From the NCBI GenBank assembly GCA_021650915.1, contig CP091279.1, positions 300,001 through 332,000 on the forward strand: 32,000 nt of DNA, written 5' to 3'. Source of the stretch: Candidatus Brocadia sp. (GTDB taxonomy: Bacteria; Planctomycetota; Brocadiia; Brocadiales; Brocadiaceae). A program made the translations under genes and the position numbers. Below, piece after piece: positions 1-32,000 of this stretch. Positions within the stretch are counted from its first letter, which is position 1. The number at the start of each line of letters is the position of its first letter. Under the pieces are notes generated by a model. The model searched no databases, was not told the DNA's origin, and saw only the letters and a program-made list of their open reading frames with translations.

Positions 1-1
1 G

Positions 2-589
2 AAGGCGCTGGAGGCAGCGAAGGAGAAGCTCAAGAAACTGAAGCTGGAGGGATGGGTTCGGATAAAGGACGAGGCCGGAACGCTGAAGATAGAGAGCGAC
101 GAGGAGGCATTAAAAGAGGAATTGTGTCTGGACGGATGTTATGTAATCAAGACCGATCTGAAGGAGGGCGAGGCGGATACCGATCTGGTGCACGACCGGT
201 ACAAGGACTTGTCAGAGGTGGAGAAGGTGTTTCGGGGGTGCAAGACGGTGAATCTTGAGGTTCGTCCTGTATACGTGAGGAAAGAAGAGAGTACAAAAGG
301 GCATGTGTTTGTGGTAATGCTTGCGTACCTGATAATCCGAAGGTTACGTGATGCGTGGAAGAGTTTTGATCTGACGGTAGAGGAAGGACTCAAACAATTG
401 ACTACCATTTGTTCCGTGGAAGTGAAGGTGAAGGGTCAAAAGGCGCATTGCCAGAAGATACCACGTCCACGGCAACAATCACGTGAATTGTTAGAGGCAT
501 TGCAGGTAAAGCTGCCGGAGGCATTGCCAAGCCGGAACCTACGGGTAGTCACGAGAAAAAAACTTACCAGGCAACAAATAAGCCAGTAA
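2..589 (+). CDS. IS1634/IS4-superfamily DDE transposase, C-terminal ~195 aa, 5' end cut by the window edge
   Basis: This frame is open from nt 2 (KALEAAKEKLKKLK...) to the stop at 587-589, so the TTG start at 122 in the ORF track is a window-edge artefact. It carries the IS4-type C-terminal signature Y-x2-L-x2-V-E-x2-F-R-x2-K (DRYKDLSEVEKVFRGCKT), followed by RPVYVRKEESTKGHVFVVMLAYLI as in IS1634-family enzymes. Recognised by eye, not searched. Confidence 0.7.
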   Translation, partial: KALEAAKEKLKKLKLEGWVRIKDEAGTLKIESDEEALKEELCLDGCYVIKTDLKEGEADTDLVHDRYKDLSEVEKVFRGCKTVNLEVRPVYVRKEESTKGHVFVVMLAYLIIRRLRDAWKSFDLTVEEGLKQLTTICSVEVKVKGQKAHCQKIPRPRQQSRELLEALQVKLPEALPSRNLRVVTRKKLTRQQISQ

Positions 590-593
590 AATT

Positions 594-620
594 AAGGCTT
601 TCGCAGCCTTTTTGTTTTTT
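594..620 (+). terminator. Rho-independent terminator after the transposase gene
   Basis: Perfect 6-bp stem AAGGCT (594-599) / AGCCTT (605-610) with loop TTCGC, followed directly by TTTTGTTTTTT (611-620). It starts 5 nt after the stop codon. Confidence 0.6.
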
Positions 621-826
621 GCCTTGAGGTGAACATCCGTTTCAATATACGGAAAACATTACACACGAGAGAGAAAAAAGTATCTGGAATTTATTAGCTA
701 TTTTATCAATAAACTGATTGTTTAAAAACCATATATTTCATAGAGATTCCTTAAGTATTTGTTTATTGAACAATTAGATGATTTTCTCTTGCAGTTTTTC
801 TCTCGTATTTCTTGTCATGCCAAACA

Positions 827-842
827 TGGCATATGTGTTGCT
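827..842 (+). promoter_or_regulatory. sigma54 (RpoN) -24/-12 promoter for fliK-flgD-flgE
   Basis: TGGCATatgtgTTGCT has GG at 828-829 and GC at 840-841, exactly 12 nt apart (consensus TGGCAC-N5-TTGCW). It lies 57 nt upstream of ATG 898. Same architecture as the sites at 5174 and 14059. Confidence 0.6.
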
Positions 843-897
843 CATAGACAATAGCAAGTTGAGGCGAAATCGATGTTTTATCCAGGGGGAATTAATC

Positions 898-2694
898 ATG
901 CCAGATAGGGTTTTAGAACAGTGTCGCGGATATGACTTACTAGAAAACCTGAGTATCAAAAACCGTACGGCAACAAACCACGATGGCCTTCAGGTAAGTG
1001 ATATACGTGCATTAAGATCTGATGCTGAAGATGAAGAGTGGGGTGAAGAAGAAATAATCCCGTTCCTTGATCTATTACAAAAACAGGGAATTGACCCAAA
1101 GGTACAAGCAAGGCATGATTTAAAAAAAGCAAAAGGTTCTGCTTCCACTTCGCATAGAGGAGAATCATTCCAGGAGAACGAAAAAGCGGAATATCCACTT
1201 GAAATACCAGGTACATCCATACAGGGTATACCGTATATGGGCAAAAATTCAGATGCCTCCCCGTCTTCCATCGAAATCTTTAATGATTTTTCAACGGTAA
1301 CGCAGAAAAGCCAGATCGGTGTTGAACAGAATTATTCACGGAATCAAATGGTAAATACCAGTCATCCGGCAACTCTTTTGCTCACATCTTTTAGAGGTTT
1401 AGAAGGTGGCAGCCATGATCCAACTCAAAAGCAGCTGTTGGGAATTACAAAGGTTGATGCAAACACGCGGTTAAATGTTGATAGTTATTTCATCTCTCCG
1501 GGCGGCAACAACAATTTCGCCACATACTCCCTTTTTCCAGGGAATAGACCGAAAGGTGGTGTACAACAAGATGAAGAAGCTTTTATGATAAATGATTCCG
1601 GCATCTTCTCCAAAACAGAGCCGACTTCAGGCAATCTGGCAACCGAAATTACGCGAAAACAAAGTGATACTGGTGAAGGAAGTTTGTTCAAAGATCACCA
1701 TACGCTCCTGAATACGGGGCAAGCCATTTTTGATGCAACACAAGCATCCGGTTTTCCAGGTTCAGATACGAATGAGATCAATGTCAGGGAACTTCCTGCA
1801 CCATTTAGATCACAGTCGCAGCATGTTTCACCAGAAAACACGAACACGCCGTTTGTTCCGGAGGTAAATGTCCTAACCAATATGGCGGAAAAACAGATGA
1901 AGAATGAGGTATCACAAATTAACGGTGATACCGCTCCTCAGCAGAATAGCTATGCTGGCCGGCAAGCAGATAAAGAAGGGGACTTGGCGGGTAACTTTAG
2001 CCAGGGGCATGGTAATACAAGCCACGCATTCCTTGGTGCGCAAGCACAAAAGAGTTTTACGCGACGTTTCCTTGCTGTGGATGCACAATCAGTTGCCAAT
2101 GGCACACAAACATCGATAACTAATTCTTTGCAAAATACAGAGACAATTACTGGTATCTGGCCAAAGCAAGGGTCTCCCGCTGATGCCCTAATAAATAGCG
2201 AGATTCATGCGTTTCACAGCAGCATAAGTGCAGGGGAAGGGCATCTTCACGGCAGTATTATGGAACAACTCATCCAAAAATTCAATCTCGTGAGCCACGG
2301 TGACAGATCAGAAATTAAACTTCATCTTACTCCACCGGAATTAGGAAGCATAAAGATCCACTTTACCGATGAGAACGACGAAATCAGTGCACAGCTCTTT
2401 GTGGAGGATGCAGAAGTCAAGGCTGCCATTGAAAACAATGTCCACCGTTTGAAAGAATCTATGGCTGCAAGCGGTTTGGAAATTCAAAAAATGGAAGTGT
2501 TTATTCAGAATGCAAAAACCGATAAAGAAAAATTTTCGGAAAATTTTGAAACAAAGAACCAGCAGCAATATCAGGCAAAAAGTCAGGGGAGTAGTAACAG
2601 AGATCAGGGTGAGCGCGAAAACGATACAGGCGGTGCAAGGAAAAAAGGATTCGGCGGAACAGCAAAGAACTTACTGGTTGACTATATTATATAA
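898..2694 (+). CDS. fliK: Flagellar hook-length control protein FliK
   Basis: The C-terminal Flg_hook-type domain is recognisable (EIKLHLTPPELGSIKIHFTDENDEISAQLFVEDAEVKAAIENNVHRLKESMAASGLEIQKMEVFI). The N-terminal two thirds are long, Q/S/T/N-rich and poorly conserved, as is typical of FliK. Its position directly upstream of flgD-flgE fits. Start 898 is chosen because a GGGGGA Shine-Dalgarno lies 7 nt upstream and the sigma54 promoter sits inside the 778-897 extension. The alternative start is 778. Confidence 0.75.
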   Translation: MPDRVLEQCRGYDLLENLSIKNRTATNHDGLQVSDIRALRSDAEDEEWGEEEIIPFLDLLQKQGIDPKVQARHDLKKAKGSASTSHRGESFQENEKAEYPLEIPGTSIQGIPYMGKNSDASPSSIEIFNDFSTVTQKSQIGVEQNYSRNQMVNTSHPATLLLTSFRGLEGGSHDPTQKQLLGITKVDANTRLNVDSYFISPGGNNNFATYSLFPGNRPKGGVQQDEEAFMINDSGIFSKTEPTSGNLATEITRKQSDTGEGSLFKDHHTLLNTGQAIFDATQASGFPGSDTNEINVRELPAPFRSQSQHVSPENTNTPFVPEVNVLTNMAEKQMKNEVSQINGDTAPQQNSYAGRQADKEGDLAGNFSQGHGNTSHAFLGAQAQKSFTRRFLAVDAQSVANGTQTSITNSLQNTETITGIWPKQGSPADALINSEIHAFHSSISAGEGHLHGSIMEQLIQKFNLVSHGDRSEIKLHLTPPELGSIKIHFTDENDEISAQLFVEDAEVKAAIENNVHRLKESMAASGLEIQKMEVFIQNAKTDKEKFSENFETKNQQQYQAKSQGSSNRDQGERENDTGGARKKGFGGTAKNLLVDYII

Positions 2695-2705
2695 GGAGAT
2701 AAGAA

Positions 2706-3110
2706 ATGGCTGTAACAAGTACTTCTGGGATAAGTTCCGAAATCAGTATGAATAATTTTCTTACACTCTTTGTAACGCAATTGCAAAACCAAAATCCGTT
2801 AGACCCTACGGATAATTCGGAATTTATGTCGCAATTAGCACAATTTAGCACCTTGGAACAAGAACAACAGCAGACTGGATACCTTGAAAGGCTGGCCAGT
2901 ATTGACACCGCTAAGTTACAATTGGATCAAATATCTATGGCCAGCGCGTTTATTGGCAAGATGGTAACATTCAGCAGCGATAGCAAGAGTGAGATAACCA
3001 GTAAGGGCGTGGTAGAAGGAGTACAACTGGAAAAGAACGGAACGGTATCTTTTGTTATTAATGGAAGCGCTGTTTCCATCTCAAATCTCATAAAGGTTAG
3101 TGATGTATAG
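2706..3110 (+). CDS. flgD: Flagellar hook assembly/capping protein FlgD
   Basis: N-terminal FlgD signature FLTLFVTQLQNQNPLDPTDNSEFMSQLAQFSTLEQ. AAGGAG Shine-Dalgarno at 2693-2698. Located between fliK and flgE. Confidence 0.9.
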   Translation: MAVTSTSGISSEISMNNFLTLFVTQLQNQNPLDPTDNSEFMSQLAQFSTLEQEQQQTGYLERLASIDTAKLQLDQISMASAFIGKMVTFSSDSKSEITSKGVVEGVQLEKNGTVSFVINGSAVSISNLIKVSDV

Positions 3111-3181
3111 AAAGAATATGCTTCAAAAAGCATGCAATCAATCAGAATTATTGTATGAAAAATAATTGAAAGGAGGCGGTC

Positions 3182-4768
3182 ATGGGACTCAGCGGTGCAC
3201 TATATTCAGGGATATCAGGTATTCGTGCTCACCAGAGTATGCTCGATATCATTGGTAATAACCTGGCAAACATTAACACGTATGGATACAAATCATCCCG
3301 ATTGTTATTTTCCGACATGTTAAGTCAAACGATAGCGACGGGAGCCAACGGCAACCCAATGCAAGTCGGAAAGGGAGTGAAATTAGCCAATATTTCATCG
3401 GATTTTTCGACAGGAAGTATGGATGCAACCGGGAGCGTTTATGACCTCGGCATCGAGGGTGAGGGGTTTTTTGTTGTTAGCAATGGCGATAAAAACTTTT
3501 TTACCCGAGTTGGTGCATTTGAACTTGATGGCAACAATGTTCTTATTGATAAAAGTTCTAGCTATAAGGTTACGGACACAAACGGTAATGAAATTATTGT
3601 TCCGATCAATTCAACGGTTTCTGGTCAGGCTACCTCTGTAGTTACGGTTGAAGGAAATTTGGATAACGCGTTAACAAGCAGTGAAGCTGAAGTATTAATC
3701 ATGACTACCAGCCTGGAAGAAAGTTCTGTGGCAGCAACAGCGACAACTGCATTAAATGACCTTGATTCAAATGCGACGGACTATTCTGATGGAAACACCA
3801 TTATTATTCGTGGAACAAAATCAGACGGGAGTTCCATTCCTACAACCACCTTCACGTACGGTTTGGCTAATGACGGAACAACGGTTGGAGATCTTATAAG
3901 CGTCATAAATACGGCATTTTCCGGTGATGCCACTGCCAGTTTAGATGCTTCAGGAAAGATTGTTCTCAAGGCAGATACCGCAGGAAATGACGAATTAACT
4001 CTTGTCTTGGATGACGGAAGTGCAGTTGGCTCAGGTGAAACAACGTGGGAGAATCACGCATTCAAGGGTTCTACCGTTGAAAAAACAGCGACAATCTATG
4101 ATTCTCAGGGAGGTTCACATTTGGTTCAGTTGAAATTTACAAAACAAATGGACAATTTATGGGATCTTACAGCCTTTATGGACAGCAGCGATGGCACATT
4201 TGCCAGTGGTGATAATACGATCACTGATATTACCTTCGACGATAATGGGAACTTTATTTCCAGCGGTGATACAACGCTTCAATTTGATTTTAACAGCATT
4301 AGTGGTACACAGTCCGTGGCCTTTGACCTTGGCACTTTGGGTGACAATGATGGCATTACACAAAACAGCGGCACTTCAAGTGTTATGGCAAACGCAGATG
4401 GGTATTCGTATGGCAAGTTTAATAAGGTCGCGATAGATCCGGATGGTATTATAAAGGTGGTGTATACCAATGGCATTACACAAGACCTTGCGACGTTAAG
4501 GCTTGCATTGTTCAACAATAACAATGGTTTAGGTAAGATCGGGGACAACTTATATGAACAGTCAAACAGTTCGGGTGAGCCTATGTACGTTTCTGCAAAT
4601 TCAGGCCGGGCAGGTTTAATCAGAAGCGGTTTTTTAGAGAGTTCTAATGTGGATATGGCTATTGAGCTAACATCACTTATTACAGCACAAAGAGGTTTCC
4701 AGCTTAACACAAAAGTCATCACCACTGCGGATGAAATCCTGGCAGAGATTGTCAATCTCAAGAGGTAA
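3182..4768 (+). CDS. flgE: Flagellar hook protein FlgE
   Basis: Rod/hook N-terminal motif MGLSGALYSGISGIRAHQSMLDIIGNNLANINTYGYK and C-terminal motif LESSNVDMAIELTSLITAQRGFQLNTKVITTADEIL. Large central variable domain. GGAGG Shine-Dalgarno upstream. Confidence 0.95.
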   Translation: MGLSGALYSGISGIRAHQSMLDIIGNNLANINTYGYKSSRLLFSDMLSQTIATGANGNPMQVGKGVKLANISSDFSTGSMDATGSVYDLGIEGEGFFVVSNGDKNFFTRVGAFELDGNNVLIDKSSSYKVTDTNGNEIIVPINSTVSGQATSVVTVEGNLDNALTSSEAEVLIMTTSLEESSVAATATTALNDLDSNATDYSDGNTIIIRGTKSDGSSIPTTTFTYGLANDGTTVGDLISVINTAFSGDATASLDASGKIVLKADTAGNDELTLVLDDGSAVGSGETTWENHAFKGSTVEKTATIYDSQGGSHLVQLKFTKQMDNLWDLTAFMDSSDGTFASGDNTITDITFDDNGNFISSGDTTLQFDFNSISGTQSVAFDLGTLGDNDGITQNSGTSSVMANADGYSYGKFNKVAIDPDGIIKVVYTNGITQDLATLRLALFNNNNGLGKIGDNLYEQSNSSGEPMYVSANSGRAGLIRSGFLESSNVDMAIELTSLITAQRGFQLNTKVITTADEILAEIVNLKR

Positions 4769-4784
4769 CCAGGGTAGTATGGTG

Positions 4785-4886
4785 ACAGTTCACAGTGATT
4801 AAACAGCAGCGCCTTGTTGTTATGGAATCTGGTGTGAAACCACTGTGAACTGTGATCTGGTCTTAGGTGTTGTGGTATCAATACCA
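4785..4886 (+). repeat. Hairpin cluster in the flgE 3' region (13-bp perfect inverted repeat plus two smaller hairpins)
   Basis: ACAGTTCACAGTG (4785-4797) is the exact reverse complement of CACTGTGAACTGT (4841-4853). Nested inside is AACAGCAG (4802-4809) / TTGTTGTT (4814-4821), which pairs with two G-U wobbles on the + strand RNA only. Downstream is TGGTA-TCAA-TACCA (4873-4886), with a T5 run at 4892-4896. Confidence 0.6.
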
Positions 4887-5173
4887 AACGCTTTTTATGA
4901 ATGCCAAAGGGTGCGGGTAAGTTACGCTAAAGGAGCTTGTAATACCTTTTTGAATTTTCCTTTACAGTTTCGTATTTAAACACCGTGTAAATATTTTAAA
5001 CAGGATTTTTCCCTGCCAGGAAAATTTTTTCTACTATCTATGAAGTTTTTGATTATTGTATTTAGAAAAATTGCTGAAAGATCTATTTGGAATAAATTTT
5101 ATAAGTGTCAGAACATCTTGCACAATGGATTGTTATAAGAAATAGCCGTACTACAAATTTTTGATCAGATGTT

Positions 5174-5189
5174 TGGTACCAAGATTGCT
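5174..5189 (+). promoter_or_regulatory. sigma54 (RpoN) -24/-12 promoter for the flgF...flgL block
   Basis: TGGTACcaagaTTGCT has GG at 5175-5176 and GC at 5187-5188, 12 nt apart. It lies 55 nt upstream of flgF ATG 5243, at the end of a 474-bp non-coding spacer. Confidence 0.6.
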
Positions 5190-5242
5190 CAACTCTGCAA
5201 TATGAAACAATAAAGATTTCCACTTAAACTTGGGGGGTATAT

Positions 5243-5974
5243 ATGATCGTAGGACTTTATACGGGGGCATCGAGTATGATAAGCCAGGGTGATTATCAAG
5301 CTGTAATAGCACGCAATCTTGCAAATATAAATACTGTTGGATATAAGAAAAACGTTGCTGTTTTTCAATCTTATATTTCACAATCGTCAGATAAGGATAT
5401 GGCTACGGCTTCACATGGTGTCGGAAGCAGTTTGGGTACTATTGCTACCGATTTTTCACAAGGTACTCTGGAATACACAGGCAATGATCTCGATATTTCA
5501 ATAAAAGGTGAAGGATTTTTTGTTGTAAAAGCAGATACGGGAATTTCTTATACAAGAAAGGGGCAGTTTATGCTGTCGCGGGATATGAGGATAATCACCC
5601 CTGAAGGGTTGCCCCTCCTGGGTCATGAGGGTGAGATTCAAATTCCGCAAAATACGAAAAGTATTACGGTAAAAGAAGACGGAGGTATTTCTGCTGACGG
5701 CAAAGAGATTGGCAAGATAAAGATTGCTGCTGTCTCTGATTTGACTGCTCTCGAACCGATAGGTGGTTGTGCCTATAAATTATCAGATAAAGTACCGCAG
5801 CCGAAAGATTCAACCGATTTTAAAATAGCGCAACGCTATCTGGAAAGATCTAATGTAAATGCCATAGATGAGATGGTTAATATGATTTCCAATATGAGAG
5901 GGTACCAGGTTGGCCACAAGGTAACAGACTCTATCGATGAGACGCTAAAAAAACTCATTAAACTTGTATCGTAA
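5243..5974 (+). CDS. flgF: Flagellar basal-body rod protein FlgF
   Basis: Rod-family N terminus (LYTGASSMISQGDYQAVIARNLANINTVGYKK) and C terminus (LERSNVNAIDEMVNMISNMRGYQ). About 240 aa and directly upstream of flgG, as for FlgF. GGGGGG Shine-Dalgarno. Confidence 0.8.
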   Translation: MIVGLYTGASSMISQGDYQAVIARNLANINTVGYKKNVAVFQSYISQSSDKDMATASHGVGSSLGTIATDFSQGTLEYTGNDLDISIKGEGFFVVKADTGISYTRKGQFMLSRDMRIITPEGLPLLGHEGEIQIPQNTKSITVKEDGGISADGKEIGKIKIAAVSDLTALEPIGGCAYKLSDKVPQPKDSTDFKIAQRYLERSNVNAIDEMVNMISNMRGYQVGHKVTDSIDETLKKLIKLVS

Positions 5975-5986
5975 AAGGAGATTTTT

Positions 5987-6766
5987 ATGATAAGGGCTTT
6001 ATATACAGCCGCTACTGGGATGAAGGCTCAGCAATTATATTTAGATAATGTCTCAAATAATTTAGCCAATATAAATACCACCGGATTTAAGAGGAGCCAG
6101 GTTAATTTTCAAGATCTCCTGTACGACAAAAAATTTATTGCAGGTTCTGAATCTGCGCAGGGTTTTGAGATACCTTCCGGCATTCAGCTTGGTGGTGGCG
6201 TAAGGCCCATTTCCACATCCAAGGTGTTTTCCCAGGGAAACCAGCAAAATACCAATCGATCATTGGATATTGCCGTTGAAGGAAACGGTTTTTTTCAAAT
6301 CAGCCGGCCCGACGGTACCATTGCCTACACACGGGATGGTGCATTTGAACTGAATAGTAAGGGTGAGATTGTGACTGCTGAAGGGTTGCCTTTGACCCCG
6401 AGTATTACCATTCAGGATGCCAAAGAAATATCTATTGGAACAGATGGCACCGTATTTATAAAGGGCTCAGATGGCAGCATTCAGAATGTGGGGCAAATTA
6501 TGCTGGCAAATTTTCCTAATCCGGCTGGTTTAGAGAGTATGGGTAGAAATATGTATGCAGAAACTATTGCATCGGGTTCTCCGATCGTATCAGCTCCAGG
6601 AGAACAAGGAACGGGAGAGATTCATCAGTATGCACTGGAAAATTCCAATGTTGAAACCGTTACGGAGCTGGTTAATCTTATTACTGCGCAACGCGCTTAC
6701 GAGATTAATTCACGCGCAATCAAGGCCAGCGATGAGATGTTGTCAACCATCAACAATCTGTCATAA
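5987..6766 (+). CDS. flgG: Flagellar distal rod protein FlgG
   Basis: MIRALYTAATGMKAQQLYLDNVSNNLANINTTGFKRSQVNFQDLLY and LENSNVETVTELVNLITAQRAYEINSRAIKASDEML are near-canonical FlgG termini. 259 aa. AAGGAG Shine-Dalgarno. Confidence 0.95.
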   Translation: MIRALYTAATGMKAQQLYLDNVSNNLANINTTGFKRSQVNFQDLLYDKKFIAGSESAQGFEIPSGIQLGGGVRPISTSKVFSQGNQQNTNRSLDIAVEGNGFFQISRPDGTIAYTRDGAFELNSKGEIVTAEGLPLTPSITIQDAKEISIGTDGTVFIKGSDGSIQNVGQIMLANFPNPAGLESMGRNMYAETIASGSPIVSAPGEQGTGEIHQYALENSNVETVTELVNLITAQRAYEINSRAIKASDEMLSTINNLS

Positions 6767-6959
6767 TATCTAATATCGGGGCGTAAGAAAGTTACAATAC
6801 AATCCTCTTTGAGGGGCAGATGTTGGGGGTTACAAAAAACCTTGCGAATCAAAAAGATTTCATTCGGTATCACGGGAAGATATTGCATGCTTATCGTCGT
6901 GTCCTTCGGGCAATAACAAGACGGGCTGTTGAGAGATATTGTGTAACCAAGGGGGTAGT

Positions 6960-7934
6960 ATGATGAATTTAACCTATGTAATCCGATTGTCAGCAATCAT
7001 TTTTCTTTTTGTACATACCGCGGTAGCTGAAGAAATTAGGATTGACCTTAAGGAGAAAGTAACACTACCAGAAAAACAGATAGTTCTGAATGACATTGCA
7101 TCTCTTTCCTGCAATAATCCGTTTCTTTTAGAAAGGGTAGGCAATATTCAGCTCGGCAATACCCCTTGGCCTGGTAACGTCAGGAAAATTGAAAGAGATT
7201 CCCTTGCAGTACGTCTTGTGGACGAGGGTATTGATATGAGTGAGGTAGCATATAGTGATGTGGCTTTTTCCCTGGTATCCGTTGAATCAACGACCGTTAC
7301 CGGAGATGAGATCCTAAGGGTAGCGAGGGAATACCTTATGTCGAGTCTGTCCCGGCCTGAGGACGAAATGATCATTGAGTCTGACCGATCGATACCGGAT
7401 AAATTATTACCTGCCAATGAAGGCGATATTCACCTGGAAGTGGCGCAAGTTGAGACGAACAAAGACAGGGGGAATATTCAGCTCATTGTCCGGATATTGA
7501 TTAATAACAGTCTCTATCTGAAGGTGCCGGTATACTTTCATGTGCGTGTCTATGAGACGGTTGTTGCTTCCCGTAAAAAAATAGACAGAAATGACACGTT
7601 GACCTCAGATAATCTGACCATAAGCAGAATGGAAACAACAAAATTATTCAAAACAACATTTGTCAAAATGGAAGATCTTATAGGAAAGCGAGCCTCACGC
7701 TCGATTTTACCAAACACTCCCATTACTCCAGAAATTGTGGATAATTCACCTGCAATCAAAAAAGGCGACCTCGTCAAGGTTTTTGTTCATTCGGGTAATC
7801 TTCACGTGGTAACAAAAGGGGTGGCAAAGGAAGACGGCTGCGTTGGCAAAATTATCCGGGTAAAAAACCTTGACTCGCATAAGGAATTATACGGAAGGGT
7901 AGAGGATTCAACTGCAGTGAAGATCGTCTTTTAA
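6960..7934 (+). CDS. flgA: Flagellar P-ring assembly chaperone FlgA
   Basis: Signal-peptide-like N terminus (MMNLTYVIRLSAIIFLFVHTAVA). The C-terminal FlgA/SAF-type region is IDRNDTLTSDNL...AIKKGDLVKVFVHSGNLHVVTKGVAKEDGCVGKIIRVKNLDSHKELYGRV. Start set at ATG 6960 (or 6963) behind the GGGGG run at 6951-6955. The ORF-track start 6939 is a TTG. Confidence 0.8.
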   Translation: MMNLTYVIRLSAIIFLFVHTAVAEEIRIDLKEKVTLPEKQIVLNDIASLSCNNPFLLERVGNIQLGNTPWPGNVRKIERDSLAVRLVDEGIDMSEVAYSDVAFSLVSVESTTVTGDEILRVAREYLMSSLSRPEDEMIIESDRSIPDKLLPANEGDIHLEVAQVETNKDRGNIQLIVRILINNSLYLKVPVYFHVRVYETVVASRKKIDRNDTLTSDNLTISRMETTKLFKTTFVKMEDLIGKRASRSILPNTPITPEIVDNSPAIKKGDLVKVFVHSGNLHVVTKGVAKEDGCVGKIIRVKNLDSHKELYGRVEDSTAVKIVF

Positions 7935-8021
7935 AGGAAATCATAGCATCATACACGTATGAGTTATCATCGCTCTAATCGGATCAAATCTCTTTTGTGG
8001 AAGGATTTAAAAATACGCATA

Positions 8022-8660
8022 ATGAAGAAAGAACTCGTTCCCTGTCGTTTTGTCATAGTGTTTTTGGTAAGCATACTATCCTTGATACTGAACAACGGAG
8101 TTCATGCAGACTCAATATGGAAAAAGCGGGTTACGACAAATACCAATTTATACAATGATAACCGTGCCAGGGGCATAGGAGATATAGTAACGGTTCAAAT
8201 AAATGAATCCACGGAAATTACCGGCACAGAAGATTCAAGTTCGGATAGCGCTCAAAGCCATAGTGTTAATATCGATACGGCCAATTTTCTTACCAAAGTG
8301 TTGGGAGATACGAGTGGTTATTTGCCAAATATTGATTCAAATACCAGTCATACTTTTAGCGGGAAAGGGGCATATGAGAGCAATCGGAACCTCAGTTTGG
8401 AACTTACCGCGGTTGTAACAGAATTGTTGGCGAACGGAAATTTGATTATTGAAGGGAACCGTGATGTCAATATTAACGGCGAAAAATATAATATCAAGGT
8501 GTCTGGTATTGTAAGACCCATCGATATTAGCACAGACAATATCATCCAGTCATCATCCATTGCTAATGCCAACGTTACCCTTGAAGGAAAAGGGTTTTTG
8601 ACACGGGCGGGGAAGCGGGGTTGGTGGAACAGGATATATGAAGTTATTTGGCCATTTTAA
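8022..8660 (+). CDS. flgH: Flagellar L-ring protein FlgH
   Basis: FlgH motifs LYNDNRARGIGDIVTVQINE, LANGNLIIEGNRDVNINGEKYNIKVSGIVRPIDISTDNII and the C-terminal GWWNRIYEVIWPF. Start 8022 (MKKELV...) gives a normal signal peptide. The upstream ATG at 7959 is also in frame. Confidence 0.85.
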   Translation: MKKELVPCRFVIVFLVSILSLILNNGVHADSIWKKRVTTNTNLYNDNRARGIGDIVTVQINESTEITGTEDSSSDSAQSHSVNIDTANFLTKVLGDTSGYLPNIDSNTSHTFSGKGAYESNRNLSLELTAVVTELLANGNLIIEGNRDVNINGEKYNIKVSGIVRPIDISTDNIIQSSSIANANVTLEGKGFLTRAGKRGWWNRIYEVIWPF

Positions 8661-8746
8661 ACGTTGCTTTCGTGTTGCCAACGGTTCATCATACCAATTC
8701 AAGTAAGTATGCTCAATAAAAAAATAGCTTTCTCTCCGATAAAAAT

Positions 8747-9901
8747 ATGCATCGTATGAAAAATAAGATACATAGCATGAATATGATTTTTGTGTATGCG
8801 CGAATCGGTTTTTTTCTTGTGGTATTTTCGTTTCTTGTTCCCTGTGTTAAATCCGGAAATGCAGCTATGCGTGTTAAGGACATTGCCTACGTAAAAGGAG
8901 TTCGCGATAACCAGCTTTACGGATATGGTCTTGTTGTCGGCCTTCAGGGAACTGGTGATAGCCAGATATTCAGGGTTACAAGGCAGCTGGCAGTAAATAT
9001 TTTTGAAAAACTGGGGGTGTTAATAGCAGAAGCGGATTTTTTATCAAAAAATATTGCCGCGGTTACAGTTACGGTCAACATCCCGGCATTTGCCAGGCCT
9101 GGGGATAAGCTCGACGTCGTTGTTTCTTCTATCGGTGATTCCAAAAGCCTTGAAGGGGGAGTGTTGCTTCAGACCGCTTTGCAAGGTGCTGACAATGAGG
9201 TTTACGCGGTGGCACAGGGACCGCTGTCCATTGGTGGGTATAATATTGAAGGCCAGTCTCAAAGCGTTCGCAAAAATATATCGACGACAGCATATATTTC
9301 AAATGGCGCTATTGTTGAAAAGGAGATTCACTTTTCTATTCTACAAGATAAATCAATAAGCGTTGTCCTGCGCGATCCTGATTTTACAACCGCAAATCGT
9401 TTGGTCGAAGCAATTCATGCGCATTATCCCAATGCAGCCCGAGCGATCGATGCTGCTGTTGTCACGATAGTTCCACCCAAGGAATTTCAGTCAGAGGATG
9501 CGATTATACGGTTTGTGGCAAGCATCGAGGAATTGTATGTTAAGCCAGACAGTATTGCCCGGGTCATTATTAATGAACGCACCGGTACCATCGTTGCCGG
9601 TGAAAATGTCCGGATTTCTACGGTAGCCGTTGCGCACGGGAATTTAAGCATTACCATTACGGAGAAGCCGGAGGTATCACAACCAGGAGCCTTTTCCTCT
9701 GGTCAAACAGCGATAATGCCAAGAACGGAGATCCAGGCGGAGGAGGAGGAGAACAAATTGAATATCATTCAGGAAGGAGTTACCATCGCTGACGTTGCAC
9801 GGGCACTGAATATTTTAGGAGTAACTCCCCGAGATTTGATCTCTATTTTTCAGGCAATCAAAAGGGCGGGAGCTCTTCATGCGGAACTGGTTATCATGTG
9901 A
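8747..9901 (+). CDS. flgI: Flagellar P-ring protein FlgI
   Basis: RVKDIAYVKGVRDNQLYGYGLVVGLQGTGDS and the C-terminal LNILGVTPRDLISIFQAIKRAGALHAELVIM are canonical FlgI. It has an N-terminal signal peptide. The start is ambiguous among ATGs at 8747, 8756, 8777 and 8783. Confidence 0.95.
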   Translation: MHRMKNKIHSMNMIFVYARIGFFLVVFSFLVPCVKSGNAAMRVKDIAYVKGVRDNQLYGYGLVVGLQGTGDSQIFRVTRQLAVNIFEKLGVLIAEADFLSKNIAAVTVTVNIPAFARPGDKLDVVVSSIGDSKSLEGGVLLQTALQGADNEVYAVAQGPLSIGGYNIEGQSQSVRKNISTTAYISNGAIVEKEIHFSILQDKSISVVLRDPDFTTANRLVEAIHAHYPNAARAIDAAVVTIVPPKEFQSEDAIIRFVASIEELYVKPDSIARVIINERTGTIVAGENVRISTVAVAHGNLSITITEKPEVSQPGAFSSGQTAIMPRTEIQAEEEENKLNIIQEGVTIADVARALNILGVTPRDLISIFQAIKRAGALHAELVIM

Positions 9902-10422
9902 CGGCGGCACAGCAGATCCAAAAAGCATGTTTCCCTATTCTGTCAATTTTCATGGAGTATTTTATGGAACATTGTTCATCCGTGAAGTCTCTGCTTCTTT
10001 TACAACCTTCTTGTGTTGATACGATCAAGGCTTTGCGCCAGCAAGAAGGCACAAAAAAAGATGATCTCGCTTTGAAAAAGGCATCGCAGGATTTCGAGTC
10101 AGTGCTTATCAATTTTGTTGTTAGTTCCCTGTGGAAGACGATCCAGAAATCCGATCTCAGCGGTGAGAACGATGGAGGAATGGAGACTTATACAGAAATA
10201 ATGCACGCCACACTTTCGCAGGATATTGCGTCAAAAGGGGGGTTGGGCGTTGCGCCGCTTATATATGAGCAATTGATACGTAACAAGGCATTAGCCGAAG
10301 GAGCGCCAGTGCTGAGTGTGCGAAAGGATGTTGCCTGCACGCAAGGCTCCCCGAGAAAGGGCACGGATAGCGCGCTTTGTTGCACAGAGGAGAAGGGATT
10401 GAAGGGAGTAGTTCAGCCATGA
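9898..10422 (+). CDS. flgJ: FlgJ-like rod-binding protein (N-terminal rod-binding domain only, no muramidase domain)
   Basis: Rod-binding signature ASQDFESVLINFVVSSLWKTIQKS...YTEIMHATLSQDIASKGGLGVAPLIYEQL. The GTG start overlaps the flgI stop (GTGA). In-frame ATGs at 9952 and 9964 are alternative starts. The C-terminal ~45 aa are unrelated to glucosaminidase. Confidence 0.65.
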   Translation: MTAAQQIQKACFPILSIFMEYFMEHCSSVKSLLLLQPSCVDTIKALRQQEGTKKDDLALKKASQDFESVLINFVVSSLWKTIQKSDLSGENDGGMETYTEIMHATLSQDIASKGGLGVAPLIYEQLIRNKALAEGAPVLSVRKDVACTQGSPRKGTDSALCCTEEKGLKGVVQP

Positions 10423-10919
10423 ATGTGTGGTTAGATGAGCTTGTGGACACGCTTGAACGATTGTCCGTTACCTATGAAGATCTCCTTGAAACTGCAAAAA
10501 GAAAACAAAGCAGCTTGATATCAGGAAATATTGAAGCGCTGGAAATGCTGATGTATCAGGAAAAAAACCAGGTGGAAATCGCTCAGCTTCTTGATGAAAA
10601 AAGACAGAATATCGTAAAAAAATATTGTCAGACACATCGAGAAGAAGAGAACAATATAACCTTAACGTCTTTAATAAAGGAAATGGATAATTTGTATAGG
10701 CAAAAAATCTGCGTCCTGCTTGATAAGCTAACCCGGTTAGTAAAGCAACTGCAGGAAATACAACAGACGAACGCGACGCTCATTCACTATTCACTTGAGA
10801 TCACTGATGATATTATCAAAATATTATGTCCTTCCGCATTTCAATACCCGGTTTATCAGCATACGGGGAAAAAACAGGACAATAAGCTTTCCATGGTATT
10901 AATCGATACAGAAATTTAG
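10419..10919 (+). CDS. flgN: FlgN-family export chaperone (for FlgK/FlgL)
   Basis: About 165 aa, helical, with a FlgN-like N terminus (LDELVDTLERLSVTYEDLLETAKRKQSSLISGNIEALEMLMYQEKNQV). Located directly upstream of flgK-flgL. ATG 10419 overlaps the flgJ stop (ATGA) and has GAAGGGAG upstream. The assignment rests on position plus weak motif similarity. Confidence 0.55.
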   Translation: MNVWLDELVDTLERLSVTYEDLLETAKRKQSSLISGNIEALEMLMYQEKNQVEIAQLLDEKRQNIVKKYCQTHREEENNITLTSLIKEMDNLYRQKICVLLDKLTRLVKQLQEIQQTNATLIHYSLEITDDIIKILCPSAFQYPVYQHTGKKQDNKLSMVLIDTEI

Positions 10920-10934
10920 GGGGTAAGTGCCGTT

Positions 10935-12896
10935 ATGTCTTCAGATTTACAAATCGGTTTGAGCGGCTTATTAGCAGCCCAGCGCGCCATGCTGGTAACA
11001 GCCCACAATATTTCGAACGCGAATACCAAAGGTTATACGAGGCAGTCAACCATCATGGCAACAAGACTCCCCTTTGTTACGAATGCAGGTACGATCGGTC
11101 AGGGGGTGGAGTTAGTAAAGATAATCAGGCATAAGGACGAATACCTCAACAATCGCCTGAGAGATATTTCATCATCGCTTGGAAGTGCATCTGTGAACAG
11201 CCAGTATCTCAGGGAGTTGGAAACGGTATTTAATGAAACTTCAGAGGCAAGTCTCAACAATGCATTGGCATCTTTTTTTAAAGGCATAAACGACCTTACC
11301 CAGTACACGGAAAATATGAGTTCGCGGGCAGCCCTTTTTGAAAAGGCCAATACTTTGACAGATAGTTTTCATCGAATACATGATGAGCTTAACCAAATGA
11401 AGATATTTGTTCAACAGAGCATCGAAAACAAAATATCGGAAGTTAATACGCTGTCTGAAAACATTGCACAGCTAAATGAGGAGATATCGGTAACCCATGT
11501 GCGCGGTATCGAAGCCAACGATTTGTTAGATAAGCGCGAGGTGTTGCTTCAGGATCTTAGCAATCTGATAAATATTACCGTGACTACGCAAAATAATGGT
11601 ATGGTGAATGTCTCTACGCAGAGCGGGGTTTTGGTATCAGGCTCCAGTTTTACAAGTCTAGTATCAGAAGTCGATGATTCCGGAGAGATAGAAATCGGAA
11701 ACATCAAGAATAAGAACTCGAAGTATGTTTTTAGTGCGGGCGAAATACAAGGATTACAGGATTTTTATAATGAAACAGCGGTAAGGTACAAAGACAAACT
11801 CGATACCTTGGCATCCGGCCTTATTCGGGAAGTCAATAAAATCCACAGTGAGGGCGTAGGGCTGTCAGGTGGATTTACCAGTCTATTTGCCACAAATGAG
11901 GTATCAAGTACCACGGCAATGTTAAATGCCGCTGGTCTGGGGATAGACCCATCGAGCGGCGACATTTACGTTACAGTAATCAACACGGCGACCGGTGAAG
12001 TCACAAAAAACATACTATCCGTTGATGTTACCACGGACTCCCTGAGTGACGTACAAACTGCTCTTAATGGCGTTGCACACCTATCGGCATCTATTGCAGA
12101 TAATAAACTGAGAATCCTTGCCGAATCAGGGTATCAGTTTAATTTCTCGTATGCCTTGGACCCCGATCCGGGGAATTTGGGAACCTCTGCGGCTTCGGTT
12201 TCCGGTGTCTACACGGGACAGGCAAATGATGTATATACGTTTACCGCCTTAGGGACGGGTACGATTGGGAGCACTGCCGGTCTTCAGGTAGAAGTTAAAA
12301 ACAGCGATGGAGACGTGGTTGCGACGCTTGACGTTGGCAGTGATTACGTACCCGGAAACACACTCACCATTGGCAATGGCGTTTCTCTTTCACTTACTGC
12401 TGGCGCGATCACAACTGGCGATACGTTCTCCTTAGACGTTGTAAATGATTCTGACACGACCAATTTGCTGGCTGCCCTTGGGATAAATGCCTTTTTTCGT
12501 GGAACTGACGCCTCGGATATTGCCGTAGATACAGATATTGCAGATGACGTTTCGCGGATTGCAGCTTCTATCGGTGAGATCGGAAATACCACAAACGCGT
12601 TGCGTCTTGCCGGATTGCAACATAACGCCAGCGCTCTTGAAAATACAACTTTTGCAGACTACCTGCATCAGATTGCATCATCACTGGGAGAGGAAGCCAG
12701 TAATGCTTACCGGTCAGAGGAAAACTTTACTGACCTGGAAACAAGCCTGAGAAACCGAAGAGATGAAATGTCAGGGGTCTCCACGGATGAAGAATTAGTT
12801 AACCTGATAAGATTTCAACAAGCATATCAGGCTTCAGCAAAATACATCTCCATCATTGATGGCCTTGTAGAGAAACTGTTGACTTCAATTGGCTAA
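10935..12896 (+). CDS. flgK: Flagellar hook-associated protein 1 FlgK
   Basis: N terminus LQIGLSGLLAAQRAMLVTAHNISNANTKGYTRQ and C terminus VSTDEELVNLIRFQQAYQASAKYISIIDGLVEKLL are canonical FlgK. 653 aa with a central variable region. Confidence 0.9.
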   Translation: MSSDLQIGLSGLLAAQRAMLVTAHNISNANTKGYTRQSTIMATRLPFVTNAGTIGQGVELVKIIRHKDEYLNNRLRDISSSLGSASVNSQYLRELETVFNETSEASLNNALASFFKGINDLTQYTENMSSRAALFEKANTLTDSFHRIHDELNQMKIFVQQSIENKISEVNTLSENIAQLNEEISVTHVRGIEANDLLDKREVLLQDLSNLINITVTTQNNGMVNVSTQSGVLVSGSSFTSLVSEVDDSGEIEIGNIKNKNSKYVFSAGEIQGLQDFYNETAVRYKDKLDTLASGLIREVNKIHSEGVGLSGGFTSLFATNEVSSTTAMLNAAGLGIDPSSGDIYVTVINTATGEVTKNILSVDVTTDSLSDVQTALNGVAHLSASIADNKLRILAESGYQFNFSYALDPDPGNLGTSAASVSGVYTGQANDVYTFTALGTGTIGSTAGLQVEVKNSDGDVVATLDVGSDYVPGNTLTIGNGVSLSLTAGAITTGDTFSLDVVNDSDTTNLLAALGINAFFRGTDASDIAVDTDIADDVSRIAASIGEIGNTTNALRLAGLQHNASALENTTFADYLHQIASSLGEEASNAYRSEENFTDLETSLRNRRDEMSGVSTDEELVNLIRFQQAYQASAKYISIIDGLVEKLLTSIG

Positions 12897-12940
12897 GGCA
12901 TTGTTTTGTTGTATCGAATAATTTTAAGGGAGTATAAAGC

Positions 12941-13852
12941 ATGTCATTCAGAATAACCCAGGAAAGTATGGGCAGGACAATTCTCTCGAATATTGGTCTC
13001 AATTTGAAAAAAATGCAGGAAATACAGGAAAAACTATCGACCGGGAAACAGATCAACCGACCGTCAGATAACCCTTCGGGCGCAAGAAAAATCCTTGGGC
13101 TAAAGACCGAGGAACTCAAATTCCAACAATTTGCGGAGAACACGGAAATTGCAAGAGAGCGGATGAATTACACACTGAACTCCCTTGAAAATATTCAGAA
13201 CATTCTTCATAAGATCAAAGAACTCGGTATTCAAGCCAGCAATGATACCTTAGGGCAAACTGAGCGCAAGATCCTGGCAAGTGAGTTGAATGAATTACTG
13301 GAGTCAGTTTTGCAATTTACCAATACCGATAATGACGGTCGGTATATATTTGCAGGTACAAAAACTTCTACCATGCCCTTTTTCGCTATGCGGGACAGCG
13401 TGGGAAGAATATCTTCAGTGACATACGCTGGCAATAATGAGGAAATTAACTATCAGATAGGACCAAATACCGATATACAAATAAATATGCCTGGTGGAAC
13501 GGTCTTTCAGGATAAGAGCGTGTTTTCAACGTTGATTTCCATGAGAGATACACTCGAATCAGACACCTTTGATTCTTCGTCCTTTCTAGATTTAAGGAAT
13601 ACCCTTGATACGGCAACGGATGTTTTATCGACAGAAATCACCAATTTTGGAGCAAAGACAAACAGGTTAGAGTTAACTTCGCAGAGTCTTGAAAACCTAC
13701 GCATAACCTTACAAGAATTAATATCATACACAGAAGACGCAGATGTAGCATCATTGATTATGGATTTAAAAAACCAGGAAAACATCCTGCAGTCCTCCCT
13801 GCAAACCGGGGCAAGAGTTATTCAGCCTACCCTCCTCGATTTTCTCAGATAA
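12941..13852 (+). CDS. flgL: Flagellar hook-associated protein 3 FlgL
   Basis: MSFRITQESM...LSTGKQINRPSDNPSGA (the FlgL-type N terminus, not the flagellin SSGLRINSAKDDAAG type) and the C terminus DADVASLIMDLKNQENILQSSLQTGARVIQPTLLDFL. It follows flgK. AGGGAG Shine-Dalgarno. Confidence 0.85.
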   Translation: MSFRITQESMGRTILSNIGLNLKKMQEIQEKLSTGKQINRPSDNPSGARKILGLKTEELKFQQFAENTEIARERMNYTLNSLENIQNILHKIKELGIQASNDTLGQTERKILASELNELLESVLQFTNTDNDGRYIFAGTKTSTMPFFAMRDSVGRISSVTYAGNNEEINYQIGPNTDIQINMPGGTVFQDKSVFSTLISMRDTLESDTFDSSSFLDLRNTLDTATDVLSTEITNFGAKTNRLELTSQSLENLRITLQELISYTEDADVASLIMDLKNQENILQSSLQTGARVIQPTLLDFLR

Positions 13853-14058
13853 GCTGTTGTCCAAAAAATAGTCACACATCGTAAAGAAATTGCACCGAAC
13901 TATCTGTGATAGATGTCAATCCGGAACATTTTTCCCCGCTTCTGCTAAACAACTCCATTTTTCATGAAAATAGTTAGGGCATACAAGTATATCTAACTCT
14001 CATTATTGCAATATCATAAGATTATATTTGTTTGCCGTGCAGCGATGACACTTATTGT

Positions 14059-14074
14059 TGGTATCTTGTTTGCT
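14059..14074 (+). promoter_or_regulatory. sigma54 (RpoN) -24/-12 promoter for fliW-csrA(-TPR)
   Basis: TGGTATcttgtTTGCT has GG at 14060-14061 and GC at 14072-14073, 12 nt apart. It lies 52 nt upstream of fliW ATG 14125, within a 272-bp spacer. Confidence 0.6.
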
Positions 14075-14124
14075 ATTCGTCTATTTGCTCTTACACTATT
14101 TAACACTTTGATAGGAGTCAAAAA

Positions 14125-14589
14125 ATGTTAGAAATGAAAGAAGAATACCGGGAGAACGATAGTATTGTCAGTTTATCAACGGAGAAGTTTGGCAACTTGC
14201 ACATTGAAAAAAAAAATATCATAACCTTTGATGATGGTATGTTGGGTTTTGAAGATTTGAAGCAGTTTGTCATTGTCGATATTGAAGAATGCCTTCCGTT
14301 TGAATGGCTCGTTTCGGTGAAAGATCCTCTTATTGCGTTTCCAATTCTTAATCCAATCCCTTTCTTTACGGATTATAATCCTATGAAGGCCATTAATGAT
14401 CTGACATCTTTAAGCGGTGACAAGAAAGATATTGAAGTATTTTGCACGGTTACCCTGGGCAAGAGCGCTTCAGATGTTACCATAAATCTCAAAGGTCCTG
14501 TTATTATTAACATGAAAGATAAAAAAGGAAAACAATTTGTGTTGACTGAAGATTATTACAGTTTACATCATCCGCTTCTTAGAGCGTAG
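14125..14589 (+). CDS. fliW: Flagellar assembly factor FliW (CsrA antagonist)
   Basis: About 150 aa with FliW-like FGNLHIEKKNIITFDDGMLGFEDLKQFVIV...PFEWLVS...NLKGPVIIN. Located directly upstream of csrA. AGGAG Shine-Dalgarno. Confidence 0.85.
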   Translation: MLEMKEEYRENDSIVSLSTEKFGNLHIEKKNIITFDDGMLGFEDLKQFVIVDIEECLPFEWLVSVKDPLIAFPILNPIPFFTDYNPMKAINDLTSLSGDKKDIEVFCTVTLGKSASDVTINLKGPVIINMKDKKGKQFVLTEDYYSLHHPLLRA

Positions 14590-14616
14590 GTATCAATTTT
14601 TAGAAAGGAAAATATC

Positions 14617-14889
14617 GTGTTGATACTAACACGGAAGTTAGGTGAAAGTATTACCATCGGTGAAGAAATAAGGATTACCGTTGTAGACTGTCAGGGCAAA
14701 CAGGTTAAACTGGGAATTGTTGCGCCAAAGGAAGTTAAGGTTCATCGGGAAGAAATTTATGAAAAGATTCAGGAAGAAAATATGAAGGCTGCAAAGGTAT
14801 CGAAACAGGCGCTTATTGAAGTCGCTCAAAGTATGAAAAAGAAGGAAAAAAAATCAGGTAACAGTAGCAAAGATACGAGTTCTTCTTAA
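14617..14889 (+). CDS. csrA: Carbon storage regulator / translational repressor CsrA (long-tail, FliW-partnered type)
   Basis: [51 protein letters not shown] is canonical CsrA. GTG start behind AAAGGAA. It has an extra ~35-aa C-terminal extension. Confidence 0.95.
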
Positions 14890-14919
14890 GAAAATATCAA
14901 TAAAAAAAGGGAAAGAGTC

Positions 14920-16044
14920 ATGATAAATACGAACAAAAATATTTTGATAAAACCAGGTGTTGCTAACCAGAATGACATACAAAATTACGATGCTTTTAGA
15001 ACCAGAGTCAACCTTGCAAACAGCGCTATTGAAAAAGGAAACTGGGATGAGGCATATCCTAATTTAAAAGCGGCGGTGGAGATGAATCCTAACTATGCCC
15101 AAGGGTACAATCATTTGGGGGTCTTTTTTACCAGAAATAAAAAATATGAAGAGGCAATTGATAAATTTAAAAAGGCCTTGCAGATCGATTTTTCGATGAC
15201 CGAAGTTCACTATAATCTTGCTTACCTGTATATGGAACGCGAGGAATATAGCACGGCGCTTCCCTATCTGAAGGAAGTTGTCCTGGCGAATTCTGACGAT
15301 TATGAGACCTATTACCTTATGGGCATATGCTGCAGCCGCAGCGACATGAAAAATGAAGCTGAAGCGTTTTTTTCGGAGGCCCATCGATTAAGACCAGAAC
15401 ACATACCATCAGCAATAAATCTTAGCAAGCTCTTGATTAAGAAAACCGATTATACAAAGGCGAAGAATATACTTCTCTATACCTACATGAATGATCCTTC
15501 GCTTCCTGAAGTAAATCTTCTCCTTGGAATTATTTACAAAATGCAAAAAAAACATACGAGAGCAATGCATTATCTGAGGGAAACATTGCTCAAAGATAAA
15601 AATAATGCCGAGGCTTACAACCTGCTTGGTGAATGTTGTGTGGAATCAGGTATGGATAAGCAGGCGGAAGCTTTCTTTTCCATGGCAGTGAAACTCGATA
15701 GCATGTATCGTGAGGCATTTTACAATCTTGGTAATCTTTATTACCGGCAGGAAAAATATGAGAATGCCATTTATGCCCTGGAGGAATATCTCAAAACCAA
15801 AGAGGCCGCTGATACCATCAATTCACTGTGGTCTGAAAATGCCCATACAGACGATAGTGATGTCGTATCGCTTTACAATTTGCTGGGATATTGTTTTCAA
15901 GCGAAGAAAAATCCAATTAAGGCGCGTACTCTATGGGAAAAATCATTAGCCATACAGCCTCTGCAGCAGGACATAAAAGATGAACTGTCAAGACTTCCCC
16001 AATCGCCACTCGGACAAAAAAGGATCAGCCTTCTGATCGATTAG
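14920..16044 (+). CDS. Tetratricopeptide (TPR) repeat protein, no catalytic domain recognisable
   Basis: Serial 34-residue TPR units (for example NPNYAQGYNHLGVFFTRNKKYEEAIDKFKKALQID, EVHYNLAYLYMEREEYSTALPYLKEVV, AEAYNLLGECCVESGMDKQAEAFFSMAVKLD, EAFYNLGNLYYRQEKYENAIYALEEYL). It starts 30 nt after csrA. Confidence 0.85.
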   Translation: MINTNKNILIKPGVANQNDIQNYDAFRTRVNLANSAIEKGNWDEAYPNLKAAVEMNPNYAQGYNHLGVFFTRNKKYEEAIDKFKKALQIDFSMTEVHYNLAYLYMEREEYSTALPYLKEVVLANSDDYETYYLMGICCSRSDMKNEAEAFFSEAHRLRPEHIPSAINLSKLLIKKTDYTKAKNILLYTYMNDPSLPEVNLLLGIIYKMQKKHTRAMHYLRETLLKDKNNAEAYNLLGECCVESGMDKQAEAFFSMAVKLDSMYREAFYNLGNLYYRQEKYENAIYALEEYLKTKEAADTINSLWSENAHTDDSDVVSLYNLLGYCFQAKKNPIKARTLWEKSLAIQPLQQDIKDELSRLPQSPLGQKRISLLID

Positions 16045-16348
16045 CTGTCCTTGTCATTAGTTCCTTTTCCATCCGGTTTTTATCAGGCGGCTGAATACGC
16101 ATGTATCGCTCAGGTTTACAATAAAGAAGCCTATCAATCAACTCGTTCTCCATTTCGTTTTACAGATATTTCGGTATTTATCTTTTATGCGATCTACTGA
16201 AAAATGTTTTCGCCTTTTATAAATATTTCACCATGGATGGTTAACTTCTCCAGCCGATTTTGCGGCTATCTGTTGCAATGGCTATCCTTAAATATTGCCA
16301 GAAAATAAACTCATTGTTTCAGGAAAAAGAACACGGAGTGCCAGTCTG

Positions 16349-17287
16349 ATGAGCTATAAAATTTTGGTTACGGGCGGTGCCGGCTACATAGGTTCAATTC
16401 TGGTTCCGGAATTATTAAAACAAGGGCATAAGGTAACCGTCCTGGATAACTTTATGTTTGGACAAAATTCGTTGCTCGAATGCTGTGCATATAACCATTT
16501 CGATGTTTTCAGGGGTGATGCAAGAGATGAAAGTATCTTAAAACCTCTTTTGCAAAAGCATGATTACATTATACCGCTGGCTGCGTTAGTAGGCGCTCCA
16601 CTTTGTAGCAGAGACAAGATAGGGACGGTAACAACGAGTAGAGATGCAGCTCTTTCCTTAGTAAAACTCGCATCTGCGGAACACAGAATAATTATACCAA
16701 CAACAAACAGTGGTTATGGTGTTGGCCAAAAAGGGGTGTACTGTACAGAGGAAACACCTTTGAAGCCGATTTCCTTGTACGGAATAGTAAAAGCGGAAGC
16801 AGAAAAGATCGTGCTTGATAGGGGGAACGCTATTAGTTTCAGGTTGGCTACGGTATTTGGAATGTCTCCAAGGATGCGCATTGATTTGCTGGTGAACGAT
16901 TTTACCTACCGGGCCGTGAATGACCGTTTTGTGGTAATATTTGAGGGTCATTTTAAGAGAAATTATATTCACATTCGTGATGTGGCAAGGGCTTTTCTTC
17001 ACGCAATAAACAACTTTGAGGGCATGAAAAATGAACCCTATAATGTGGGCATGTCAGATGCGAATCTTTCAAAGCTGGAACTGTGTGCGAAGATAAAAGA
17101 ATGTATTCCAGACTTCGTTTATTTAGAGTCGCCGGTTGGGGAAGACCCTGACAAAAGAGACTATGTCGTTTCCAACGAAAAAATTGAAAAGACCGGCTTT
17201 AAACCTCTTTATTCACTTGAGGCCGGGATAAAAGAACTTATTAAAGGATATAGAATAATTACAAACAGCAAATATGGCAATATTTAA
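16349..17287 (+). CDS. Extended-SDR NAD-dependent sugar epimerase/dehydratase
   Basis: Rossmann motif ILVTGGAGYIGS and catalytic YGIVKAEAE (YxxxK). About 310 aa. ATG 16349 is preferred (GGAG 10 nt upstream) over the ORF-track start 16295, because the glycine motif normally begins within ~10 residues of the N terminus. Confidence 0.85.
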   Translation: MSYKILVTGGAGYIGSILVPELLKQGHKVTVLDNFMFGQNSLLECCAYNHFDVFRGDARDESILKPLLQKHDYIIPLAALVGAPLCSRDKIGTVTTSRDAALSLVKLASAEHRIIIPTTNSGYGVGQKGVYCTEETPLKPISLYGIVKAEAEKIVLDRGNAISFRLATVFGMSPRMRIDLLVNDFTYRAVNDRFVVIFEGHFKRNYIHIRDVARAFLHAINNFEGMKNEPYNVGMSDANLSKLELCAKIKECIPDFVYLESPVGEDPDKRDYVVSNEKIEKTGFKPLYSLEAGIKELIKGYRIITNSKYGNI

Positions 17288-17338
17288 AGTAATACGGAAT
17301 TATACTCTTAATCTTATTACAAGATATAACTAACACTA

Positions 17339-18070
17339 TTGAATAACTTAACAAAAATTACAGCAACTATTCTTGCTGGAGGGTTTGGAACGCGTCTGTG
17401 TTCAGTAATATCCGGCCAGCCAAAAGTCCTGGCAAAAGTAAATGGCCGGCCTTTTATGGCTTACCTGCTGGATCAGTTAAGTCAGGCAGGAGTAAAAAAA
17501 GTTGTGTTGTGCACAGGCTATTTAGGAGAACAGGTAAAAGCAACTTTCGGCAAGTTCTATAACGATCTTGTGCTTTCATATTCCCAGGAACAGTCAGCTC
17601 TTGGAACCGGAGGTGCACTTAGAAGAGCGCTTCCAGTGTTAAAATCAGACCCCGTTTTGGTCTTAAATGGTGACTCATTTTGCCAAACCGATTTTATTTG
17701 TTTTCTGAACCAGCACATCACAGGGAAGGCAACCGCTTCTTTGCTTGTGGCTGAGGTACCAGACATTGGTCGTTACGGCTCCGTCAAGTTGTCGGCGGAT
17801 GATGAAATCATATCTTTTGAAGAAAAAGGTAAGAAAACCGGGACAGGATTAATCAATGCCGGGGTATATCTTTTAAATCATACCTTCCTGGAATCGATAC
17901 CGAAAGACACAAATGTTTCGCTGGAGCATGAGATATTCCCCTTGTGGATTAGCAAGGGACTTTATGGCTTTCGGAGCAAAGGAAATTTTATTGATATTGG
18001 AGTACCCCAAGATTATGCAGCAGCAGGGGGTTTTTTGAAGAGCAGCATTAAGGCATTCTCCATTAACTAA
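17339..18070 (+). CDS. Sugar-1-phosphate nucleotidyltransferase (HddC-like)
   Basis: N-terminal ILAGGFGTRL nucleotide-binding loop plus LNGDSF and GVYLL motifs. About 240 aa. TTG start with no in-frame ATG nearby. Paired with the HddA-like kinase downstream. Confidence 0.8.
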   Translation: MNNLTKITATILAGGFGTRLCSVISGQPKVLAKVNGRPFMAYLLDQLSQAGVKKVVLCTGYLGEQVKATFGKFYNDLVLSYSQEQSALGTGGALRRALPVLKSDPVLVLNGDSFCQTDFICFLNQHITGKATASLLVAEVPDIGRYGSVKLSADDEIISFEEKGKKTGTGLINAGVYLLNHTFLESIPKDTNVSLEHEIFPLWISKGLYGFRSKGNFIDIGVPQDYAAAGGFLKSSIKAFSIN

Positions 18071-18080
18071 GGAGAAAAAA

Positions 18081-19163
18081 ATGATTATAAGCAGAACACC
18101 TTACCGTATCTCCTTTTTTGGCGGTGGGACCGATTACCCGGTGTGGTATGAAAAACATGGTGGGGCTGTGCTGGCTACAACCATTGATAAGTATTGCTAT
18201 CTTACCTGCAGATATTTTCCTCCTTTTTTTGAACACAAATTTCGTATTGTTTGGTCAAAGATTGAAAATTGTGCTGATGCTCAGAAAATTAACCATCCCG
18301 CTGTACGTGAAATCTTAAATTTCTTGAAGCTCGAACGTGGTATTGAGATACATCACGTGGGTGACCTGCCAGCCAGAAGCGGTATGGGTTCAAGTTCTTC
18401 CTTTACCGTCGGGTTACTCCATGCGCTCTATGCACTGAAAGGCTATATGCCCACCAAACATCAGTTAGCAACAGAAAGCATTTTCATTGAGCAAGAACTC
18501 CTGAAAGAAACCGTTGGTTCTCAGGACCAAGTACTCGCAGCCCATGGTGGCTTCAATCAGATTCTCTTTCTTAAAAACGGTGAAATATCCGTTCATCCGA
18601 TAGTATTGCCATCAGAACGGTTTGACGAACTTAATTCACATCTTATGCTGTTCTATACGGGTATGAAACGTACCGCCTCTGATGTCGCAAGCTCCTATGT
18701 GCATGGTATAGAAGAGCGCAAACGACAATTACGCGTCATGAAGGATATTGTGGAAGAGAGTATTTCTATTCTTAATAGTAGCCATGATATTACCGCTTTT
18801 GGAGAATTGATGCACGAATCGTGGCTGGTTAAGCGTAGTTTAAGTTCCAATGTATCTAATCCACATATCGATGGAATTTATGAAACAGCTATTGCTGCGG
18901 GTGCAATTGGTGGTAAGTTAACTGGGGCAGGCGGCGGAGGATTCTTGCTTCTCTTTACTCCTCCGGACAAACGCAAAGATGTAAAGGAGGTGTTGCATAA
19001 TTTAATCTATGTGCCCTTTAAATTTGATTTCTCCGGGAGTCAGATTATTTACCATAATTTTGAGGAAGATTATTCAGGAATTGAGAAAGAGCGGGATAAT
19101 CAATCTATTATCTTATCGCGAAAACTTGAAAGTTATAACTGCCAGACATTGCAAAAAGTTTAA
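18081..19163 (+). CDS. GHMP-family sugar kinase (HddA-like, heptose-7-phosphate-kinase type)
   Basis: N terminus MIISRTPYRISFFGGGTDYPVWY, typical of the HddA subgroup. GHMP ATP motif GDLPARSGMGSSSSFTVGLLHAL and C-terminal KLTGAGGGGFLLLF. AAGGAG Shine-Dalgarno. Confidence 0.8.
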   Translation: MIISRTPYRISFFGGGTDYPVWYEKHGGAVLATTIDKYCYLTCRYFPPFFEHKFRIVWSKIENCADAQKINHPAVREILNFLKLERGIEIHHVGDLPARSGMGSSSSFTVGLLHALYALKGYMPTKHQLATESIFIEQELLKETVGSQDQVLAAHGGFNQILFLKNGEISVHPIVLPSERFDELNSHLMLFYTGMKRTASDVASSYVHGIEERKRQLRVMKDIVEESISILNSSHDITAFGELMHESWLVKRSLSSNVSNPHIDGIYETAIAAGAIGGKLTGAGGGGFLLLFTPPDKRKDVKEVLHNLIYVPFKFDFSGSQIIYHNFEEDYSGIEKERDNQSIILSRKLESYNCQTLQKV

Positions 19164-19171
19164 TTTTATAC

Positions 19172-20059
19172 GTGAATTTCCCTATGCAAAAGAACCTCTA
19201 TAAAGAATTGTTGTATCAAAAAGATATTCAAATGCTTGAAAATAAAGCCAGAGGCATCAGAGCAACCTGTATTAAAATGGCTCATGACGGTAAAGAGGGG
19301 CATTTAAATGGAGCTTTAAGTTGCGTTGATTTACTGGTCGGGCTATATTACACCTGGCTTGATGTTACACCCAATGACTCGCATAGAAAAGACAGAGATC
19401 GTTTTATATTCAGCAAAGGACATGCATGTTCATCACTTTATGCTGTAATGGCTGATCGTGGCTTTTTCCCCAAACACTGGATCTCCAGCTATGCACAAAA
19501 TGATTCTCCCTTACCGAGTCATCCGTGTATTCACGCCCTCCCGATTCTCGAATGCTCTTCGGGAAGCCTGGGACACGGGCTTGGTATGGCTACAGGCATG
19601 AGTTACGGCTTGCGAATGGATGGAATACAAGCAAGGGTGGTGGTTCTTATCAGTGACGGAGAATGTAACGAGGGGAGTACCTGGGAAGCGGCTACTTTTG
19701 CCGTGGCAAATCGACTCGATAATCTGCTGCTCATCGTAGACAATAATGGGATTCAGTCGGTAGGCCGATCAGATAGCCTGATGGGTTTCACATCGCTGGA
19801 AGAAAAATACACTGCGTTTGGCTGGACTACCCGAATGATAAATGGAAACAACATCATAGAGATTGTTGAAACATTAAAGGAATTCCCTTTTGAAAAAGGG
19901 CGTCCGTCAGCAATTATTGCAAAAACAGTAGCGGGTGCTGGTGTAAGTTTTATGAAAAATCAGGTACTCTGGCATTATCGGGTGCCATCTGACGAAGACC
20001 TTAAAAAAGCTATGCAAGAGTTAAGCGAAGTTCCCATTTATACGGAGTCAAATGCTTGA
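19172..20059 (+). CDS. Transketolase, N-terminal (thiamine-diphosphate-binding) subunit
   Basis: GHLNGALSCVDLLVGLYY, FIFSKGHACSSLYAVMADRGFF, SSGSLGHGLGMATGM and the ThDP motif ISDGECNEGSTWEAATFAVANRLDNLLLIVDNNG. The start is either GTG 19172 or ATG 19184. Confidence 0.85.
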   Translation: MNFPMQKNLYKELLYQKDIQMLENKARGIRATCIKMAHDGKEGHLNGALSCVDLLVGLYYTWLDVTPNDSHRKDRDRFIFSKGHACSSLYAVMADRGFFPKHWISSYAQNDSPLPSHPCIHALPILECSSGSLGHGLGMATGMSYGLRMDGIQARVVVLISDGECNEGSTWEAATFAVANRLDNLLLIVDNNGIQSVGRSDSLMGFTSLEEKYTAFGWTTRMINGNNIIEIVETLKEFPFEKGRPSAIIAKTVAGAGVSFMKNQVLWHYRVPSDEDLKKAMQELSEVPIYTESNA

Positions 20060-20976
20060 GAAAAGCATTCGCAGATACACTTACACAGATTGCGGAACAG
20101 AATTCTCGTGTTGTTCTTGTTACCGGTGATCTCGGATTCCAGGTTTTTGATGAATTTCATGCAAGGTTTGGCCCACGCTACATAAATGTCGGTGTTGCTG
20201 AAGCACAAATGATTTACGCGGCAGCAGGGCTTGCAACAGTTGGCTGGCGGCCTGTAACTTACTCTATTGCCTCGTTTGCAACGGCTCGACCTTTTGAGCA
20301 AATTCGTTATTGTGTAAGCTACCCAAATTTACCGGTTGTTATCGTAGGAGCAGGCAGGGGATATCTTTATTCGACCAGCGGTGTTTCACACCATGCCGCT
20401 GATGACCTTGCGCTCATGTCAGTACTTCCTGGAATGACGGTAGTAGCCCCTGGAGACCCGGACGAAGTAGTACAACTTTTCCCTCAACTATTTAATTTAC
20501 CAGGGCCTTCATATTTCACCGTAGGCCGCTTTGGCGAGCCATCGTATGAAGCCTCTGAACCAGCAATTTTAGGACGTGCCAGGCTTCTTCGTAAAGGAGA
20601 GCAAATAGCCATTATTGGTACTGGTGAAATTGCCAACGAAATACTGAAGGCAATGAAACTTCTCGAACCGGACAAGATTTTTCCAACTGTCTATCAGATG
20701 CACACGGTAAAGCCCCTGGATATGAACACGTTGAATTCGTTGGCAAAAGAGGTGCACGCTATGGTGGTGGTAGAGGAGCATGTCCCTCATGGTGGACTAT
20801 GGGCCGCCATAAGCACATGGCATATAAGTACCGAAACGACTCCTCGAATGATTCGGCTTGGCCCCCCTGATAGTTTTGTCTTTGGAAATTTACGGCAAGA
20901 CGAACTTAGGCGCCGACTCAATTTTGACGCTAACGCGATAGCAAGCACTTGTCGCTCGTTGTGGAAAAAGAAATAA
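20056..20976 (+). CDS. Transketolase, C-terminal (pyrimidine-binding) subunit
   Basis: MRKAFADTLTQIAEQNSRVVLVTGDLG...INVGVAEAQMIYAAAGLA...SHHAADDLALMSVLPGMTVVAPGD. The TTG start overlaps the stop of the N-subunit gene (TTGA), implying translational coupling. Confidence 0.85.
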   Translation: MRKAFADTLTQIAEQNSRVVLVTGDLGFQVFDEFHARFGPRYINVGVAEAQMIYAAAGLATVGWRPVTYSIASFATARPFEQIRYCVSYPNLPVVIVGAGRGYLYSTSGVSHHAADDLALMSVLPGMTVVAPGDPDEVVQLFPQLFNLPGPSYFTVGRFGEPSYEASEPAILGRARLLRKGEQIAIIGTGEIANEILKAMKLLEPDKIFPTVYQMHTVKPLDMNTLNSLAKEVHAMVVVEEHVPHGGLWAAISTWHISTETTPRMIRLGPPDSFVFGNLRQDELRRRLNFDANAIASTCRSLWKKK

Positions 20977-21130
20977 AATTTTTGTAACACTTTAGCTTTT
21001 TGAAAAAATTCCAGTAATGATGCTCTTATCGCACGCGGTAGAGGCAATTCATGAATTACCTCTCCATGTTAACACAAAGGCATTTTCAGTCATTGGCTTT
21101 TTCAAAAAACTAAAGTGTTGCAAATTTTTT
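20977..21130. repeat. 154-bp nested imperfect palindrome filling the whole intergenic spacer (MITE-like or long RNA hairpin)
   Basis: The outer arms 20981-21007 and 21098-21124 pair over 27 positions: 25 Watson-Crick pairs, one T-G and one C-A. At the centre is GAGG-c-AATTCATGAATT-a-CCTC (21041-21062), which contains a perfect 12-bp palindrome. The element starts right after the TAA stop (20974-20976) and ends at the AAGGAG Shine-Dalgarno (21131). Confidence 0.6.
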
Positions 21131-21141
21131 AAGGAGACGCT

Positions 21142-22110
21142 ATGTATCGTAAGATTTTAGTAACAGGAGGCTCTGCTGTGACTGGCAGTGCCTTAAAATC
21201 CATAATCGGTGATTATTCGGAAAGTACGTTCTTTTTCATAAATTCAAAGGATTGTAATCTGGTCGATAGCAATAAAACCATTGCATACATAAGTGAATTA
21301 CAGCCGGATGCTATCATTCATCTGGCGGCAATTAGCGGTGGTATCGGTCTGAGTATGAAATATCCAGCAACCCTATTACGGGATAACGTGTTGATGAATT
21401 TTAACATTCTTGAGGCAGGTAGGCGATGCAACATAAAAAAGATTGTTATGACCCTTACTACGGGCATGTATCCGGAGAATGCACCGCTTCCCCTCAAAGA
21501 AGAGTACATCCACAACGGTCATCCACATGAATCGAACTATGGTTCTTCGTTTGCAAAAAGGCTGGTTGATCCCGCTGTGAAAGCGTACCGGGCCGAATAT
21601 GGTTTAAATATCATAGGCTTGGTGCCAAACGGAATATTTGGTGAAAACGATAACTTCAATTACGACGATGCACCCATGGTTCCAACGCTTATCAGACGCT
21701 TTTATGAAAACAGACATGGCAATTCAAAAATAGTTATCTGGGGTGATGGTACTCCCCTTCGGGAATATACTTATGCAAAGGATGTCGCCAGGGCTTTCAT
21801 GTGGTGCCTGAACCATTATAATGATGCACAAATATTGAATATTGGCACAACTGAGGAACTTTCTGTAAAGGAAATAGCATATCTTATCGCCGGCTTCTTG
21901 AATATTGATACCAGTCGTATTGAATTTGACACAACAAAATCAAATGGAATATTCAAAAAGAGCGTAGATAATTCCCGTTTTATCAGTATCTCAAAATTCC
22001 AGTATACATCTTTTAAGGCCGGTTTGGAAAACACTATAAGGTGGTTTTGTGATACCTATCAGAAATCTCCCGAAAGCATAAGAATGAAGGGCAAAAGCAG
22101 GATCAACTAA
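21142..22110 (+). CDS. GDP-L-fucose-synthase-like (GMER/Fcl family) NDP-4-keto-sugar epimerase/reductase
   Basis: ILVTGGSAVTGSAL, DAIIHLAAISGGI, VPNGIFGENDNF and IVIWGDGTPLREYTYAKDVARAF follow the Fcl/WcaG pattern (xPxNxYGxxDNF and WGxGxPxREF). About 320 aa. AAGGAG Shine-Dalgarno. Confidence 0.75.
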   Translation: MYRKILVTGGSAVTGSALKSIIGDYSESTFFFINSKDCNLVDSNKTIAYISELQPDAIIHLAAISGGIGLSMKYPATLLRDNVLMNFNILEAGRRCNIKKIVMTLTTGMYPENAPLPLKEEYIHNGHPHESNYGSSFAKRLVDPAVKAYRAEYGLNIIGLVPNGIFGENDNFNYDDAPMVPTLIRRFYENRHGNSKIVIWGDGTPLREYTYAKDVARAFMWCLNHYNDAQILNIGTTEELSVKEIAYLIAGFLNIDTSRIEFDTTKSNGIFKKSVDNSRFISISKFQYTSFKAGLENTIRWFCDTYQKSPESIRMKGKSRIN

Positions 22111-22137
22111 GTTGGAACTATTATACTGGAAAAACCA

Positions 22138-23109
22138 ATGAAATACAGAAAACTTGGCAATACTGGAATAGAAGTATCAGAAATTGGGTTTGGCACATGG
22201 GGGCTAGGCGGTAATTCGTACGGTCCGGTCGATGACAATGTCTCTAAAACTGCCTTACGTTTTGCCTTTGATTCTGGAATAACTTTCTATGATACATCCG
22301 ATCTGTATGGCAATGGCCACAGTGAGGAAGTTCTAGGTGATGCATTGCACGATGTTAGAGATAAAATTATTATCTCTACAAAAGTTGGTTTGCTTCCGCA
22401 TACCGGCTTCGGCATGCCATGCGACTTTTCCCCTGCATACATAAGACAGGAGCTAGATGTTAGTTTAAGGCGATTAAGATCAGACTATGTTGATATCTAT
22501 CTTCTGCACAGTCCAACTATTGAAATGCTGAGAGAGGATCGAGAAATTGTTGCCACACTGCAAATCCTTAAAGAGGCTGGGAAAATCCATGCATACGGGA
22601 TTTCTGTAAGATCGCCTGATGATGGGCTTGTGGCAATTCAAGAATTTGGTATTAACGTAGTTCAGGTAAATTTTAACATGATTGATCACAGAGCAATTGA
22701 TAACGGCCTGTTTGATGTAGCCTGCGAGAAGAAGGTAGGGGTTATTGCGCGAACGCCGCTGTGTTTTGGATATTTAACAGGCAAGTTGCATGGGAACGAA
22801 AAATTTGAAGGTATAGATCACAGAGCGAATTGGCCAGTAGACCAGCGACAAAGATGGGCTAATGCCCCCGATTTATTTTTGTTCCTGAACCAAAGGAAGA
22901 ACCGTACTCCGGCACAGTCGGCGTTGCGGTTCTGCCTTGACCATAAAAGCGTTTCAACAGTTATTCCTGGTATGATGAATTGCAACGAAGTCCGAGAAAA
23001 TGCCCTGGCCAGCAGTTTGGAAGCATTGAGTGCTGAAGAAGTGGCAAGAATCAAATTGATATATGAAAACAACGTCTTTTATGACCATTCTGCTAAACAA
23101 AGAAAGTAA
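22138..23109 (+). CDS. Aldo/keto reductase
   Basis: MKYRKLGNTGIEVSEIGFGTWGLGG...GITFYDTSDLYGNGHSEEVLGDAL...YVDIYLLHSP is the classic AKR signature. Confidence 0.9.
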   Translation: MKYRKLGNTGIEVSEIGFGTWGLGGNSYGPVDDNVSKTALRFAFDSGITFYDTSDLYGNGHSEEVLGDALHDVRDKIIISTKVGLLPHTGFGMPCDFSPAYIRQELDVSLRRLRSDYVDIYLLHSPTIEMLREDREIVATLQILKEAGKIHAYGISVRSPDDGLVAIQEFGINVVQVNFNMIDHRAIDNGLFDVACEKKVGVIARTPLCFGYLTGKLHGNEKFEGIDHRANWPVDQRQRWANAPDLFLFLNQRKNRTPAQSALRFCLDHKSVSTVIPGMMNCNEVRENALASSLEALSAEEVARIKLIYENNVFYDHSAKQRK

Positions 23110-23112
23110 GCC

Positions 23113-23880
23113 GTGACTCTTCAAGATCCATCACGATTTCTAGAGCCAGCAAGGACAACAACTGGTGAAGTTCAATTTCGGGTTATTTTGGAAGATTATT
23201 TTTCAAACAGCATCGGAAGCAACGTGGAGAAACTGCAGAATTTTACCAAATATGTGCCAACGCAGGATCTGAGAAAATTCCTTTGCAGGTATGAGCTCTT
23301 TAGAAAAATCCTGCATGTTCATGGTTCAATCGTCGAATGTGGTGTGCTCTACGGTGGTGGTTTGATGGCGTGGGCGCAGTTAAGTGAAATTTTTGAACCG
23401 TTGAATCATCTTCGAAATATCATCGGTTTTGACACTTTTTCAGGTTTTGTTTCTCTTTCTGAAATGGATAAAACAGGCACTGCATTTCAGGGTAAAAATG
23501 GAGGATTGGCAATAGATGCTTATGATGACTTGCTAAAAAGTATTGCCTTATATAATAAAAATCGTTTTCTCGCCCACATAGAGAAAGTCAAATTGGTTAA
23601 AGGCGATGTTGCCGTATCTCTTCCCGCATATCTAAAGACAAATCCACATCTTGTTGTTAGCCTTTTGTATCTTGATTTTGACATATATGAACCTACAGTC
23701 GTTGCCCTTAGGCATCTAATACCAAGGATTCCTAAGGGAGGCATCATAGCTTTTGACGAACTAAACCACGAGGTTTGGCCAGGTGAAACAATTGCGGTAA
23801 TGCAGGAGATGGGTTTAAACAAGCTAAGAATAGAAAGATTTCCTTTTGGTTCTACCATGTCATATGCAGTAATTGAATGA
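23113..23880 (+). CDS. TylF/MycF-type SAM-dependent sugar O-methyltransferase
   Basis: GSIVECGVLYGGGLMAWAQL (SAM loop), YLDFDIYEPTVVALRHLIPRIPKGGIIAFDE and a size of ~255 aa match the macrocin-O-methyltransferase fold family. GTG start 3 nt after the AKR stop. Confidence 0.7.
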   Translation: MTLQDPSRFLEPARTTTGEVQFRVILEDYFSNSIGSNVEKLQNFTKYVPTQDLRKFLCRYELFRKILHVHGSIVECGVLYGGGLMAWAQLSEIFEPLNHLRNIIGFDTFSGFVSLSEMDKTGTAFQGKNGGLAIDAYDDLLKSIALYNKNRFLAHIEKVKLVKGDVAVSLPAYLKTNPHLVVSLLYLDFDIYEPTVVALRHLIPRIPKGGIIAFDELNHEVWPGETIAVMQEMGLNKLRIERFPFGSTMSYAVIE

Positions 23881-23911
23881 TCAAACTCGATATTTGAAAA
23901 AATGTGGAACG

Positions 23912-24880
23912 ATGTCTATGTATAGCCAGCGGAACTTATCAAAATTGACTATAGATGATTTTGCCAGACTATTTGGCACAACTGCAGATGATATTGACGA
24001 GTATTGCAAGGGGCTTGTAGATACGATGGATTTCAGTTTTGAACAACTTTCTGATATTGAGCGAGACAAGTTGATACTTAACATACTAAAAAGGATTGAT
24101 TTGGCCGATTTGCCTGTATCTGGGGAGGAAAGAAAGCCGGAATGGGAAAAAGGCTGGGCGGATAATCTTCGGGATTTTATTAATTCAGGATATGATCTCT
24201 CTAAACTTGTCCCAAAGTATTTCAAGAAAAATATCCCGGTTCGGCTCAATCGTGAATATGTGATGCCGGTGGATCCTGACTTTGTCCTTAATTGTACCAG
24301 GGTTTTTCGCAATTGGATATTCAGGAAATATTTGAAAGATGTCGATTCTATCTACGAATTCGGTTGCGGCCCTGCCACACACCTTGCCTTTTTGGCAGGT
24401 ATTTATCCTGGAAAGAAGCTCTATGGGCTCGACTGGGCAAAACCTTCGCAGGAAATTATCCGGCTCTTGGCAAAACATTTTGGCTGGCAAATAGAAGGAC
24501 GTCATTTTGATTTTTTTGCCCCTGATGTAAATCTGCATTTGGACGAAAACAGTGCAGTTTATACTTTTGGAGCGCTTGAGCAAATAGGAGGGAATCATAA
24601 AGCCTTCCTGCAATTTTTGTTGAAAGAATCTTTCAAGCTGTGCATTAATGTTGAATGTATCAGTGAATTCTACAATCAGGACTACTTGCCAGATTATCTC
24701 GCCTTTAAATATCACAAAAGAAGAAACTACCTGGATGGCTATCTTACCCGTTTGCAGGAATTGGAGGCTGAAGGAAAGATCATAATACTGGCAATGCACC
24801 ATCAGCAATTTGGCAATATATATGATGATTCTCATTCTTATGTGGTATGGAAACTAAGGAAAATACCTGCTACATCATAA
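23912..24880 (+). CDS. Class I SAM-dependent methyltransferase with an uncharacterised N-terminal domain
   Basis: Motif I IYEFGCGPATHLAFLAGIYPGKKLYGLDWA and a post-I acidic residue. Downstream is AVYTFGALEQIGGNHKAFLQFL. The first ~150 aa have no recognisable family. The start is uncertain among TTG 23873, ATG 23912 and ATG 23918. Confidence 0.6.
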   Translation: MSMYSQRNLSKLTIDDFARLFGTTADDIDEYCKGLVDTMDFSFEQLSDIERDKLILNILKRIDLADLPVSGEERKPEWEKGWADNLRDFINSGYDLSKLVPKYFKKNIPVRLNREYVMPVDPDFVLNCTRVFRNWIFRKYLKDVDSIYEFGCGPATHLAFLAGIYPGKKLYGLDWAKPSQEIIRLLAKHFGWQIEGRHFDFFAPDVNLHLDENSAVYTFGALEQIGGNHKAFLQFLLKESFKLCINVECISEFYNQDYLPDYLAFKYHKRRNYLDGYLTRLQELEAEGKIIILAMHHQQFGNIYDDSHSYVVWKLRKIPATS

Positions 24881-24890
24881 AAGGTTTTGT

Positions 24891-25400
24891 ATGGAAGTTA
24901 AGCAAACTAAACTTACAGGAGTTTTGACGATTAAGCCCCCTACTATTTTTGAAGATTTCAGGGGAACGTATGTTGAATTGTACAATGAACAGCTTTACAT
25001 AAATGCCGGAATAAAAGTAAAATTTATCCAGGATGATATTTCTATTTCCTCAAAGCATGTCTTACGCGGTATTCACGGTGACAAGGAAACATGGAAATTA
25101 ATTTCCTGTTTATATGGCAAATTTTATTTAGTCGTGGTTAATTGGGACAAGAATTCCCTCCAGTATTGCCAGTGGGAATCCTTCACCTTATCAGAAAAAA
25201 ATTGTATTCAAGTCTTAGTGCCTCCAAATTTTGGCATTGGCCATCTGGTTTTAAGTGAACAGGCGATATTTAGCTACAAACAAAGCACCTACTATAATCG
25301 TGCCAATCAATTTACCCTCGTGTGGAATGACCAGAAACTTAATATATGGTGGCCAATTAATAATCCAATCTTATCACAAAGAGACTCAGGGATTGGTTAA
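24891..25400 (+). CDS. RmlC-type cupin NDP-4-keto-sugar 3,5-epimerase
   Basis: TKLTGVLTIKPPTIFEDFRGTYVELYN...LRGIHG...KLISCLYGKFYLVVVN...LVPPNFGIGHLVLSE follows the dTDP-4-dehydrorhamnose 3,5-epimerase pattern (FxDxRG, RGLH, cupin core). About 170 aa. Confidence 0.8.
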   Translation: MEVKQTKLTGVLTIKPPTIFEDFRGTYVELYNEQLYINAGIKVKFIQDDISISSKHVLRGIHGDKETWKLISCLYGKFYLVVVNWDKNSLQYCQWESFTLSEKNCIQVLVPPNFGIGHLVLSEQAIFSYKQSTYYNRANQFTLVWNDQKLNIWWPINNPILSQRDSGIG

Positions 25401-25440
25401 TGCCTCTCCTGGAATGAAGCATCATTAAGGAGTCCTGGTA

Positions 25441-28400
25441 ATGTCTGTGTCTGTTAAAAACCGTGCCAGCCTGAGAGTTTTATATATTCCTTTAGAGTTT
25501 AAAACGTGGCAAAATGCAAGCCACCTTCCTTACTCTGGGAATTATGGTTTTGAAGAAGGGTTCACTGCTAACGGGATGGAATATCTGACGATTCCAGCCT
25601 TTTATGAAACGACATCTTCCGAACAGATATCATGGCTGAACCATGCACGTGAGCTTTGTGCAGGAAAAAATTTTGATCATGTTTGGCTTGAGATCGTTCA
25701 TAGTAGATTTGATGAAAGTTTTCTGGACTGGATTGCGACAATAGCTCCGGTTCGCATTGGCTTTGTCTGGGAAAGCTGTGAAATGCACCCTGACGAAATT
25801 GTAAATAATCCCGAAGGTGTCAAAAGACGACAAGCTAATCTCGAAAGGAATTTTAAATTTGTAACGCATGTCGTTGCTATTGACGAAAAAGATGTGGAAA
25901 ATTTTAACACCCATAACTTGGTAAAAACCAAATGGTTATGGGATGCCGGAATAATGCCTGAACGTTTCATCTGCAAGGAACTTCCGTCAACGCCCGCGCC
26001 CAATAATTGTGCAGTTTTTTATGGGTCTCTCTATGGTGAAAGGAAAAAATGGCTGGAACATAGCGCCTTGAAGGGTTTACTGGTCCGCCCGGTGGCTTCT
26101 CCAGAATATAGCACCAATCTGCCTGGTCTTTTTGATAAATTGAATGCTACTTCTGATGCATTTTTAAAAGAAGAGCAGGCCTCTACCGAAGAGTTCTTTT
26201 CTACTTATATAGACTCTTTGCGTGTCATTCGCAGGGAATGCTTTGCCCTTTGGCTGAGTGGACTGAGTATGGGGGTTGCGATTGTGAATTTACCGCAATT
26301 TGGTAAGGGTTATGCAAGCCGTGTACTTGAAGGGATGGCCGCGGGACGTCCGGTTATAAGCTATGAAATCCCAGACCGGCCAAGAACCAAAGCTCTCTTT
26401 GAGGATGGGAAAGAAATTTTGTTGTACAAAGGAGATGATCCTTATCAGTTGGCGGAACATATACAACGGATTTTGCGTGAGCCGGACTTTGCCAGGAGGA
26501 TCTCAGCGAATGCCAGAAGCAAAATAATGAGTTTTCATACCACGGAAAGATTGGTTAGCCAGATACTTGACTGGGTTGAAAATCGGGAAATAAATTCTTC
26601 TTTAATGGCTCATCCTTTACAAGGTAATCAAACACAGCCTGGCAACAAGATGCTGTTGACGCGAAATTTTTATGGTCCGGGAGATATCGTATTTGATGTT
26701 GGAGCAAATGTCGGCGACAAGACTCATATGTTTTTAGAGAGTGGCGCAAAGGTAATATGTTTTGAACCTCAATCTGATTGCACAACGATATTGCAGAAGA
26801 AGTACGGCAATGACAAAAGAGTAGTAATTGTTGAAAAAGGCTTGGCTGATAAAAATGGAAAAAGGCTACTTTCTGTATGCTCACAGGCTAACACAATCTC
26901 CACTTTTTCAGATGACTGGAAAAAGGGAAGATTTGCTGACTATACATGGGATAAATCTGACGTGGTAGAAGTTATTACTCTTGATGATGCTATTCATACT
27001 TATGGATTCCCTCAATACGTCAAGATTGATGTAGAAGGATTTGAATATCAGGTTCTGTGTGGTTTATCTAAACCAGTTCCATATTTATCATTTGAATTTA
27101 CAATTGAATTTCTTGATCGTGCAAAGCAGTGCATGTCTCATTTGGAGAGACTCGGTTACGAATTCTTTAATTTTTCCGAAAAAGAAATACCTCAACTGGT
27201 TCTTTCCGAATGGGTTTCCTCAAAAACTCTTTTTAAAAAATTGGAACGTTTGACAGATCAGTTATATTGGGGTGACATTTACGCAAAGTACGATACGTTA
27301 TCTCCGAATAATAAAAAAAATTTTACTCATGAAATTAAACACATTCTTCCTGATAAATCAGCAGTAGCAGCAAATATAAGAAATACGATTTCAACTGTTA
27401 ATACCAATATTCTCAAACAACTCTATATTACAGGTCTTTGGGGTGACAATCAGCCGCTTCGCCTTCACCTTGGTTGCGGAGAACAGCGCCTCGATGGCTA
27501 TGTAAATATTGATTATCCACCAAGCGAGCATAATGTCATGCAGGTGAAAGCGGATGTTTATGCGAACATTATGGAATTAGATTTTCCTGCAGGGTCTGTA
27601 GACGAGATCAGGTCGCACCATGTCTTTGAGCACTTTAATCGTGTTACAGCCCTGGCGATGCTTATCAAATGGCACCATTGGCTAAAGGTCGGCGGAAAAC
27701 TGCATATTGAGACGCCTGATCTCGTTGGTAGTGCAAAGACGTTGTTGGGCGATTACTCCTGGAAGACAAAAATGGGGGCAGTTCGGCATATAGCCGGGGA
27801 TCAGTCTTCCGGTTGGTCATATCATATTGATCACTGGTTTCCCGAAAGATTTGAACACACTTTGAATAATCTGGGATTTCGGCCTGTACAAACCCAGTCA
27901 ACATCCTGGCCACACGATCCATTTTTGTCAAACGTTACCGCTATTGCTGTAAAATCGCACAATGTCTCTTTGTCAGAGCAGGTAAAGGCCGCTGATGAAT
28001 TGTTGTGGGAAAGTACTGTTGCATCCACTGAGCAACCAACCTATGAAGTCTGGAAGCAACAGCTTCGTTCTCTTTTGTCAGACAAATCCGAAATGGCATC
28101 ACAGGTGCCTTTGGGTTCTCAGTTAGAACAGGTCGCTCACGTCTTTCAGCAATCCAAGTCAGAGCAATCAATTCAGGAAATACACGACTTTAACCAGAGA
28201 GAGCGCGACAGATGGGTTCAACTGAAGGCGGTGACCGTGCCTGCAGGTTCACGAGTGTTAGATATCGGTGCGGGAACGTGTCCCTATCGTGCGCTATTTG
28301 CGCATGGTGATTACAAAACGCATGATTTCAAACGATACACGGGTGAGAAGCTTGGTGGAACAACGGAATACGGCAAGATTGATTATGAATCGGATATTTG

Positions 28401-29049
28401 CGCTATACCCGTACCGGACAACTCCTTTGACGTAATCGTCTGCACTGAAGTCCTGGAACATACTCCGGAACCAATCGAAGCGCTCCGGGAGATGTCGAGG
28501 ATCTTAAAGGAGGGCGGCAGACTGTTCCTGACCGCTCCGCTTGGGTCCGGACTGCATCAACTGCCGTATCACTATTATGGCGGGTTCACGCCGGAATGGT
28601 ACAAGCATTTTTGCAGTAAATTCGGTTTATATGTCTCCGAAATCTCACCAAACGGGGGGTTTTTCAAACTGCTTGCTCAGGAATGTGCACGTGTGGCCTG
28701 GACATTGCCTCAACACCAGCATCTGCATGGGAATAACGTGGAGTTGATCAAAAACCTGTTCGGTGAATGGATACCTCGCTATTTATTTGAGCTGGAAAAG
28801 AAACACGGTATTGACCAGTTCACCGTCGGCTATCACGTAGAAGCTGTGAAAGTCAGAGATATCGATACCGTTCAGAAATTGATTGAAAACGATCTCCAAA
28901 ATGTGAATCTCTATCTTGAAGCCGCACGATCTCTGTTGAATCAAGGTGAGTATTTACCTGCAAGAAGGTATGTAGAAGACGCATTGGAACTCAACCATAG
29001 CAATACCACGCTTATTGAGATGCATCAACAATTGGTGAATAAGCCATGA
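25441..29049 (+). CDS. 1202-aa fusion: GT-B-like glycosyltransferase + FkbM-type methyltransferase + two class I SAM methyltransferase domains + TPR-like tail
   Basis: The GT1-type C-lobe is ASRVLEGMAAGRPVISYEIPDRPRTKALFEDGKEILLY (~26320-26440). The FkbM domain is GDIVFDVGANVGDKTH...VKIDVEGFEYQVL (~26660-27200). The second methyltransferase is LRLHLGCGEQRLDGYVNIDY...HVFEHF...LKVGGKLHIETPD (~27457-27950). The third is RVLDIGAGTCPY...FDVIVCTEVLEHTPEPIEALREMSRILKEGGRLFLTAP (~28200-28700). The tail is LYLEAARSLLNQGEYLPARRYVEDALELN. AAGGAG Shine-Dalgarno. Single uninterrupted ORF. Confidence 0.75.
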   Translation: MSVSVKNRASLRVLYIPLEFKTWQNASHLPYSGNYGFEEGFTANGMEYLTIPAFYETTSSEQISWLNHARELCAGKNFDHVWLEIVHSRFDESFLDWIATIAPVRIGFVWESCEMHPDEIVNNPEGVKRRQANLERNFKFVTHVVAIDEKDVENFNTHNLVKTKWLWDAGIMPERFICKELPSTPAPNNCAVFYGSLYGERKKWLEHSALKGLLVRPVASPEYSTNLPGLFDKLNATSDAFLKEEQASTEEFFSTYIDSLRVIRRECFALWLSGLSMGVAIVNLPQFGKGYASRVLEGMAAGRPVISYEIPDRPRTKALFEDGKEILLYKGDDPYQLAEHIQRILREPDFARRISANARSKIMSFHTTERLVSQILDWVENREINSSLMAHPLQGNQTQPGNKMLLTRNFYGPGDIVFDVGANVGDKTHMFLESGAKVICFEPQSDCTTILQKKYGNDKRVVIVEKGLADKNGKRLLSVCSQANTISTFSDDWKKGRFADYTWDKSDVVEVITLDDAIHTYGFPQYVKIDVEGFEYQVLCGLSKPVPYLSFEFTIEFLDRAKQCMSHLERLGYEFFNFSEKEIPQLVLSEWVSSKTLFKKLERLTDQLYWGDIYAKYDTLSPNNKKNFTHEIKHILPDKSAVAANIRNTISTVNTNILKQLYITGLWGDNQPLRLHLGCGEQRLDGYVNIDYPPSEHNVMQVKADVYANIMELDFPAGSVDEIRSHHVFEHFNRVTALAMLIKWHHWLKVGGKLHIETPDLVGSAKTLLGDYSWKTKMGAVRHIAGDQSSGWSYHIDHWFPERFEHTLNNLGFRPVQTQSTSWPHDPFLSNVTAIAVKSHNVSLSEQVKAADELLWESTVASTEQPTYEVWKQQLRSLLSDKSEMASQVPLGSQLEQVAHVFQQSKSEQSIQEIHDFNQRERDRWVQLKAVTVPAGSRVLDIGAGTCPYRALFAHGDYKTHDFKRYTGEKLGGTTEYGKIDYESDICAIPVPDNSFDVIVCTEVLEHTPEPIEALREMSRILKEGGRLFLTAPLGSGLHQLPYHYYGGFTPEWYKHFCSKFGLYVSEISPNGGFFKLLAQECARVAWTLPQHQHLHGNNVELIKNLFGEWIPRYLFELEKKHGIDQFTVGYHVEAVKVRDIDTVQKLIENDLQNVNLYLEAARSLLNQGEYLPARRYVEDALELNHSNTTLIEMHQQLVNKP

Positions 29050-32000
29050 AGACAAAGTTACTGTATGTTGGAATGCAATATGATTACGGCGATAAAACGA
29101 GAGGTTTTTCGTTTGAACACCGGAATTTTTACCATCCACTCAAGAGCTATTGCAAGAAGCACGATTGGGATTTTATACACTTCGATTTTATGGAGCAGGG
29201 ACTCAACGATGGTCTGGACGTGATGACACAGGGTCTCTATGAATTGGCAAAAAAAGAAATACCCGCCATTTTATTCGCCGTATTATTCGATTTTCACCGT
29301 GATCCACGATATGAGGTATTTAGGCAAATAGCATCATTAGGCACGACAACCATTCACTGGTTTTGTGACGATCACTGGCGGTTTGAGAAGTACAGCTCCG
29401 TAGTTGCCCCCCATTTTGACATCATTTGTACAACGGCGAATGACTCCCTCCCAAAGTATCACGCTATGGGAATATCCCCTAAAGTCATAAAAACTCAGTG
29501 GGCATGCAACCATGAATTGTATATTCCTTACGACATCCAAAAAGATGTAGAGATCAGTTTTGTAGGACAACCTCATGGTAATCGTGTAGAAGCATTAGCA
29601 AAATTACTGCAAAACGGATTCAAGCTGGAGGTCTTTGGTTTTGGATGGGAAAACCGGCCACGCATCCCTTTTCATCAAATGGTAAGGCTGTTTTCACGGA
29701 GTAAAATTAATCTCAATTTATCAAATTCATCAACGTTAATCGGGCAGCAGATTAAGGGAAGAAATTTTGAGATTCCGGGAACAAGAAGTTTTCAATTATC
29801 CAGCAATGCTGACAATCTCTCTGAGTACTACGAAGCGGGAAAAGAGATCATAATATTCAATTCAGTGGATGAATTAATTGAAAAGGCTACATACTACTTT
29901 AAACATGACGATGAAAGAAACGAGATAGCAAATAACGGGTACCAGCGAACCATGGCTGAACATACCTGGCAACATCGTTTTGAAAAAATATTCAATGCTA
30001 TCACTGCAAGGCAGCATAACCCAGGCATACCCGTGAAACATGTTTCTCGCTCGGATAGCATCGGGAAACAGATGGACGCACGGCAGGTGGCTGAGCCACT
30101 GGTCTCGGTAATAATTCCCTGTTACAACCAGTCAAATTATTTGTCAGAGGCAGTTGAAAGTGTGGTTCATCAAGGCTATAAGAACTGGGAGTGCATTATT
30201 GTTAATGATGGCAGCCCGGACGATGCAGCCTGCGTTGCTGAATTGTTGATTCAGAAATATCCGGACAAACGAATCCGGCTCGTGAATCAGGTGAACCAGG
30301 GCTTGTCCTCTGCGCGGAACGCAGGAATCAAGGCAGCAAACGGTGAATATATCCTTCCCCTTGATGCGGATGATCTCATCCATCAGGACATGTTGCAAAA
30401 GACAGTATCCTTATTAGCATCTCATCCGGAGATAGCAATTGCCTATACGGATGTAAGGCATTTTGGCGGTGCGGAACGAATTGTCTGTGCAGGAGAATAT
30501 GATTTTAAACGATTATGTTTTCAAAATCATCTCAATTGTTGCTCACTGTACCGGCGTAAAGCCTGGGAGGCTGCAGGGGGGTATAATCCCAACATGACGT
30601 GGGGGTACGAGGACTGGGATTTCTGGATATCCTGCGGAGAAAAAGGATATTATGGAAAGAGAATACCTGAGCCATTGTTTCTCTATCGGGTGAAAGAGAC
30701 CAGTATGTATACAAAGGCCATTGAACATCATCGTGAGTTAATGGCTCAAATTATTGTCAACCACCCAAACCTTTATGACCCGAAATCCCTTTCAGAGGCA
30801 AAAAGAATATTGGCTCCAGGGTGTACGGTTCCATTAAAAACCAAGCCCCTTGTTTCTGTTGTTGTGCCAACATATAACAGGCCAGACACCCTGAAAACTA
30901 CCTTGGAAAGCATCGCTTCGCAGACGTACAAACATATCGAGGCAGTTGTGGTGAACGACGCAGGAGAAGACGTATCAACGGTTGTCGATCTTTTTCGTGA
31001 CCGGTTGCGTATTCAATATCTTGTTCACCCTGAGAATAAAGGGCTTGCAGCAGCAAGGAATACCGCTATCAGGCATGCTTCGGGTGAATATATTGCTTAC
31101 CTCGATGACGACGATATGTTTTATCAGGATCATATAGAAACCCTGGTAACGTATCTGGAAACGAGCGGTGATAAAGTAGCCTATACGGATGCATACCGCG
31201 TATGTCAGGAAAAAGAAGGCGGAAGGTATGCCATAAAACAAAAAGACGTTCCGTACTCCTTTGATTTCGATGCAGACCTCATTCTGGCACAAAACCTCTT
31301 TCCTGTCCTCTGCGTTATGCATCGAAAATCATGTCTGGATGAAGTAGGGCTTTTTGATGAGTCGCTCACCACCCATGAAGACTGGGATTTGTGGATTCGC
31401 ATATCCAGAAACTATCATTTTACCCATATAAAAAAGATCACCGGTGAGTTTACATGGAGGACAGATAGCGCCAGCATGTCGGGTGCAAGGCAAGCTGATT
31501 TTCTGAGGACAATGGGCATTATCTATGAAAAATACAAGAGCTATTTGCGAGACAAACAGCGGATTTTAGATTTGCAAACTGCATGGATTCAGCATCTTCA
31601 AAAGGTATCTATCATCATACCCGTTTTTAACAAGGTTGAATTCACCAAAAAATGCTGTGAGGCCTTGGTCAAAAATACACCACGAGGCCTGTACGAACTT
31701 ATTATTGTTGATAACGCATCAACAGATGATACCAGCGCTTTCCTGAAGGGGCTAAAAGGTGATGTTAAAATAATAACAAACGAAAAGAACCTGGGTTTTT
31801 CCAGGGCATGTAATCAGGGGGCACGGCTGGCCGCCACCAATTACCTCCTGTTCTTAAACAATGATACCGAACCGATGAAAGGGTGGTTGGAACCGCTCCT
31901 GCATATTCTTACCCAGGATAGCTCTGCAGGCGCTGTGGGCAGTAAACTTTTATTTCCGGACGGCACCATCCAGCATGCCGGGGTGGTAATTATCGATGAT
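29046..32000 (+). CDS. Multi-glycosyltransferase fusion (CgeB-like GT-B + three GT2 domains), 3' end beyond the window
   Basis: This gene is absent from the ORF track because it has no stop in the window. I translated the frame and found it open from ATG 29046 (ATGA overlap with the upstream stop) to nt 32000, giving 985 codons. The CgeB/Glyco_trans_1_2-like part is SKINLNLSNSS...IKGRNFEIPGTRSFQLS...NNGYQRTMAEHTW (~29046-30010). GT2 domain 1 is VSVIIPCYNQSNYL...NDGSPDD...LDADD (~30098-30720). GT2 domain 2 is VSVVVPTYNRPDTL...VNDAGED...LDDDD (~30849-31500). GT2 domain 3 is VSIIIPVFNKVEF...VDNASTDDT...FLNNDT (~31605 onward). Confidence 0.8.
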   Translation, partial: MKTKLLYVGMQYDYGDKTRGFSFEHRNFYHPLKSYCKKHDWDFIHFDFMEQGLNDGLDVMTQGLYELAKKEIPAILFAVLFDFHRDPRYEVFRQIASLGTTTIHWFCDDHWRFEKYSSVVAPHFDIICTTANDSLPKYHAMGISPKVIKTQWACNHELYIPYDIQKDVEISFVGQPHGNRVEALAKLLQNGFKLEVFGFGWENRPRIPFHQMVRLFSRSKINLNLSNSSTLIGQQIKGRNFEIPGTRSFQLSSNADNLSEYYEAGKEIIIFNSVDELIEKATYYFKHDDERNEIANNGYQRTMAEHTWQHRFEKIFNAITARQHNPGIPVKHVSRSDSIGKQMDARQVAEPLVSVIIPCYNQSNYLSEAVESVVHQGYKNWECIIVNDGSPDDAACVAELLIQKYPDKRIRLVNQVNQGLSSARNAGIKAANGEYILPLDADDLIHQDMLQKTVSLLASHPEIAIAYTDVRHFGGAERIVCAGEYDFKRLCFQNHLNCCSLYRRKAWEAAGGYNPNMTWGYEDWDFWISCGEKGYYGKRIPEPLFLYRVKETSMYTKAIEHHRELMAQIIVNHPNLYDPKSLSEAKRILAPGCTVPLKTKPLVSVVVPTYNRPDTLKTTLESIASQTYKHIEAVVVNDAGEDVSTVVDLFRDRLRIQYLVHPENKGLAAARNTAIRHASGEYIAYLDDDDMFYQDHIETLVTYLETSGDKVAYTDAYRVCQEKEGGRYAIKQKDVPYSFDFDADLILAQNLFPVLCVMHRKSCLDEVGLFDESLTTHEDWDLWIRISRNYHFTHIKKITGEFTWRTDSASMSGARQADFLRTMGIIYEKYKSYLRDKQRILDLQTAWIQHLQKVSIIIPVFNKVEFTKKCCEALVKNTPRGLYELIIVDNASTDDTSAFLKGLKGDVKIITNEKNLGFSRACNQGARLAATNYLLFLNNDTEPMKGWLEPLLHILTQDSSAGAVGSKLLFPDGTIQHAGVVIIDD

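What the first reader, a model, noticed from the sequence alone, without database searches (positions are those of the whole stretch)
14920..32000. A >16-kb co-directional glycan biosynthesis and methylation island attached to the flagellar late genes
From the TPR gene onward, 14 consecutive + strand genes encode sugar activation, tailoring, at least five methyltransferase domains and at least five glycosyltransferase domains. No convincing terminator separates them from fliW-csrA, and there is no Wzx/Wzy/Wzz, ABC exporter or lipid-carrier priming enzyme in the window. Position and content suggest a protein glycosylation system, with flagellin the obvious candidate, producing a heavily O-methylated oligosaccharide. 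The alternative is a surface-layer or LPS glycan. From memory, the S-layer protein of the anammox bacterium Kuenenia stuttgartiensis carries O-glycans modified by methylation. That would be relevant only if this window comes from such an organism, which I cannot verify.
Basis: inference. Interest (0 to 1): 0.65.

Follow-up and report, generated by a model that had tools for sequence, protein, structure and literature searches.

The report
Flagellum-linked heptose protein-glycosylation island in Brocadia
In an anammox bacterium, the flagellar late genes are followed by a 19-kb set of soluble enzymes that appear to make a modified seven-carbon sugar, attach it to a protein (most likely flagellin) and methylate it; this is a known kind of system with unusual chemistry and unusually large enzymes.

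Summary
There are 13 co-directional genes, not 14, running from 14920 to about 33719, which is 1.7 kb past the window end. They carry 4 well-supported methyltransferase domains plus 1 weak one, and 6 glycosyltransferase-like domains, 5 of them inside the window. No + strand terminator follows csrA. There is no flippase, ABC exporter, priming transferase or oligosaccharyltransferase, also in the flanks seen beyond the window. No island protein has a membrane segment.

The organism is an anammox Brocadia, 99.7% identical in DNA to MAG UTAMX2, not Kuenenia.

The sugar module is a GDP-heptose pathway. The best solved relatives are HddA, HddC, a Cj1427-type C4-dehydrogenase (about 59% identity), GDP-4-keto-heptose 3,5-epimerases and an Fcl-like reductase. 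A non-canonical split transketolase and an aldo-keto reductase have no assigned role.

In all 18 Brocadiaceae species loci that reach past csrA, flgK-flgL-fliW-csrA-TPR is followed by variable sugar genes. Related islands in a Nitrospira and a Geobacteraceae contig lie next to flagellin genes.

Flagellin glycosylation is therefore the best reading (about 0.6), but it is inferred. No flagellin gene lies within 10 kb of the cluster. The HddC-like gene is one that published work links to S-layer heptose glycans.

The parts
10935..13852 (+). flgK (10935-12896) and flgL (12941-13852), the hook-filament junction genes. They are context, not part of the island.
   Evidence: Pfam FlgK_D1. NCBIfam TIGR02550 FlgL scores 233.6 bits against a cut-off of 127.2. 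So 12941-13852 is FlgL, not flagellin.
14125..14889 (+). fliW (14125-14589) and csrA (14617-14889), the flagellin-sensing translational control pair, immediately upstream of the island.
   Evidence: Pfam FliW E=3.8e-33 and CsrA E=1.9e-26. The gap to the next gene is 30 nt, with no terminator.
14920..16044 (+). 374-aa soluble TPR protein, the conserved first gene of the island. Candidate substrate-binding or adaptor protein (inferred).
   Evidence: TPR families at E down to 3e-39. No signal peptide or membrane segment. Present right after csrA, at 57-80% identity, in all 18 Brocadiaceae species loci that reach that far.
16349..17287 (+). SDR1, a Cj1427-type GDP-heptose C4-dehydrogenase homologue. 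An alternative TTG start lies at 16295.
   Evidence: Full-length match to PDB 6VO6/6VO8, E=3.5e-113, about 59% identity. That 6VO6 is Cj1427 rests on my memory of Huddleston et al. 2020. The function of Cj1427 is taken from PMC10680097.
17339..18070 (+). HddC-like sugar-1-phosphate guanylyltransferase.
   Evidence: The best solved relatives are 5XHW/6JQ8, '6-deoxy-D-mannoheptose pathway protein'. NCBIfam HddC scores 150 bits, below the 300 cut-off. Relatives at 55-59% identity are named HddC by JGI. Its 90% cluster holds OQZ02626.1 and a B. sinica JPN1 protein.
18081..19163 (+). HddA-like GHMP kinase (heptose-7-phosphate 1-kinase type).
   Evidence: The best solved relatives are 3K85, 4USK/4USM and 4N3O, which are heptose phosphate kinases. 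NCBIfam HddA scores 145 bits, below the 600 cut-off.
19184..20976 (+). Split ThDP enzyme of the transketolase type: N subunit 19184-20059 and C subunit 20056-20976, overlapping by 4 nt. Its role is open.
   Evidence: Pfam Transketolase_N, Transket_pyr and Transketolase_C. About 25% identity to E. coli TktA. Cofactor and catalytic residues are kept (His26, His66, His100, Asp155, Asn185, His261, Glu411, His473). The substrate-site residues Ser385, His461 and Asp469 are not aligned to like residues (the alignment is low-identity, so this is tentative).
21142..22110 (+). SDR2, a GDP-L-fucose-synthase-like enzyme, proposed as the C4-ketoreductase.
   Evidence: PDB GDP-L-fucose synthases score 247 bits. 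NCBIfam Fcl scores 194.8 bits, below the cut-off.
22138..23109 (+). Aldo-keto reductase with no assigned step.
   Evidence: Pfam Aldo_ket_red E=4.5e-57. It travels with the cassette in L010, L024 and L104.
23113..23880 (+). TylF-type sugar O-methyltransferase. Other gene calls start at 23224.
   Evidence: Pfam TylF E=3.5e-9, above the cut-off. 91-92% identical copies occur in L010 and L024.
23918..24880 (+). 320-aa protein, a candidate fifth methyltransferase.
   Evidence: It has a motif-I-like stretch, 'IYEFGCGPATH'. Methyltransf_25 E=0.014, below the cut-off. hhalign to the island's MT_11 profile gives 66% probability, E=5e-5. No significant solved relative.
24891..25400 (+). RmlC-fold 3,5-epimerase of the GDP-4-keto-heptose type.
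   Evidence: The top solved relatives are GDP-D-glycero-4-keto-D-lyxo-heptose 3,5- and 3-epimerases (8DCO, 8DB5, 7M14, 8DCL), E about 4e-36. They rank ahead of dTDP RmlC enzymes.
25441..29049 (+). 1202-aa soluble megaenzyme. It has an N-terminal GT-B-type domain (PF13524), an FkbM methyltransferase, a middle class-I methyltransferase and a C-terminal Methyltransf_11 domain.
   Evidence: It is 53-60% identical to the fusion protein of the Geobacteraceae island that flanks flagellin. The exact protein is found on 12 public anammox contigs.
29046..32000 (+). The first 985 aa of a 1557-aa soluble megaenzyme, made of a GT-B-type domain (PF13524), four GT2 domains and a C-terminal TPR array. The gene ends about 33719, outside the window.
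   Evidence: The whole protein was read from L001, which is 100% identical to the window where they overlap. GT2 total E=5.7e-126 over 4 stretches, with TPR at aa 1400-1540. The TPR part aligns with SPINDLY/OGT TPRs, and one GT2 domain aligns with polypeptide GalNAc-transferases.

Best explanation
This is a flagellum-linked protein O-glycosylation island of an anammox Brocadia that works without a lipid carrier or an oligosaccharyltransferase.

Shown by homology:
- A kinase/guanylyltransferase pair of the HddA/HddC type activates a heptose as its GDP derivative.
- A Cj1427-type dehydrogenase oxidises C4.
- An RmlC-fold enzyme epimerises C3 and/or C5.
- An Fcl-like reductase closes the sequence.
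- The product would be a GDP-heptose stereoisomer, as in the Campylobacter jejuni capsule pathway.

Inferred:
- GmhA and GmhB activities come from the LPS heptose genes elsewhere in the genome.
- The split ThDP enzyme either supplies sedoheptulose 7-phosphate or adds a two-carbon branch to the 4-keto intermediate. In the second case the aldo-keto reductase would reduce the branch.
- Two soluble megaenzymes build and O-methylate a short oligosaccharide directly on Ser/Thr of a cytoplasmic substrate. One carries a GT-B-type domain plus 3 methyltransferases. The other carries a GT-B-type domain, 4 GT2 domains and TPR repeats. TylF and a candidate methyltransferase also take part.
- The TPR array of the giant enzyme and the separate TPR protein select the substrate.
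- That substrate is most likely flagellin, modified before export through the flagellar secretion apparatus.
- The middle of the island is swapped between species, which diversifies the filament surface.
For: Position:
- The island lies on the same strand, 30 nt after csrA, with no terminator.
- flgK-flgL-fliW-csrA-TPR followed by sugar, GT and MT genes occurs in all 18 Brocadiaceae species loci that reach past csrA. Those genes vary: sulfotransferase, aminotransferase, NeuB, radical SAM, GT9 and pyruvyltransferase.
- The giant GT closes the island in the window's own species (L001, L006), in L012, L017 and Brocadia WS118, and in two further Brocadiaceae contigs whose 5' ends were not seen (L010, L011). 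In WS118 the loci L023 and L009 are contiguous, giving an island of about 24 kb.

Cross-phylum evidence:
- Nitrospira L035 reads SDR1 (64% identity), GHMP (54%), NTP, TK-N, TK-C, GT/MT fusion, GT9, GT-B, GT9, one unnamed ORF, flagellin, flaG, fliD, fliS.
- Geobacteraceae L034 has an RmlC-like gene (68%), TylF, a GT/MT fusion (53-60%), a multi-GT2/TPR protein (41%) and a second multi-GT2 protein (29%), the last of which abuts flaF, flbT and flagellin.
- Among 80 metagenome loci found with a profile of the GT/MT fusion, flagellar late genes occur in 16 overall and in 12 of the 38 loci of at least 12 kb. My rough estimate for random 20-kb windows is a few percent. The count is a lower bound, because islands often exceed the 10-kb flank.

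Mode of action:
- No island protein has a membrane segment or signal peptide, whereas FlgH, FlgI and FlgA do.
- No priming transferase, flippase, ABC exporter, polymerase or oligosaccharyltransferase was found in or around the island.
- Flagellin glycosylation is cytoplasmic, sequential and oligosaccharyltransferase-independent, and FlmG uses a TPR domain to bind flagellin (PMC7591256).

Sugar chemistry: with PMC10680097.
Against: - No flagellin gene lies within about 10 kb upstream of fliK or 10 kb downstream of the island. I could not locate the organism's flagellin.
- Glycosylated flagellin has not been reported in the anammox glycoproteomics papers I read. The only glycoprotein found in Kuenenia and Brocadia cultures is the S-layer protein. 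It carries heptose oligomers and methylated sugars, which is what this island could make.
- About two thirds of the longer metagenome loci show no flagellar gene in view.
- The HddA and HddC assignments fall below NCBIfam equivalog cut-offs.
- GmhA and GmhB are absent from the island.
- Co-transcription with csrA is inferred only from spacing. Gaps of 304 nt (16045-16348) and 165 nt (20977-21141) could hold promoters.
Confidence: 0.6

Rival explanations
1. The island glycosylates the S-layer protein, or both the S-layer protein and flagellin. Its GDP-heptose feeds the 'O-type' oligoheptose glycans. The soluble TPR-bearing transferases add one to a few heptoses in the cytoplasm before Sec export, as autotransporter heptosyltransferases do.
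For: - Kuenenia S-layer protein carries oligoheptose chains, and a second glycan with methylated HexNAc and a 174-Da 'dimethyl-deoxyhexose'. GDP-heptose was detected in those cells.
- Pabst et al. list HddC homologues only in Kuenenia, B. sinica and UTAMX2 (OQZ02626.1), and a Kuenenia-type S-layer homologue only in B. sinica.
- OQZ02626.1 and a B. sinica JPN1 protein fall in the same 90% cluster as the window's nucleotidyltransferase.
- The island makes a GDP-heptose derivative.
Against: - The island keeps its place after csrA across Brocadiaceae, whatever its sugar chemistry.
- In Nitrospira and Geobacteraceae, related islands abut flagellin genes, not S-layer genes.
- The published co-occurrence rests on two or three genomes.
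- The S-layer heptoses were reported unmethylated, whereas this island carries 4-5 methyltransferase domains.
- The S-layer peptide LGTQATSALPLIALTK is not encoded in the loci held at that point (L001-L009), which include the 10 kb downstream of the island.
Confidence: 0.17
2. The island builds a lipid-linked polysaccharide: an O-antigen, an exopolysaccharide, or an S-layer glycan of the ABC-transporter-dependent type. The multi-domain GT/MT proteins would act as polymerase and methyl-capping terminator, as WbdA/WbdD or WsaE do. The priming, export and ligation genes would lie elsewhere.
For: - Fusions of several GT domains with methyltransferase domains and repeat or coiled-coil modules are typical of ABC-transporter-dependent O-polysaccharide and Geobacillus S-layer glycan synthesis (my own knowledge of WbdD and WsaE).
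- The C. jejuni enzymes most like the sugar module serve a capsule.
- Most metagenome loci with the fusion protein show no flagellar gene in view.
Against: - No Wzm/Wzt, Wzx, Wzy, WecA/WbaP-type or ligase/oligosaccharyltransferase gene occurs in the window or its flanks, or in any of the comparison islands I annotated.
- No protein has a membrane segment.
- Flagellar linkage is conserved within the family and recurs across phyla.
Confidence: 0.1

Closest known systems
Flagellin glycosylation islands of Pseudomonas (P. aeruginosa a-type orfA-orfN; P. syringae fgt1/fgt2 with vio genes), recalled from memory
   Same: - They sit at the flgK-flgL end of the flagellar late genes.
- They combine nucleotide-sugar synthesis genes with soluble glycosyltransferases.
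- Their content varies between strains.
- The P. syringae glycan carries an O-methylated sugar.
- No lipid carrier, flippase or oligosaccharyltransferase is involved.
   Different: - Here the flagellin gene is not adjacent.
- The sugar is a heptose derivative rather than rhamnose or viosamine.
- The transferases are 1202- and 1557-aa multi-domain proteins with TPR repeats.
- No sequence comparison with the Pseudomonas proteins was possible with these tools.
FlmG of Caulobacter crescentus (TPR plus GT flagellin O-glycosyltransferase; PMC7591256)
   Same: - A TPR array is fused to a glycosyltransferase in a soluble cytoplasmic protein.
- In FlmG the TPR part binds flagellin and sets specificity.
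- FlaF and FlbT, partners in that system, flank the homologous Geobacteraceae island.
   Different: - FlmG is 596 aa, with N-terminal TPR and one GT-B domain, and transfers pseudaminic acid.
- Here the TPR array is C-terminal to one GT-B-type domain and four GT2 domains, and the donor is probably a GDP-heptose.
- Homology of the catalytic parts was not tested.
GDP-heptose modification pathway of the Campylobacter jejuni capsule (HddC, GmhA, HddA, Cj1427, Cj1430, Cj1428; PMC10680097)
   Same: - The same enzyme types occur, and four island enzymes (kinase, guanylyltransferase, C4-dehydrogenase, epimerase) have heptose-pathway enzymes as their best solved relatives. The reductase matches C. jejuni reductases only weakly, and its best relative is human GDP-fucose synthase.
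- GmhB lies outside the cluster in C. jejuni too.
   Different: - The C. jejuni pathway feeds a lipid-anchored capsule exported by an ABC transporter.
- It has GmhA in the cluster, and no transketolase or aldo-keto reductase.
- Here there is no GmhA, and the context is flagellar.
Autotransporter heptosyltransferases (AAH/TibC) and the GDP-heptose S-layer glycan of Aneurinibacillus thermoaerophilus (my own knowledge; the latter is cited)
   Same: - Heptose is attached to protein.
- The autotransporter enzymes act in the cytoplasm on Ser/Thr before Sec export.
[quoted passage not shown]
   Different: - The autotransporter enzymes use ADP-heptose and belong to another family.
- The A. thermoaerophilus glycan is assembled on a lipid carrier.
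- Neither system is linked to flagellar genes.

Membership tests
Flagellin glycosylation island (cytoplasmic, oligosaccharyltransferase-independent) | Physical linkage to flagellar filament or late genes, conserved in relatives | tested here: met
   The island starts 30 nt after csrA. The same junction is present in all 18 Brocadiaceae species loci that reach past csrA. Homologous islands abut flagellin in Nitrospira and Geobacteraceae. Flagellar late genes occur in 12 of 38 long metagenome loci.
Flagellin glycosylation island (cytoplasmic, oligosaccharyltransferase-independent) | Soluble glycosyltransferases; no priming transferase, flippase, exporter or oligosaccharyltransferase | tested here: met
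   Domain scans, flanking genes and a hydropathy scan with flagellar signal-peptide proteins as positive controls.
Flagellin glycosylation island (cytoplasmic, oligosaccharyltransferase-independent) | Content varies between strains and species while the flanks stay fixed | tested here: met
   The TPR gene is kept after csrA in all 18 loci, and a giant GT closes the island wherever its 3' end was seen (L012, L017, WS118, the window's species). The middle ranges from one 506-aa methyltransferase protein (L012) to about 20 kb of different sugar genes.
Flagellin glycosylation island (cytoplasmic, oligosaccharyltransferase-independent) | Flagellin carries the glycan, and loss of the island affects the filament or motility | not testable with these tools
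   This needs glycoproteomics or genetics. No anammox flagellin glycopeptide is reported in the papers I read.
Flagellin glycosylation island (cytoplasmic, oligosaccharyltransferase-independent) | Flagellin gene adjacent to the island (usual but not obligatory) | tested here: not met
   The only flagellin-fold gene nearby is FlgL. No flagellin gene was seen in the roughly 8 kb upstream of fliK or the 10 kb downstream of the island.
GDP-heptose synthesis and modification pathway (C. jejuni type) | Cj1427-type GDP-heptose C4-dehydrogenase | tested here: met
   Full-length alignment to 6VO6, E=3.5e-113, about 59% identity.
GDP-heptose synthesis and modification pathway (C. jejuni type) | GDP-4-keto-heptose C3/C5 epimerase and a C4 reductase | tested here: met
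   The epimerase's best relatives are the GDP-4-keto-heptose epimerases. The reductase is Fcl-like and also matches C. jejuni 'GDP-L-fucose synthase' entries 7ANH, 7CXT and 7M13 over its N-terminal half. The stereochemical outcome is unknown.
GDP-heptose synthesis and modification pathway (C. jejuni type) | HddA kinase and HddC guanylyltransferase | tested here: inconclusive
   The best solved relatives are HddA/WcbL and HddC. NCBIfam scores are far below the equivalog cut-offs, at 145 against 600 and 150 against 300.
GDP-heptose synthesis and modification pathway (C. jejuni type) | GmhA isomerase and GmhB phosphatase available | tested here: not met
   Neither is in the island or its flanks. 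GmhB lies outside the cluster in C. jejuni as well. The Kuenenia literature says ADP-heptose genes exist in anammox genomes, but I did not check this genome.
Lipid-linked O-antigen, capsule or S-layer glycan cluster (Wzx/Wzy or ABC-transporter type) | Initiating phosphoglycosyltransferase, flippase or ABC exporter, and polymerase, ligase or oligosaccharyltransferase in the cluster | tested here: not met
   None was found in the window, in L001, L002 or L006 downstream, or in the comparison islands.
FlmG-type TPR-glycosyltransferase | TPR array fused to a glycosyltransferase domain in one soluble protein | tested here: met
   TPR at aa 1400-1540 of the 1557-aa protein, which is soluble.
FlmG-type TPR-glycosyltransferase | Catalytic domain homologous to FlmG, and a TPR domain that binds flagellin | not tested
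Binding needs experiments.

The most novel reading that the evidence does not exclude
[quoted passage not shown] The 'O-type' S-layer glycans of anammox bacteria would then be made without a lipid carrier or oligosaccharyltransferase, by a system that evolved for flagellin. A second unexcluded element is that the non-canonical split ThDP enzyme and the aldo-keto reductase add and reduce a two-carbon branch on the GDP-4-keto-heptose, giving a branched nine-carbon sugar.
Probability: 0.15. Interest if true: 0.75.

Novelty: new variant of a known kind. Interest (0 to 1): 0.5.

Why it matters
Anammox bacteria are key organisms of the nitrogen cycle and of wastewater treatment. Their surface chemistry affects whether they aggregate or swim freely.

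So far only the S-layer glycans have been described for them, and no biosynthetic genes have been assigned. This locus offers three things:
- A concrete gene set for GDP-heptose in the Brocadia sinica group.
- A prediction that flagellin carries a methylated heptose glycan.
- A direct test of whether the published link between HddC and S-layer heptoses is right.

The same building blocks recur beside flagellin genes in Nitrospira and Geobacteraceae. These blocks are the GHMP kinase, nucleotidyltransferase and split ThDP enzyme cassette, the GT/MT fusion, and the multi-GT2/TPR giant. The island type is therefore probably a widespread, undescribed class of flagellin-modifying system in environmental bacteria. 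Soluble multi-domain protein glycosyltransferases of this kind are also of interest for glyco-engineering.

Tried and rejected
- S-layer gene next to the island: rejected. The two large minus-strand proteins downstream in L006 do not contain the Kustd1514 glycopeptide LGTQATSALPLIALTK, and neither does any of the nine loci held then, L001-L009.
- Kuenenia as the source: rejected. The window is 99.7% identical to Brocadia sp. UTAMX2 DNA and about 81-85% identical to other Brocadia species over the flagellar genes. FliW is 73-85% identical to named Brocadia species, against 55-67% in the more distant Brocadiaceae MAGs.
- 12941-13852 as flagellin: rejected. It is FlgL.
- Flagellin next to the cluster: none upstream or downstream. 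A look-up with fliK found nothing because of a start-codon mismatch. I had no way to search the rest of the genome.
- Regulatory signals: a sigma-28-type pattern gave one hit, upstream of flgI, at chance level. Sigma-70 and terminator scans were at chance level. There were no Rfam families or tRNAs.
- Canonical housekeeping transketolase: doubtful, because substrate-site residues are not conserved. The alignment is only 25% identical, so this is not settled.
- Literature searches for a described transketolase, GHMP kinase and nucleotidyltransferase cassette in flagellin glycosylation found nothing relevant.
- Mapping the island onto the Kuenenia CSTR1 proteome table failed, because the organism differs and the stored table is truncated.

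Full report
**What is in the window.**
- The first 14.9 kb is a flagellar gene block on the + strand. It reads fliK, flgD, flgE, flgF, flgG, flgA, flgH, flgI, a flgJ-like gene, flgN, flgK, flgL, fliW and csrA.
- The 303-aa protein with flagellin-type domains at 12941-13852 is FlgL. TIGR02550 scores 233.6 bits against a cut-off of 127.2. The window therefore holds no flagellin gene.
- Thirty bases after csrA, at 14920, a run of 13 + strand genes begins, not 14.
- These are: a 374-aa TPR protein; an SDR (SDR1); a nucleotidyltransferase; a GHMP kinase; the N and C halves of a transketolase-type enzyme; a second SDR (SDR2); an aldo-keto reductase; a TylF methyltransferase; a 320-aa protein with no Pfam hit; an RmlC-like epimerase; a 1202-aa protein; and a protein that runs off the window end.
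- The last gene was read whole from L001, a public contig 100% identical to the window over 16.6 kb. It encodes 1557 aa and ends about 1.7 kb past the window.

- The 1202-aa protein holds four domains. They are a GT-B-type domain (PF13524), an FkbM methyltransferase, a middle class-I methyltransferase and a Methyltransf_11 domain. The middle domain has a 'LHLGCG' motif and scores 22.3 bits on Methyltransf_11 against a cut-off of 21.2.
- With TylF that makes four supported methyltransferase domains.
- The 320-aa protein is a weak fifth. It has the motif 'IYEFGCGPATH', Methyltransf_25 E=0.014 and hhalign 66% probability.
- The 1557-aa protein holds a GT-B-type domain, four GT2 domains and a C-terminal TPR array.
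- That gives six GT-like domains in all. Five lie in the window, the third GT2 only in part.
- No + strand intergenic terminator was found, and the number of terminator-like sites was at chance level.
- Intergenic gaps are 3-51 nt or overlaps, except for 304 nt after the TPR gene and 165 nt after the transketolase.

**The ends of the island.**
- In L006, which is 99.7% identical, the giant GT is followed by a small ORF, a KsgA-type rRNA methylase and two large minus-strand proteins with no Pfam hits.
- In another strain, L002, it is followed by DUF4258 and PIN genes.
- Upstream of fliK lie two small unknown genes and then unrelated metabolic genes.
- Nowhere is there a flippase, ABC exporter, chain-length regulator, priming phosphoglycosyltransferase, polymerase or oligosaccharyltransferase.
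- None of the 13 proteins has a hydrophobic stretch of membrane-helix strength. FlgH, FlgI and FlgA in the same window show their signal peptides clearly.

**The organism.**
- The exact proteins occur on anammox reactor contigs.
- The giant GT is 100% identical to a protein of GCA_002050315.1, and window DNA is 99.7% identical to that assembly.
- The nucleotidyltransferase shares a 90% cluster with OQZ02626.1 (Brocadia sp. UTAMX2) and with a B. sinica JPN1 protein.
- OQZ02626.1 and the giant GT share the same longest-contig length (77,569 bp). This is why I equate that assembly with UTAMX2.
- FliW is 73-85% identical to named Brocadia species, and 55-67% identical in the more distant Brocadiaceae MAGs.
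- The window is therefore from a Brocadia of the sinica/UTAMX2 group, not from Kuenenia.

**What the sugar genes make.** The closest solved structures point to heptose chemistry.
- SDR1 aligns end to end, at about 59% identity and E=3.5e-113, with 6VO6/6VO8. [quoted passage not shown]
- The epimerase's best relatives are GDP-4-keto-heptose 3,5- and 3-epimerases, ranked ahead of dTDP RmlC enzymes.
- The kinase's best relatives are heptose phosphate kinases: 3K85, WcbL 4USK and 4N3O.
- The nucleotidyltransferase's best relatives are HddC entries 5XHW/6JQ8.
- SDR2 is a GDP-fucose-synthase-like reductase.
- This is the logic of the C. jejuni capsule pathway: GDP-heptose, C4 oxidation, C3/C5 epimerisation, C4 reduction (PMC10680097).
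- GmhA and GmhB are not in the island. In C. jejuni, GmhB is also encoded elsewhere.
- The HddA and HddC assignments are below NCBIfam equivalog cut-offs, so they are family-level calls.

**The unexplained enzymes.** The split ThDP enzyme and the aldo-keto reductase have no counterpart in the C. jejuni scheme.
- One reading is supply of sedoheptulose 7-phosphate.
- Two observations argue for something else.
- First, in an alignment with E. coli TktA at about 25% identity, the cofactor and catalytic residues are kept. Ser385, His461 and Asp469 of the sugar-phosphate site are not aligned to like residues.
- Second, in Brocadia WS118 the Cj1427-like gene is followed directly by an E1-type alpha/beta ThDP pair. 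Such an enzyme cannot make sedoheptulose phosphate.
- ThDP enzymes that add two-carbon branches to 4-keto sugars are known from yersiniose and avilamycin biosynthesis (from memory).
- A branch-forming role, with the aldo-keto reductase reducing the branch, is therefore possible. I leave this open.

**Linkage to the flagellum in relatives.**
- A scan of one genome per species returned 19 Brocadiaceae loci.
- Eighteen extend past csrA, and all 18 read flgK-flgL-fliW-csrA-TPR followed by sugar, GT and MT genes.
- The content of the middle differs widely:
  - L024/L025 carry the same cassette as here, at 77-92% identity.
  - L012 has only a 506-aa methyltransferase protein before the giant GT.
  - B. 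sapporoensis (L014) has one ORF of more than 2586 aa, fusing pyruvyltransferase, FkbM, GT9, TPR, GT2 and GT1 domains.
  - L018 has a sulfotransferase, a GT2, an aminotransferase and methyltransferases.
  - A Wunengus MAG (L029) has radical SAM, NeuB, a cytidylyltransferase and GT2s.
- In Brocadia WS118 the loci L023 and L009 are contiguous, and the island runs about 24 kb from csrA to the giant GT.
- Fixed flanks with a swapped middle are what flagellin glycosylation islands look like in Pseudomonas, Campylobacter and Clostridium (my own knowledge).

**Linkage in other phyla.**
- In a Nitrospira contig, homologues of SDR1 (64%), the kinase (54%), the nucleotidyltransferase and both ThDP subunits head the island. 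Two B12-radical-SAM genes and a GT/MT fusion follow. Next come a GT9, a GT-B-type protein and a second GT9. The GT9 family is the heptosyltransferase family.
- After one unnamed ORF, that island runs into flagellin-flaG-fliD-fliS.
- In a Geobacteraceae contig, an RmlC homologue (68%), TylF, a GT/MT fusion (53-60%), a multi-GT2/TPR protein (41% over nearly its full length) and a second multi-GT2 protein occur. The last of these abuts flaF, flbT and flagellin.
- A profile of the GT/MT fusion retrieved 80 metagenome loci.
- Flagellar late genes (fliD, fliS, flagellin, flaG, flgK, flgL, fliW, csrA, flaF, flbT) occur in 16 of them, and in 12 of the 38 loci of at least 12 kb.
- This is a lower bound. 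In the window itself the fusion gene lies more than 10 kb from csrA, so a 10-kb flank would miss the link.
- My rough expectation for random 20-kb windows is a few percent.

**How it most likely works.**
- Flagellins are glycosylated in the cytoplasm by soluble transferases that add sugars one at a time from nucleotide donors, without an oligosaccharyltransferase. FlmG uses a TPR domain to bind flagellin (PMC7591256).
- The island fits that mode. It has a donor-sugar module, methyltransferases, two soluble multi-domain transferases and two TPR modules, and no lipid-carrier machinery.
- I therefore rate flagellin glycosylation with a methylated heptose-containing oligosaccharide as the best explanation, at about 0.6.
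- The chemistry is assigned by homology. The target and the order of steps are inferred.

**The main rival.**
- In Kuenenia the S-layer protein is the only glycoprotein reported. It carries oligoheptose chains, and a HexNAc glycan with methyl groups and a 174-Da unit. GDP-heptose was detected.
- Pabst et al. list HddC homologues only in Kuenenia, B. sinica and UTAMX2, and relate them to the heptose glycans.
- The UTAMX2 entry, and a B. sinica JPN1 protein that probably corresponds to the paper's B. sinica entry, belong to the same 90% cluster as the window's gene.
- In this lineage, therefore, the 'S-layer' HddC sits in the flagellar-locus island.
- Either the GDP-heptose is made for flagellin and the published link is coincidental, or the pool (and perhaps the transferases) also serve the S-layer protein.
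- Cytoplasmic heptosylation before Sec export has a precedent in autotransporter heptosyltransferases (my own knowledge).
- I give this rival about 0.17, and a lipid-linked polysaccharide with export genes elsewhere about 0.1.

**Novelty and verdict.**
- I found no description of a flagellin glycosylation island in anammox bacteria or Planctomycetota.
- I also found no description of the kinase, nucleotidyltransferase and split-ThDP cassette in this role.
- The kind of system is known. The sugar chemistry, the giant GT/MT/TPR enzymes and the overlap with the S-layer heptose story make it a new variant.
- Interest is moderate, at 0.5.

Noticed in passing
window 19184-20976: In a 25%-identity alignment with E. 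coli TktA, the split transketolase keeps the cofactor and catalytic residues. It lacks like residues at Ser385, His461 and Asp469 of the sugar-phosphate site. It may not be an ordinary transketolase.
   Followed up: partly
L023 13282-15059 (Brocadia sp. WS118): At the equivalent place in this relative's island, an E1-type alpha/beta ThDP enzyme pair follows the Cj1427-like dehydrogenase. A B12-radical SAM protein, a DJ-1/PfpI protein and a 576-aa SDR come next. This hints at C-branching or other unusual tailoring of a 4-keto-heptose.
   Followed up: partly
L014 12708-20465 (B. sapporoensis): A single open reading frame of more than 2586 aa runs off the locus end. It fuses pyruvyltransferase, FkbM methyltransferase, GT9, TPR, GT2 and GT1 domains directly after the TPR gene.
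   Followed up: partly
L006 17360-24559 (downstream of the island, outside the window): Two large minus-strand proteins (1332 aa, and at least 1056 aa by ORF or 1776 aa by the database gene call) have no Pfam hits and no obvious signal peptide. Another strain (L002) has DUF4258/PIN toxin-type genes at this position instead, so the downstream junction varies between strains.
   Followed up: no
window 1-640 and 778-2694: Three near-identical public contigs (L031-L033) align with the window only from position 640 onward. Their fliK is called with three different starts (448, 598 and 638 aa). The stretch upstream of fliK, including the 155-aa ORF at 122-589 with no family hit, may differ between strains.
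   Followed up: no
window 16045-16348 and 20977-21141: These are the only two long non-coding gaps inside the island (304 and 165 nt). They could hold internal promoters. The simple sigma-70 scan gave nothing above chance there.
   Followed up: partly
window 8717-8742: One sigma-28-like motif (TAAA-N16-CCGATAA) lies just upstream of flgI. A single match is what chance gives (0.82 expected).
   Followed up: yes
Kuenenia CSTR1 proteome table (PMC7709395 supplement; not in the window): In Kuenenia, a 'putative mannose-1-phosphate guanylyltransferase' (kuste2568) and a WcaL-like glycosyltransferase (kuste2609) have no MBR1 orthologue listed. Their locus-tag numbers are about 40-80 above that of a flagellar FliL gene (kuste2526). 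This may be a strain-variable glyco region near flagellar genes in Kuenenia too.
   Followed up: no
L116 (Desulfatitalea tepidiphila, a named species in NCBI): A 1928-aa multi-GT2 relative of the giant GT closes a cluster holding two NeuB genes, a CMP-sugar synthetase, a formyltransferase and several methyltransferases. No flagellar gene lies within 10 kb.
   Followed up: no

What the first reader, a model, noticed from the sequence alone, without database searches (positions are those of the whole stretch)
16349..20976. HddC/HddA-like activation pair teamed with a split transketolase instead of GmhA/GmhB
The kinase has the HddA-type N terminus (RTPYRISFFGGGTDYP), and the adjacent ILAGGFGTRL nucleotidyltransferase resembles HddC. 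In the established GDP-D-glycero-alpha-D-manno-heptose route (Aneurinibacillus S-layer glycan, Campylobacter capsule), these act with the isomerase GmhA and the phosphatase GmhB. Neither is recognisable in this window. Instead, two translationally coupled genes encode a split transketolase, which is the enzyme that makes sedoheptulose-7-phosphate, and an extended SDR opens the block. Two readings are possible. In the first, this is a dedicated supply line for a heptose-type nucleotide sugar, with the missing steps encoded elsewhere or done by non-orthologous enzymes such as the aldo/keto reductase at 22138. In the second, the ThDP enzyme transfers a two-carbon unit onto a sugar intermediate, giving a branched or chain-extended sugar. 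Either way, the gene combination is not a textbook pathway.
Basis: partly seen in the sequence, partly recalled or inferred. Interest (0 to 1): 0.65.

Follow-up and report, generated by a model that had tools for sequence, protein, structure and literature searches.

The report
GDP-heptose cassette with atypical transketolase
Next to its flagellar genes, an anammox-type bacterium carries a widely shared gene cassette that makes and remodels GDP-heptose, and the cassette includes a transketolase-like enzyme whose altered active site suggests an undescribed carbon-adding step on the sugar rather than ordinary pentose-phosphate metabolism.

Summary
No GmhA/GmhB is in the window.

The heptose reading is well supported.
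- The opening SDR is ~57% identical, full length, to PDB 6VO6, which I recall is C. jejuni Cj1427, the GDP-heptose C4-dehydrogenase.
- The RmlC-like gene best matches C. jejuni GDP-4-keto-heptose epimerases.
- Kinase orthologues (48-70% identical) sit beside GmhA/GmhB in 11 of 28 species loci, plus a cyanobacterial one.

"TK instead of GmhA/GmhB" is not supported. Two cassettes with the same TK clade (L037, L039) also carry both genes. The anammox bacterium Kuenenia makes ADP- and GDP-heptose, and C. jejuni borrows GmhB from its LPS locus.

The TK link is real and uncharacterised. 24 of 28 kinase-seeded loci carry a two-subunit ThDP enzyme within 10 kb. The window's TK clade occurs only in such cassettes (8 lineages). 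It keeps the cofactor- and donor-site histidines but has fixed replacements of the canonical acceptor-site His, Ser and Asp, so dedicated S7P supply is unlikely.

Best guess, inferred: it transfers a two-carbon unit onto a GDP-keto-heptose. This is a new variant of a known pathway and merits biochemical testing.

The parts
14920..16044 (+). TPR-repeat protein between csrA and the sugar cassette. Possibly a partner of the glycosyltransferases; whether it belongs to the system is inferred.
   Evidence: Many TPR Pfam families match. It is conserved upstream of the cassette in Brocadiaceae loci L001, L003 and L004 at 56-58% identity.
16349..17287 (+). [quoted passage not shown]
   Evidence: PDB 6VO6/6VO8, E 3.5e-113, 381 bits, residues 1-311 of both proteins, about 57% identical. 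It sits beside kinase orthologues at 50-87% identity in at least 16 of 28 species loci.
17339..18070 (+). HddC-like sugar-1-phosphate guanylyltransferase (predicted heptose-1-phosphate guanylyltransferase).
   Evidence: Pfam NTP_transferase. NCBIfam gives mannose-1-P guanylyltransferase 161 bits and HddC 150.5 bits, both below the equivalog cut-offs. Best PDB matches are 6jq8/5xhw, E about 1e-36.
18081..19163 (+). [quoted passage not shown]
   Evidence: The top four PDB hits are all heptose kinases. NCBIfam HddA is the top family at 145 bits, below the 600-bit cut-off. Orthologues 48-70% identical sit beside GmhA and/or GmhB in 11 of 28 species loci plus cyanobacterial L029-31.
19172..20059 (+). 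TK-like ThDP enzyme, N-terminal (diphosphate-binding) subunit.
   Evidence: Pfam Transketolase_N, E 6e-35. PDB 6yak chain A, E 6.7e-65. The GH, KGH, SHP and WH histidines and the DG..N..NN cofactor motif are conserved.
20056..20976 (+). TK-like ThDP enzyme, C-terminal (pyrimidine-binding + TKC) subunit with a non-canonical substrate site. Translationally coupled to the N-terminal subunit by a 4-nt overlap.
   Evidence: Pfam Transket_pyr + Transketolase_C. PDB 6yaj, E 1.3e-42. THAG is replaced by GAGRG, SKST by GFQV and GEDG by STSG, and these changes are fixed in 120 orthologue clusters. The overlap is shown.
21142..22110 (+). SDR2: GDP-L-fucose-synthase-like reductase (predicted ketoreductase acting on a GDP-keto-sugar).
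   Evidence: PDB human GDP-L-fucose synthase 4e5y, 247 bits; C. jejuni heptose C4-reductase 7m13, 89 bits. NCBIfam Fcl 195 bits, below the 500-bit cut-off. It accompanies the TK pair at 58% identity or more in 7 of 8 lineages.
22138..23109 (+). Aldo/keto reductase; substrate unknown.
   Evidence: Pfam Aldo_ket_red, E 4.5e-57. It is present with the TK pair in 6 of 8 lineages, including L037 and L039, which also carry GmhA/GmhB.
23113..23880 (+). TylF-family SAM-dependent methyltransferase.
   Evidence: Pfam TylF, E 3.5e-9. Conserved in L001, L003, L034 and L035.
23912..24880 (+). Class I SAM-dependent methyltransferase-like protein. The ORF opens at 23873; the likely start is Met14 at 23912.
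   Evidence: Only a weak Pfam Methyltransf_25 match. The 100%-identical database protein P0241 is 322 aa, and the Geomonas homologue is named 'class I SAM-dependent methyltransferase' by NCBI. A homologous domain is fused to the TK C-terminal subunit in L024.
24891..25400 (+). RmlC-fold GDP-4-keto-heptose epimerase (predicted C3/C5 or C3).
   Evidence: Pfam dTDP_sugar_isom. The best PDB hits are C. jejuni GDP-D-glycero-4-keto-D-lyxo-heptose 3,5- and 3-epimerases 8dco, 8db5, 7m14 and 8dcl (E 1e-33 to 1e-36), ahead of dTDP-rhamnose RmlC.
25441..29049 (+). 1202-aa fusion of a Glyco_trans_1_2 glycosyltransferase domain with FkbM-type and class I methyltransferase domains.
   Evidence: Pfam. A 50%-identical homologue follows the cassette in Geomonas L006, and a comparable large GT follows it in L034.
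29052..32000 (+). Long ORF with no stop for 983 codons, running off the window end. By eye its sequence looks like a glycosyltransferase with several GT2-like stretches; it was not scanned against Pfam.
   Evidence: Six-frame translation. tblastn matches to GT regions of L006 (62%) and L024 (40%).

Best explanation
The block 16349-25400, together with the glycosyltransferase/methyltransferase genes up to the window end, is one portable cassette that makes a modified heptose as a GDP-sugar. Here it most likely serves a glycan on the flagellum or another surface protein.

Steps resting on homology and context:
1. Sedoheptulose-7-P is isomerised by a GmhA encoded elsewhere, shared with the ADP-heptose/LPS route.
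2. The HddA-type kinase (18081) phosphorylates C1.
3. A GmhB encoded elsewhere removes the 7-phosphate.
4. [quoted passage not shown] The Cj1427-type SDR (16349) oxidises C4.
6. The RmlC-like epimerase (24891), the Fcl-like SDR (21142) and the methyltransferases then remodel the 4-keto sugar, as in Campylobacter jejuni capsular heptose pathways.

Inferred step: the split TK-like enzyme (19172-20976) is not a housekeeping transketolase or an S7P supplier. It is a cassette-specific ThDP enzyme that forms dihydroxyethyl-ThDP from a ketol donor (a ketose phosphate or hydroxypyruvate). It then transfers this two-carbon unit to a carbonyl of the GDP-keto-heptose, most simply C4. The product would be a branched or extended nine-carbon sugar whose new ketone is reduced by the AKR and/or the Fcl-like SDR.
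For: Heptose pathway:
- SDR1 is about 57% identical, end to end, to PDB 6VO6. That this entry is Cj1427 is from my memory.
- Cj1427 chemistry, and a GmhB located outside the CPS cluster, are described in PMC10680097.
- The RmlC-like protein best matches GDP-4-keto-heptose epimerases.
- The kinase's best matches are all heptose kinases.
- Kinase orthologues lie next to GmhA/GmhB in cyanobacteria, Myxococcota, CPR bacteria, SAR11 and archaea.
- Kuenenia makes both ADP- and GDP-heptose and has the ADP-heptose genes.

TK is not a substitute for GmhA/GmhB:
- L037 and L039 have the same TK clade together with GmhA and GmhB.

TK belongs to the pathway and is non-canonical:
- 24 of 28 kinase-seeded species loci have a two-subunit ThDP enzyme within 10 kb, of TK type, PDH-E1 type or a minimal E1 type.
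- All 8 sampled lineages of the window's TK clade lie in such cassettes.
- The canonical His is Gly in 120 of 120 orthologue clusters, the canonical Asp is Ser or Ala in 119 of 120, and the Ser/Thr loop is replaced. The ThDP/Mg motif and the four donor-site His are kept.
- Among the 150 nearest representatives, canonical-motif proteins appear only at 172 bits or below.
- The TK C-terminal subunit is fused to the cassette's methyltransferase-like protein in L024.

Precedents:
- E1-type ThDP enzymes attach two-carbon branches to NDP-4-keto-sugars: Plm8/9, AviB1/B2 and YerE (PMC4802897).
- The split TK-like DesAB is proposed to act on a ketol attached to a tertiary carbinol, next to a ketoreductase (PMC5408610).
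Against: - There is no biochemical evidence for any step in this organism.
- GmhA, GmhB and a second, canonical tkt could not be looked for in the rest of this genome.
- Transketolases normally attack aldehydes, not ketones.
- Two phosphate-binding Arg are retained (Arg2 in 116 of 116, Arg/Lys158 in 116 of 120), and an extra Arg101 aligns with a DXS Arg. The acceptor could therefore still be a small phosphorylated aldehyde.
- The TK is nearly always followed by a C4-reductase-like SDR. That enzyme would be redundant if C4 became a tertiary carbinol.
- L037 has both an E1 pair and a TK pair, so the two ThDP types are not simple equivalents.
- The only anammox protein glycans described so far carry plain heptose chains, on the S-layer, and no C9 sugar.
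- The flagellar target rests only on adjacency, seen in 3 of 8 lineages. Other lineages place the cassette with Wzm/Wzt or Wzz genes.
Confidence: 0.5

Rival explanations
1. Dedicated precursor supply. The split TK is a pathway-specific transketolase that raises the sedoheptulose-7-P pool (X5P + R5P) for GDP-heptose synthesis, much as some secondary-metabolite clusters carry their own transketolase or transaldolase.
For: TK makes S7P, the pathway's precursor. TK-N keeps the cofactor motif and all four donor-site histidines. Two phosphate-binding Arg are retained in TK-C. The gene sits directly after the kinase.
Against: Three canonical substrate-site residues are replaced: the phosphate-binding His and Ser and the C2-OH-binding Asp. 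The changes are fixed across 120 orthologue clusters. In other heptose cassettes PDH-E1-type or minimal E1-type enzymes, which cannot make S7P, occupy the equivalent place. The clade was found only inside such cassettes.
Confidence: 0.12
2. Non-orthologous bypass. TK, perhaps with the AKR, builds the kinase's substrate by a route that needs neither GmhA nor GmhB, for example from unphosphorylated sugars.
For: GmhA/GmhB are absent from the window and from 6 of the 8 cassettes that carry this TK clade.
Against: L037 and L039 carry this TK clade and an AKR together with GmhA and GmhB. The kinase is 64-70% identical to kinases that sit next to GmhA/GmhB, which makes the same substrate likely. In-cluster GmhA/GmhB tracks taxonomy: it is present mostly in CPR bacteria, archaea, cyanobacteria, Myxococcota and SAR11, and absent mostly in LPS-bearing diderms. 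It does not track presence of the TK. Kuenenia has the ADP-heptose pathway, and C. jejuni borrows GmhB from its LPS cluster.
Confidence: 0.05
3. The TK-like enzyme acts as a lyase or transferase on something other than the sugar ring carbonyl. One option is desmolase-like removal of a ketol side chain. Another is making a C2-C4 substituent (glycolyl, glyceryl or tetritol-type) that is reduced by the AKR, methylated and attached to the heptose.
For: The split TK-like DesAB is proposed to cleave a ketol side chain and sits beside a ketoreductase. Split TKs for unusual substrates exist, for example a 6-deoxy-6-sulfofructose transketolase (title of PMC11659671, listed). The TK-SDR2-AKR trio and the TK-C fusion to a methyltransferase-like domain fit a small side pathway. 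An intact C4-reductase-like SDR2 fits better if C4 is not branched.
Against: The cassette has no acyl carrier, lipoyl protein, ligase or obvious transferase for such a substituent. A pyranose heptose offers no free hydroxyl next to a 6-keto group for TK-type cleavage (chemical reasoning).
Confidence: 0.18
4. The ThDP enzyme supports the Cj1427-type dehydrogenase indirectly. It would process the 2-oxo-acid or carbonyl co-substrate needed to reoxidise the dehydrogenase's tightly bound NADH.
For: Cj1427 needs alpha-ketoglutarate as a sacrificial oxidant. ThDP enzymes co-occur with SDR1 and the kinase in most loci.
Against: C. jejuni manages without such an enzyme. Alpha-ketoglutarate is abundant. 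TK-type enzymes do not act on alpha-ketoglutarate. The idea has no precedent.
Confidence: 0.03

Closest known systems
[quoted passage not shown]
   Same: An HddA-type GHMP kinase and an HddC-like guanylyltransferase lie side by side. Orthologous cassettes elsewhere carry GmhA and GmhB. As in C. jejuni, where GmhB (Cj1152) lies in the LPS locus, part of the pathway is encoded outside the cluster.
   Different: The kinase and transferase are only about 30-36% identical to the characterised enzymes and score far below the NCBIfam equivalog cut-offs. Both GmhA and GmhB are missing from this locus.
C. jejuni GDP-heptose modification enzymes: Cj1427 (C4-dehydrogenase), Cj1430-type C3/C5 epimerases, Cj1428-type C4-reductases, O-methyltransferases
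   Same: SDR1 is about 57% identical to the Cj1427 structure. The RmlC-like protein's best structural relatives are these epimerases. A GDP-fucose-synthase-like reductase and methyltransferases are present.
   Different: SDR2 is closer to eukaryote-type GDP-fucose synthase (247 bits) than to Cj1428 (89 bits). The C. jejuni heptose pathways described in PMC10680097 list no ThDP enzyme or AKR. The context here is flagellar, not capsular.
Canonical (including split) transketolase, e.g. Carboxydothermus hydrogenoformans split TK (PDB 6yak/6yaj)
   Same: Same two-subunit architecture and fold families. The ThDP/Mg motif, the cofactor-activating Glu and the four donor-site His are conserved.
   Different: The acceptor/phosphate-site His is Gly, the Ser/Thr loop is F-Q-V with a one-residue deletion, and the stereo-determining Asp is Ser. 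These changes are fixed within the clade. The clade is found only inside heptose cassettes.
ThDP-dependent two-carbon branching of NDP-4-keto-sugars (YerE in yersiniose; AviB1/AviB2 in avilamycin eurekanate; Plm8/Plm9 in paulomycose)
   Same: A ThDP enzyme is embedded in a nucleotide-sugar cluster that generates a 4-keto intermediate. PDH-E1 alpha/beta-type pairs like AviB/Plm occupy the equivalent place in many related heptose cassettes.
   Different: The window's enzyme is TK-type with TK-type donor histidines, so the unit would be glycolaldehyde rather than pyruvate-derived acetyl. The substrate would be a GDP-heptose, not a dTDP/CDP-deoxyhexose. Nothing has been shown biochemically.
DesAB steroid-17,20-desmolase (split transketolase-like) with adjacent 20-HSDH
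   Same: A split TK-like pair proposed to act on a non-phosphorylated ketol attached to a tertiary carbinol, next to a reductase for the ketol carbonyl. This mirrors the TK + AKR/SDR arrangement and the proposed ketone-plus-C2 chemistry run in reverse.
   Different: It is catabolic, acts on a steroid substrate and has no nucleotide-sugar genes. Sequence relatedness to the window's clade was not tested.

Membership tests
[quoted passage not shown] | HddA-type GHMP kinase (heptose-7-P 1-kinase) | tested here: met
   The top four PDB hits are all heptose kinases, E 1e-35 to 1e-38. NCBIfam HddA is the best family, but at 145 bits against a 600-bit equivalog cut-off. Orthologues at 48-70% identity are adjacent to GmhA/GmhB. 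Substrate was not assayed.
[quoted passage not shown] | HddC-type heptose-1-P guanylyltransferase | tested here: inconclusive
   The best NCBIfam hits are mannose-1-P guanylyltransferase (161 bits, cut-off 440) and HddC (150.5 bits, cut-off 300). The best PDB match is Y. pseudotuberculosis HddC, 6jq8. A guanylyltransferase is likely, but sugar specificity is not resolved by sequence.
[quoted passage not shown] | GmhA (sedoheptulose-7-P isomerase) in the locus | tested here: not met
   No SIS-domain gene in the 32-kb window. It is present in the orthologous cassettes L037 and L039 and in 10 kinase-seeded species loci. The rest of the genome could not be searched.
[quoted passage not shown] | GmhB (heptose-1,7-bisphosphate 7-phosphatase) in the locus | tested here: not met
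   No HAD phosphatase in the window. There is precedent for an out-of-cluster GmhB in C. jejuni.
[quoted passage not shown] | GDP-heptose actually produced | not testable with these tools
   GDP- and ADP-heptose were detected in Ca. Kuenenia stuttgartiensis by others. Whether this window comes from that species is unknown; its nearest public relatives are Brocadiaceae.
C. jejuni-type GDP-heptose modification (Cj1427 / Cj1430 / Cj1428) | Cj1427-type C4-dehydrogenase | tested here: met
   6VO6, E 3.5e-113, full length, about 57% identity. That the entry is Cj1427 comes from my own knowledge (Huddleston et al., Biochemistry 2020, cited); the paper itself was not held.
C. jejuni-type GDP-heptose modification (Cj1427 / Cj1430 / Cj1428) | RmlC-fold GDP-4-keto-heptose epimerase | tested here: met
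   The eight best PDB hits are C. jejuni entries: 8dco, 8db5, 8dcl and 8dak are named GDP-4-keto-heptose epimerases, 7m14 carries a GDP-D-glycero-L-gluco-heptose name, and 7ang, 7an4 and 7ani are deposited under an RmlC-type name. They score 117-127 bits, above true RmlC at 106 bits or less.
C. jejuni-type GDP-heptose modification (Cj1427 / Cj1430 / Cj1428) | Cj1428-type C4-reductase | tested here: inconclusive
   SDR2 belongs to the GDP-fucose-synthase family but is much closer to the human enzyme (247 bits) than to 7m13 (89 bits, partial).
Canonical transketolase (EC 2.2.1.1) | ThDP/Mg2+ binding motif, cofactor-activating Glu, donor-site histidines (E. coli His26, 66, 100, 261) | tested here: met
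   GH, SKGH, SHP, DGECNEG...DNN and WH are conserved in TK-N. The AE motif is conserved in TK-C (120 of 120).
Canonical transketolase (EC 2.2.1.1) | Acceptor/phosphate-site His461, Ser385 and Asp469 (E. coli numbering; residue roles from established TK literature, my knowledge) | tested here: not met
   These residues are Gly, Phe-Gln-Val (with a one-residue deletion) and Ser respectively. Across 120 orthologue clusters the counts are Gly 120/120 and Ser/Ala 119/120. The protein should therefore not be filed as a canonical transketolase.
Canonical transketolase (EC 2.2.1.1) | Phosphate-binding Arg358 and Arg520 | tested here: met
   Arg2 is conserved in 116 of 116 and Arg/Lys158 in 116 of 120 orthologue clusters.
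ThDP-dependent NDP-keto-sugar two-carbon branching enzymes (AviB1/B2, Plm8/9 E1-type; YerE AHAS-type) | Sequence membership (PDH-E1 alpha/beta or AHAS-like flavoprotein) | tested here: not met
   The window's pair is Transketolase_N plus Transket_pyr/Transketolase_C. Its E1_dh score is only a marginal 19.8 bits. E1-type pairs occur in related cassettes (L009, L018, L019, L025, L028, L029, L037), not here.
ThDP-dependent NDP-keto-sugar two-carbon branching enzymes (AviB1/B2, Plm8/9 E1-type; YerE AHAS-type) | Catalyses C-C bond formation on an NDP-keto-sugar | not testable with these tools
   This needs an enzyme assay. Only context supports it.

The most novel reading that the evidence does not exclude
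A large, structurally uncharacterised family of transketolase-like enzymes has been recruited to nucleotide-sugar biosynthesis. About 140 of the 150 nearest 50%-identity representatives share the non-canonical site. In this cassette the enzyme would transfer a glycolaldehyde unit from a ketol donor onto GDP-4-keto-heptose. The product would be a nine-carbon branched or extended sugar that is reduced, methylated and placed on flagellin or another surface protein. Related cassettes in bacteria, CPR lineages and archaea would do the same with E1-type enzymes. ThDP-dependent carbon addition to GDP-heptose would then be a widespread, unrecognised route to higher-carbon sugars.
Probability: 0.3. Interest if true: 0.8.

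Novelty: new variant of a known kind. Interest (0 to 1): 0.6.

Why it matters
GDP-heptose modification is known almost entirely from Campylobacter, Yersinia and Burkholderia capsules. Here the same core (HddA, HddC, Cj1427-type dehydrogenase) is spread across Planctomycetota, Desulfobacterota, cyanobacteria, CPR bacteria and archaea. In most cases it is coupled to a two-subunit ThDP enzyme for which no function has been shown.

If that enzyme forms C-C bonds on a GDP-keto-heptose, three things follow:
- It would define a new reaction class for transketolase-like proteins, acting on a nucleotide-sugar acceptor that is possibly a ketone.
- It would explain how some unusual higher-carbon or branched sugars of surface glycans are made.
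- It would provide new biocatalysts for carboligation.

For anammox bacteria it also identifies the probable source of the GDP-heptose seen by metabolomics. It further suggests a second, modified heptose glycan, possibly on the flagellum.

Tried and rejected
- Literature searches for transketolase together with flagellin glycosylation, heptose, HddA, polysaccharide or O-antigen clusters found nothing relevant. I found no description of this gene combination.
- I tried to confirm from the primary papers that 6VO6 is Cj1427. PMC7509852 and PMC7500870 are not held, and a text search for '6VO6' gave only noise. The identity rests on my memory, the depositor's name for the molecule and the citation.
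- I could not test whether this genome has another transketolase or gmhA/gmhB.
- The AKR as a stand-in for the isomerase or phosphatase is rejected, because it co-occurs with GmhA/GmhB in L037 and L039.
- The apparent ORF desert at 29050-32000 is not RNA or a pseudogene. Rfam gave nothing, and the stretch is one long ORF running off the window, which ORF listing does not report.
- Promoter and terminator scans across the cassette gave counts no better than shuffled sequence. Operon structure is inferred only from short gaps and overlaps.
- The protein at 23873-24880, which had no significant Pfam family, needed no structure prediction. Homologues are annotated as class I SAM methyltransferases, and it carries a weak Methyltransf_25 match.
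- E1-type and TK-type enzymes as simple functional equivalents is weakened, because L037 carries both.

Full report
**Observation**

The window carries a run of + strand flagellar genes from 778 to 14889: FliK, FlgD, FlgE, FlgF/G, FlgA, FlgH, FlgI, a rod-binding protein, FlgN, FlgK, FlgL, FliW and CsrA. A TPR protein follows at 14920-16044, and then a tightly packed + strand sugar block.

- An extended SDR at 16349-17287. The ATG follows a GGAG.
- A nucleotidyltransferase with ILAGGFGTRL at 17339-18070.
- A GHMP kinase beginning MIISRTPYRISFFGGGTDYP at 18081-19163.
- A Transketolase_N protein at 19172-20059.
- A Transket_pyr + Transketolase_C protein at 20056-20976. Its TTG start overlaps the preceding TGA by four bases.

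No SIS (GmhA) or HAD (GmhB) gene occurs anywhere in the 32 kb.

**What the neighbours add**

The block does not end at 20976. It continues with these genes:
- a GDP-fucose-synthase-like SDR (21142-22110);
- an aldo/keto reductase (22138-23109);
- a TylF-family methyltransferase (23113-23880);
- a class I SAM methyltransferase-like protein (23912-24880);
- an RmlC-fold epimerase (24891-25400);
- a 1202-aa glycosyltransferase/methyltransferase fusion (25441-29049);
- a further ORF that runs off the window end and, by eye, looks like a large glycosyltransferase.

Gaps between genes are 3-51 nt, apart from 165 nt before 21142. Promoter and terminator scans gave nothing above chance. A single long operon is therefore plausible but only inferred.

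**The heptose assignment**

Three independent lines support it.

First, the opening SDR matches PDB 6VO6/6VO8 with E 3.5e-113 over residues 1-311 of both proteins, at about 57% identity. From my own knowledge this entry is Cj1427 of Campylobacter jejuni. [quoted passage not shown] The enzyme and its chemistry are described in PMC10680097. The structural paper itself was not held.

Second, the RmlC-like protein's best solved relatives are C. jejuni entries, several of them named GDP-D-glycero-4-keto-D-lyxo-heptose 3,5- or 3-epimerases (8dco, 8db5, 7m14, 8dcl). They rank ahead of genuine dTDP-rhamnose RmlC enzymes.

Third, the kinase's four best solved relatives are all heptose kinases: B. thetaiotaomicron 3k85, Burkholderia WcbL 4usk/4usm and C. 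jejuni 4n3o. HddA is its best NCBIfam family. The transferase's best relatives are Y. pseudotuberculosis HddC and mannose-1-P guanylyltransferases.

All scores lie well below NCBI's equivalog cut-offs. These are diverged members of the families, not close orthologues of the characterised enzymes.

**Comparative context of the kinase**

The kinase belongs to a very large, well conserved subfamily. At least 8000 database proteins match at E<=1e-20, and the best 120 are at least 68% identical. They come from Geobacter, Desulfobacterales, cyanobacteria and others.

A scan of one genome per species with the kinase as the only seed returned 28 loci. The window's nearest relatives are Brocadiaceae/Planctomycetota MAGs at 77-92% identity across the whole block.

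In 11 of these 28 loci a GmhA and/or GmhB homologue lies within 10 kb of the kinase. The taxa are Myxococcota, Saccharibacteria, Cloacimonadales, several other CPR lineages, Pelagibacteraceae and Thermoplasmatales. In a cyanobacterial locus the order is SDR1-NT-GmhB-GmhA-kinase, with a kinase 70% identical to the window's.

**Why GmhA and GmhB are missing**

Loci lacking them are mostly from LPS-bearing diderms: Planctomycetota, Geobacterales, Verrucomicrobiales, Proteobacteria and Pseudobdellovibrionaceae. Loci containing them are mostly from lineages that I would not expect to have an ADP-heptose LPS pathway. That expectation is inference from general knowledge, and there are exceptions such as L018 and L026.

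For anammox bacteria there is direct support. Metabolomics of Ca. Kuenenia stuttgartiensis found heptose activated with both ADP and GDP. The ADP-heptose genes are present in that genome. GDP-heptose pathway homologues were reported to be nearly exclusive to Kuenenia and Brocadia sinica among the genomes examined, where oligo-heptose O-glycans decorate the S-layer protein.

In C. jejuni, GmhB (Cj1152) is likewise encoded in the LPS locus, outside the capsule cluster.

The most telling evidence comes from two cassettes that carry the window's own TK clade. Both L037 (TK-C 62% identical) and L039 (65%) contain GmhA and GmhB, plus an AKR, in the same gene string. So the TK is an addition to the GmhA/GmhB route, not a replacement for it, and the AKR is not a surrogate either.

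**The transketolase**

The N-terminal subunit keeps the ThDP/Mg motif (DGECNEG...DNN) and the four histidines that line the donor site in real transketolases (GH, SKGH, SHP, WH). It aligns at E 6.7e-65 with the N-terminal chain of the Carboxydothermus split TK.

The C-terminal subunit keeps the cofactor-activating Glu and two Arg that bind substrate phosphate. It differs at three positions that, to my knowledge of the TK literature, are invariant in transketolases:
- the phosphate-site His (THAG) is Gly (GAGRG);
- the Ser/Thr loop (SKST) is F-Q-V with a one-residue deletion;
- the Asp that reads the acceptor's C2 hydroxyl (GEDG) is Ser (STSG).

These replacements are fixed. Among 120 orthologue clusters of at least 60% identity, Gly occurs in 120 of 120 and Ser/Ala in 119 of 120.

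An exhaustive profile-free search of 1.84 billion representatives found 1076 relatives at E<=1e-30. About 140 of the 150 nearest carry Gly and a non-Asp residue at these positions. Proteins with the canonical ATHAG...GxDG motif first appear at 172 bits or below.

The window's enzyme therefore belongs to a large non-canonical TK-like family with no solved structure. This argues strongly against a housekeeping role and against simple S7P supply. I could not check directly whether the genome has another tkt.

**Association of ThDP enzymes with heptose cassettes**

In the kinase-seeded, and therefore unbiased, set, 24 of 28 species loci carry a two-subunit ThDP enzyme within 10 kb. Two of the four negatives are contigs of 2-3 kb.

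The enzyme comes in three types:
- TK-type;
- PDH-E1 alpha/beta-type;
- a minimal E1_dh + Transket_pyr pair of about 205 + 182 aa.

Starting instead from the TK side, all eight independent lineages sampled for the window's clade have the TK pair next to the kinase and SDR1. These are the window and other Brocadiaceae, Geomonas L006, and L034-L039. The Fcl-like SDR is present in 7 of 8 and the AKR in 6 of 8.

In L024 the TK C-terminal subunit is fused to a homologue of the cassette's methyltransferase-like protein. B12-radical-SAM enzymes, which I would expect to be C-methyltransferases, recur in related cassettes.

Together this shows that a ThDP-dependent step is a recurrent, integral part of GDP-heptose-derived sugar biosynthesis. 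I found no description of it in the literature I could search.

**Most likely mechanism**

Steps 1-5 rest on homology and context:
1. S7P is converted to heptose-7-P by a GmhA encoded elsewhere.
2. The kinase makes the 1,7-bisphosphate.
3. A GmhB encoded elsewhere gives the 1-phosphate.
4. The transferase makes GDP-heptose.
5. SDR1 makes the 4-keto sugar, which the epimerase, reductase and methyltransferases remodel.

The TK step is inference. The retained donor histidines suggest a dihydroxyethyl-ThDP intermediate from a ketol donor. The remodelled acceptor site suggests a non-standard electrophile, and the obvious one made in the cassette is the keto group of the GDP-4-keto-heptose. Addition there would give a tertiary carbinol bearing a ketol branch, which the AKR and/or SDR2 could reduce.

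There are two kinds of precedent. Plm8/9, AviB1/B2 and YerE attach two-carbon branches to NDP-4-keto-sugars. The split TK-like desmolase DesAB is proposed to act on exactly such a ketol-on-tertiary-carbinol motif, next to a ketoreductase.

Several points weigh against this proposal:
- TKs prefer aldehydes.
- A conserved C4-reductase-like SDR2 is odd if C4 is quaternised.
- The retained Arg residues could mean a phosphorylated small acceptor.
- L037 has both E1 and TK pairs.
- No C9 sugar has been reported from anammox glycans.

I put about 0.8 on the GDP-heptose part, about 0.35-0.4 on the specific TK role, and 0.5 on the combined statement as phrased.

**Target glycoconjugate**

In the window lineage, L034 and L036 the cassette directly follows FlgK-FlgL-FliW-CsrA. 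It is also followed by very large glycosyltransferases and, in the window, preceded by a TPR protein. This suggests flagellar glycosylation.

In other lineages the cassette sits with Wzm/Wzt or Wzz genes, so it is a portable sugar-synthesis module. In an anammox bacterium the same HddA/HddC pair could also feed the S-layer oligo-heptose glycans. The target is therefore not settled.

**Verdict**

It is a heptose line with the missing steps encoded elsewhere. The TK does not replace GmhA/GmhB and is unlikely to be an S7P supplier. Two-carbon transfer onto a sugar intermediate is the leading but untested reading.
- The system is a new variant of the known GDP-heptose modification pathways. The TK-like family it contains may have a new function.
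- Interest is 0.6.

Noticed in passing
window 29052-32000: the ORF listing shows no ORF here, which makes the stretch look like an ORF desert. It is in fact one open frame of 983 codons that runs off the window end. By eye it looks like a large glycosyltransferase with several GT2-like stretches, but it was not scanned against Pfam. Rfam found nothing in this stretch.
   Followed up: partly
window 25441-29049: A 1202-aa fusion protein that combines a Glyco_trans_1_2 glycosyltransferase domain, an FkbM-type methyltransferase domain and at least one class I methyltransferase domain. It suggests heavy methylation of the glycan. A 50%-identical homologue follows the cassette in Geomonas edaphica (L006).
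   Followed up: partly
window 778-16044; L034 1-5831; L036 1-1958: The sugar cassette directly follows FlgK-FlgL-FliW-CsrA in three distant lineages. This points to a flagellum-linked glycosylation island. No flagellin (fliC) gene lies in the window.
   Followed up: partly
L024 1422-3557: In a Nealsonbacteria MAG the TK C-terminal subunit is fused in one ORF to a homologue (46% identical) of the window's methyltransferase-like protein at 23912-24880. This is a Rosetta-stone link between the two.
   Followed up: partly
L029-L031 12200-15398; L009, L010, L018, L019, L025, L026, L028: Many heptose cassettes carry a conserved trio instead of, or besides, the TK pair: PDH-E1 alpha, E1 beta and a DegT aminotransferase. 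The trio is 63-76% identical between cyanobacteria and Myxococcota. It looks like a second uncharacterised ThDP module acting on GDP-heptose derivatives.
   Followed up: partly
L014 2820-3969; L017 8743-9909: Minimal two-subunit ThDP enzymes occupy the same position in heptose cassettes of a Verrucomicrobiales and a Paceibacterota MAG. Each consists of an E1_dh-type PP domain of about 205 aa and a Transket_pyr domain of about 182 aa, with no TKC domain.
   Followed up: partly
L037 1-20942: One locus holds SDR-GmhB-GmhA-kinase, an E1 pair, two Glyco_trans_1_2 proteins, the window-clade TK pair with SDR and AKR, an HldE-like CTP_transf_like+PfkB protein, a second SIS protein and a radical-SAM enzyme. 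Both heptose activation routes and both ThDP types seem to be present side by side.
   Followed up: no
L030 16477-18471; L032 6600-8108; L034 13686-15731; L035 12897-16006; L039 13595-15595: B12-binding radical-SAM enzymes, probably C-methyltransferases, recur in related cassettes but are absent from the window. They hint at further carbon additions to the sugar in other lineages.
   Followed up: no
window 23873-23912 and 16295-16349: Two mechanical ORF starts are probably too far upstream. The methyltransferase-like gene likely starts at Met14 (23912), because the identical database protein P0241 is 322 aa. The SDR likely starts at the ATG at 16349 rather than the TTG at 16295.
   Followed up: yes
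(P0361-P0510): About 140 of the 150 nearest 50%-identity representatives of the TK C-terminal subunit share the non-canonical site: Gly for the canonical His and a non-Asp residue for the canonical Asp. This is a large 'transketolase family protein' group with no solved structure and no assigned function.
   Followed up: partly

What the first reader, a model, noticed from the sequence alone, without database searches (positions are those of the whole stretch)
25441..29049. 1202-aa single polypeptide fusing a GT-B-like domain, an FkbM methyltransferase, two class I methyltransferases and a TPR-like tail
One uninterrupted ORF carries four catalytic-type modules in series, with SAM motifs DVGANVGD, LHLGCG and LDIGAGT in three separate methyltransferase folds. 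With the two upstream stand-alone methyltransferases, that makes five methyltransferase domains in 6 kb. Multi-domain terminating or modifying enzymes are known, for example E. coli O9a WbdD, a kinase-methyltransferase that caps the polymannose chain and sets its length. I do not recognise a GT plus triple-methyltransferase architecture as a described enzyme. It could add one sugar and then install several distinct O- or N-methyl groups, or cap and terminate the glycan built by the neighbouring multi-GT protein. The ATGA overlap with the next gene suggests stoichiometric co-production of the two.
Basis: partly seen in the sequence, partly recalled or inferred. Interest (0 to 1): 0.75.

Follow-up and report, generated by a model that had tools for sequence, protein, structure and literature searches.

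The report
Sugar-adding, triple-methylating enzyme beside flagellar genes
One real 1202-residue protein of an anammox bacterium (Candidatus Brocadia) joins a complete sugar-transferase domain to three intact methyltransferase domains; it sits at the end of the flagellar operon, is uncharacterised, and is a candidate source of the heavily methylated protein glycans of these bacteria.

Summary
The ORF at 25441-29049 is real. It has an AAGGAG ribosome-binding site and overlaps the next gene by ATGA. It is intact in at least six independent Brocadia assemblies. The only split version, in an older B. fulgida assembly, comes from a one-base deletion; three more deletions on that contig break three other genes.

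All four catalytic-type modules hold up:
- **N module:** a complete GT4-like GT-B fold (AlphaFold2 pLDDT 93; top PDB matches PglA, ManT, PimA).
- **FkbM module:** above the curated family thresholds.
- **Two class I methyltransferase modules:** SAM motifs are at least 95% conserved in 28-43 homologues.

The "TPR tail" is below threshold. The second upstream "methyltransferase" is supported only by a motif.

The gene lies in a variable, all-cytoplasmic glycosylation island directly after flgK-flgL-fliW-csrA. A 1557-residue protein with five GT-type modules plus TPRs follows it. The island has no flippase, ABC transporter or oligosaccharyltransferase. The most likely role is to add one sugar to a protein-linked glycan, probably on flagellin, and to methylate up to three positions.

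The modules are shuffled or encoded separately in relatives. The exact four-module set is rare, seen in Brocadia, one Nitrospiraceae MAG (different order) and a few unnamed metagenome contigs. I rate it a new variant of known multi-module glycan enzymes such as WsaE and K. pneumoniae O7 ORF6. It is not WbdD-like.

The parts
25441..29049 (+). Single ORF of 1202 aa: GT-B module, FkbM module, two class I methyltransferase modules and a short helical tail
   Evidence: Intact in L001-3, L088, L090-92.
25427..25432 (+). Shine-Dalgarno AAGGAG, 8 nt before the ATG
   Evidence: read from the sequence
25471..26595 (+). Module N (aa 11-385): complete GT4-like GT-B glycosyltransferase fold. Pfam recognises only the C-terminal half (PF13524).
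   Evidence: AF2 pLDDT 93, pTM 0.91. Foldseek against PDB gives full-length matches to PglA, ManT, GlgM, SPS, BshA and PimA, E 1e-11 to 1e-8. 34 positions are at least 95% conserved in 93 proteins. Profile-versus-PDB alignment.
26656..27315 (+). Module F (aa 406-625): FkbM-family SAM methyltransferase, with motif VFDVGANVGD and KIDVEGFE
   Evidence: TIGR01444 86.5 bits against 37.7; PF05050 42-46 bits against 22.7. F418, D419, G421, A422, G425, E442, D530, G533 and E535 are at least 95% conserved.
27388..28080 (+). Module M2 (aa 650-880): class I SAM methyltransferase, with motif LHLGCGE, NIDY and HHVFEHF
   Evidence: PF08241 22.0 bits against 21.2. AF2 pLDDT 83. All top Foldseek matches are class I methyltransferases. 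56 positions are at least 95% conserved in 43 proteins.
28138..28851 (+). Module M3 (aa 900-1137): class I SAM methyltransferase (Methyltransf_11/23/25/31), with motif VLDIGAGT
   Evidence: PF08241 57-77 bits. PDB sequence matches to MitM, YcgJ and the D-glucose O-methyltransferase 6uv6. 72 positions are at least 95% conserved in 36 proteins.
28852..29046 (+). C-terminal helical tail (aa 1138-1202), TPR-like but below threshold
   Evidence: TPR_14 14.3-17.5 bits against 23.5. Present in 10 homologues only.
29046..32000 (+). Overlapping next gene (ATGA), which runs off the window. It is 1557 aa in L088: a PF13524-type GT-B-like module, four GT2 modules and C-terminal TPRs.
23113..23880 (+). Stand-alone TylF-like O-methyltransferase
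   Evidence: PF05711 E 3.5e-9
23873..24880 (+). Unassigned ORF with a SAM-like motif (EFGCGPA...GLDW); possible methyltransferase
   Evidence: No Pfam or NCBIfam hit. Motif read. PDB methyltransferase matches at E 0.13-0.2.
16295..25400 (+). Sugar-nucleotide genes of the island: SDR epimerase/dehydratase, NTP-transferase, GHMP kinase, split transketolase, GDP-fucose-synthase-like reductase, aldo-keto reductase and RmlC-like epimerase. The two methyltransferase candidates listed above also lie in this span.
10377..16044 (+). Flagellar genes directly upstream on the same strand: flgN, flgK, flgL-like, fliW, csrA, then a TPR-only protein
   Evidence: The rest of the operon (fliK to flgJ) lies at 778-10422.

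Best explanation
This is a genuine, soluble, cytoplasmic multi-module glycan-building and glycan-tailoring enzyme. It is encoded in the variable glycosylation island that ends the flagellar operon of Candidatus Brocadia.

**Proposed mechanism (inferred, not shown).**
- The N-terminal GT4-like GT-B module transfers one sugar from a nucleotide sugar, probably one made by the island's own genes, onto a protein-linked O-glycan. The most likely target protein is flagellin, before its export through the flagellar apparatus.
- The FkbM module and the two class I SAM methyltransferase modules then methylate up to three positions of that sugar or of neighbouring sugars.
- It works with the translationally coupled 1557-aa protein (five GT-type modules plus TPRs), which builds the rest of the chain.
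- The number and kind of modules fused in each species would set the decoration pattern.

**Shown here:** the ORF, the fold of two modules, family membership of the other two, motif conservation, genomic context and module shuffling.

**Inferred:** that the GT module is active, what the substrates are, that methylation is on sugar hydroxyls, and that flagellin is the target.
For: **The ORF is real and the fusion is not an artefact.**
-.
- The split version in GCA_000987375.1 differs from the window by 0 mismatches and 4 one-base deletions. Each deletion breaks one gene.

**The modules look functional.**
- N is a complete GT-B fold. The GT4-type second Glu (E297) and an Arg/Lys after the first strand of the C-terminal half (R201) are conserved in 93 proteins.
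- F, M2 and M3 have intact SAM motif I and the acidic residue at the end of strand 2 (E442, D691, D962), all at least 95% conserved.

**Context.**
- The organism is Candidatus Brocadia, by exact protein matches.
- The same-strand gene order is fliK...flgK-flgL-fliW-csrA-TPR, then sugar genes, then this ORF, then the 1557-aa multi-GT, then ksgA.
- No protein of the island has a membrane segment, and no transporter or oligosaccharyltransferase family was detected.

**Variation at the same locus between Brocadia species.**
- B. sinica has a 1205-1207-aa orthologue.
- B. pituitae has a 1445-aa N-GT2-M2-M3 protein.
- Other Brocadiaceae have a 953-955-aa N-M2-M3 protein.

**Relatives in other organisms keep the same companions.** These are a GHMP kinase, a ThDP enzyme and, in L004 and L006, a giant multi-GT2 protein; in L009 the downstream gene is a GT1-type protein.

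**The modules occur as separate genes elsewhere.** The fusion therefore marks functional coupling.

**Literature.**
- Anammox glycoproteins carry unusually many methyl groups, and also heptose chains (PMC5088730; bioRxiv 10.1101/2020.12.03.409086).
- FkbM and SAM methyltransferases are common in flagellin glycosylation islands (PMC5109656).
Against: - No experiment and no glycan structure exists for Brocadia flagellin, and no flagellin gene lies in the window.
- The flagellin target rests on gene position only. In L004, L006 and L009 no flagellar gene lies within 10 kb of the homologue.
- The first Glu of the GT4 EX7E motif is replaced by a variable residue (K289).
- My literature search for PF13524 found no characterised member, so GT activity is not assured.
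- The methyl acceptor could be N, C or a protein side chain instead of a sugar hydroxyl.
- TM-scores to PDB structures are moderate: 0.5-0.6 for N and 0.4-0.5 for M2.
Confidence: 0.55

Rival explanations
1. The enzymology is the same, but the target is a different glycan: the S-layer or another surface glycoprotein, or an envelope or extracellular polysaccharide. In that case the methylated terminal sugar acts as a chain cap, as with WsaE, WbdD or K. pneumoniae O7 ORF6.
For: - Kuenenia S-layer O-glycans carry up to five methyl groups on six sugars, including a dimethyl-deoxyhexose, and also oligo-heptose chains. No genes have been assigned to them (PMC5088730).
- The island's kinase and nucleotidyltransferase resemble HddA and HddC below threshold.
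- Homologues outside Brocadia are not next to flagellar genes, and L009 has a GT9 heptosyltransferase nearby.
- Proteins that combine methyltransferase and GT modules are proven terminators in ABC-transporter pathways.
Against: - The island has no ABC transporter, flippase, initiating phosphoglycosyltransferase or oligosaccharyltransferase, and no membrane protein at all.
- There is no kinase and no coiled-coil ruler. The M2 model shows only two short helices after the fold.
- In all Brocadia assemblies the island directly follows fliW-csrA on the same strand.
Confidence: 0.25
2. The N-terminal GT-B module is not catalytic. It serves as an acceptor-binding or docking module, so the protein is only a triple methyltransferase recruited to the glycan-assembly complex.
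For: - The first Glu of EX7E is absent and the position is variable.
- Only PF13524 passes its threshold clearly. Glycos_transf_1 scores 25.3-27.5 bits against 26.4.
- The same module is fused to many unrelated tailoring modules (radical SAM/B12, GT2, TPR, methyltransferase) in more than 90 proteins, as an adaptor might be.
- My literature search for PF13524 found no characterised member.
Against: - The model is a complete two-lobe GT-B fold of high confidence.
- 34 positions are at least 95% conserved across 93 proteins. Many are polar: H87, R105, E111, H143, D148, E149, D151, R201, R264, R294 and E297. This pattern is typical of an active site.
- Stand-alone copies of about 370-385 aa exist.
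Confidence: 0.2
3. One or more of the methyltransferase modules methylates the protein substrate itself, for example flagellin lysines as Salmonella FliB does, and not the glycan.
For: - The flagellar context.
- Class I methyltransferase folds do not reveal the acceptor type.
- Flagellin lysine methylation by FliB is known in Salmonella (my own knowledge, not checked here).
Against: - The modules are fused to a GT module and sit among sugar genes.
- M2-M3 and F-M2 units occur widely in multi-GT proteins outside flagellar loci.
- No similarity to a FliB-type family was reported by Pfam or NCBIfam.
Confidence: 0.08

Closest known systems
WsaE of Geobacillus stearothermophilus NRS 2004/3a (S-layer glycan; PMC2943079)
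   Same: One soluble polypeptide combines methyltransferase and glycosyltransferase modules. Its start and stop codons overlap those of neighbouring genes in a glycan cluster. The methyl group goes onto a sugar of the nascent chain.
   Different: WsaE has one methyltransferase and two rhamnosyltransferase modules. It works on a lipid-linked chain with a Wzm/Wzt transporter and the WsaB oligosaccharyltransferase, none of which is present here. Here there is one GT-B module and three methyltransferase modules. Sequence homology to WsaE was not tested.
K. pneumoniae O7 ORF6 and E. coli O9a WbdD (chain terminators; PMC11231755)
   Same: Multi-module organisation of glycan assembly, with methylation at the non-reducing end. 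Catalytic modules are distributed variably between single-module and multi-module proteins.
   Different: Those enzymes pair a methyltransferase with a kinase and carry a coiled-coil molecular ruler. They depend on an ABC transporter. None of these features is present here.
Mycobacterial methylmannose polysaccharide system (ManT GT4 plus separate methyltransferases)
   Same: A GT4 GT-B enzyme works with SAM O-methyltransferases to make a heavily methylated glycan. The ManT structure 7qsg is the fourth-best fold match of the N module.
   Different: The match is at fold level only (13% identity). The mycobacterial enzymes are separate proteins and make a cytoplasmic polysaccharide, not a protein-linked glycan (the biology is from my own knowledge).
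Flagellin glycosylation islands (Geobacillus, Pseudomonas, Clostridium, Campylobacter; PMC5109656)
   Same: A variable block of sugar-nucleotide, GT and methyltransferase genes next to flagellar genes, including FkbM-type and other SAM methyltransferases. Soluble enzymes act in the cytoplasm.
   Different: In those islands the methyltransferases are separate small proteins. A recognised flagellin glycosyltransferase type (Maf, FlmG, GmaR) was not identified here. Glycosylation of Brocadia flagellin has not been shown.

Membership tests
GT-B glycosyltransferase, GT4-like (module N) | Two Rossmann-like lobes forming the GT-B fold | tested here: met
   AF2 model with pLDDT 93 and pTM 0.91. Full-length Foldseek matches to GT4 structures, E 1.7e-11 to 1e-7, TM 0.5-0.6.
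GT-B glycosyltransferase, GT4-like (module N) | EX7E signature in the C-terminal lobe | tested here: inconclusive
   The second Glu is present and at least 95% conserved (E297). The first Glu aligns with K289, a variable position.
GT-B glycosyltransferase, GT4-like (module N) | Curated Pfam threshold | tested here: met
   PF13524 48.9-50.6 bits against 25. PF00534 is borderline at 25.3-27.5 bits against 26.4.
GT-B glycosyltransferase, GT4-like (module N) | Sugar transfer from a nucleotide sugar | not testable with these tools
   Needs an enzyme assay.
FkbM-family methyltransferase (module F) | Score above the curated cut-offs of TIGR01444 and PF05050 | tested here: met
   86.5 bits against 37.7, and 42-46 bits against 22.7.
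FkbM-family methyltransferase (module F) | Conserved glycine-rich SAM loop and the DVEGxE motif | tested here: met
   F418, D419, G421, A422, G425, E442, D530, G533 and E535 are at least 95% conserved in 28 proteins.
Class I SAM methyltransferase (module M2) | Rossmann-like methyltransferase fold | tested here: met
   AF2 pLDDT 83. All 50 listed Foldseek matches are methyltransferases; the best is 2p8j at E 3.8e-9. TM-scores are only 0.36-0.48.
Class I SAM methyltransferase (module M2) | Motif I (xxGxGxG-like) and an acidic residue at the end of strand 2 | tested here: met
   LHLGCG at 675-680 and D691 are at least 95% conserved in 43 proteins. PF08241 22.0 bits against 21.2.
Class I SAM methyltransferase (module M3) | Pfam Methyltransf_11/23/25/31 above threshold, and motif I | tested here: met
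   57-77 bits against 21.2. D941, G943, A944, G945 and D962 are at least 95% conserved in 36 proteins.
TPR repeat (tail) | Pfam TPR model above its gathering score | tested here: not met
   TPR_14 14.3-17.5 bits against 23.5; TPR_2 11.9 bits against 27.
WbdD-type chain terminator | Kinase module paired with the methyltransferase | tested here: not met
   No kinase family in Pfam or NCBIfam scans of the protein.
WbdD-type chain terminator | Coiled-coil molecular ruler | tested here: not met
   The model of aa 640-890 shows only two short helices after the fold. No long unassigned segment remains between modules. No dedicated coiled-coil predictor was run.
WbdD-type chain terminator | Wzm/Wzt ABC transporter in the locus | tested here: not met
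   No such family and no membrane segment in any island protein.
Flagellin glycosylation island | Position next to flagellar structural or regulatory genes | tested here: met
   Directly downstream of flgK-flgL-fliW-csrA on the same strand. The layout is the same in other Brocadia assemblies.
Flagellin glycosylation island | Gene content varies between related strains or species | tested here: met
   Different module sets in B. fulgida, B. sinica, B. pituitae and other Brocadiaceae. That these lie at the same locus is inferred from neighbouring accession numbers for B. sinica and B. pituitae.
Flagellin glycosylation island | Flagellin carries the glycan | not testable with these tools
   Needs mass spectrometry of Brocadia flagellin. 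No flagellin gene lies in the window.

The most novel reading that the evidence does not exclude
The protein is a self-contained 'add one sugar, then methylate every free hydroxyl' capping machine. The number of fused methyltransferase modules would then directly encode the methylation degree of the terminal sugar:
- N-M2-M3 in some Brocadiaceae would give a dimethyl sugar, like the dimethyl-deoxyhexose found on the Kuenenia S-layer.
- N-F-M2-M3 here would give a trimethyl sugar.

This would provide a readable genetic code for the unusually hydrophobic, heavily methylated glycans of anammox bacteria.
Probability: 0.15. Interest if true: 0.65.

Novelty: new variant of a known kind. Interest (0 to 1): 0.42.

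Why it matters
Anammox bacteria cannot be grown in pure culture or manipulated genetically. The genes behind their heavily methylated surface glycans were not assigned in the two studies read here (PMC5088730; bioRxiv 10.1101/2020.12.03.409086).

This protein and its module-shuffled relatives are concrete candidates that can be expressed and tested in vitro. More broadly, the family shows how glycan decoration can vary by recombining autonomous GT and methyltransferase modules. Fusions of this kind predict which separately encoded enzymes act together in other genomes.

The work also corrects a public annotation. The split genes in the B. fulgida assembly GCA_000987375.1 are frameshift artefacts.

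Tried and rejected
- **Assembly or frameshift artefact creating the fusion: rejected.** The opposite is true. The one split version is itself the artefact.
- **Degenerate pseudo-methyltransferase domains: rejected**.
- **N module as a paralogue of the N-terminal PF13524 module of the 1557-aa neighbour: rejected.** BLASTP found no significant similarity (best E 5.3). They share only a Pfam family.
- **WbdD-like terminator: rejected as a membership claim** (see the membership tests).
- **Promoter and terminator scans of 14-32 kb:** no more sites than in shuffled sequence, so uninformative.
- **Composition profile:** no GC anomaly to mark the island as recently acquired.
- **Sequence searches of PDB with the M2 profile and with module F:** almost nothing found. 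A structure prediction was needed for M2. F rests on family models only.
- **The genome-contig scan** used FkbM peptide patterns, so it mostly returned unrelated FkbM proteins. Only L009 was a multi-module relative.
- **Literature searches** for a characterised PF13524 member, for anammox flagellin glycosylation and for Brocadia glycosyltransferases found nothing relevant.
- **Not attempted:** a full-length model to see whether the active sites face a common channel.

Full report
**Observation**

The ORF is exactly as described: 25441..29049 on the + strand, ATG start, 1202 codons, no internal stop. A canonical AAGGAG lies at 25427-25432, 8 nt upstream of the ATG. The stop codon overlaps the ATG of the next ORF as ATGA at 29046-29049.

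Pfam and NCBIfam place these domains:
- PF13524 (Glyco_trans_1_2) on aa 283-377.
- FkbM on aa 417-546 (TIGR01444, 86.5 bits against a cut-off of 37.7).
- A weak Methyltransf_11 match near aa 706-755 (22.0 bits against 21.2).
- A strong Methyltransf_11/23/25/31 match on aa 934-1049.

TPR models stay below threshold (14-17.5 bits against 23.5).

**Is the fusion real?**

The window comes from Candidatus Brocadia, an anammox planctomycete. Eight window proteins are exact matches to proteins of Ca. Brocadia fulgida and Brocadia sp..

The same 1202-aa product is called in three Logan assemblies, in GCA_020846915.1 and GCA_021405145.1, and in two further runs. The DNA of five of these loci aligns to the window with 0-30 mismatches and no gaps.

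Only the older B. fulgida assembly GCA_000987375.1 splits the gene, into 807 + 395 aa. That contig has 0 mismatches to the window but four one-base deletions, at window positions 20540, 21198, 27795 and 30563. Each deletion breaks a different gene. The split is therefore the artefact, not the fusion.

Full-length relatives exist at 85% identity (B. sinica, annotated only as 'FkbM family methyltransferase'), and at 79, 63, 54, 47 and 46%.

**Anatomy**

BLAST and phmmer against the homologues define the modules:
- N: aa 11-385.
- F: aa 406-625.
- M2: aa 650-880.
- M3: aa 900-1137.
- A 65-residue tail.

*Module N.* An AlphaFold2 model built on 34 sequences is confident (pLDDT 93, pTM 0.91). It matches retaining GT4 GT-B enzymes over their full length: PglA, the methylmannose-polysaccharide mannosyltransferase ManT, GlgM, sucrose-phosphate synthase, BshA and PimA (E 1.7e-11 to about 1e-8). 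N is therefore a complete GT-B fold, not just the C-terminal half that Pfam sees.

In the profile-to-PDB alignment, the conserved E297 matches the second Glu of the GT4 EX7E motif. The first Glu aligns with a variable residue, K289. Thirty-four positions, many of them polar, are at least 95% conserved in 93 proteins.

*Module M2.* It has almost no sequence match in PDB. Its model (pLDDT 83) matches only class I SAM methyltransferases.

*SAM motifs.* The glycine-rich loop and the acidic strand-2 residue are at least 95% conserved in F (28 proteins), M2 (43) and M3 (36).

*Tail.* It is helical and TPR-like but sub-threshold. It is present in only 10 relatives.

**Modularity**

Relatives carry many combinations:
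- N-M2-M3: about 955 aa, in Brocadiaceae including Ca. Wunengus.
- N-M2-F-M3: including a Nitrospiraceae MAG, L009.
- M2-F-M3.
- F-M2-M3.
- N-GT2-M2-M3: 1445 aa, in B. pituitae.
- N fused to radical-SAM/B12, GT2 or TPR modules, in more than 50 proteins.
- Stand-alone N (about 370-385 aa), F-M2, M2-M3, M2 and M3.

An exhaustive search of 1.84 billion representatives found 1409 with E of 1e-30 or better. The M2-M3 pair is the commonest unit. All four modules in this order appear in only two or three 50%-identity clusters.

**Context**

Everything in the window is on the + strand, in this order:
- fliK, flgD, flgE, flgF, flgG, flgA, flgH, flgI, flgJ-like.
- flgN, flgK, flgL-like, fliW, then csrA and a 374-aa TPR-only protein.
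- An SDR enzyme, an NTP-transferase, a GHMP kinase, a split transketolase, a GDP-fucose-synthase-like reductase, an aldo-keto reductase, a TylF-like methyltransferase, an unassigned ORF with a SAM-like motif, and an RmlC-like epimerase.
- This ORF.
- A 1557-aa protein with a PF13524 module, four GT2 modules and C-terminal TPRs.

In L088 a small ORF and ksgA follow, so the island ends there.

None of the 13 island proteins has a membrane-spanning segment. No flippase, ABC transporter, initiating phosphoglycosyltransferase or oligosaccharyltransferase family was detected.

Relatives at 47-63% identity in other organisms keep a GHMP kinase and a ThDP enzyme as neighbours. L004 and L006 also have a giant multi-GT2 protein downstream. 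They have no flagellar genes within 10 kb.

**Mechanism**

The best-supported reading is a cytoplasmic assembly line that decorates a protein directly. In this reading the multi-GT neighbour builds the chain, this protein adds one sugar through its GT-B module, and its three methyltransferase modules methylate up to three positions.

In Brocadia, the position after fliW-csrA, the all-soluble gene set and the variability between species fit a flagellin glycosylation island. FkbM and other SAM methyltransferases are typical members of such islands (PMC5109656).

The main rival is that the product decorates the S-layer or another surface glycan. Kuenenia S-layer O-glycans carry up to five methyl groups on six sugars, and also carry heptose chains. 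Neither paper I read assigns genes to them (PMC5088730; bioRxiv 10.1101/2020.12.03.409086). The lack of any export or transfer machinery in the island argues against this rival.

Two further rivals remain open:
- The N module may be a non-catalytic docking domain.
- One or more methyltransferase modules may methylate the protein substrate itself.

**Comparison with known systems**

Enzymes that combine GT and methyltransferase modules are established. WsaE has a methyltransferase and two rhamnosyltransferase modules (PMC2943079). K. pneumoniae O7 ORF6 is methyltransferase-kinase-coiled coil-GT2-GT2 (PMC11231755).

This protein works like them in principle, but it is not a member of the WbdD/ORF6 terminator class. 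It has no kinase, no coiled-coil ruler and no ABC-transporter pathway. I found no report of a GT-B module fused to three methyltransferase modules.

**Verdict**

- It is a new variant of a known kind.
- Interest is moderate. The architecture is one combination within a large combinatorial family that is common in environmental bacteria. It does give a testable candidate for the heavy glycan methylation of anammox bacteria.

Noticed in passing
window 20540, 21198, 27795, 30563 (against L089 = LAQJ01000213.1): The public Ca. Brocadia fulgida assembly GCA_000987375.1 lacks one base at each of these four positions. As a result it annotates four genes as fragments: transketolase C, the GDP-fucose-synthase-like reductase, this ORF and the 1557-aa GT. 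Apart from these deletions the contig is identical to the window over 17 kb.
   Followed up: yes
window 17339-20976; also L004, L006, L009: A GHMP kinase and a ThDP enzyme (split transketolase, or a YerE-like enzyme in L009), with an NTP-transferase in the window and L004, accompany this protein family in distant organisms. The kinase and transferase resemble HddA and HddC only below threshold (145 bits against 600; 150 against 300). This suggests an undescribed pathway to a higher-carbon or branched sugar.
   Followed up: partly
window 23873-24880: An ORF of 320-335 aa with no Pfam or NCBIfam family. It has an EFGCGPA...GLDW SAM-like motif. A 320-aa gene with no Pfam hit also lies in the Ca. 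Wunengus locus L005, but I did not compare the two.
   Followed up: partly
window 14617-16044: csrA is followed by a 374-aa protein made only of TPR repeats. From my own knowledge, Bacillus-type flgK-flgL-fliW-csrA operons carry the flagellin gene at this position. No flagellin gene is in the window. The TPR protein could be a substrate adaptor for the glycosylation enzymes.
   Followed up: no
window 29046-32000 and L088 14156-18829: The 1557-aa neighbour packs a PF13524-type GT-B-like module, four GT2 modules and a C-terminal TPR array into one protein. Its PF13524 module shows no detectable sequence similarity to module N of the 1202-aa protein (best BLASTP E 5.3).
   Followed up: partly
proteins P0045-P0112, P0295-P0375: The N-type GT-B module is a widespread building block. 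It is found at the N-terminus or inside proteins of up to 3735 aa, is duplicated in P0045 and P0046, and is fused to B12/radical-SAM, GT2, TPR and methyltransferase modules.
   Followed up: partly
window 28000-28180 (aa 855-925): The linker between M2 and M3 is itself conserved (L855, S858, V860, E864, W871, E913, then F917, N918, Q919, R922, D923, W925). M2-M3 is usually found as one unit. The two methyltransferase folds may therefore form a fixed didomain and not beads on a string.
   Followed up: no

Follow-up and report, generated by a model that had tools for sequence, protein, structure and literature searches.

Flagellin glycosylation takes place in the cytoplasm, in sequential steps and independently of an oligosaccharyltransferase, and an example is FlmG of Caulobacter crescentus, a soluble, cytoplasmic and oligosaccharyltransferase-free enzyme encoded with flagellar genes, in which a TPR domain fused to the glycosyltransferase (GT) is the flagellin-binding part (PMC7591256). 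FlmG has one GT-B domain and an N-terminal TPR domain, and transfers a single pseudaminic acid. The flagellin O-GlcNAc transferase GmaR of Listeria monocytogenes combines GT2 with TPR; it possesses a single GT module and serves as an anti-repressor as well. In polysaccharide synthesis, several GT modules may share one chain, one per linkage type, with a methyltransferase partnered or fused to them, and such polymerases with methyltransferase terminators are established for WbdA/WbdD and Klebsiella O7 ORF6 (PMC11231755). These systems have two to three modules, a coiled-coil ruler, wzm/wzt and a lipid-linked acceptor, and no TPR-terminated polymerase is found among them. The chondroitin polymerase K4CP (PDB 2z86/2z87), with two tandem GT2 modules, is an alternating polysaccharide co-polymerase. 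The founding member of PF13524, CgeB of Bacillus subtilis, is a spore-maturation protein that is not fused to other modules. In the chlorovirus PBCV-1, the single chain A111/114R has three different GT domains, and the proposal is that these attach three sugars in turn to a protein-linked glycan, bypassing the host ER-Golgi pathway (PMC7826918). This viral enzyme has three modules and no TPR, and its glycan is N-linked. The characterised multi-module GTs of which we are aware have two or three modules.

A 32,000-nucleotide stretch of DNA from Candidatus Brocadia sp. (the window) contains most of a gene for a 1557-aa protein, here called the multi-GT protein, which from its sequence appears to be a larger version of these known enzyme types. 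It is composed of a complete GT-B domain (CgeB-like, with a GT4-like fold), four diverged GT2 modules and about four C-terminal TPR repeats. By description, it is like FlmG in being soluble, in the fusion of TPR to GT and in its association with flagellar genes, and unlike FlmG in its five GT modules and C-terminal TPR. The order GT2 then TPR of GmaR is that of the last GT2 module (GT2d) and the tail here, and the GmaR chain 22ao matches GT2d weakly (E 5.5e-4), no better than generic GT2 enzymes do. The combination typical of WbdA/WbdD is present too, with five GT modules and a partner carrying an FkbM and two class-I methyltransferase domains. K4CP is the best solved relative of GT2a, GT2c and GT2d, and its DCD and DSD motifs align with LDADD and LNND of the multi-GT protein, at 20-30% identity and only over the N-terminal module halves. 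With CgeB the protein shares PF13524 (110 bits), here as the first module of a fusion protein. Likened by description, A111/114R would be the nearest precedent for a glycan assembly line on protein.

The locus is organised as follows.

778..13852, + strand: flagellar hook, rod, ring and junction genes fliK, flgD, flgE, flgF, flgG, flgA, flgH, flgI, flgJ-like, flgN, flgK and flgL (Pfam)
14125..14889, + strand: fliW (14125-14589; PF02623) and csrA (14617-14889), a flagellin-responsive translational checkpoint pair
14920..16044, + strand: stand-alone TPR protein of 374 aa between csrA and the island (Pfam TPR families)
16295..25400, + strand: variable sugar-nucleotide cassette (Pfam, NCBIfam)
25441..29049, + strand: partner gene, 1202 aa (Pfam, NCBIfam, motifs, AF2/Foldseek)
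29046..32000, + strand: multi-GT gene, first 985 of 1557 codons (open frame; full ORF on the identical contig L001; deposited record B6D35_00945)

The full-length protein

From the ATG at 29046, the plus-strand frame is stop-free to base 32000, giving 985 codons on translation of the window. A first-pass annotation had claimed an open-ended protein of at least 985 aa at 29046-32000 and had explained its absence from the list of ORFs by the missing stop before the window end; both statements hold, since the frame does run past that end. An in-frame stop at 29040, directly upstream, together with an N-terminus (MKTKLLYVGM) that is kept in homologs of several phyla, makes ATG 29046 the sole possible start. 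Contig L001, which is 100% identical to window positions 15441-32000 and extends for another 2150 nt, provides the whole gene (1557 aa with stop; L001:13606-18279), ending at the window-equivalent position 33719, and with it the true C terminus, the fourth GT2 module and the TPR repeats. The same protein has already been deposited as a 'hypothetical protein' of Ca. Brocadia sp. UTAMX2 (B6D35_00945); the window comes from that strain or from one nearly identical to it. Orthologs of 1526-1558 aa are present in at least nine other Brocadia-type assemblies. The dN/dS is about 0.15 for the gene and 0.10-0.28 per GT module. The 1557-aa frame is a genuine gene, and all its modules are under purifying selection. 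No membrane segment is apparent along the 1557 aa (maximum 19-residue hydropathy 1.24), and a sequence scan revealed no signal peptide.

Five glycosyltransferase modules and a TPR tail

The CgeB-like GT-B domain and three GT2 domains announced in the first-pass annotation are confirmed, the former as a complete GT-B in an AF2 model, while a fourth GT2 module and the TPR tail were missing from that description. The modules are listed below; all four GT2 modules score above the PF00535 gathering score of 23.3.

29046..30020, + strand: module 1, GT-B, CgeB-like (PF13524), two lobes, aa 1-325 (Pfam, AF2, Foldseek)
30096..30725, + strand: module 2, GT2a, about aa 351-560; IIPCYNQ, NDGS, LDADD, YEDWD; PF00535 117.2 bits
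30846..31535, + strand: module 3, GT2b, about aa 601-830; VVPTYNR, NDAG, LDDDD, HEDWD; PF00535 117.2 bits
31596..32000, + strand: module 4, GT2c, aa 851 to about 1100, N-terminal part in the window; IIPVFNK, VDNAS, LNNDT; PF00535 98.8 bits
L001:17006-18279 (together with the TPR), all beyond the window: module 5, GT2d, about aa 1135-1370; LNNDV, YEDDD; PF00535 102.0 bits

In module 1, Glyco_trans_1_2 (PF13524) is matched at aa 182-316 with 110.6 bits against a cut-off of 25 (Pfam). The AF2 model (pLDDT 86, pTM 0.84) finds its top Foldseek matches in 7qsg, MshA, BshA, PimB', WbnH and PglA (TM 0.6-0.68, E 1e-11 to 1e-8), which are GT4 retaining enzymes. Module 1 scores 440-690 bits against the N-termini of multi-GT proteins from several phyla, and its homologs across phyla are 55-84% identical. 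GT4 enzymes typically possess an E-x7-E motif; here, an invariant stretch Q235-I-K-G-R-N-F-E242-x-P, with Gln234 eight positions before E242, would read as Q-x7-E, judged from sequence only.

The Glycos_transf_2 stretches of the window begin near aa 354, 604 and 854, far over the curated cut-offs (Pfam). The closest solved relatives are K4CP, GalT1 and heparosan synthase for GT2a and PglI for GT2b (E 8e-25). The motif pairs quoted earlier for the three GT2 domains of the window (IIPCYNQ/LDADD, VVPTYNR/LDDDD and IIPVFNK/LNNDT) are all in place. With only 19-33% pairwise identity, the GT2 modules are not recent tandem duplicates, as had been stated.

Across 11 orthologs, which range from Brocadia to Kuenenia, none of the four GT2 modules shows any change in its acidic or ED motif. 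GT2a (DAD) and GT2b (DDD) have the canonical D-x-D, whereas GT2c and GT2d have N-N-D in its place in all 11 orthologs, with the last Asp alone kept; HMMER aligns their LNND with LDCD of K4CP. The ED motif occurs in all four modules (YEDWD, HEDWD, YEDVD and YEDDD, that of GT2c falling past the window end), with its E-D invariant in the orthologs. With the final Asp and the ED motif unchanged throughout, the objection that catalytic D-x-D residues might be lacking does not carry; it is not fully cleared for GT2c and GT2d, whose N-N-D counts against the glycosylation model proposed below. Distinct modules with invariant motifs, each under purifying selection, would fit one linkage per module, in agreement with the different linkages first suggested. 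Natural variants support the independence of the modules: GT2c is missing in some (Wunengus, L021-23), the GT-B module is missing in Kuenenia, and the order a-b-(c)-d-TPR is kept.

The tail has about four TPR repeats at about aa 1400-1545 (Pfam TPR_1, 86.6 bits), and matches the TPRs of the protein O-GlcNAc/fucose transferases OGT and SPINDLY. With this C-terminal TPR domain, an enzyme directed at proteins becomes a more fitting reading than a polysaccharide polymerase.

The partner protein

The N-terminus of the preceding 1202-aa protein is a complete GT-B domain, the sixth GT module of the pair (AF2 pLDDT 87.5; Foldseek matches PglA, GlgM, MshA and BshA). It is followed by an FkbM methyltransferase at aa 417-546 and two class-I SAM methyltransferase domains at about aa 670-790 and 934-1049, with the motifs LHLGCGE and VLDIGAGT. 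A paired complex had been suggested from the likeness of the two CgeB-like N-termini. That likeness fails: BLASTP gives nothing (E about 5) and the profile-profile comparison (hhalign) covers only 69 C-terminal columns, at 94% probability, so that N-terminal kinship was rejected as evidence for a complex; the two share the GT-B fold and a Pfam family, and no closer tie. The pairing itself gains support from other quarters, as the stop of the partner overlaps the start of the multi-GT gene by 4 nt (ATGA), the adjacency of the two genes is kept in other phyla, and in a deltaproteobacterium (L007) they are fused as one 1836-aa ORF.

Genomic setting

The multi-GT gene is the last gene of a variable sugar island placed after flgK-flgL-fliW-csrA. 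The flagellar genes lie on the same strand, more than 14 kb upstream of the multi-GT gene in the window, which is outside a 10-kb flank. The csrA gene was recognised from a CsrA-like ORF translation, with PF02599 called on the orthologous gene in L016. The cassette encodes an SDR epimerase/dehydratase, an HddC-like nucleotidyltransferase, an HddA-like GHMP kinase, a split transketolase, an Fcl-like reductase, an aldo-keto reductase, a TylF-type O-methyltransferase, a 335-aa protein without assigned function and an RmlC-like 3,5-epimerase; its NCBIfam matches (HddA/HddC/Fcl/RmlC) are all under the equivalog cut-offs. This cassette is missing from Brocadia DTUAMX2 and B. carolinensis, in which the 374-aa TPR protein remains on the flagellar side by synteny, and is different in B. 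pituitae, WS118 and Wunengus, the last with NeuB and a CMP-sugar synthetase in its island. Pfam searches of the window and 10 kb downstream found no flippase, ABC transporter, initiating phosphoglycosyl transferase or oligosaccharyltransferase. Similarly, no initiating phosphoglycosyl transferase, flippase or PglL/Wzy_C-type transferase was found in the inspected Brocadia and Kuenenia loci (Pfam); these genes possibly lie elsewhere in the genome.

A possible role in flagellin glycosylation

The architecture taken alone, and with it a function in building glycans over several steps, is near certain. The product is probably a methylated glycan attached to a protein of the cell surface. It is an even call whether the protein is, beyond this, a soluble modular enzyme of the cytoplasm that is guided by its TPR domain and decorates flagellin with a methylated O-glycan. 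The proposal was prompted by fused relatives encoded next to flagellar filament genes in four phyla or more and by the absence of lipid-carrier and export genes. In such an enzyme, which would be cytoplasmic and soluble throughout, a retaining-type GT-B module would be joined by four inverting-type GT2 modules, each different, and by a TPR domain for docking at the C-terminus. The TPR domain would bind the acceptor protein, and the GT active sites would then use nucleotide sugars to add one residue after another, each module making its own type of linkage. The 1202-aa protein, being translationally coupled, would contribute the sixth GT-B and three methyltransferase domains and O-methylate some of the sugars, and the variable upstream cassette would supply the nucleotide sugars. 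As with other flagellin glycosylation islands, the acceptor would most likely be flagellin, which would be modified while still in the cytoplasm and exported afterwards by the flagellar secretion apparatus. What we infer here is which acceptor and donor sugars are used, in what order the modules act and that the two proteins touch; this builds upon the gene integrity, domains, motifs, selection, solubility, gene linkage and lack of nearby lipid-carrier and export genes described above. Literature searches returned nothing relevant on CgeB with flagellin, or on anammox bacteria with flagella and glycosyltransferases.

The conserved gene neighbourhood fits the flagellin connection that had been suspected. 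In Brocadia DTUAMX2 and B. carolinensis (L010, L011), the order is flgL-fliW-csrA-TPR-methyltransferase-multi-GT, with no cassette between. In a distant 8.2-Mb planctomycete-type genome (L016), FlgN-FlgK-FlgL-FliW-CsrA is followed by sugar genes, a GT-B/FkbM protein and the multi-GT protein, and flagellar linkage is seen again in L025. An Ignavibacteriaceae relative (L017) adjoins flagellin-FliS-FliD, a canonical flagellin is encoded 3.7 kb from the fused relative of the deltaproteobacterium, and L027 has a flagellin nearby.

Several observations speak against flagellin as the acceptor. Neither the island itself nor the rest of the window contains a flagellin gene. In Kuenenia-type loci, no flagellar gene is seen up to 10 kb to the left or right of the island. 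The Kuenenia giant protein was missed by a search with the 1202-aa protein but picked up by one with its own sequence, and the 10 kb upstream of it also belong to the glycosylation island. No flagellar genes were seen in the 10-kb view of a Pseudomonadota locus (L018), or at six loci in which GT2 modules are fused to a C-terminal CgeB-like domain. Further, among 80 metagenome loci encoding the N-terminal domain, only two of the 40 that reach at least 8 kb have flagellar genes within 10 kb, and the extension of the flagellar link to the wider family of this domain was rejected on that count. Most of these loci encode stand-alone proteins of about 350 aa, which makes the set a poor proxy for the fusion clade.

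The S-layer as a possible alternative acceptor

The same enzymes may instead make the O-glycans carried by the heavily glycosylated S-layer protein of anammox bacteria, whether assembled on a lipid carrier and later transferred en bloc or attached to the protein directly, the flagellar adjacency being accidental; this is unlikely, but it is the main rival. In published glycoproteomics, the Kuenenia glycans (HexNAc, heptose, nonulosonic acid, dimethyl-deoxyhexose and methyl groups) were matched to the S-layer protein only, which also weighs against flagellin. This includes the nonulosonic-acid-containing and oligo-heptose glycans, and the GDP-heptose pathway is reported to be nearly restricted to some anammox genomes (bioRxiv 10.1101/2020.12.03.409086). 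The published sugars match the cassettes attached to the multi-GT gene: the window has HddA-like and HddC-like genes, a split transketolase, 6-deoxy-sugar enzymes and a TylF methyltransferase, the partner adds three methyltransferase domains, and the Wunengus island adds NeuB and the CMP-sugar synthetase. The subthreshold scores of the HddA, HddC, Fcl and RmlC matches, however, temper this agreement. Counted together, the two proteins have six GT modules, and the published hexasaccharide has six glycosidic bonds, an agreement by arithmetic only. The terms glycosyltransferase and gene cluster are missing from both anammox glycoprotein papers, which we read as transferase genes still unassigned there, and the papers searched assign no transferase genes to the anammox S-layer and matrix glycans.

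Kuenenia loci with no flagellar neighbours within 10 kb agree with an S-layer acceptor, whereas the flagellar adjacency found again in non-anammox phyla speaks against it. Moreover, an exported S-layer protein normally requires an initiating transferase, a flippase and an O-oligosaccharyltransferase, and neither an initiating phosphoglycosyl transferase nor the other two are present in or beside the island. The two giant genes downstream offer no S-layer-like features either, judged on the complete one, which has no family match and no signal peptide.

A possible self-contained assembly line

A bolder possibility, which we regard as rather improbable, is that the coupled pair constitutes a self-contained cytoplasmic assembly line, in which six GT sites, three methyltransferase sites and one TPR dock would make a complete, defined, methylated oligosaccharide directly on protein, with the module content dictating the glycan structure. 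If so, the variants without GT2c (Wunengus) and without GT-B (Kuenenia) should make predictably shorter glycans, and such natural variants are a ready-made test of one module per linkage. In a stronger form, the pair would be the missing machinery of the heavily methylated six-sugar O-glycan on anammox surface proteins and could be re-programmable for designed protein O-glycosylation.

If the flagellin model is true, the protein would have more modules than any other protein-directed glycosyltransferase of testable architecture, and it would provide candidate genes for protein glycosylation in anammox bacteria, in which the S-layer and matrix glycoprotein matters for granule formation in wastewater treatment. 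Given that proteins with three to six GT2 modules, often with TPRs, make up 108 of the 120 best relatives and are common in environmental genomes, and that this very protein was already deposited, it is a good lead rather than a surprise.

Less probable readings: polymerase or assembly artefact

Quite improbably, the protein could polymerise an O-antigen, capsule or EPS in an ABC-transporter-dependent pathway like those of WbdA/WbdD or Klebsiella O7 ORF6, with the methyltransferase protein as chain terminator. The established use of one module per linkage in such polymerases would accommodate it, among solved structures the GT2 modules come closest in sequence to the polysaccharide polymerases K4CP and heparosan synthase, and one homolog carries the JGI label 'O-antigen biosynthesis protein'. 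The analogy to a Wzy-independent, WbdA-type polymerase, drawn in the first-pass annotation, nonetheless breaks down over two defining features, the wzm/wzt transporter genes and the coiled-coil ruler. The window and 10 kb downstream show no wzm/wzt, initiating transferase, carbohydrate-binding domain or coiled-coil ruler, the last by a crude heptad/charge heuristic that gave only two to three isolated 35-residue windows in the multi-GT and 1202-aa proteins. The C-terminal TPR domain, typical of protein recognition, and the conserved flagellar context also stand against a polymerase, and six different GT modules seem better suited to a defined oligosaccharide than to a short repeat unit.

An assembly artefact, a chimera of separate GT genes or a decaying pseudogene is refuted for practical purposes: the frame is broken only in an old JGI assembly (L002), into genes of 626 aa and 449 aa, by three single-A indels at 29432 (loss of one A from an AA pair), 31240 and 31527 (both in A5 runs), whereas four other assemblies exactly match the window, and the full-length orthologs and low dN/dS given above argue likewise. 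A corrected assembly had been expected to break the frame if it was false; the opposite was found, as it is unbroken in three further independent assemblies (L003-L005 for the gene start; L013 and L014 for the entire gene).

Promoter and terminator scans from csrA to the cassette gave counts at chance level. Downstream, a strong hairpin is located 1.2 kb past the stop of the multi-GT gene in L013.

The multi-glycosyltransferase gene

The reading frame that opens at ATG 29046 runs without a stop through all 985 codons left before the window ends, as the first-pass annotation had claimed, and it is missing from the ORF list because that list leaves out ORFs running off the source. A stop lies in frame at 29040, no alternative start codon is found 5' of the ATG, and the N-terminus MKTKLLYVGM is kept in homologs of several phyla. 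A search with the adjacent 1202-aa GT-B/methyltransferase protein (the partner; window 25441-29049, +) as query returned five contigs. Contig L001 reproduces window 15441-32000 exactly (100% identity) and carries 2150 nt more, on which the complete ORF reads as 1557 aa. An identical or near-identical counterpart is deposited as 'hypothetical protein B6D35_00945' of the anammox planctomycete Candidatus Brocadia sp. UTAMX2.

The gene is split in an old JGI assembly (L002; JGI 2030936003, ANAMFRP_C3920; equivalent to window 24141-32000), where it is called as 626-aa and 449-aa fragments. That contig differs from the window by 11 gap openings, three of them within the gene and each a single-A indel: two of these, at 31240 and 31527, fall in A5 runs, and the third, at 29432, is the loss of one A from an AA pair. 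The window sequence agrees with four other assemblies. The long frame is real, and the gene and its architecture are certain. The L002 entry is a case of a database record concealing the true architecture.

Modules of the encoded protein

In the part encoded in the window, Pfam places Glyco_trans_1_2 (PF13524, the CgeB-like family) at aa 182-316 and three Glycos_transf_2 stretches beginning near aa 354, 604 and 854 (whole-protein E-value 3e-97), in agreement with the CgeB-like and three family-2 (GT2) domains read earlier from the sequence, whose quoted motifs are all found in the translation. A piecewise scan of the full 1557 aa distinguishes six parts:

Parts of the multi-glycosyltransferase (+ strand; amino-acid positions)
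N-terminal, part 1 of six: CgeB-like GT-B domain
About 351-560 (window 30096-30725): GT2a
About 601-830: GT2b
About 851-1100: GT2c
About 1135-1370: GT2d, a fourth GT2 module
About 1400-1545: about four TPR repeats

Pairwise identity among the GT2 modules is only 19-33%, and the protein has neither a hydrophobic segment nor a signal peptide. The N-terminal 345 residues have no sequence match among solved structures and give a confident predicted model (pLDDT 86, pTM 0.84), the best structural matches of which are complete GT4-type GT-B enzymes (TM 0.6-0.68), namely methylmannose-polysaccharide mannosyltransferase, MshA, BshA, PimB', WbnH and PglA. Canonical acidic motifs are present in GT2a (DAD) and GT2b (DDD); in GT2c and GT2d the motif reads N-N-D, placed by HMMER opposite the DCD of the chondroitin polymerase K4CP. 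Each of the four GT2 modules also shows an E-D pair where the catalytic base is expected, and neither the acidic nor the E-D motifs vary among 11 orthologs that range from Brocadia to Kuenenia. In comparisons with five Brocadia orthologs, each glycosyltransferase module has a dN/dS of 0.10-0.28 and the TPR region one of 0.16-0.37. It is very likely that the protein is a multi-step glycan-building enzyme.

In the same five comparisons dS is consistently lower in GT2a (0.43-0.58) than in the other modules (0.68-1.04), possibly through recombination between lineages or constraint at the nucleotide level.

The partner protein

The stop codon of the partner overlaps the multi-glycosyltransferase start by 4 nt (ATGA). 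Its N-terminus is a complete GT-B domain (pLDDT 87.5; Foldseek matches PglA, GlgM, MshA and BshA), followed by three methyltransferase domains: FkbM at aa 417-546 and two of class I, with sites 'LHLGCGE' near aa 676 and 'VLDIGAGT' near aa 939. Only the C-terminal ~500 residues are common to every relative; their counterpart is a 506-aa protein in L010 (Brocadia DTUAMX2) and, in Kuenenia, the C-terminal part of a 2582-aa giant protein. The specific likeness suggested earlier between the two CgeB-like N-termini did not hold up (BLASTP E about 5; hhalign 69 columns, 94% probability). That the two proteins form a functional pair is well supported by the ATGA overlap, the conserved adjacency and a fusion in a deltaproteobacterium (L007), where both lie in one 1836-aa ORF, 3.7 kb from a canonical flagellin.

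Genomic surroundings

The whole window is a single co-directional block:

Features upstream of the pair (+ strand)
778-13852: fliK, flgD, flgE, flgF, flgG, flgA, flgH, flgI, flgJ-like, flgN, flgK, flgL
Directly after these: fliW, csrA, then a 374-aa TPR protein (14920-16044)
16295-25400: sugar-nucleotide cassette (HddC-like, HddA-like, split transketolase, Fcl-like reductase, aldo-keto reductase, TylF-type O-methyltransferase, unknown protein, RmlC-like epimerase)

The NCBIfam matches in the cassette all fall under equivalog cut-offs (HddC-like 150 bits against 300, HddA-like 145 against 600, RmlC-like 141.8 against 155.75). Judged from such matches, the cassette (17339-20976, 21142-25400) looks like a pathway to a GDP-linked heptose or 6-deoxy sugar that would later be methylated. 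According to a preprint (bioRxiv 10.1101/2020.12.03.409086), hardly any anammox bacteria other than Kuenenia and Brocadia sinica have the GDP-heptose pathway, and the present Brocadia may be an additional case. A 335-aa ORF (23873-24880), whose first 8 nt lie within the end of the TylF-type gene, has no Pfam or NCBIfam match and is conserved in the islands of other Brocadia (81% identity in L006).

The 374-aa TPR protein remains with the flagellar genes in every Brocadia locus examined. Among NCBIfam families it matches generic TPR ones best (MamA, PilW, FlcA C-terminus), in each case below the cut-off, and the protein might serve as a further docking or chaperone component. Downstream of the multi-glycosyltransferase gene come a small ORF, a KsgA-like gene and, on the opposite strand, two giant genes without annotation (L013:17360-21310 and 21389-24674, minus; 1316 aa and at least 1776 aa). 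Neither giant matches anything in Pfam or NCBIfam; the complete one shows no obvious signal peptide and has CCENCG at its end. Genes for a flippase, an ABC transporter, an initiating transferase or an oligosaccharyltransferase are missing from the window and from the 10 kb downstream.

Comparison across Brocadiales and other phyla

Brocadia DTUAMX2 and B. carolinensis have flgL-fliW-csrA-TPR, a methyltransferase protein (506 aa in the former, a comparable C-terminal match in the latter) and the multi-glycosyltransferase, and lack the sugar cassette. The cassette is different in B. pituitae and WS118, the Wunengus island carries NeuB, CMP-sugar synthetase and radical-SAM genes, and L100 has the cassette of the window together with additional genes. 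The constant core is thus the multi-glycosyltransferase gene with its methyltransferase partner and the variable part is the sugar genes, as expected for a surface-glycan island.

Beyond the anammox bacteria, the run FlgN-FlgK-FlgL-FliW-CsrA in a planctomycete-type genome of 8.2 Mb is followed by sugar genes, a GT-B/FkbM protein and a 1772-aa relative (L025 is arranged alike), the island of an Ignavibacteriaceae relative ends at flagellin-FliS-FliD, and flagellin lies nearby in L027. The flagellar link is nevertheless limited: flagellar genes occur within 10 kb at only 2 of 40 metagenome loci (at least 8 kb long) encoding the N-terminal domain, most of which encode stand-alone ~350-aa proteins, and none are in view at several C-terminal CgeB-like fusions, one Pseudomonadota locus and the Kuenenia-type loci.

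Acceptor and product

On the best-supported reading, a soluble modular enzyme guided by its TPR domain would elaborate a protein-linked, methylated oligosaccharide in the cytoplasm, each module forming one linkage type as in WbdA-type enzymes (PMC11231755); a three-module enzyme of chlorovirus PBCV-1 is likewise a proposed builder of a protein-linked glycan (PMC7826918). This reading, with flagellin as the most likely acceptor, has roughly an even chance of being right. It is favoured because late flagellar genes recur as neighbours, because lipid-carrier and export functions are absent nearby, and because there is precedent: flagellin is glycosylated in the cytoplasm, step by step and without an oligosaccharyltransferase, and the TPR domain of FlmG binds flagellin (PMC7591256).

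The S-layer protein is a serious, if rather unlikely, alternative acceptor, since the cassettes attached to the multi-glycosyltransferase gene encode heptose-type, 6-deoxy-sugar, nonulosonic-acid and methylation functions that match published S-layer sugars. In Kuenenia, glycoproteomics revealed a hexasaccharide, methylated and made up of five HexNAc and one dimethyl-deoxyhexose (PMC5088730); nonulosonic-acid-containing and oligo-heptose chains were all assigned solely to the S-layer protein, and the GDP-heptose pathway is almost confined to some anammox genomes (bioRxiv 10.1101/2020.12.03.409086). The terms glycosyltransferase and gene cluster are absent from both papers, which we read as no transferase genes being assigned there. 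However, the carrier-lipid, flippase and oligosaccharyltransferase machinery normally needed by an exported protein is absent in and next to the island, and the flagellar linkage is found in non-anammox phyla; the same nucleotide sugars may serve both acceptors. A WbdA/WbdD-like polysaccharide polymerase is quite improbable, given that there are no transporter genes, that a crude test finds no coiled-coil ruler and that the protein ends in a TPR domain.

Variation of the architecture among relatives

Neither the domain families nor multi-module glycosyltransferases as such are new, and the sequence is already public. The clade itself has no studied member, and five glycosyltransferase modules together with a TPR domain occur in none of the characterised multi-module enzymes found in the literature. 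Three to six GT2-like modules are present in 108 of the 120 best relatives, which makes this a frequent, as yet uncharacterised type of architecture. Members of the close clade keep the order a-b-(c)-d-TPR: Wunengus-type proteins of about 1240 aa lack GT2c (CgeB-a-b-d-TPR; L021-L023, L099), and the Kuenenia protein of about 1220 aa lacks the GT-B module (a-b-c-d-TPR; L015), its modules each being 63-72% identical to their Brocadia counterparts. Versions of 918 aa with a-b-d-TPR also exist (P0021-P0028).

Kuenenia-type islands further encode giants of 2492-3088 aa (L015:912-8660, L101:10001-19267, L102:10001-17479) in which sulfotransferase, TylF, class-I methyltransferase, GT1/GT4, GT2, radical-SAM and TPR domains are joined. 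L102 also encodes an 880-aa protein with a weak match to the MptE-like domain (PF01973), a domain typical of Maf flagellin glycosyltransferases.
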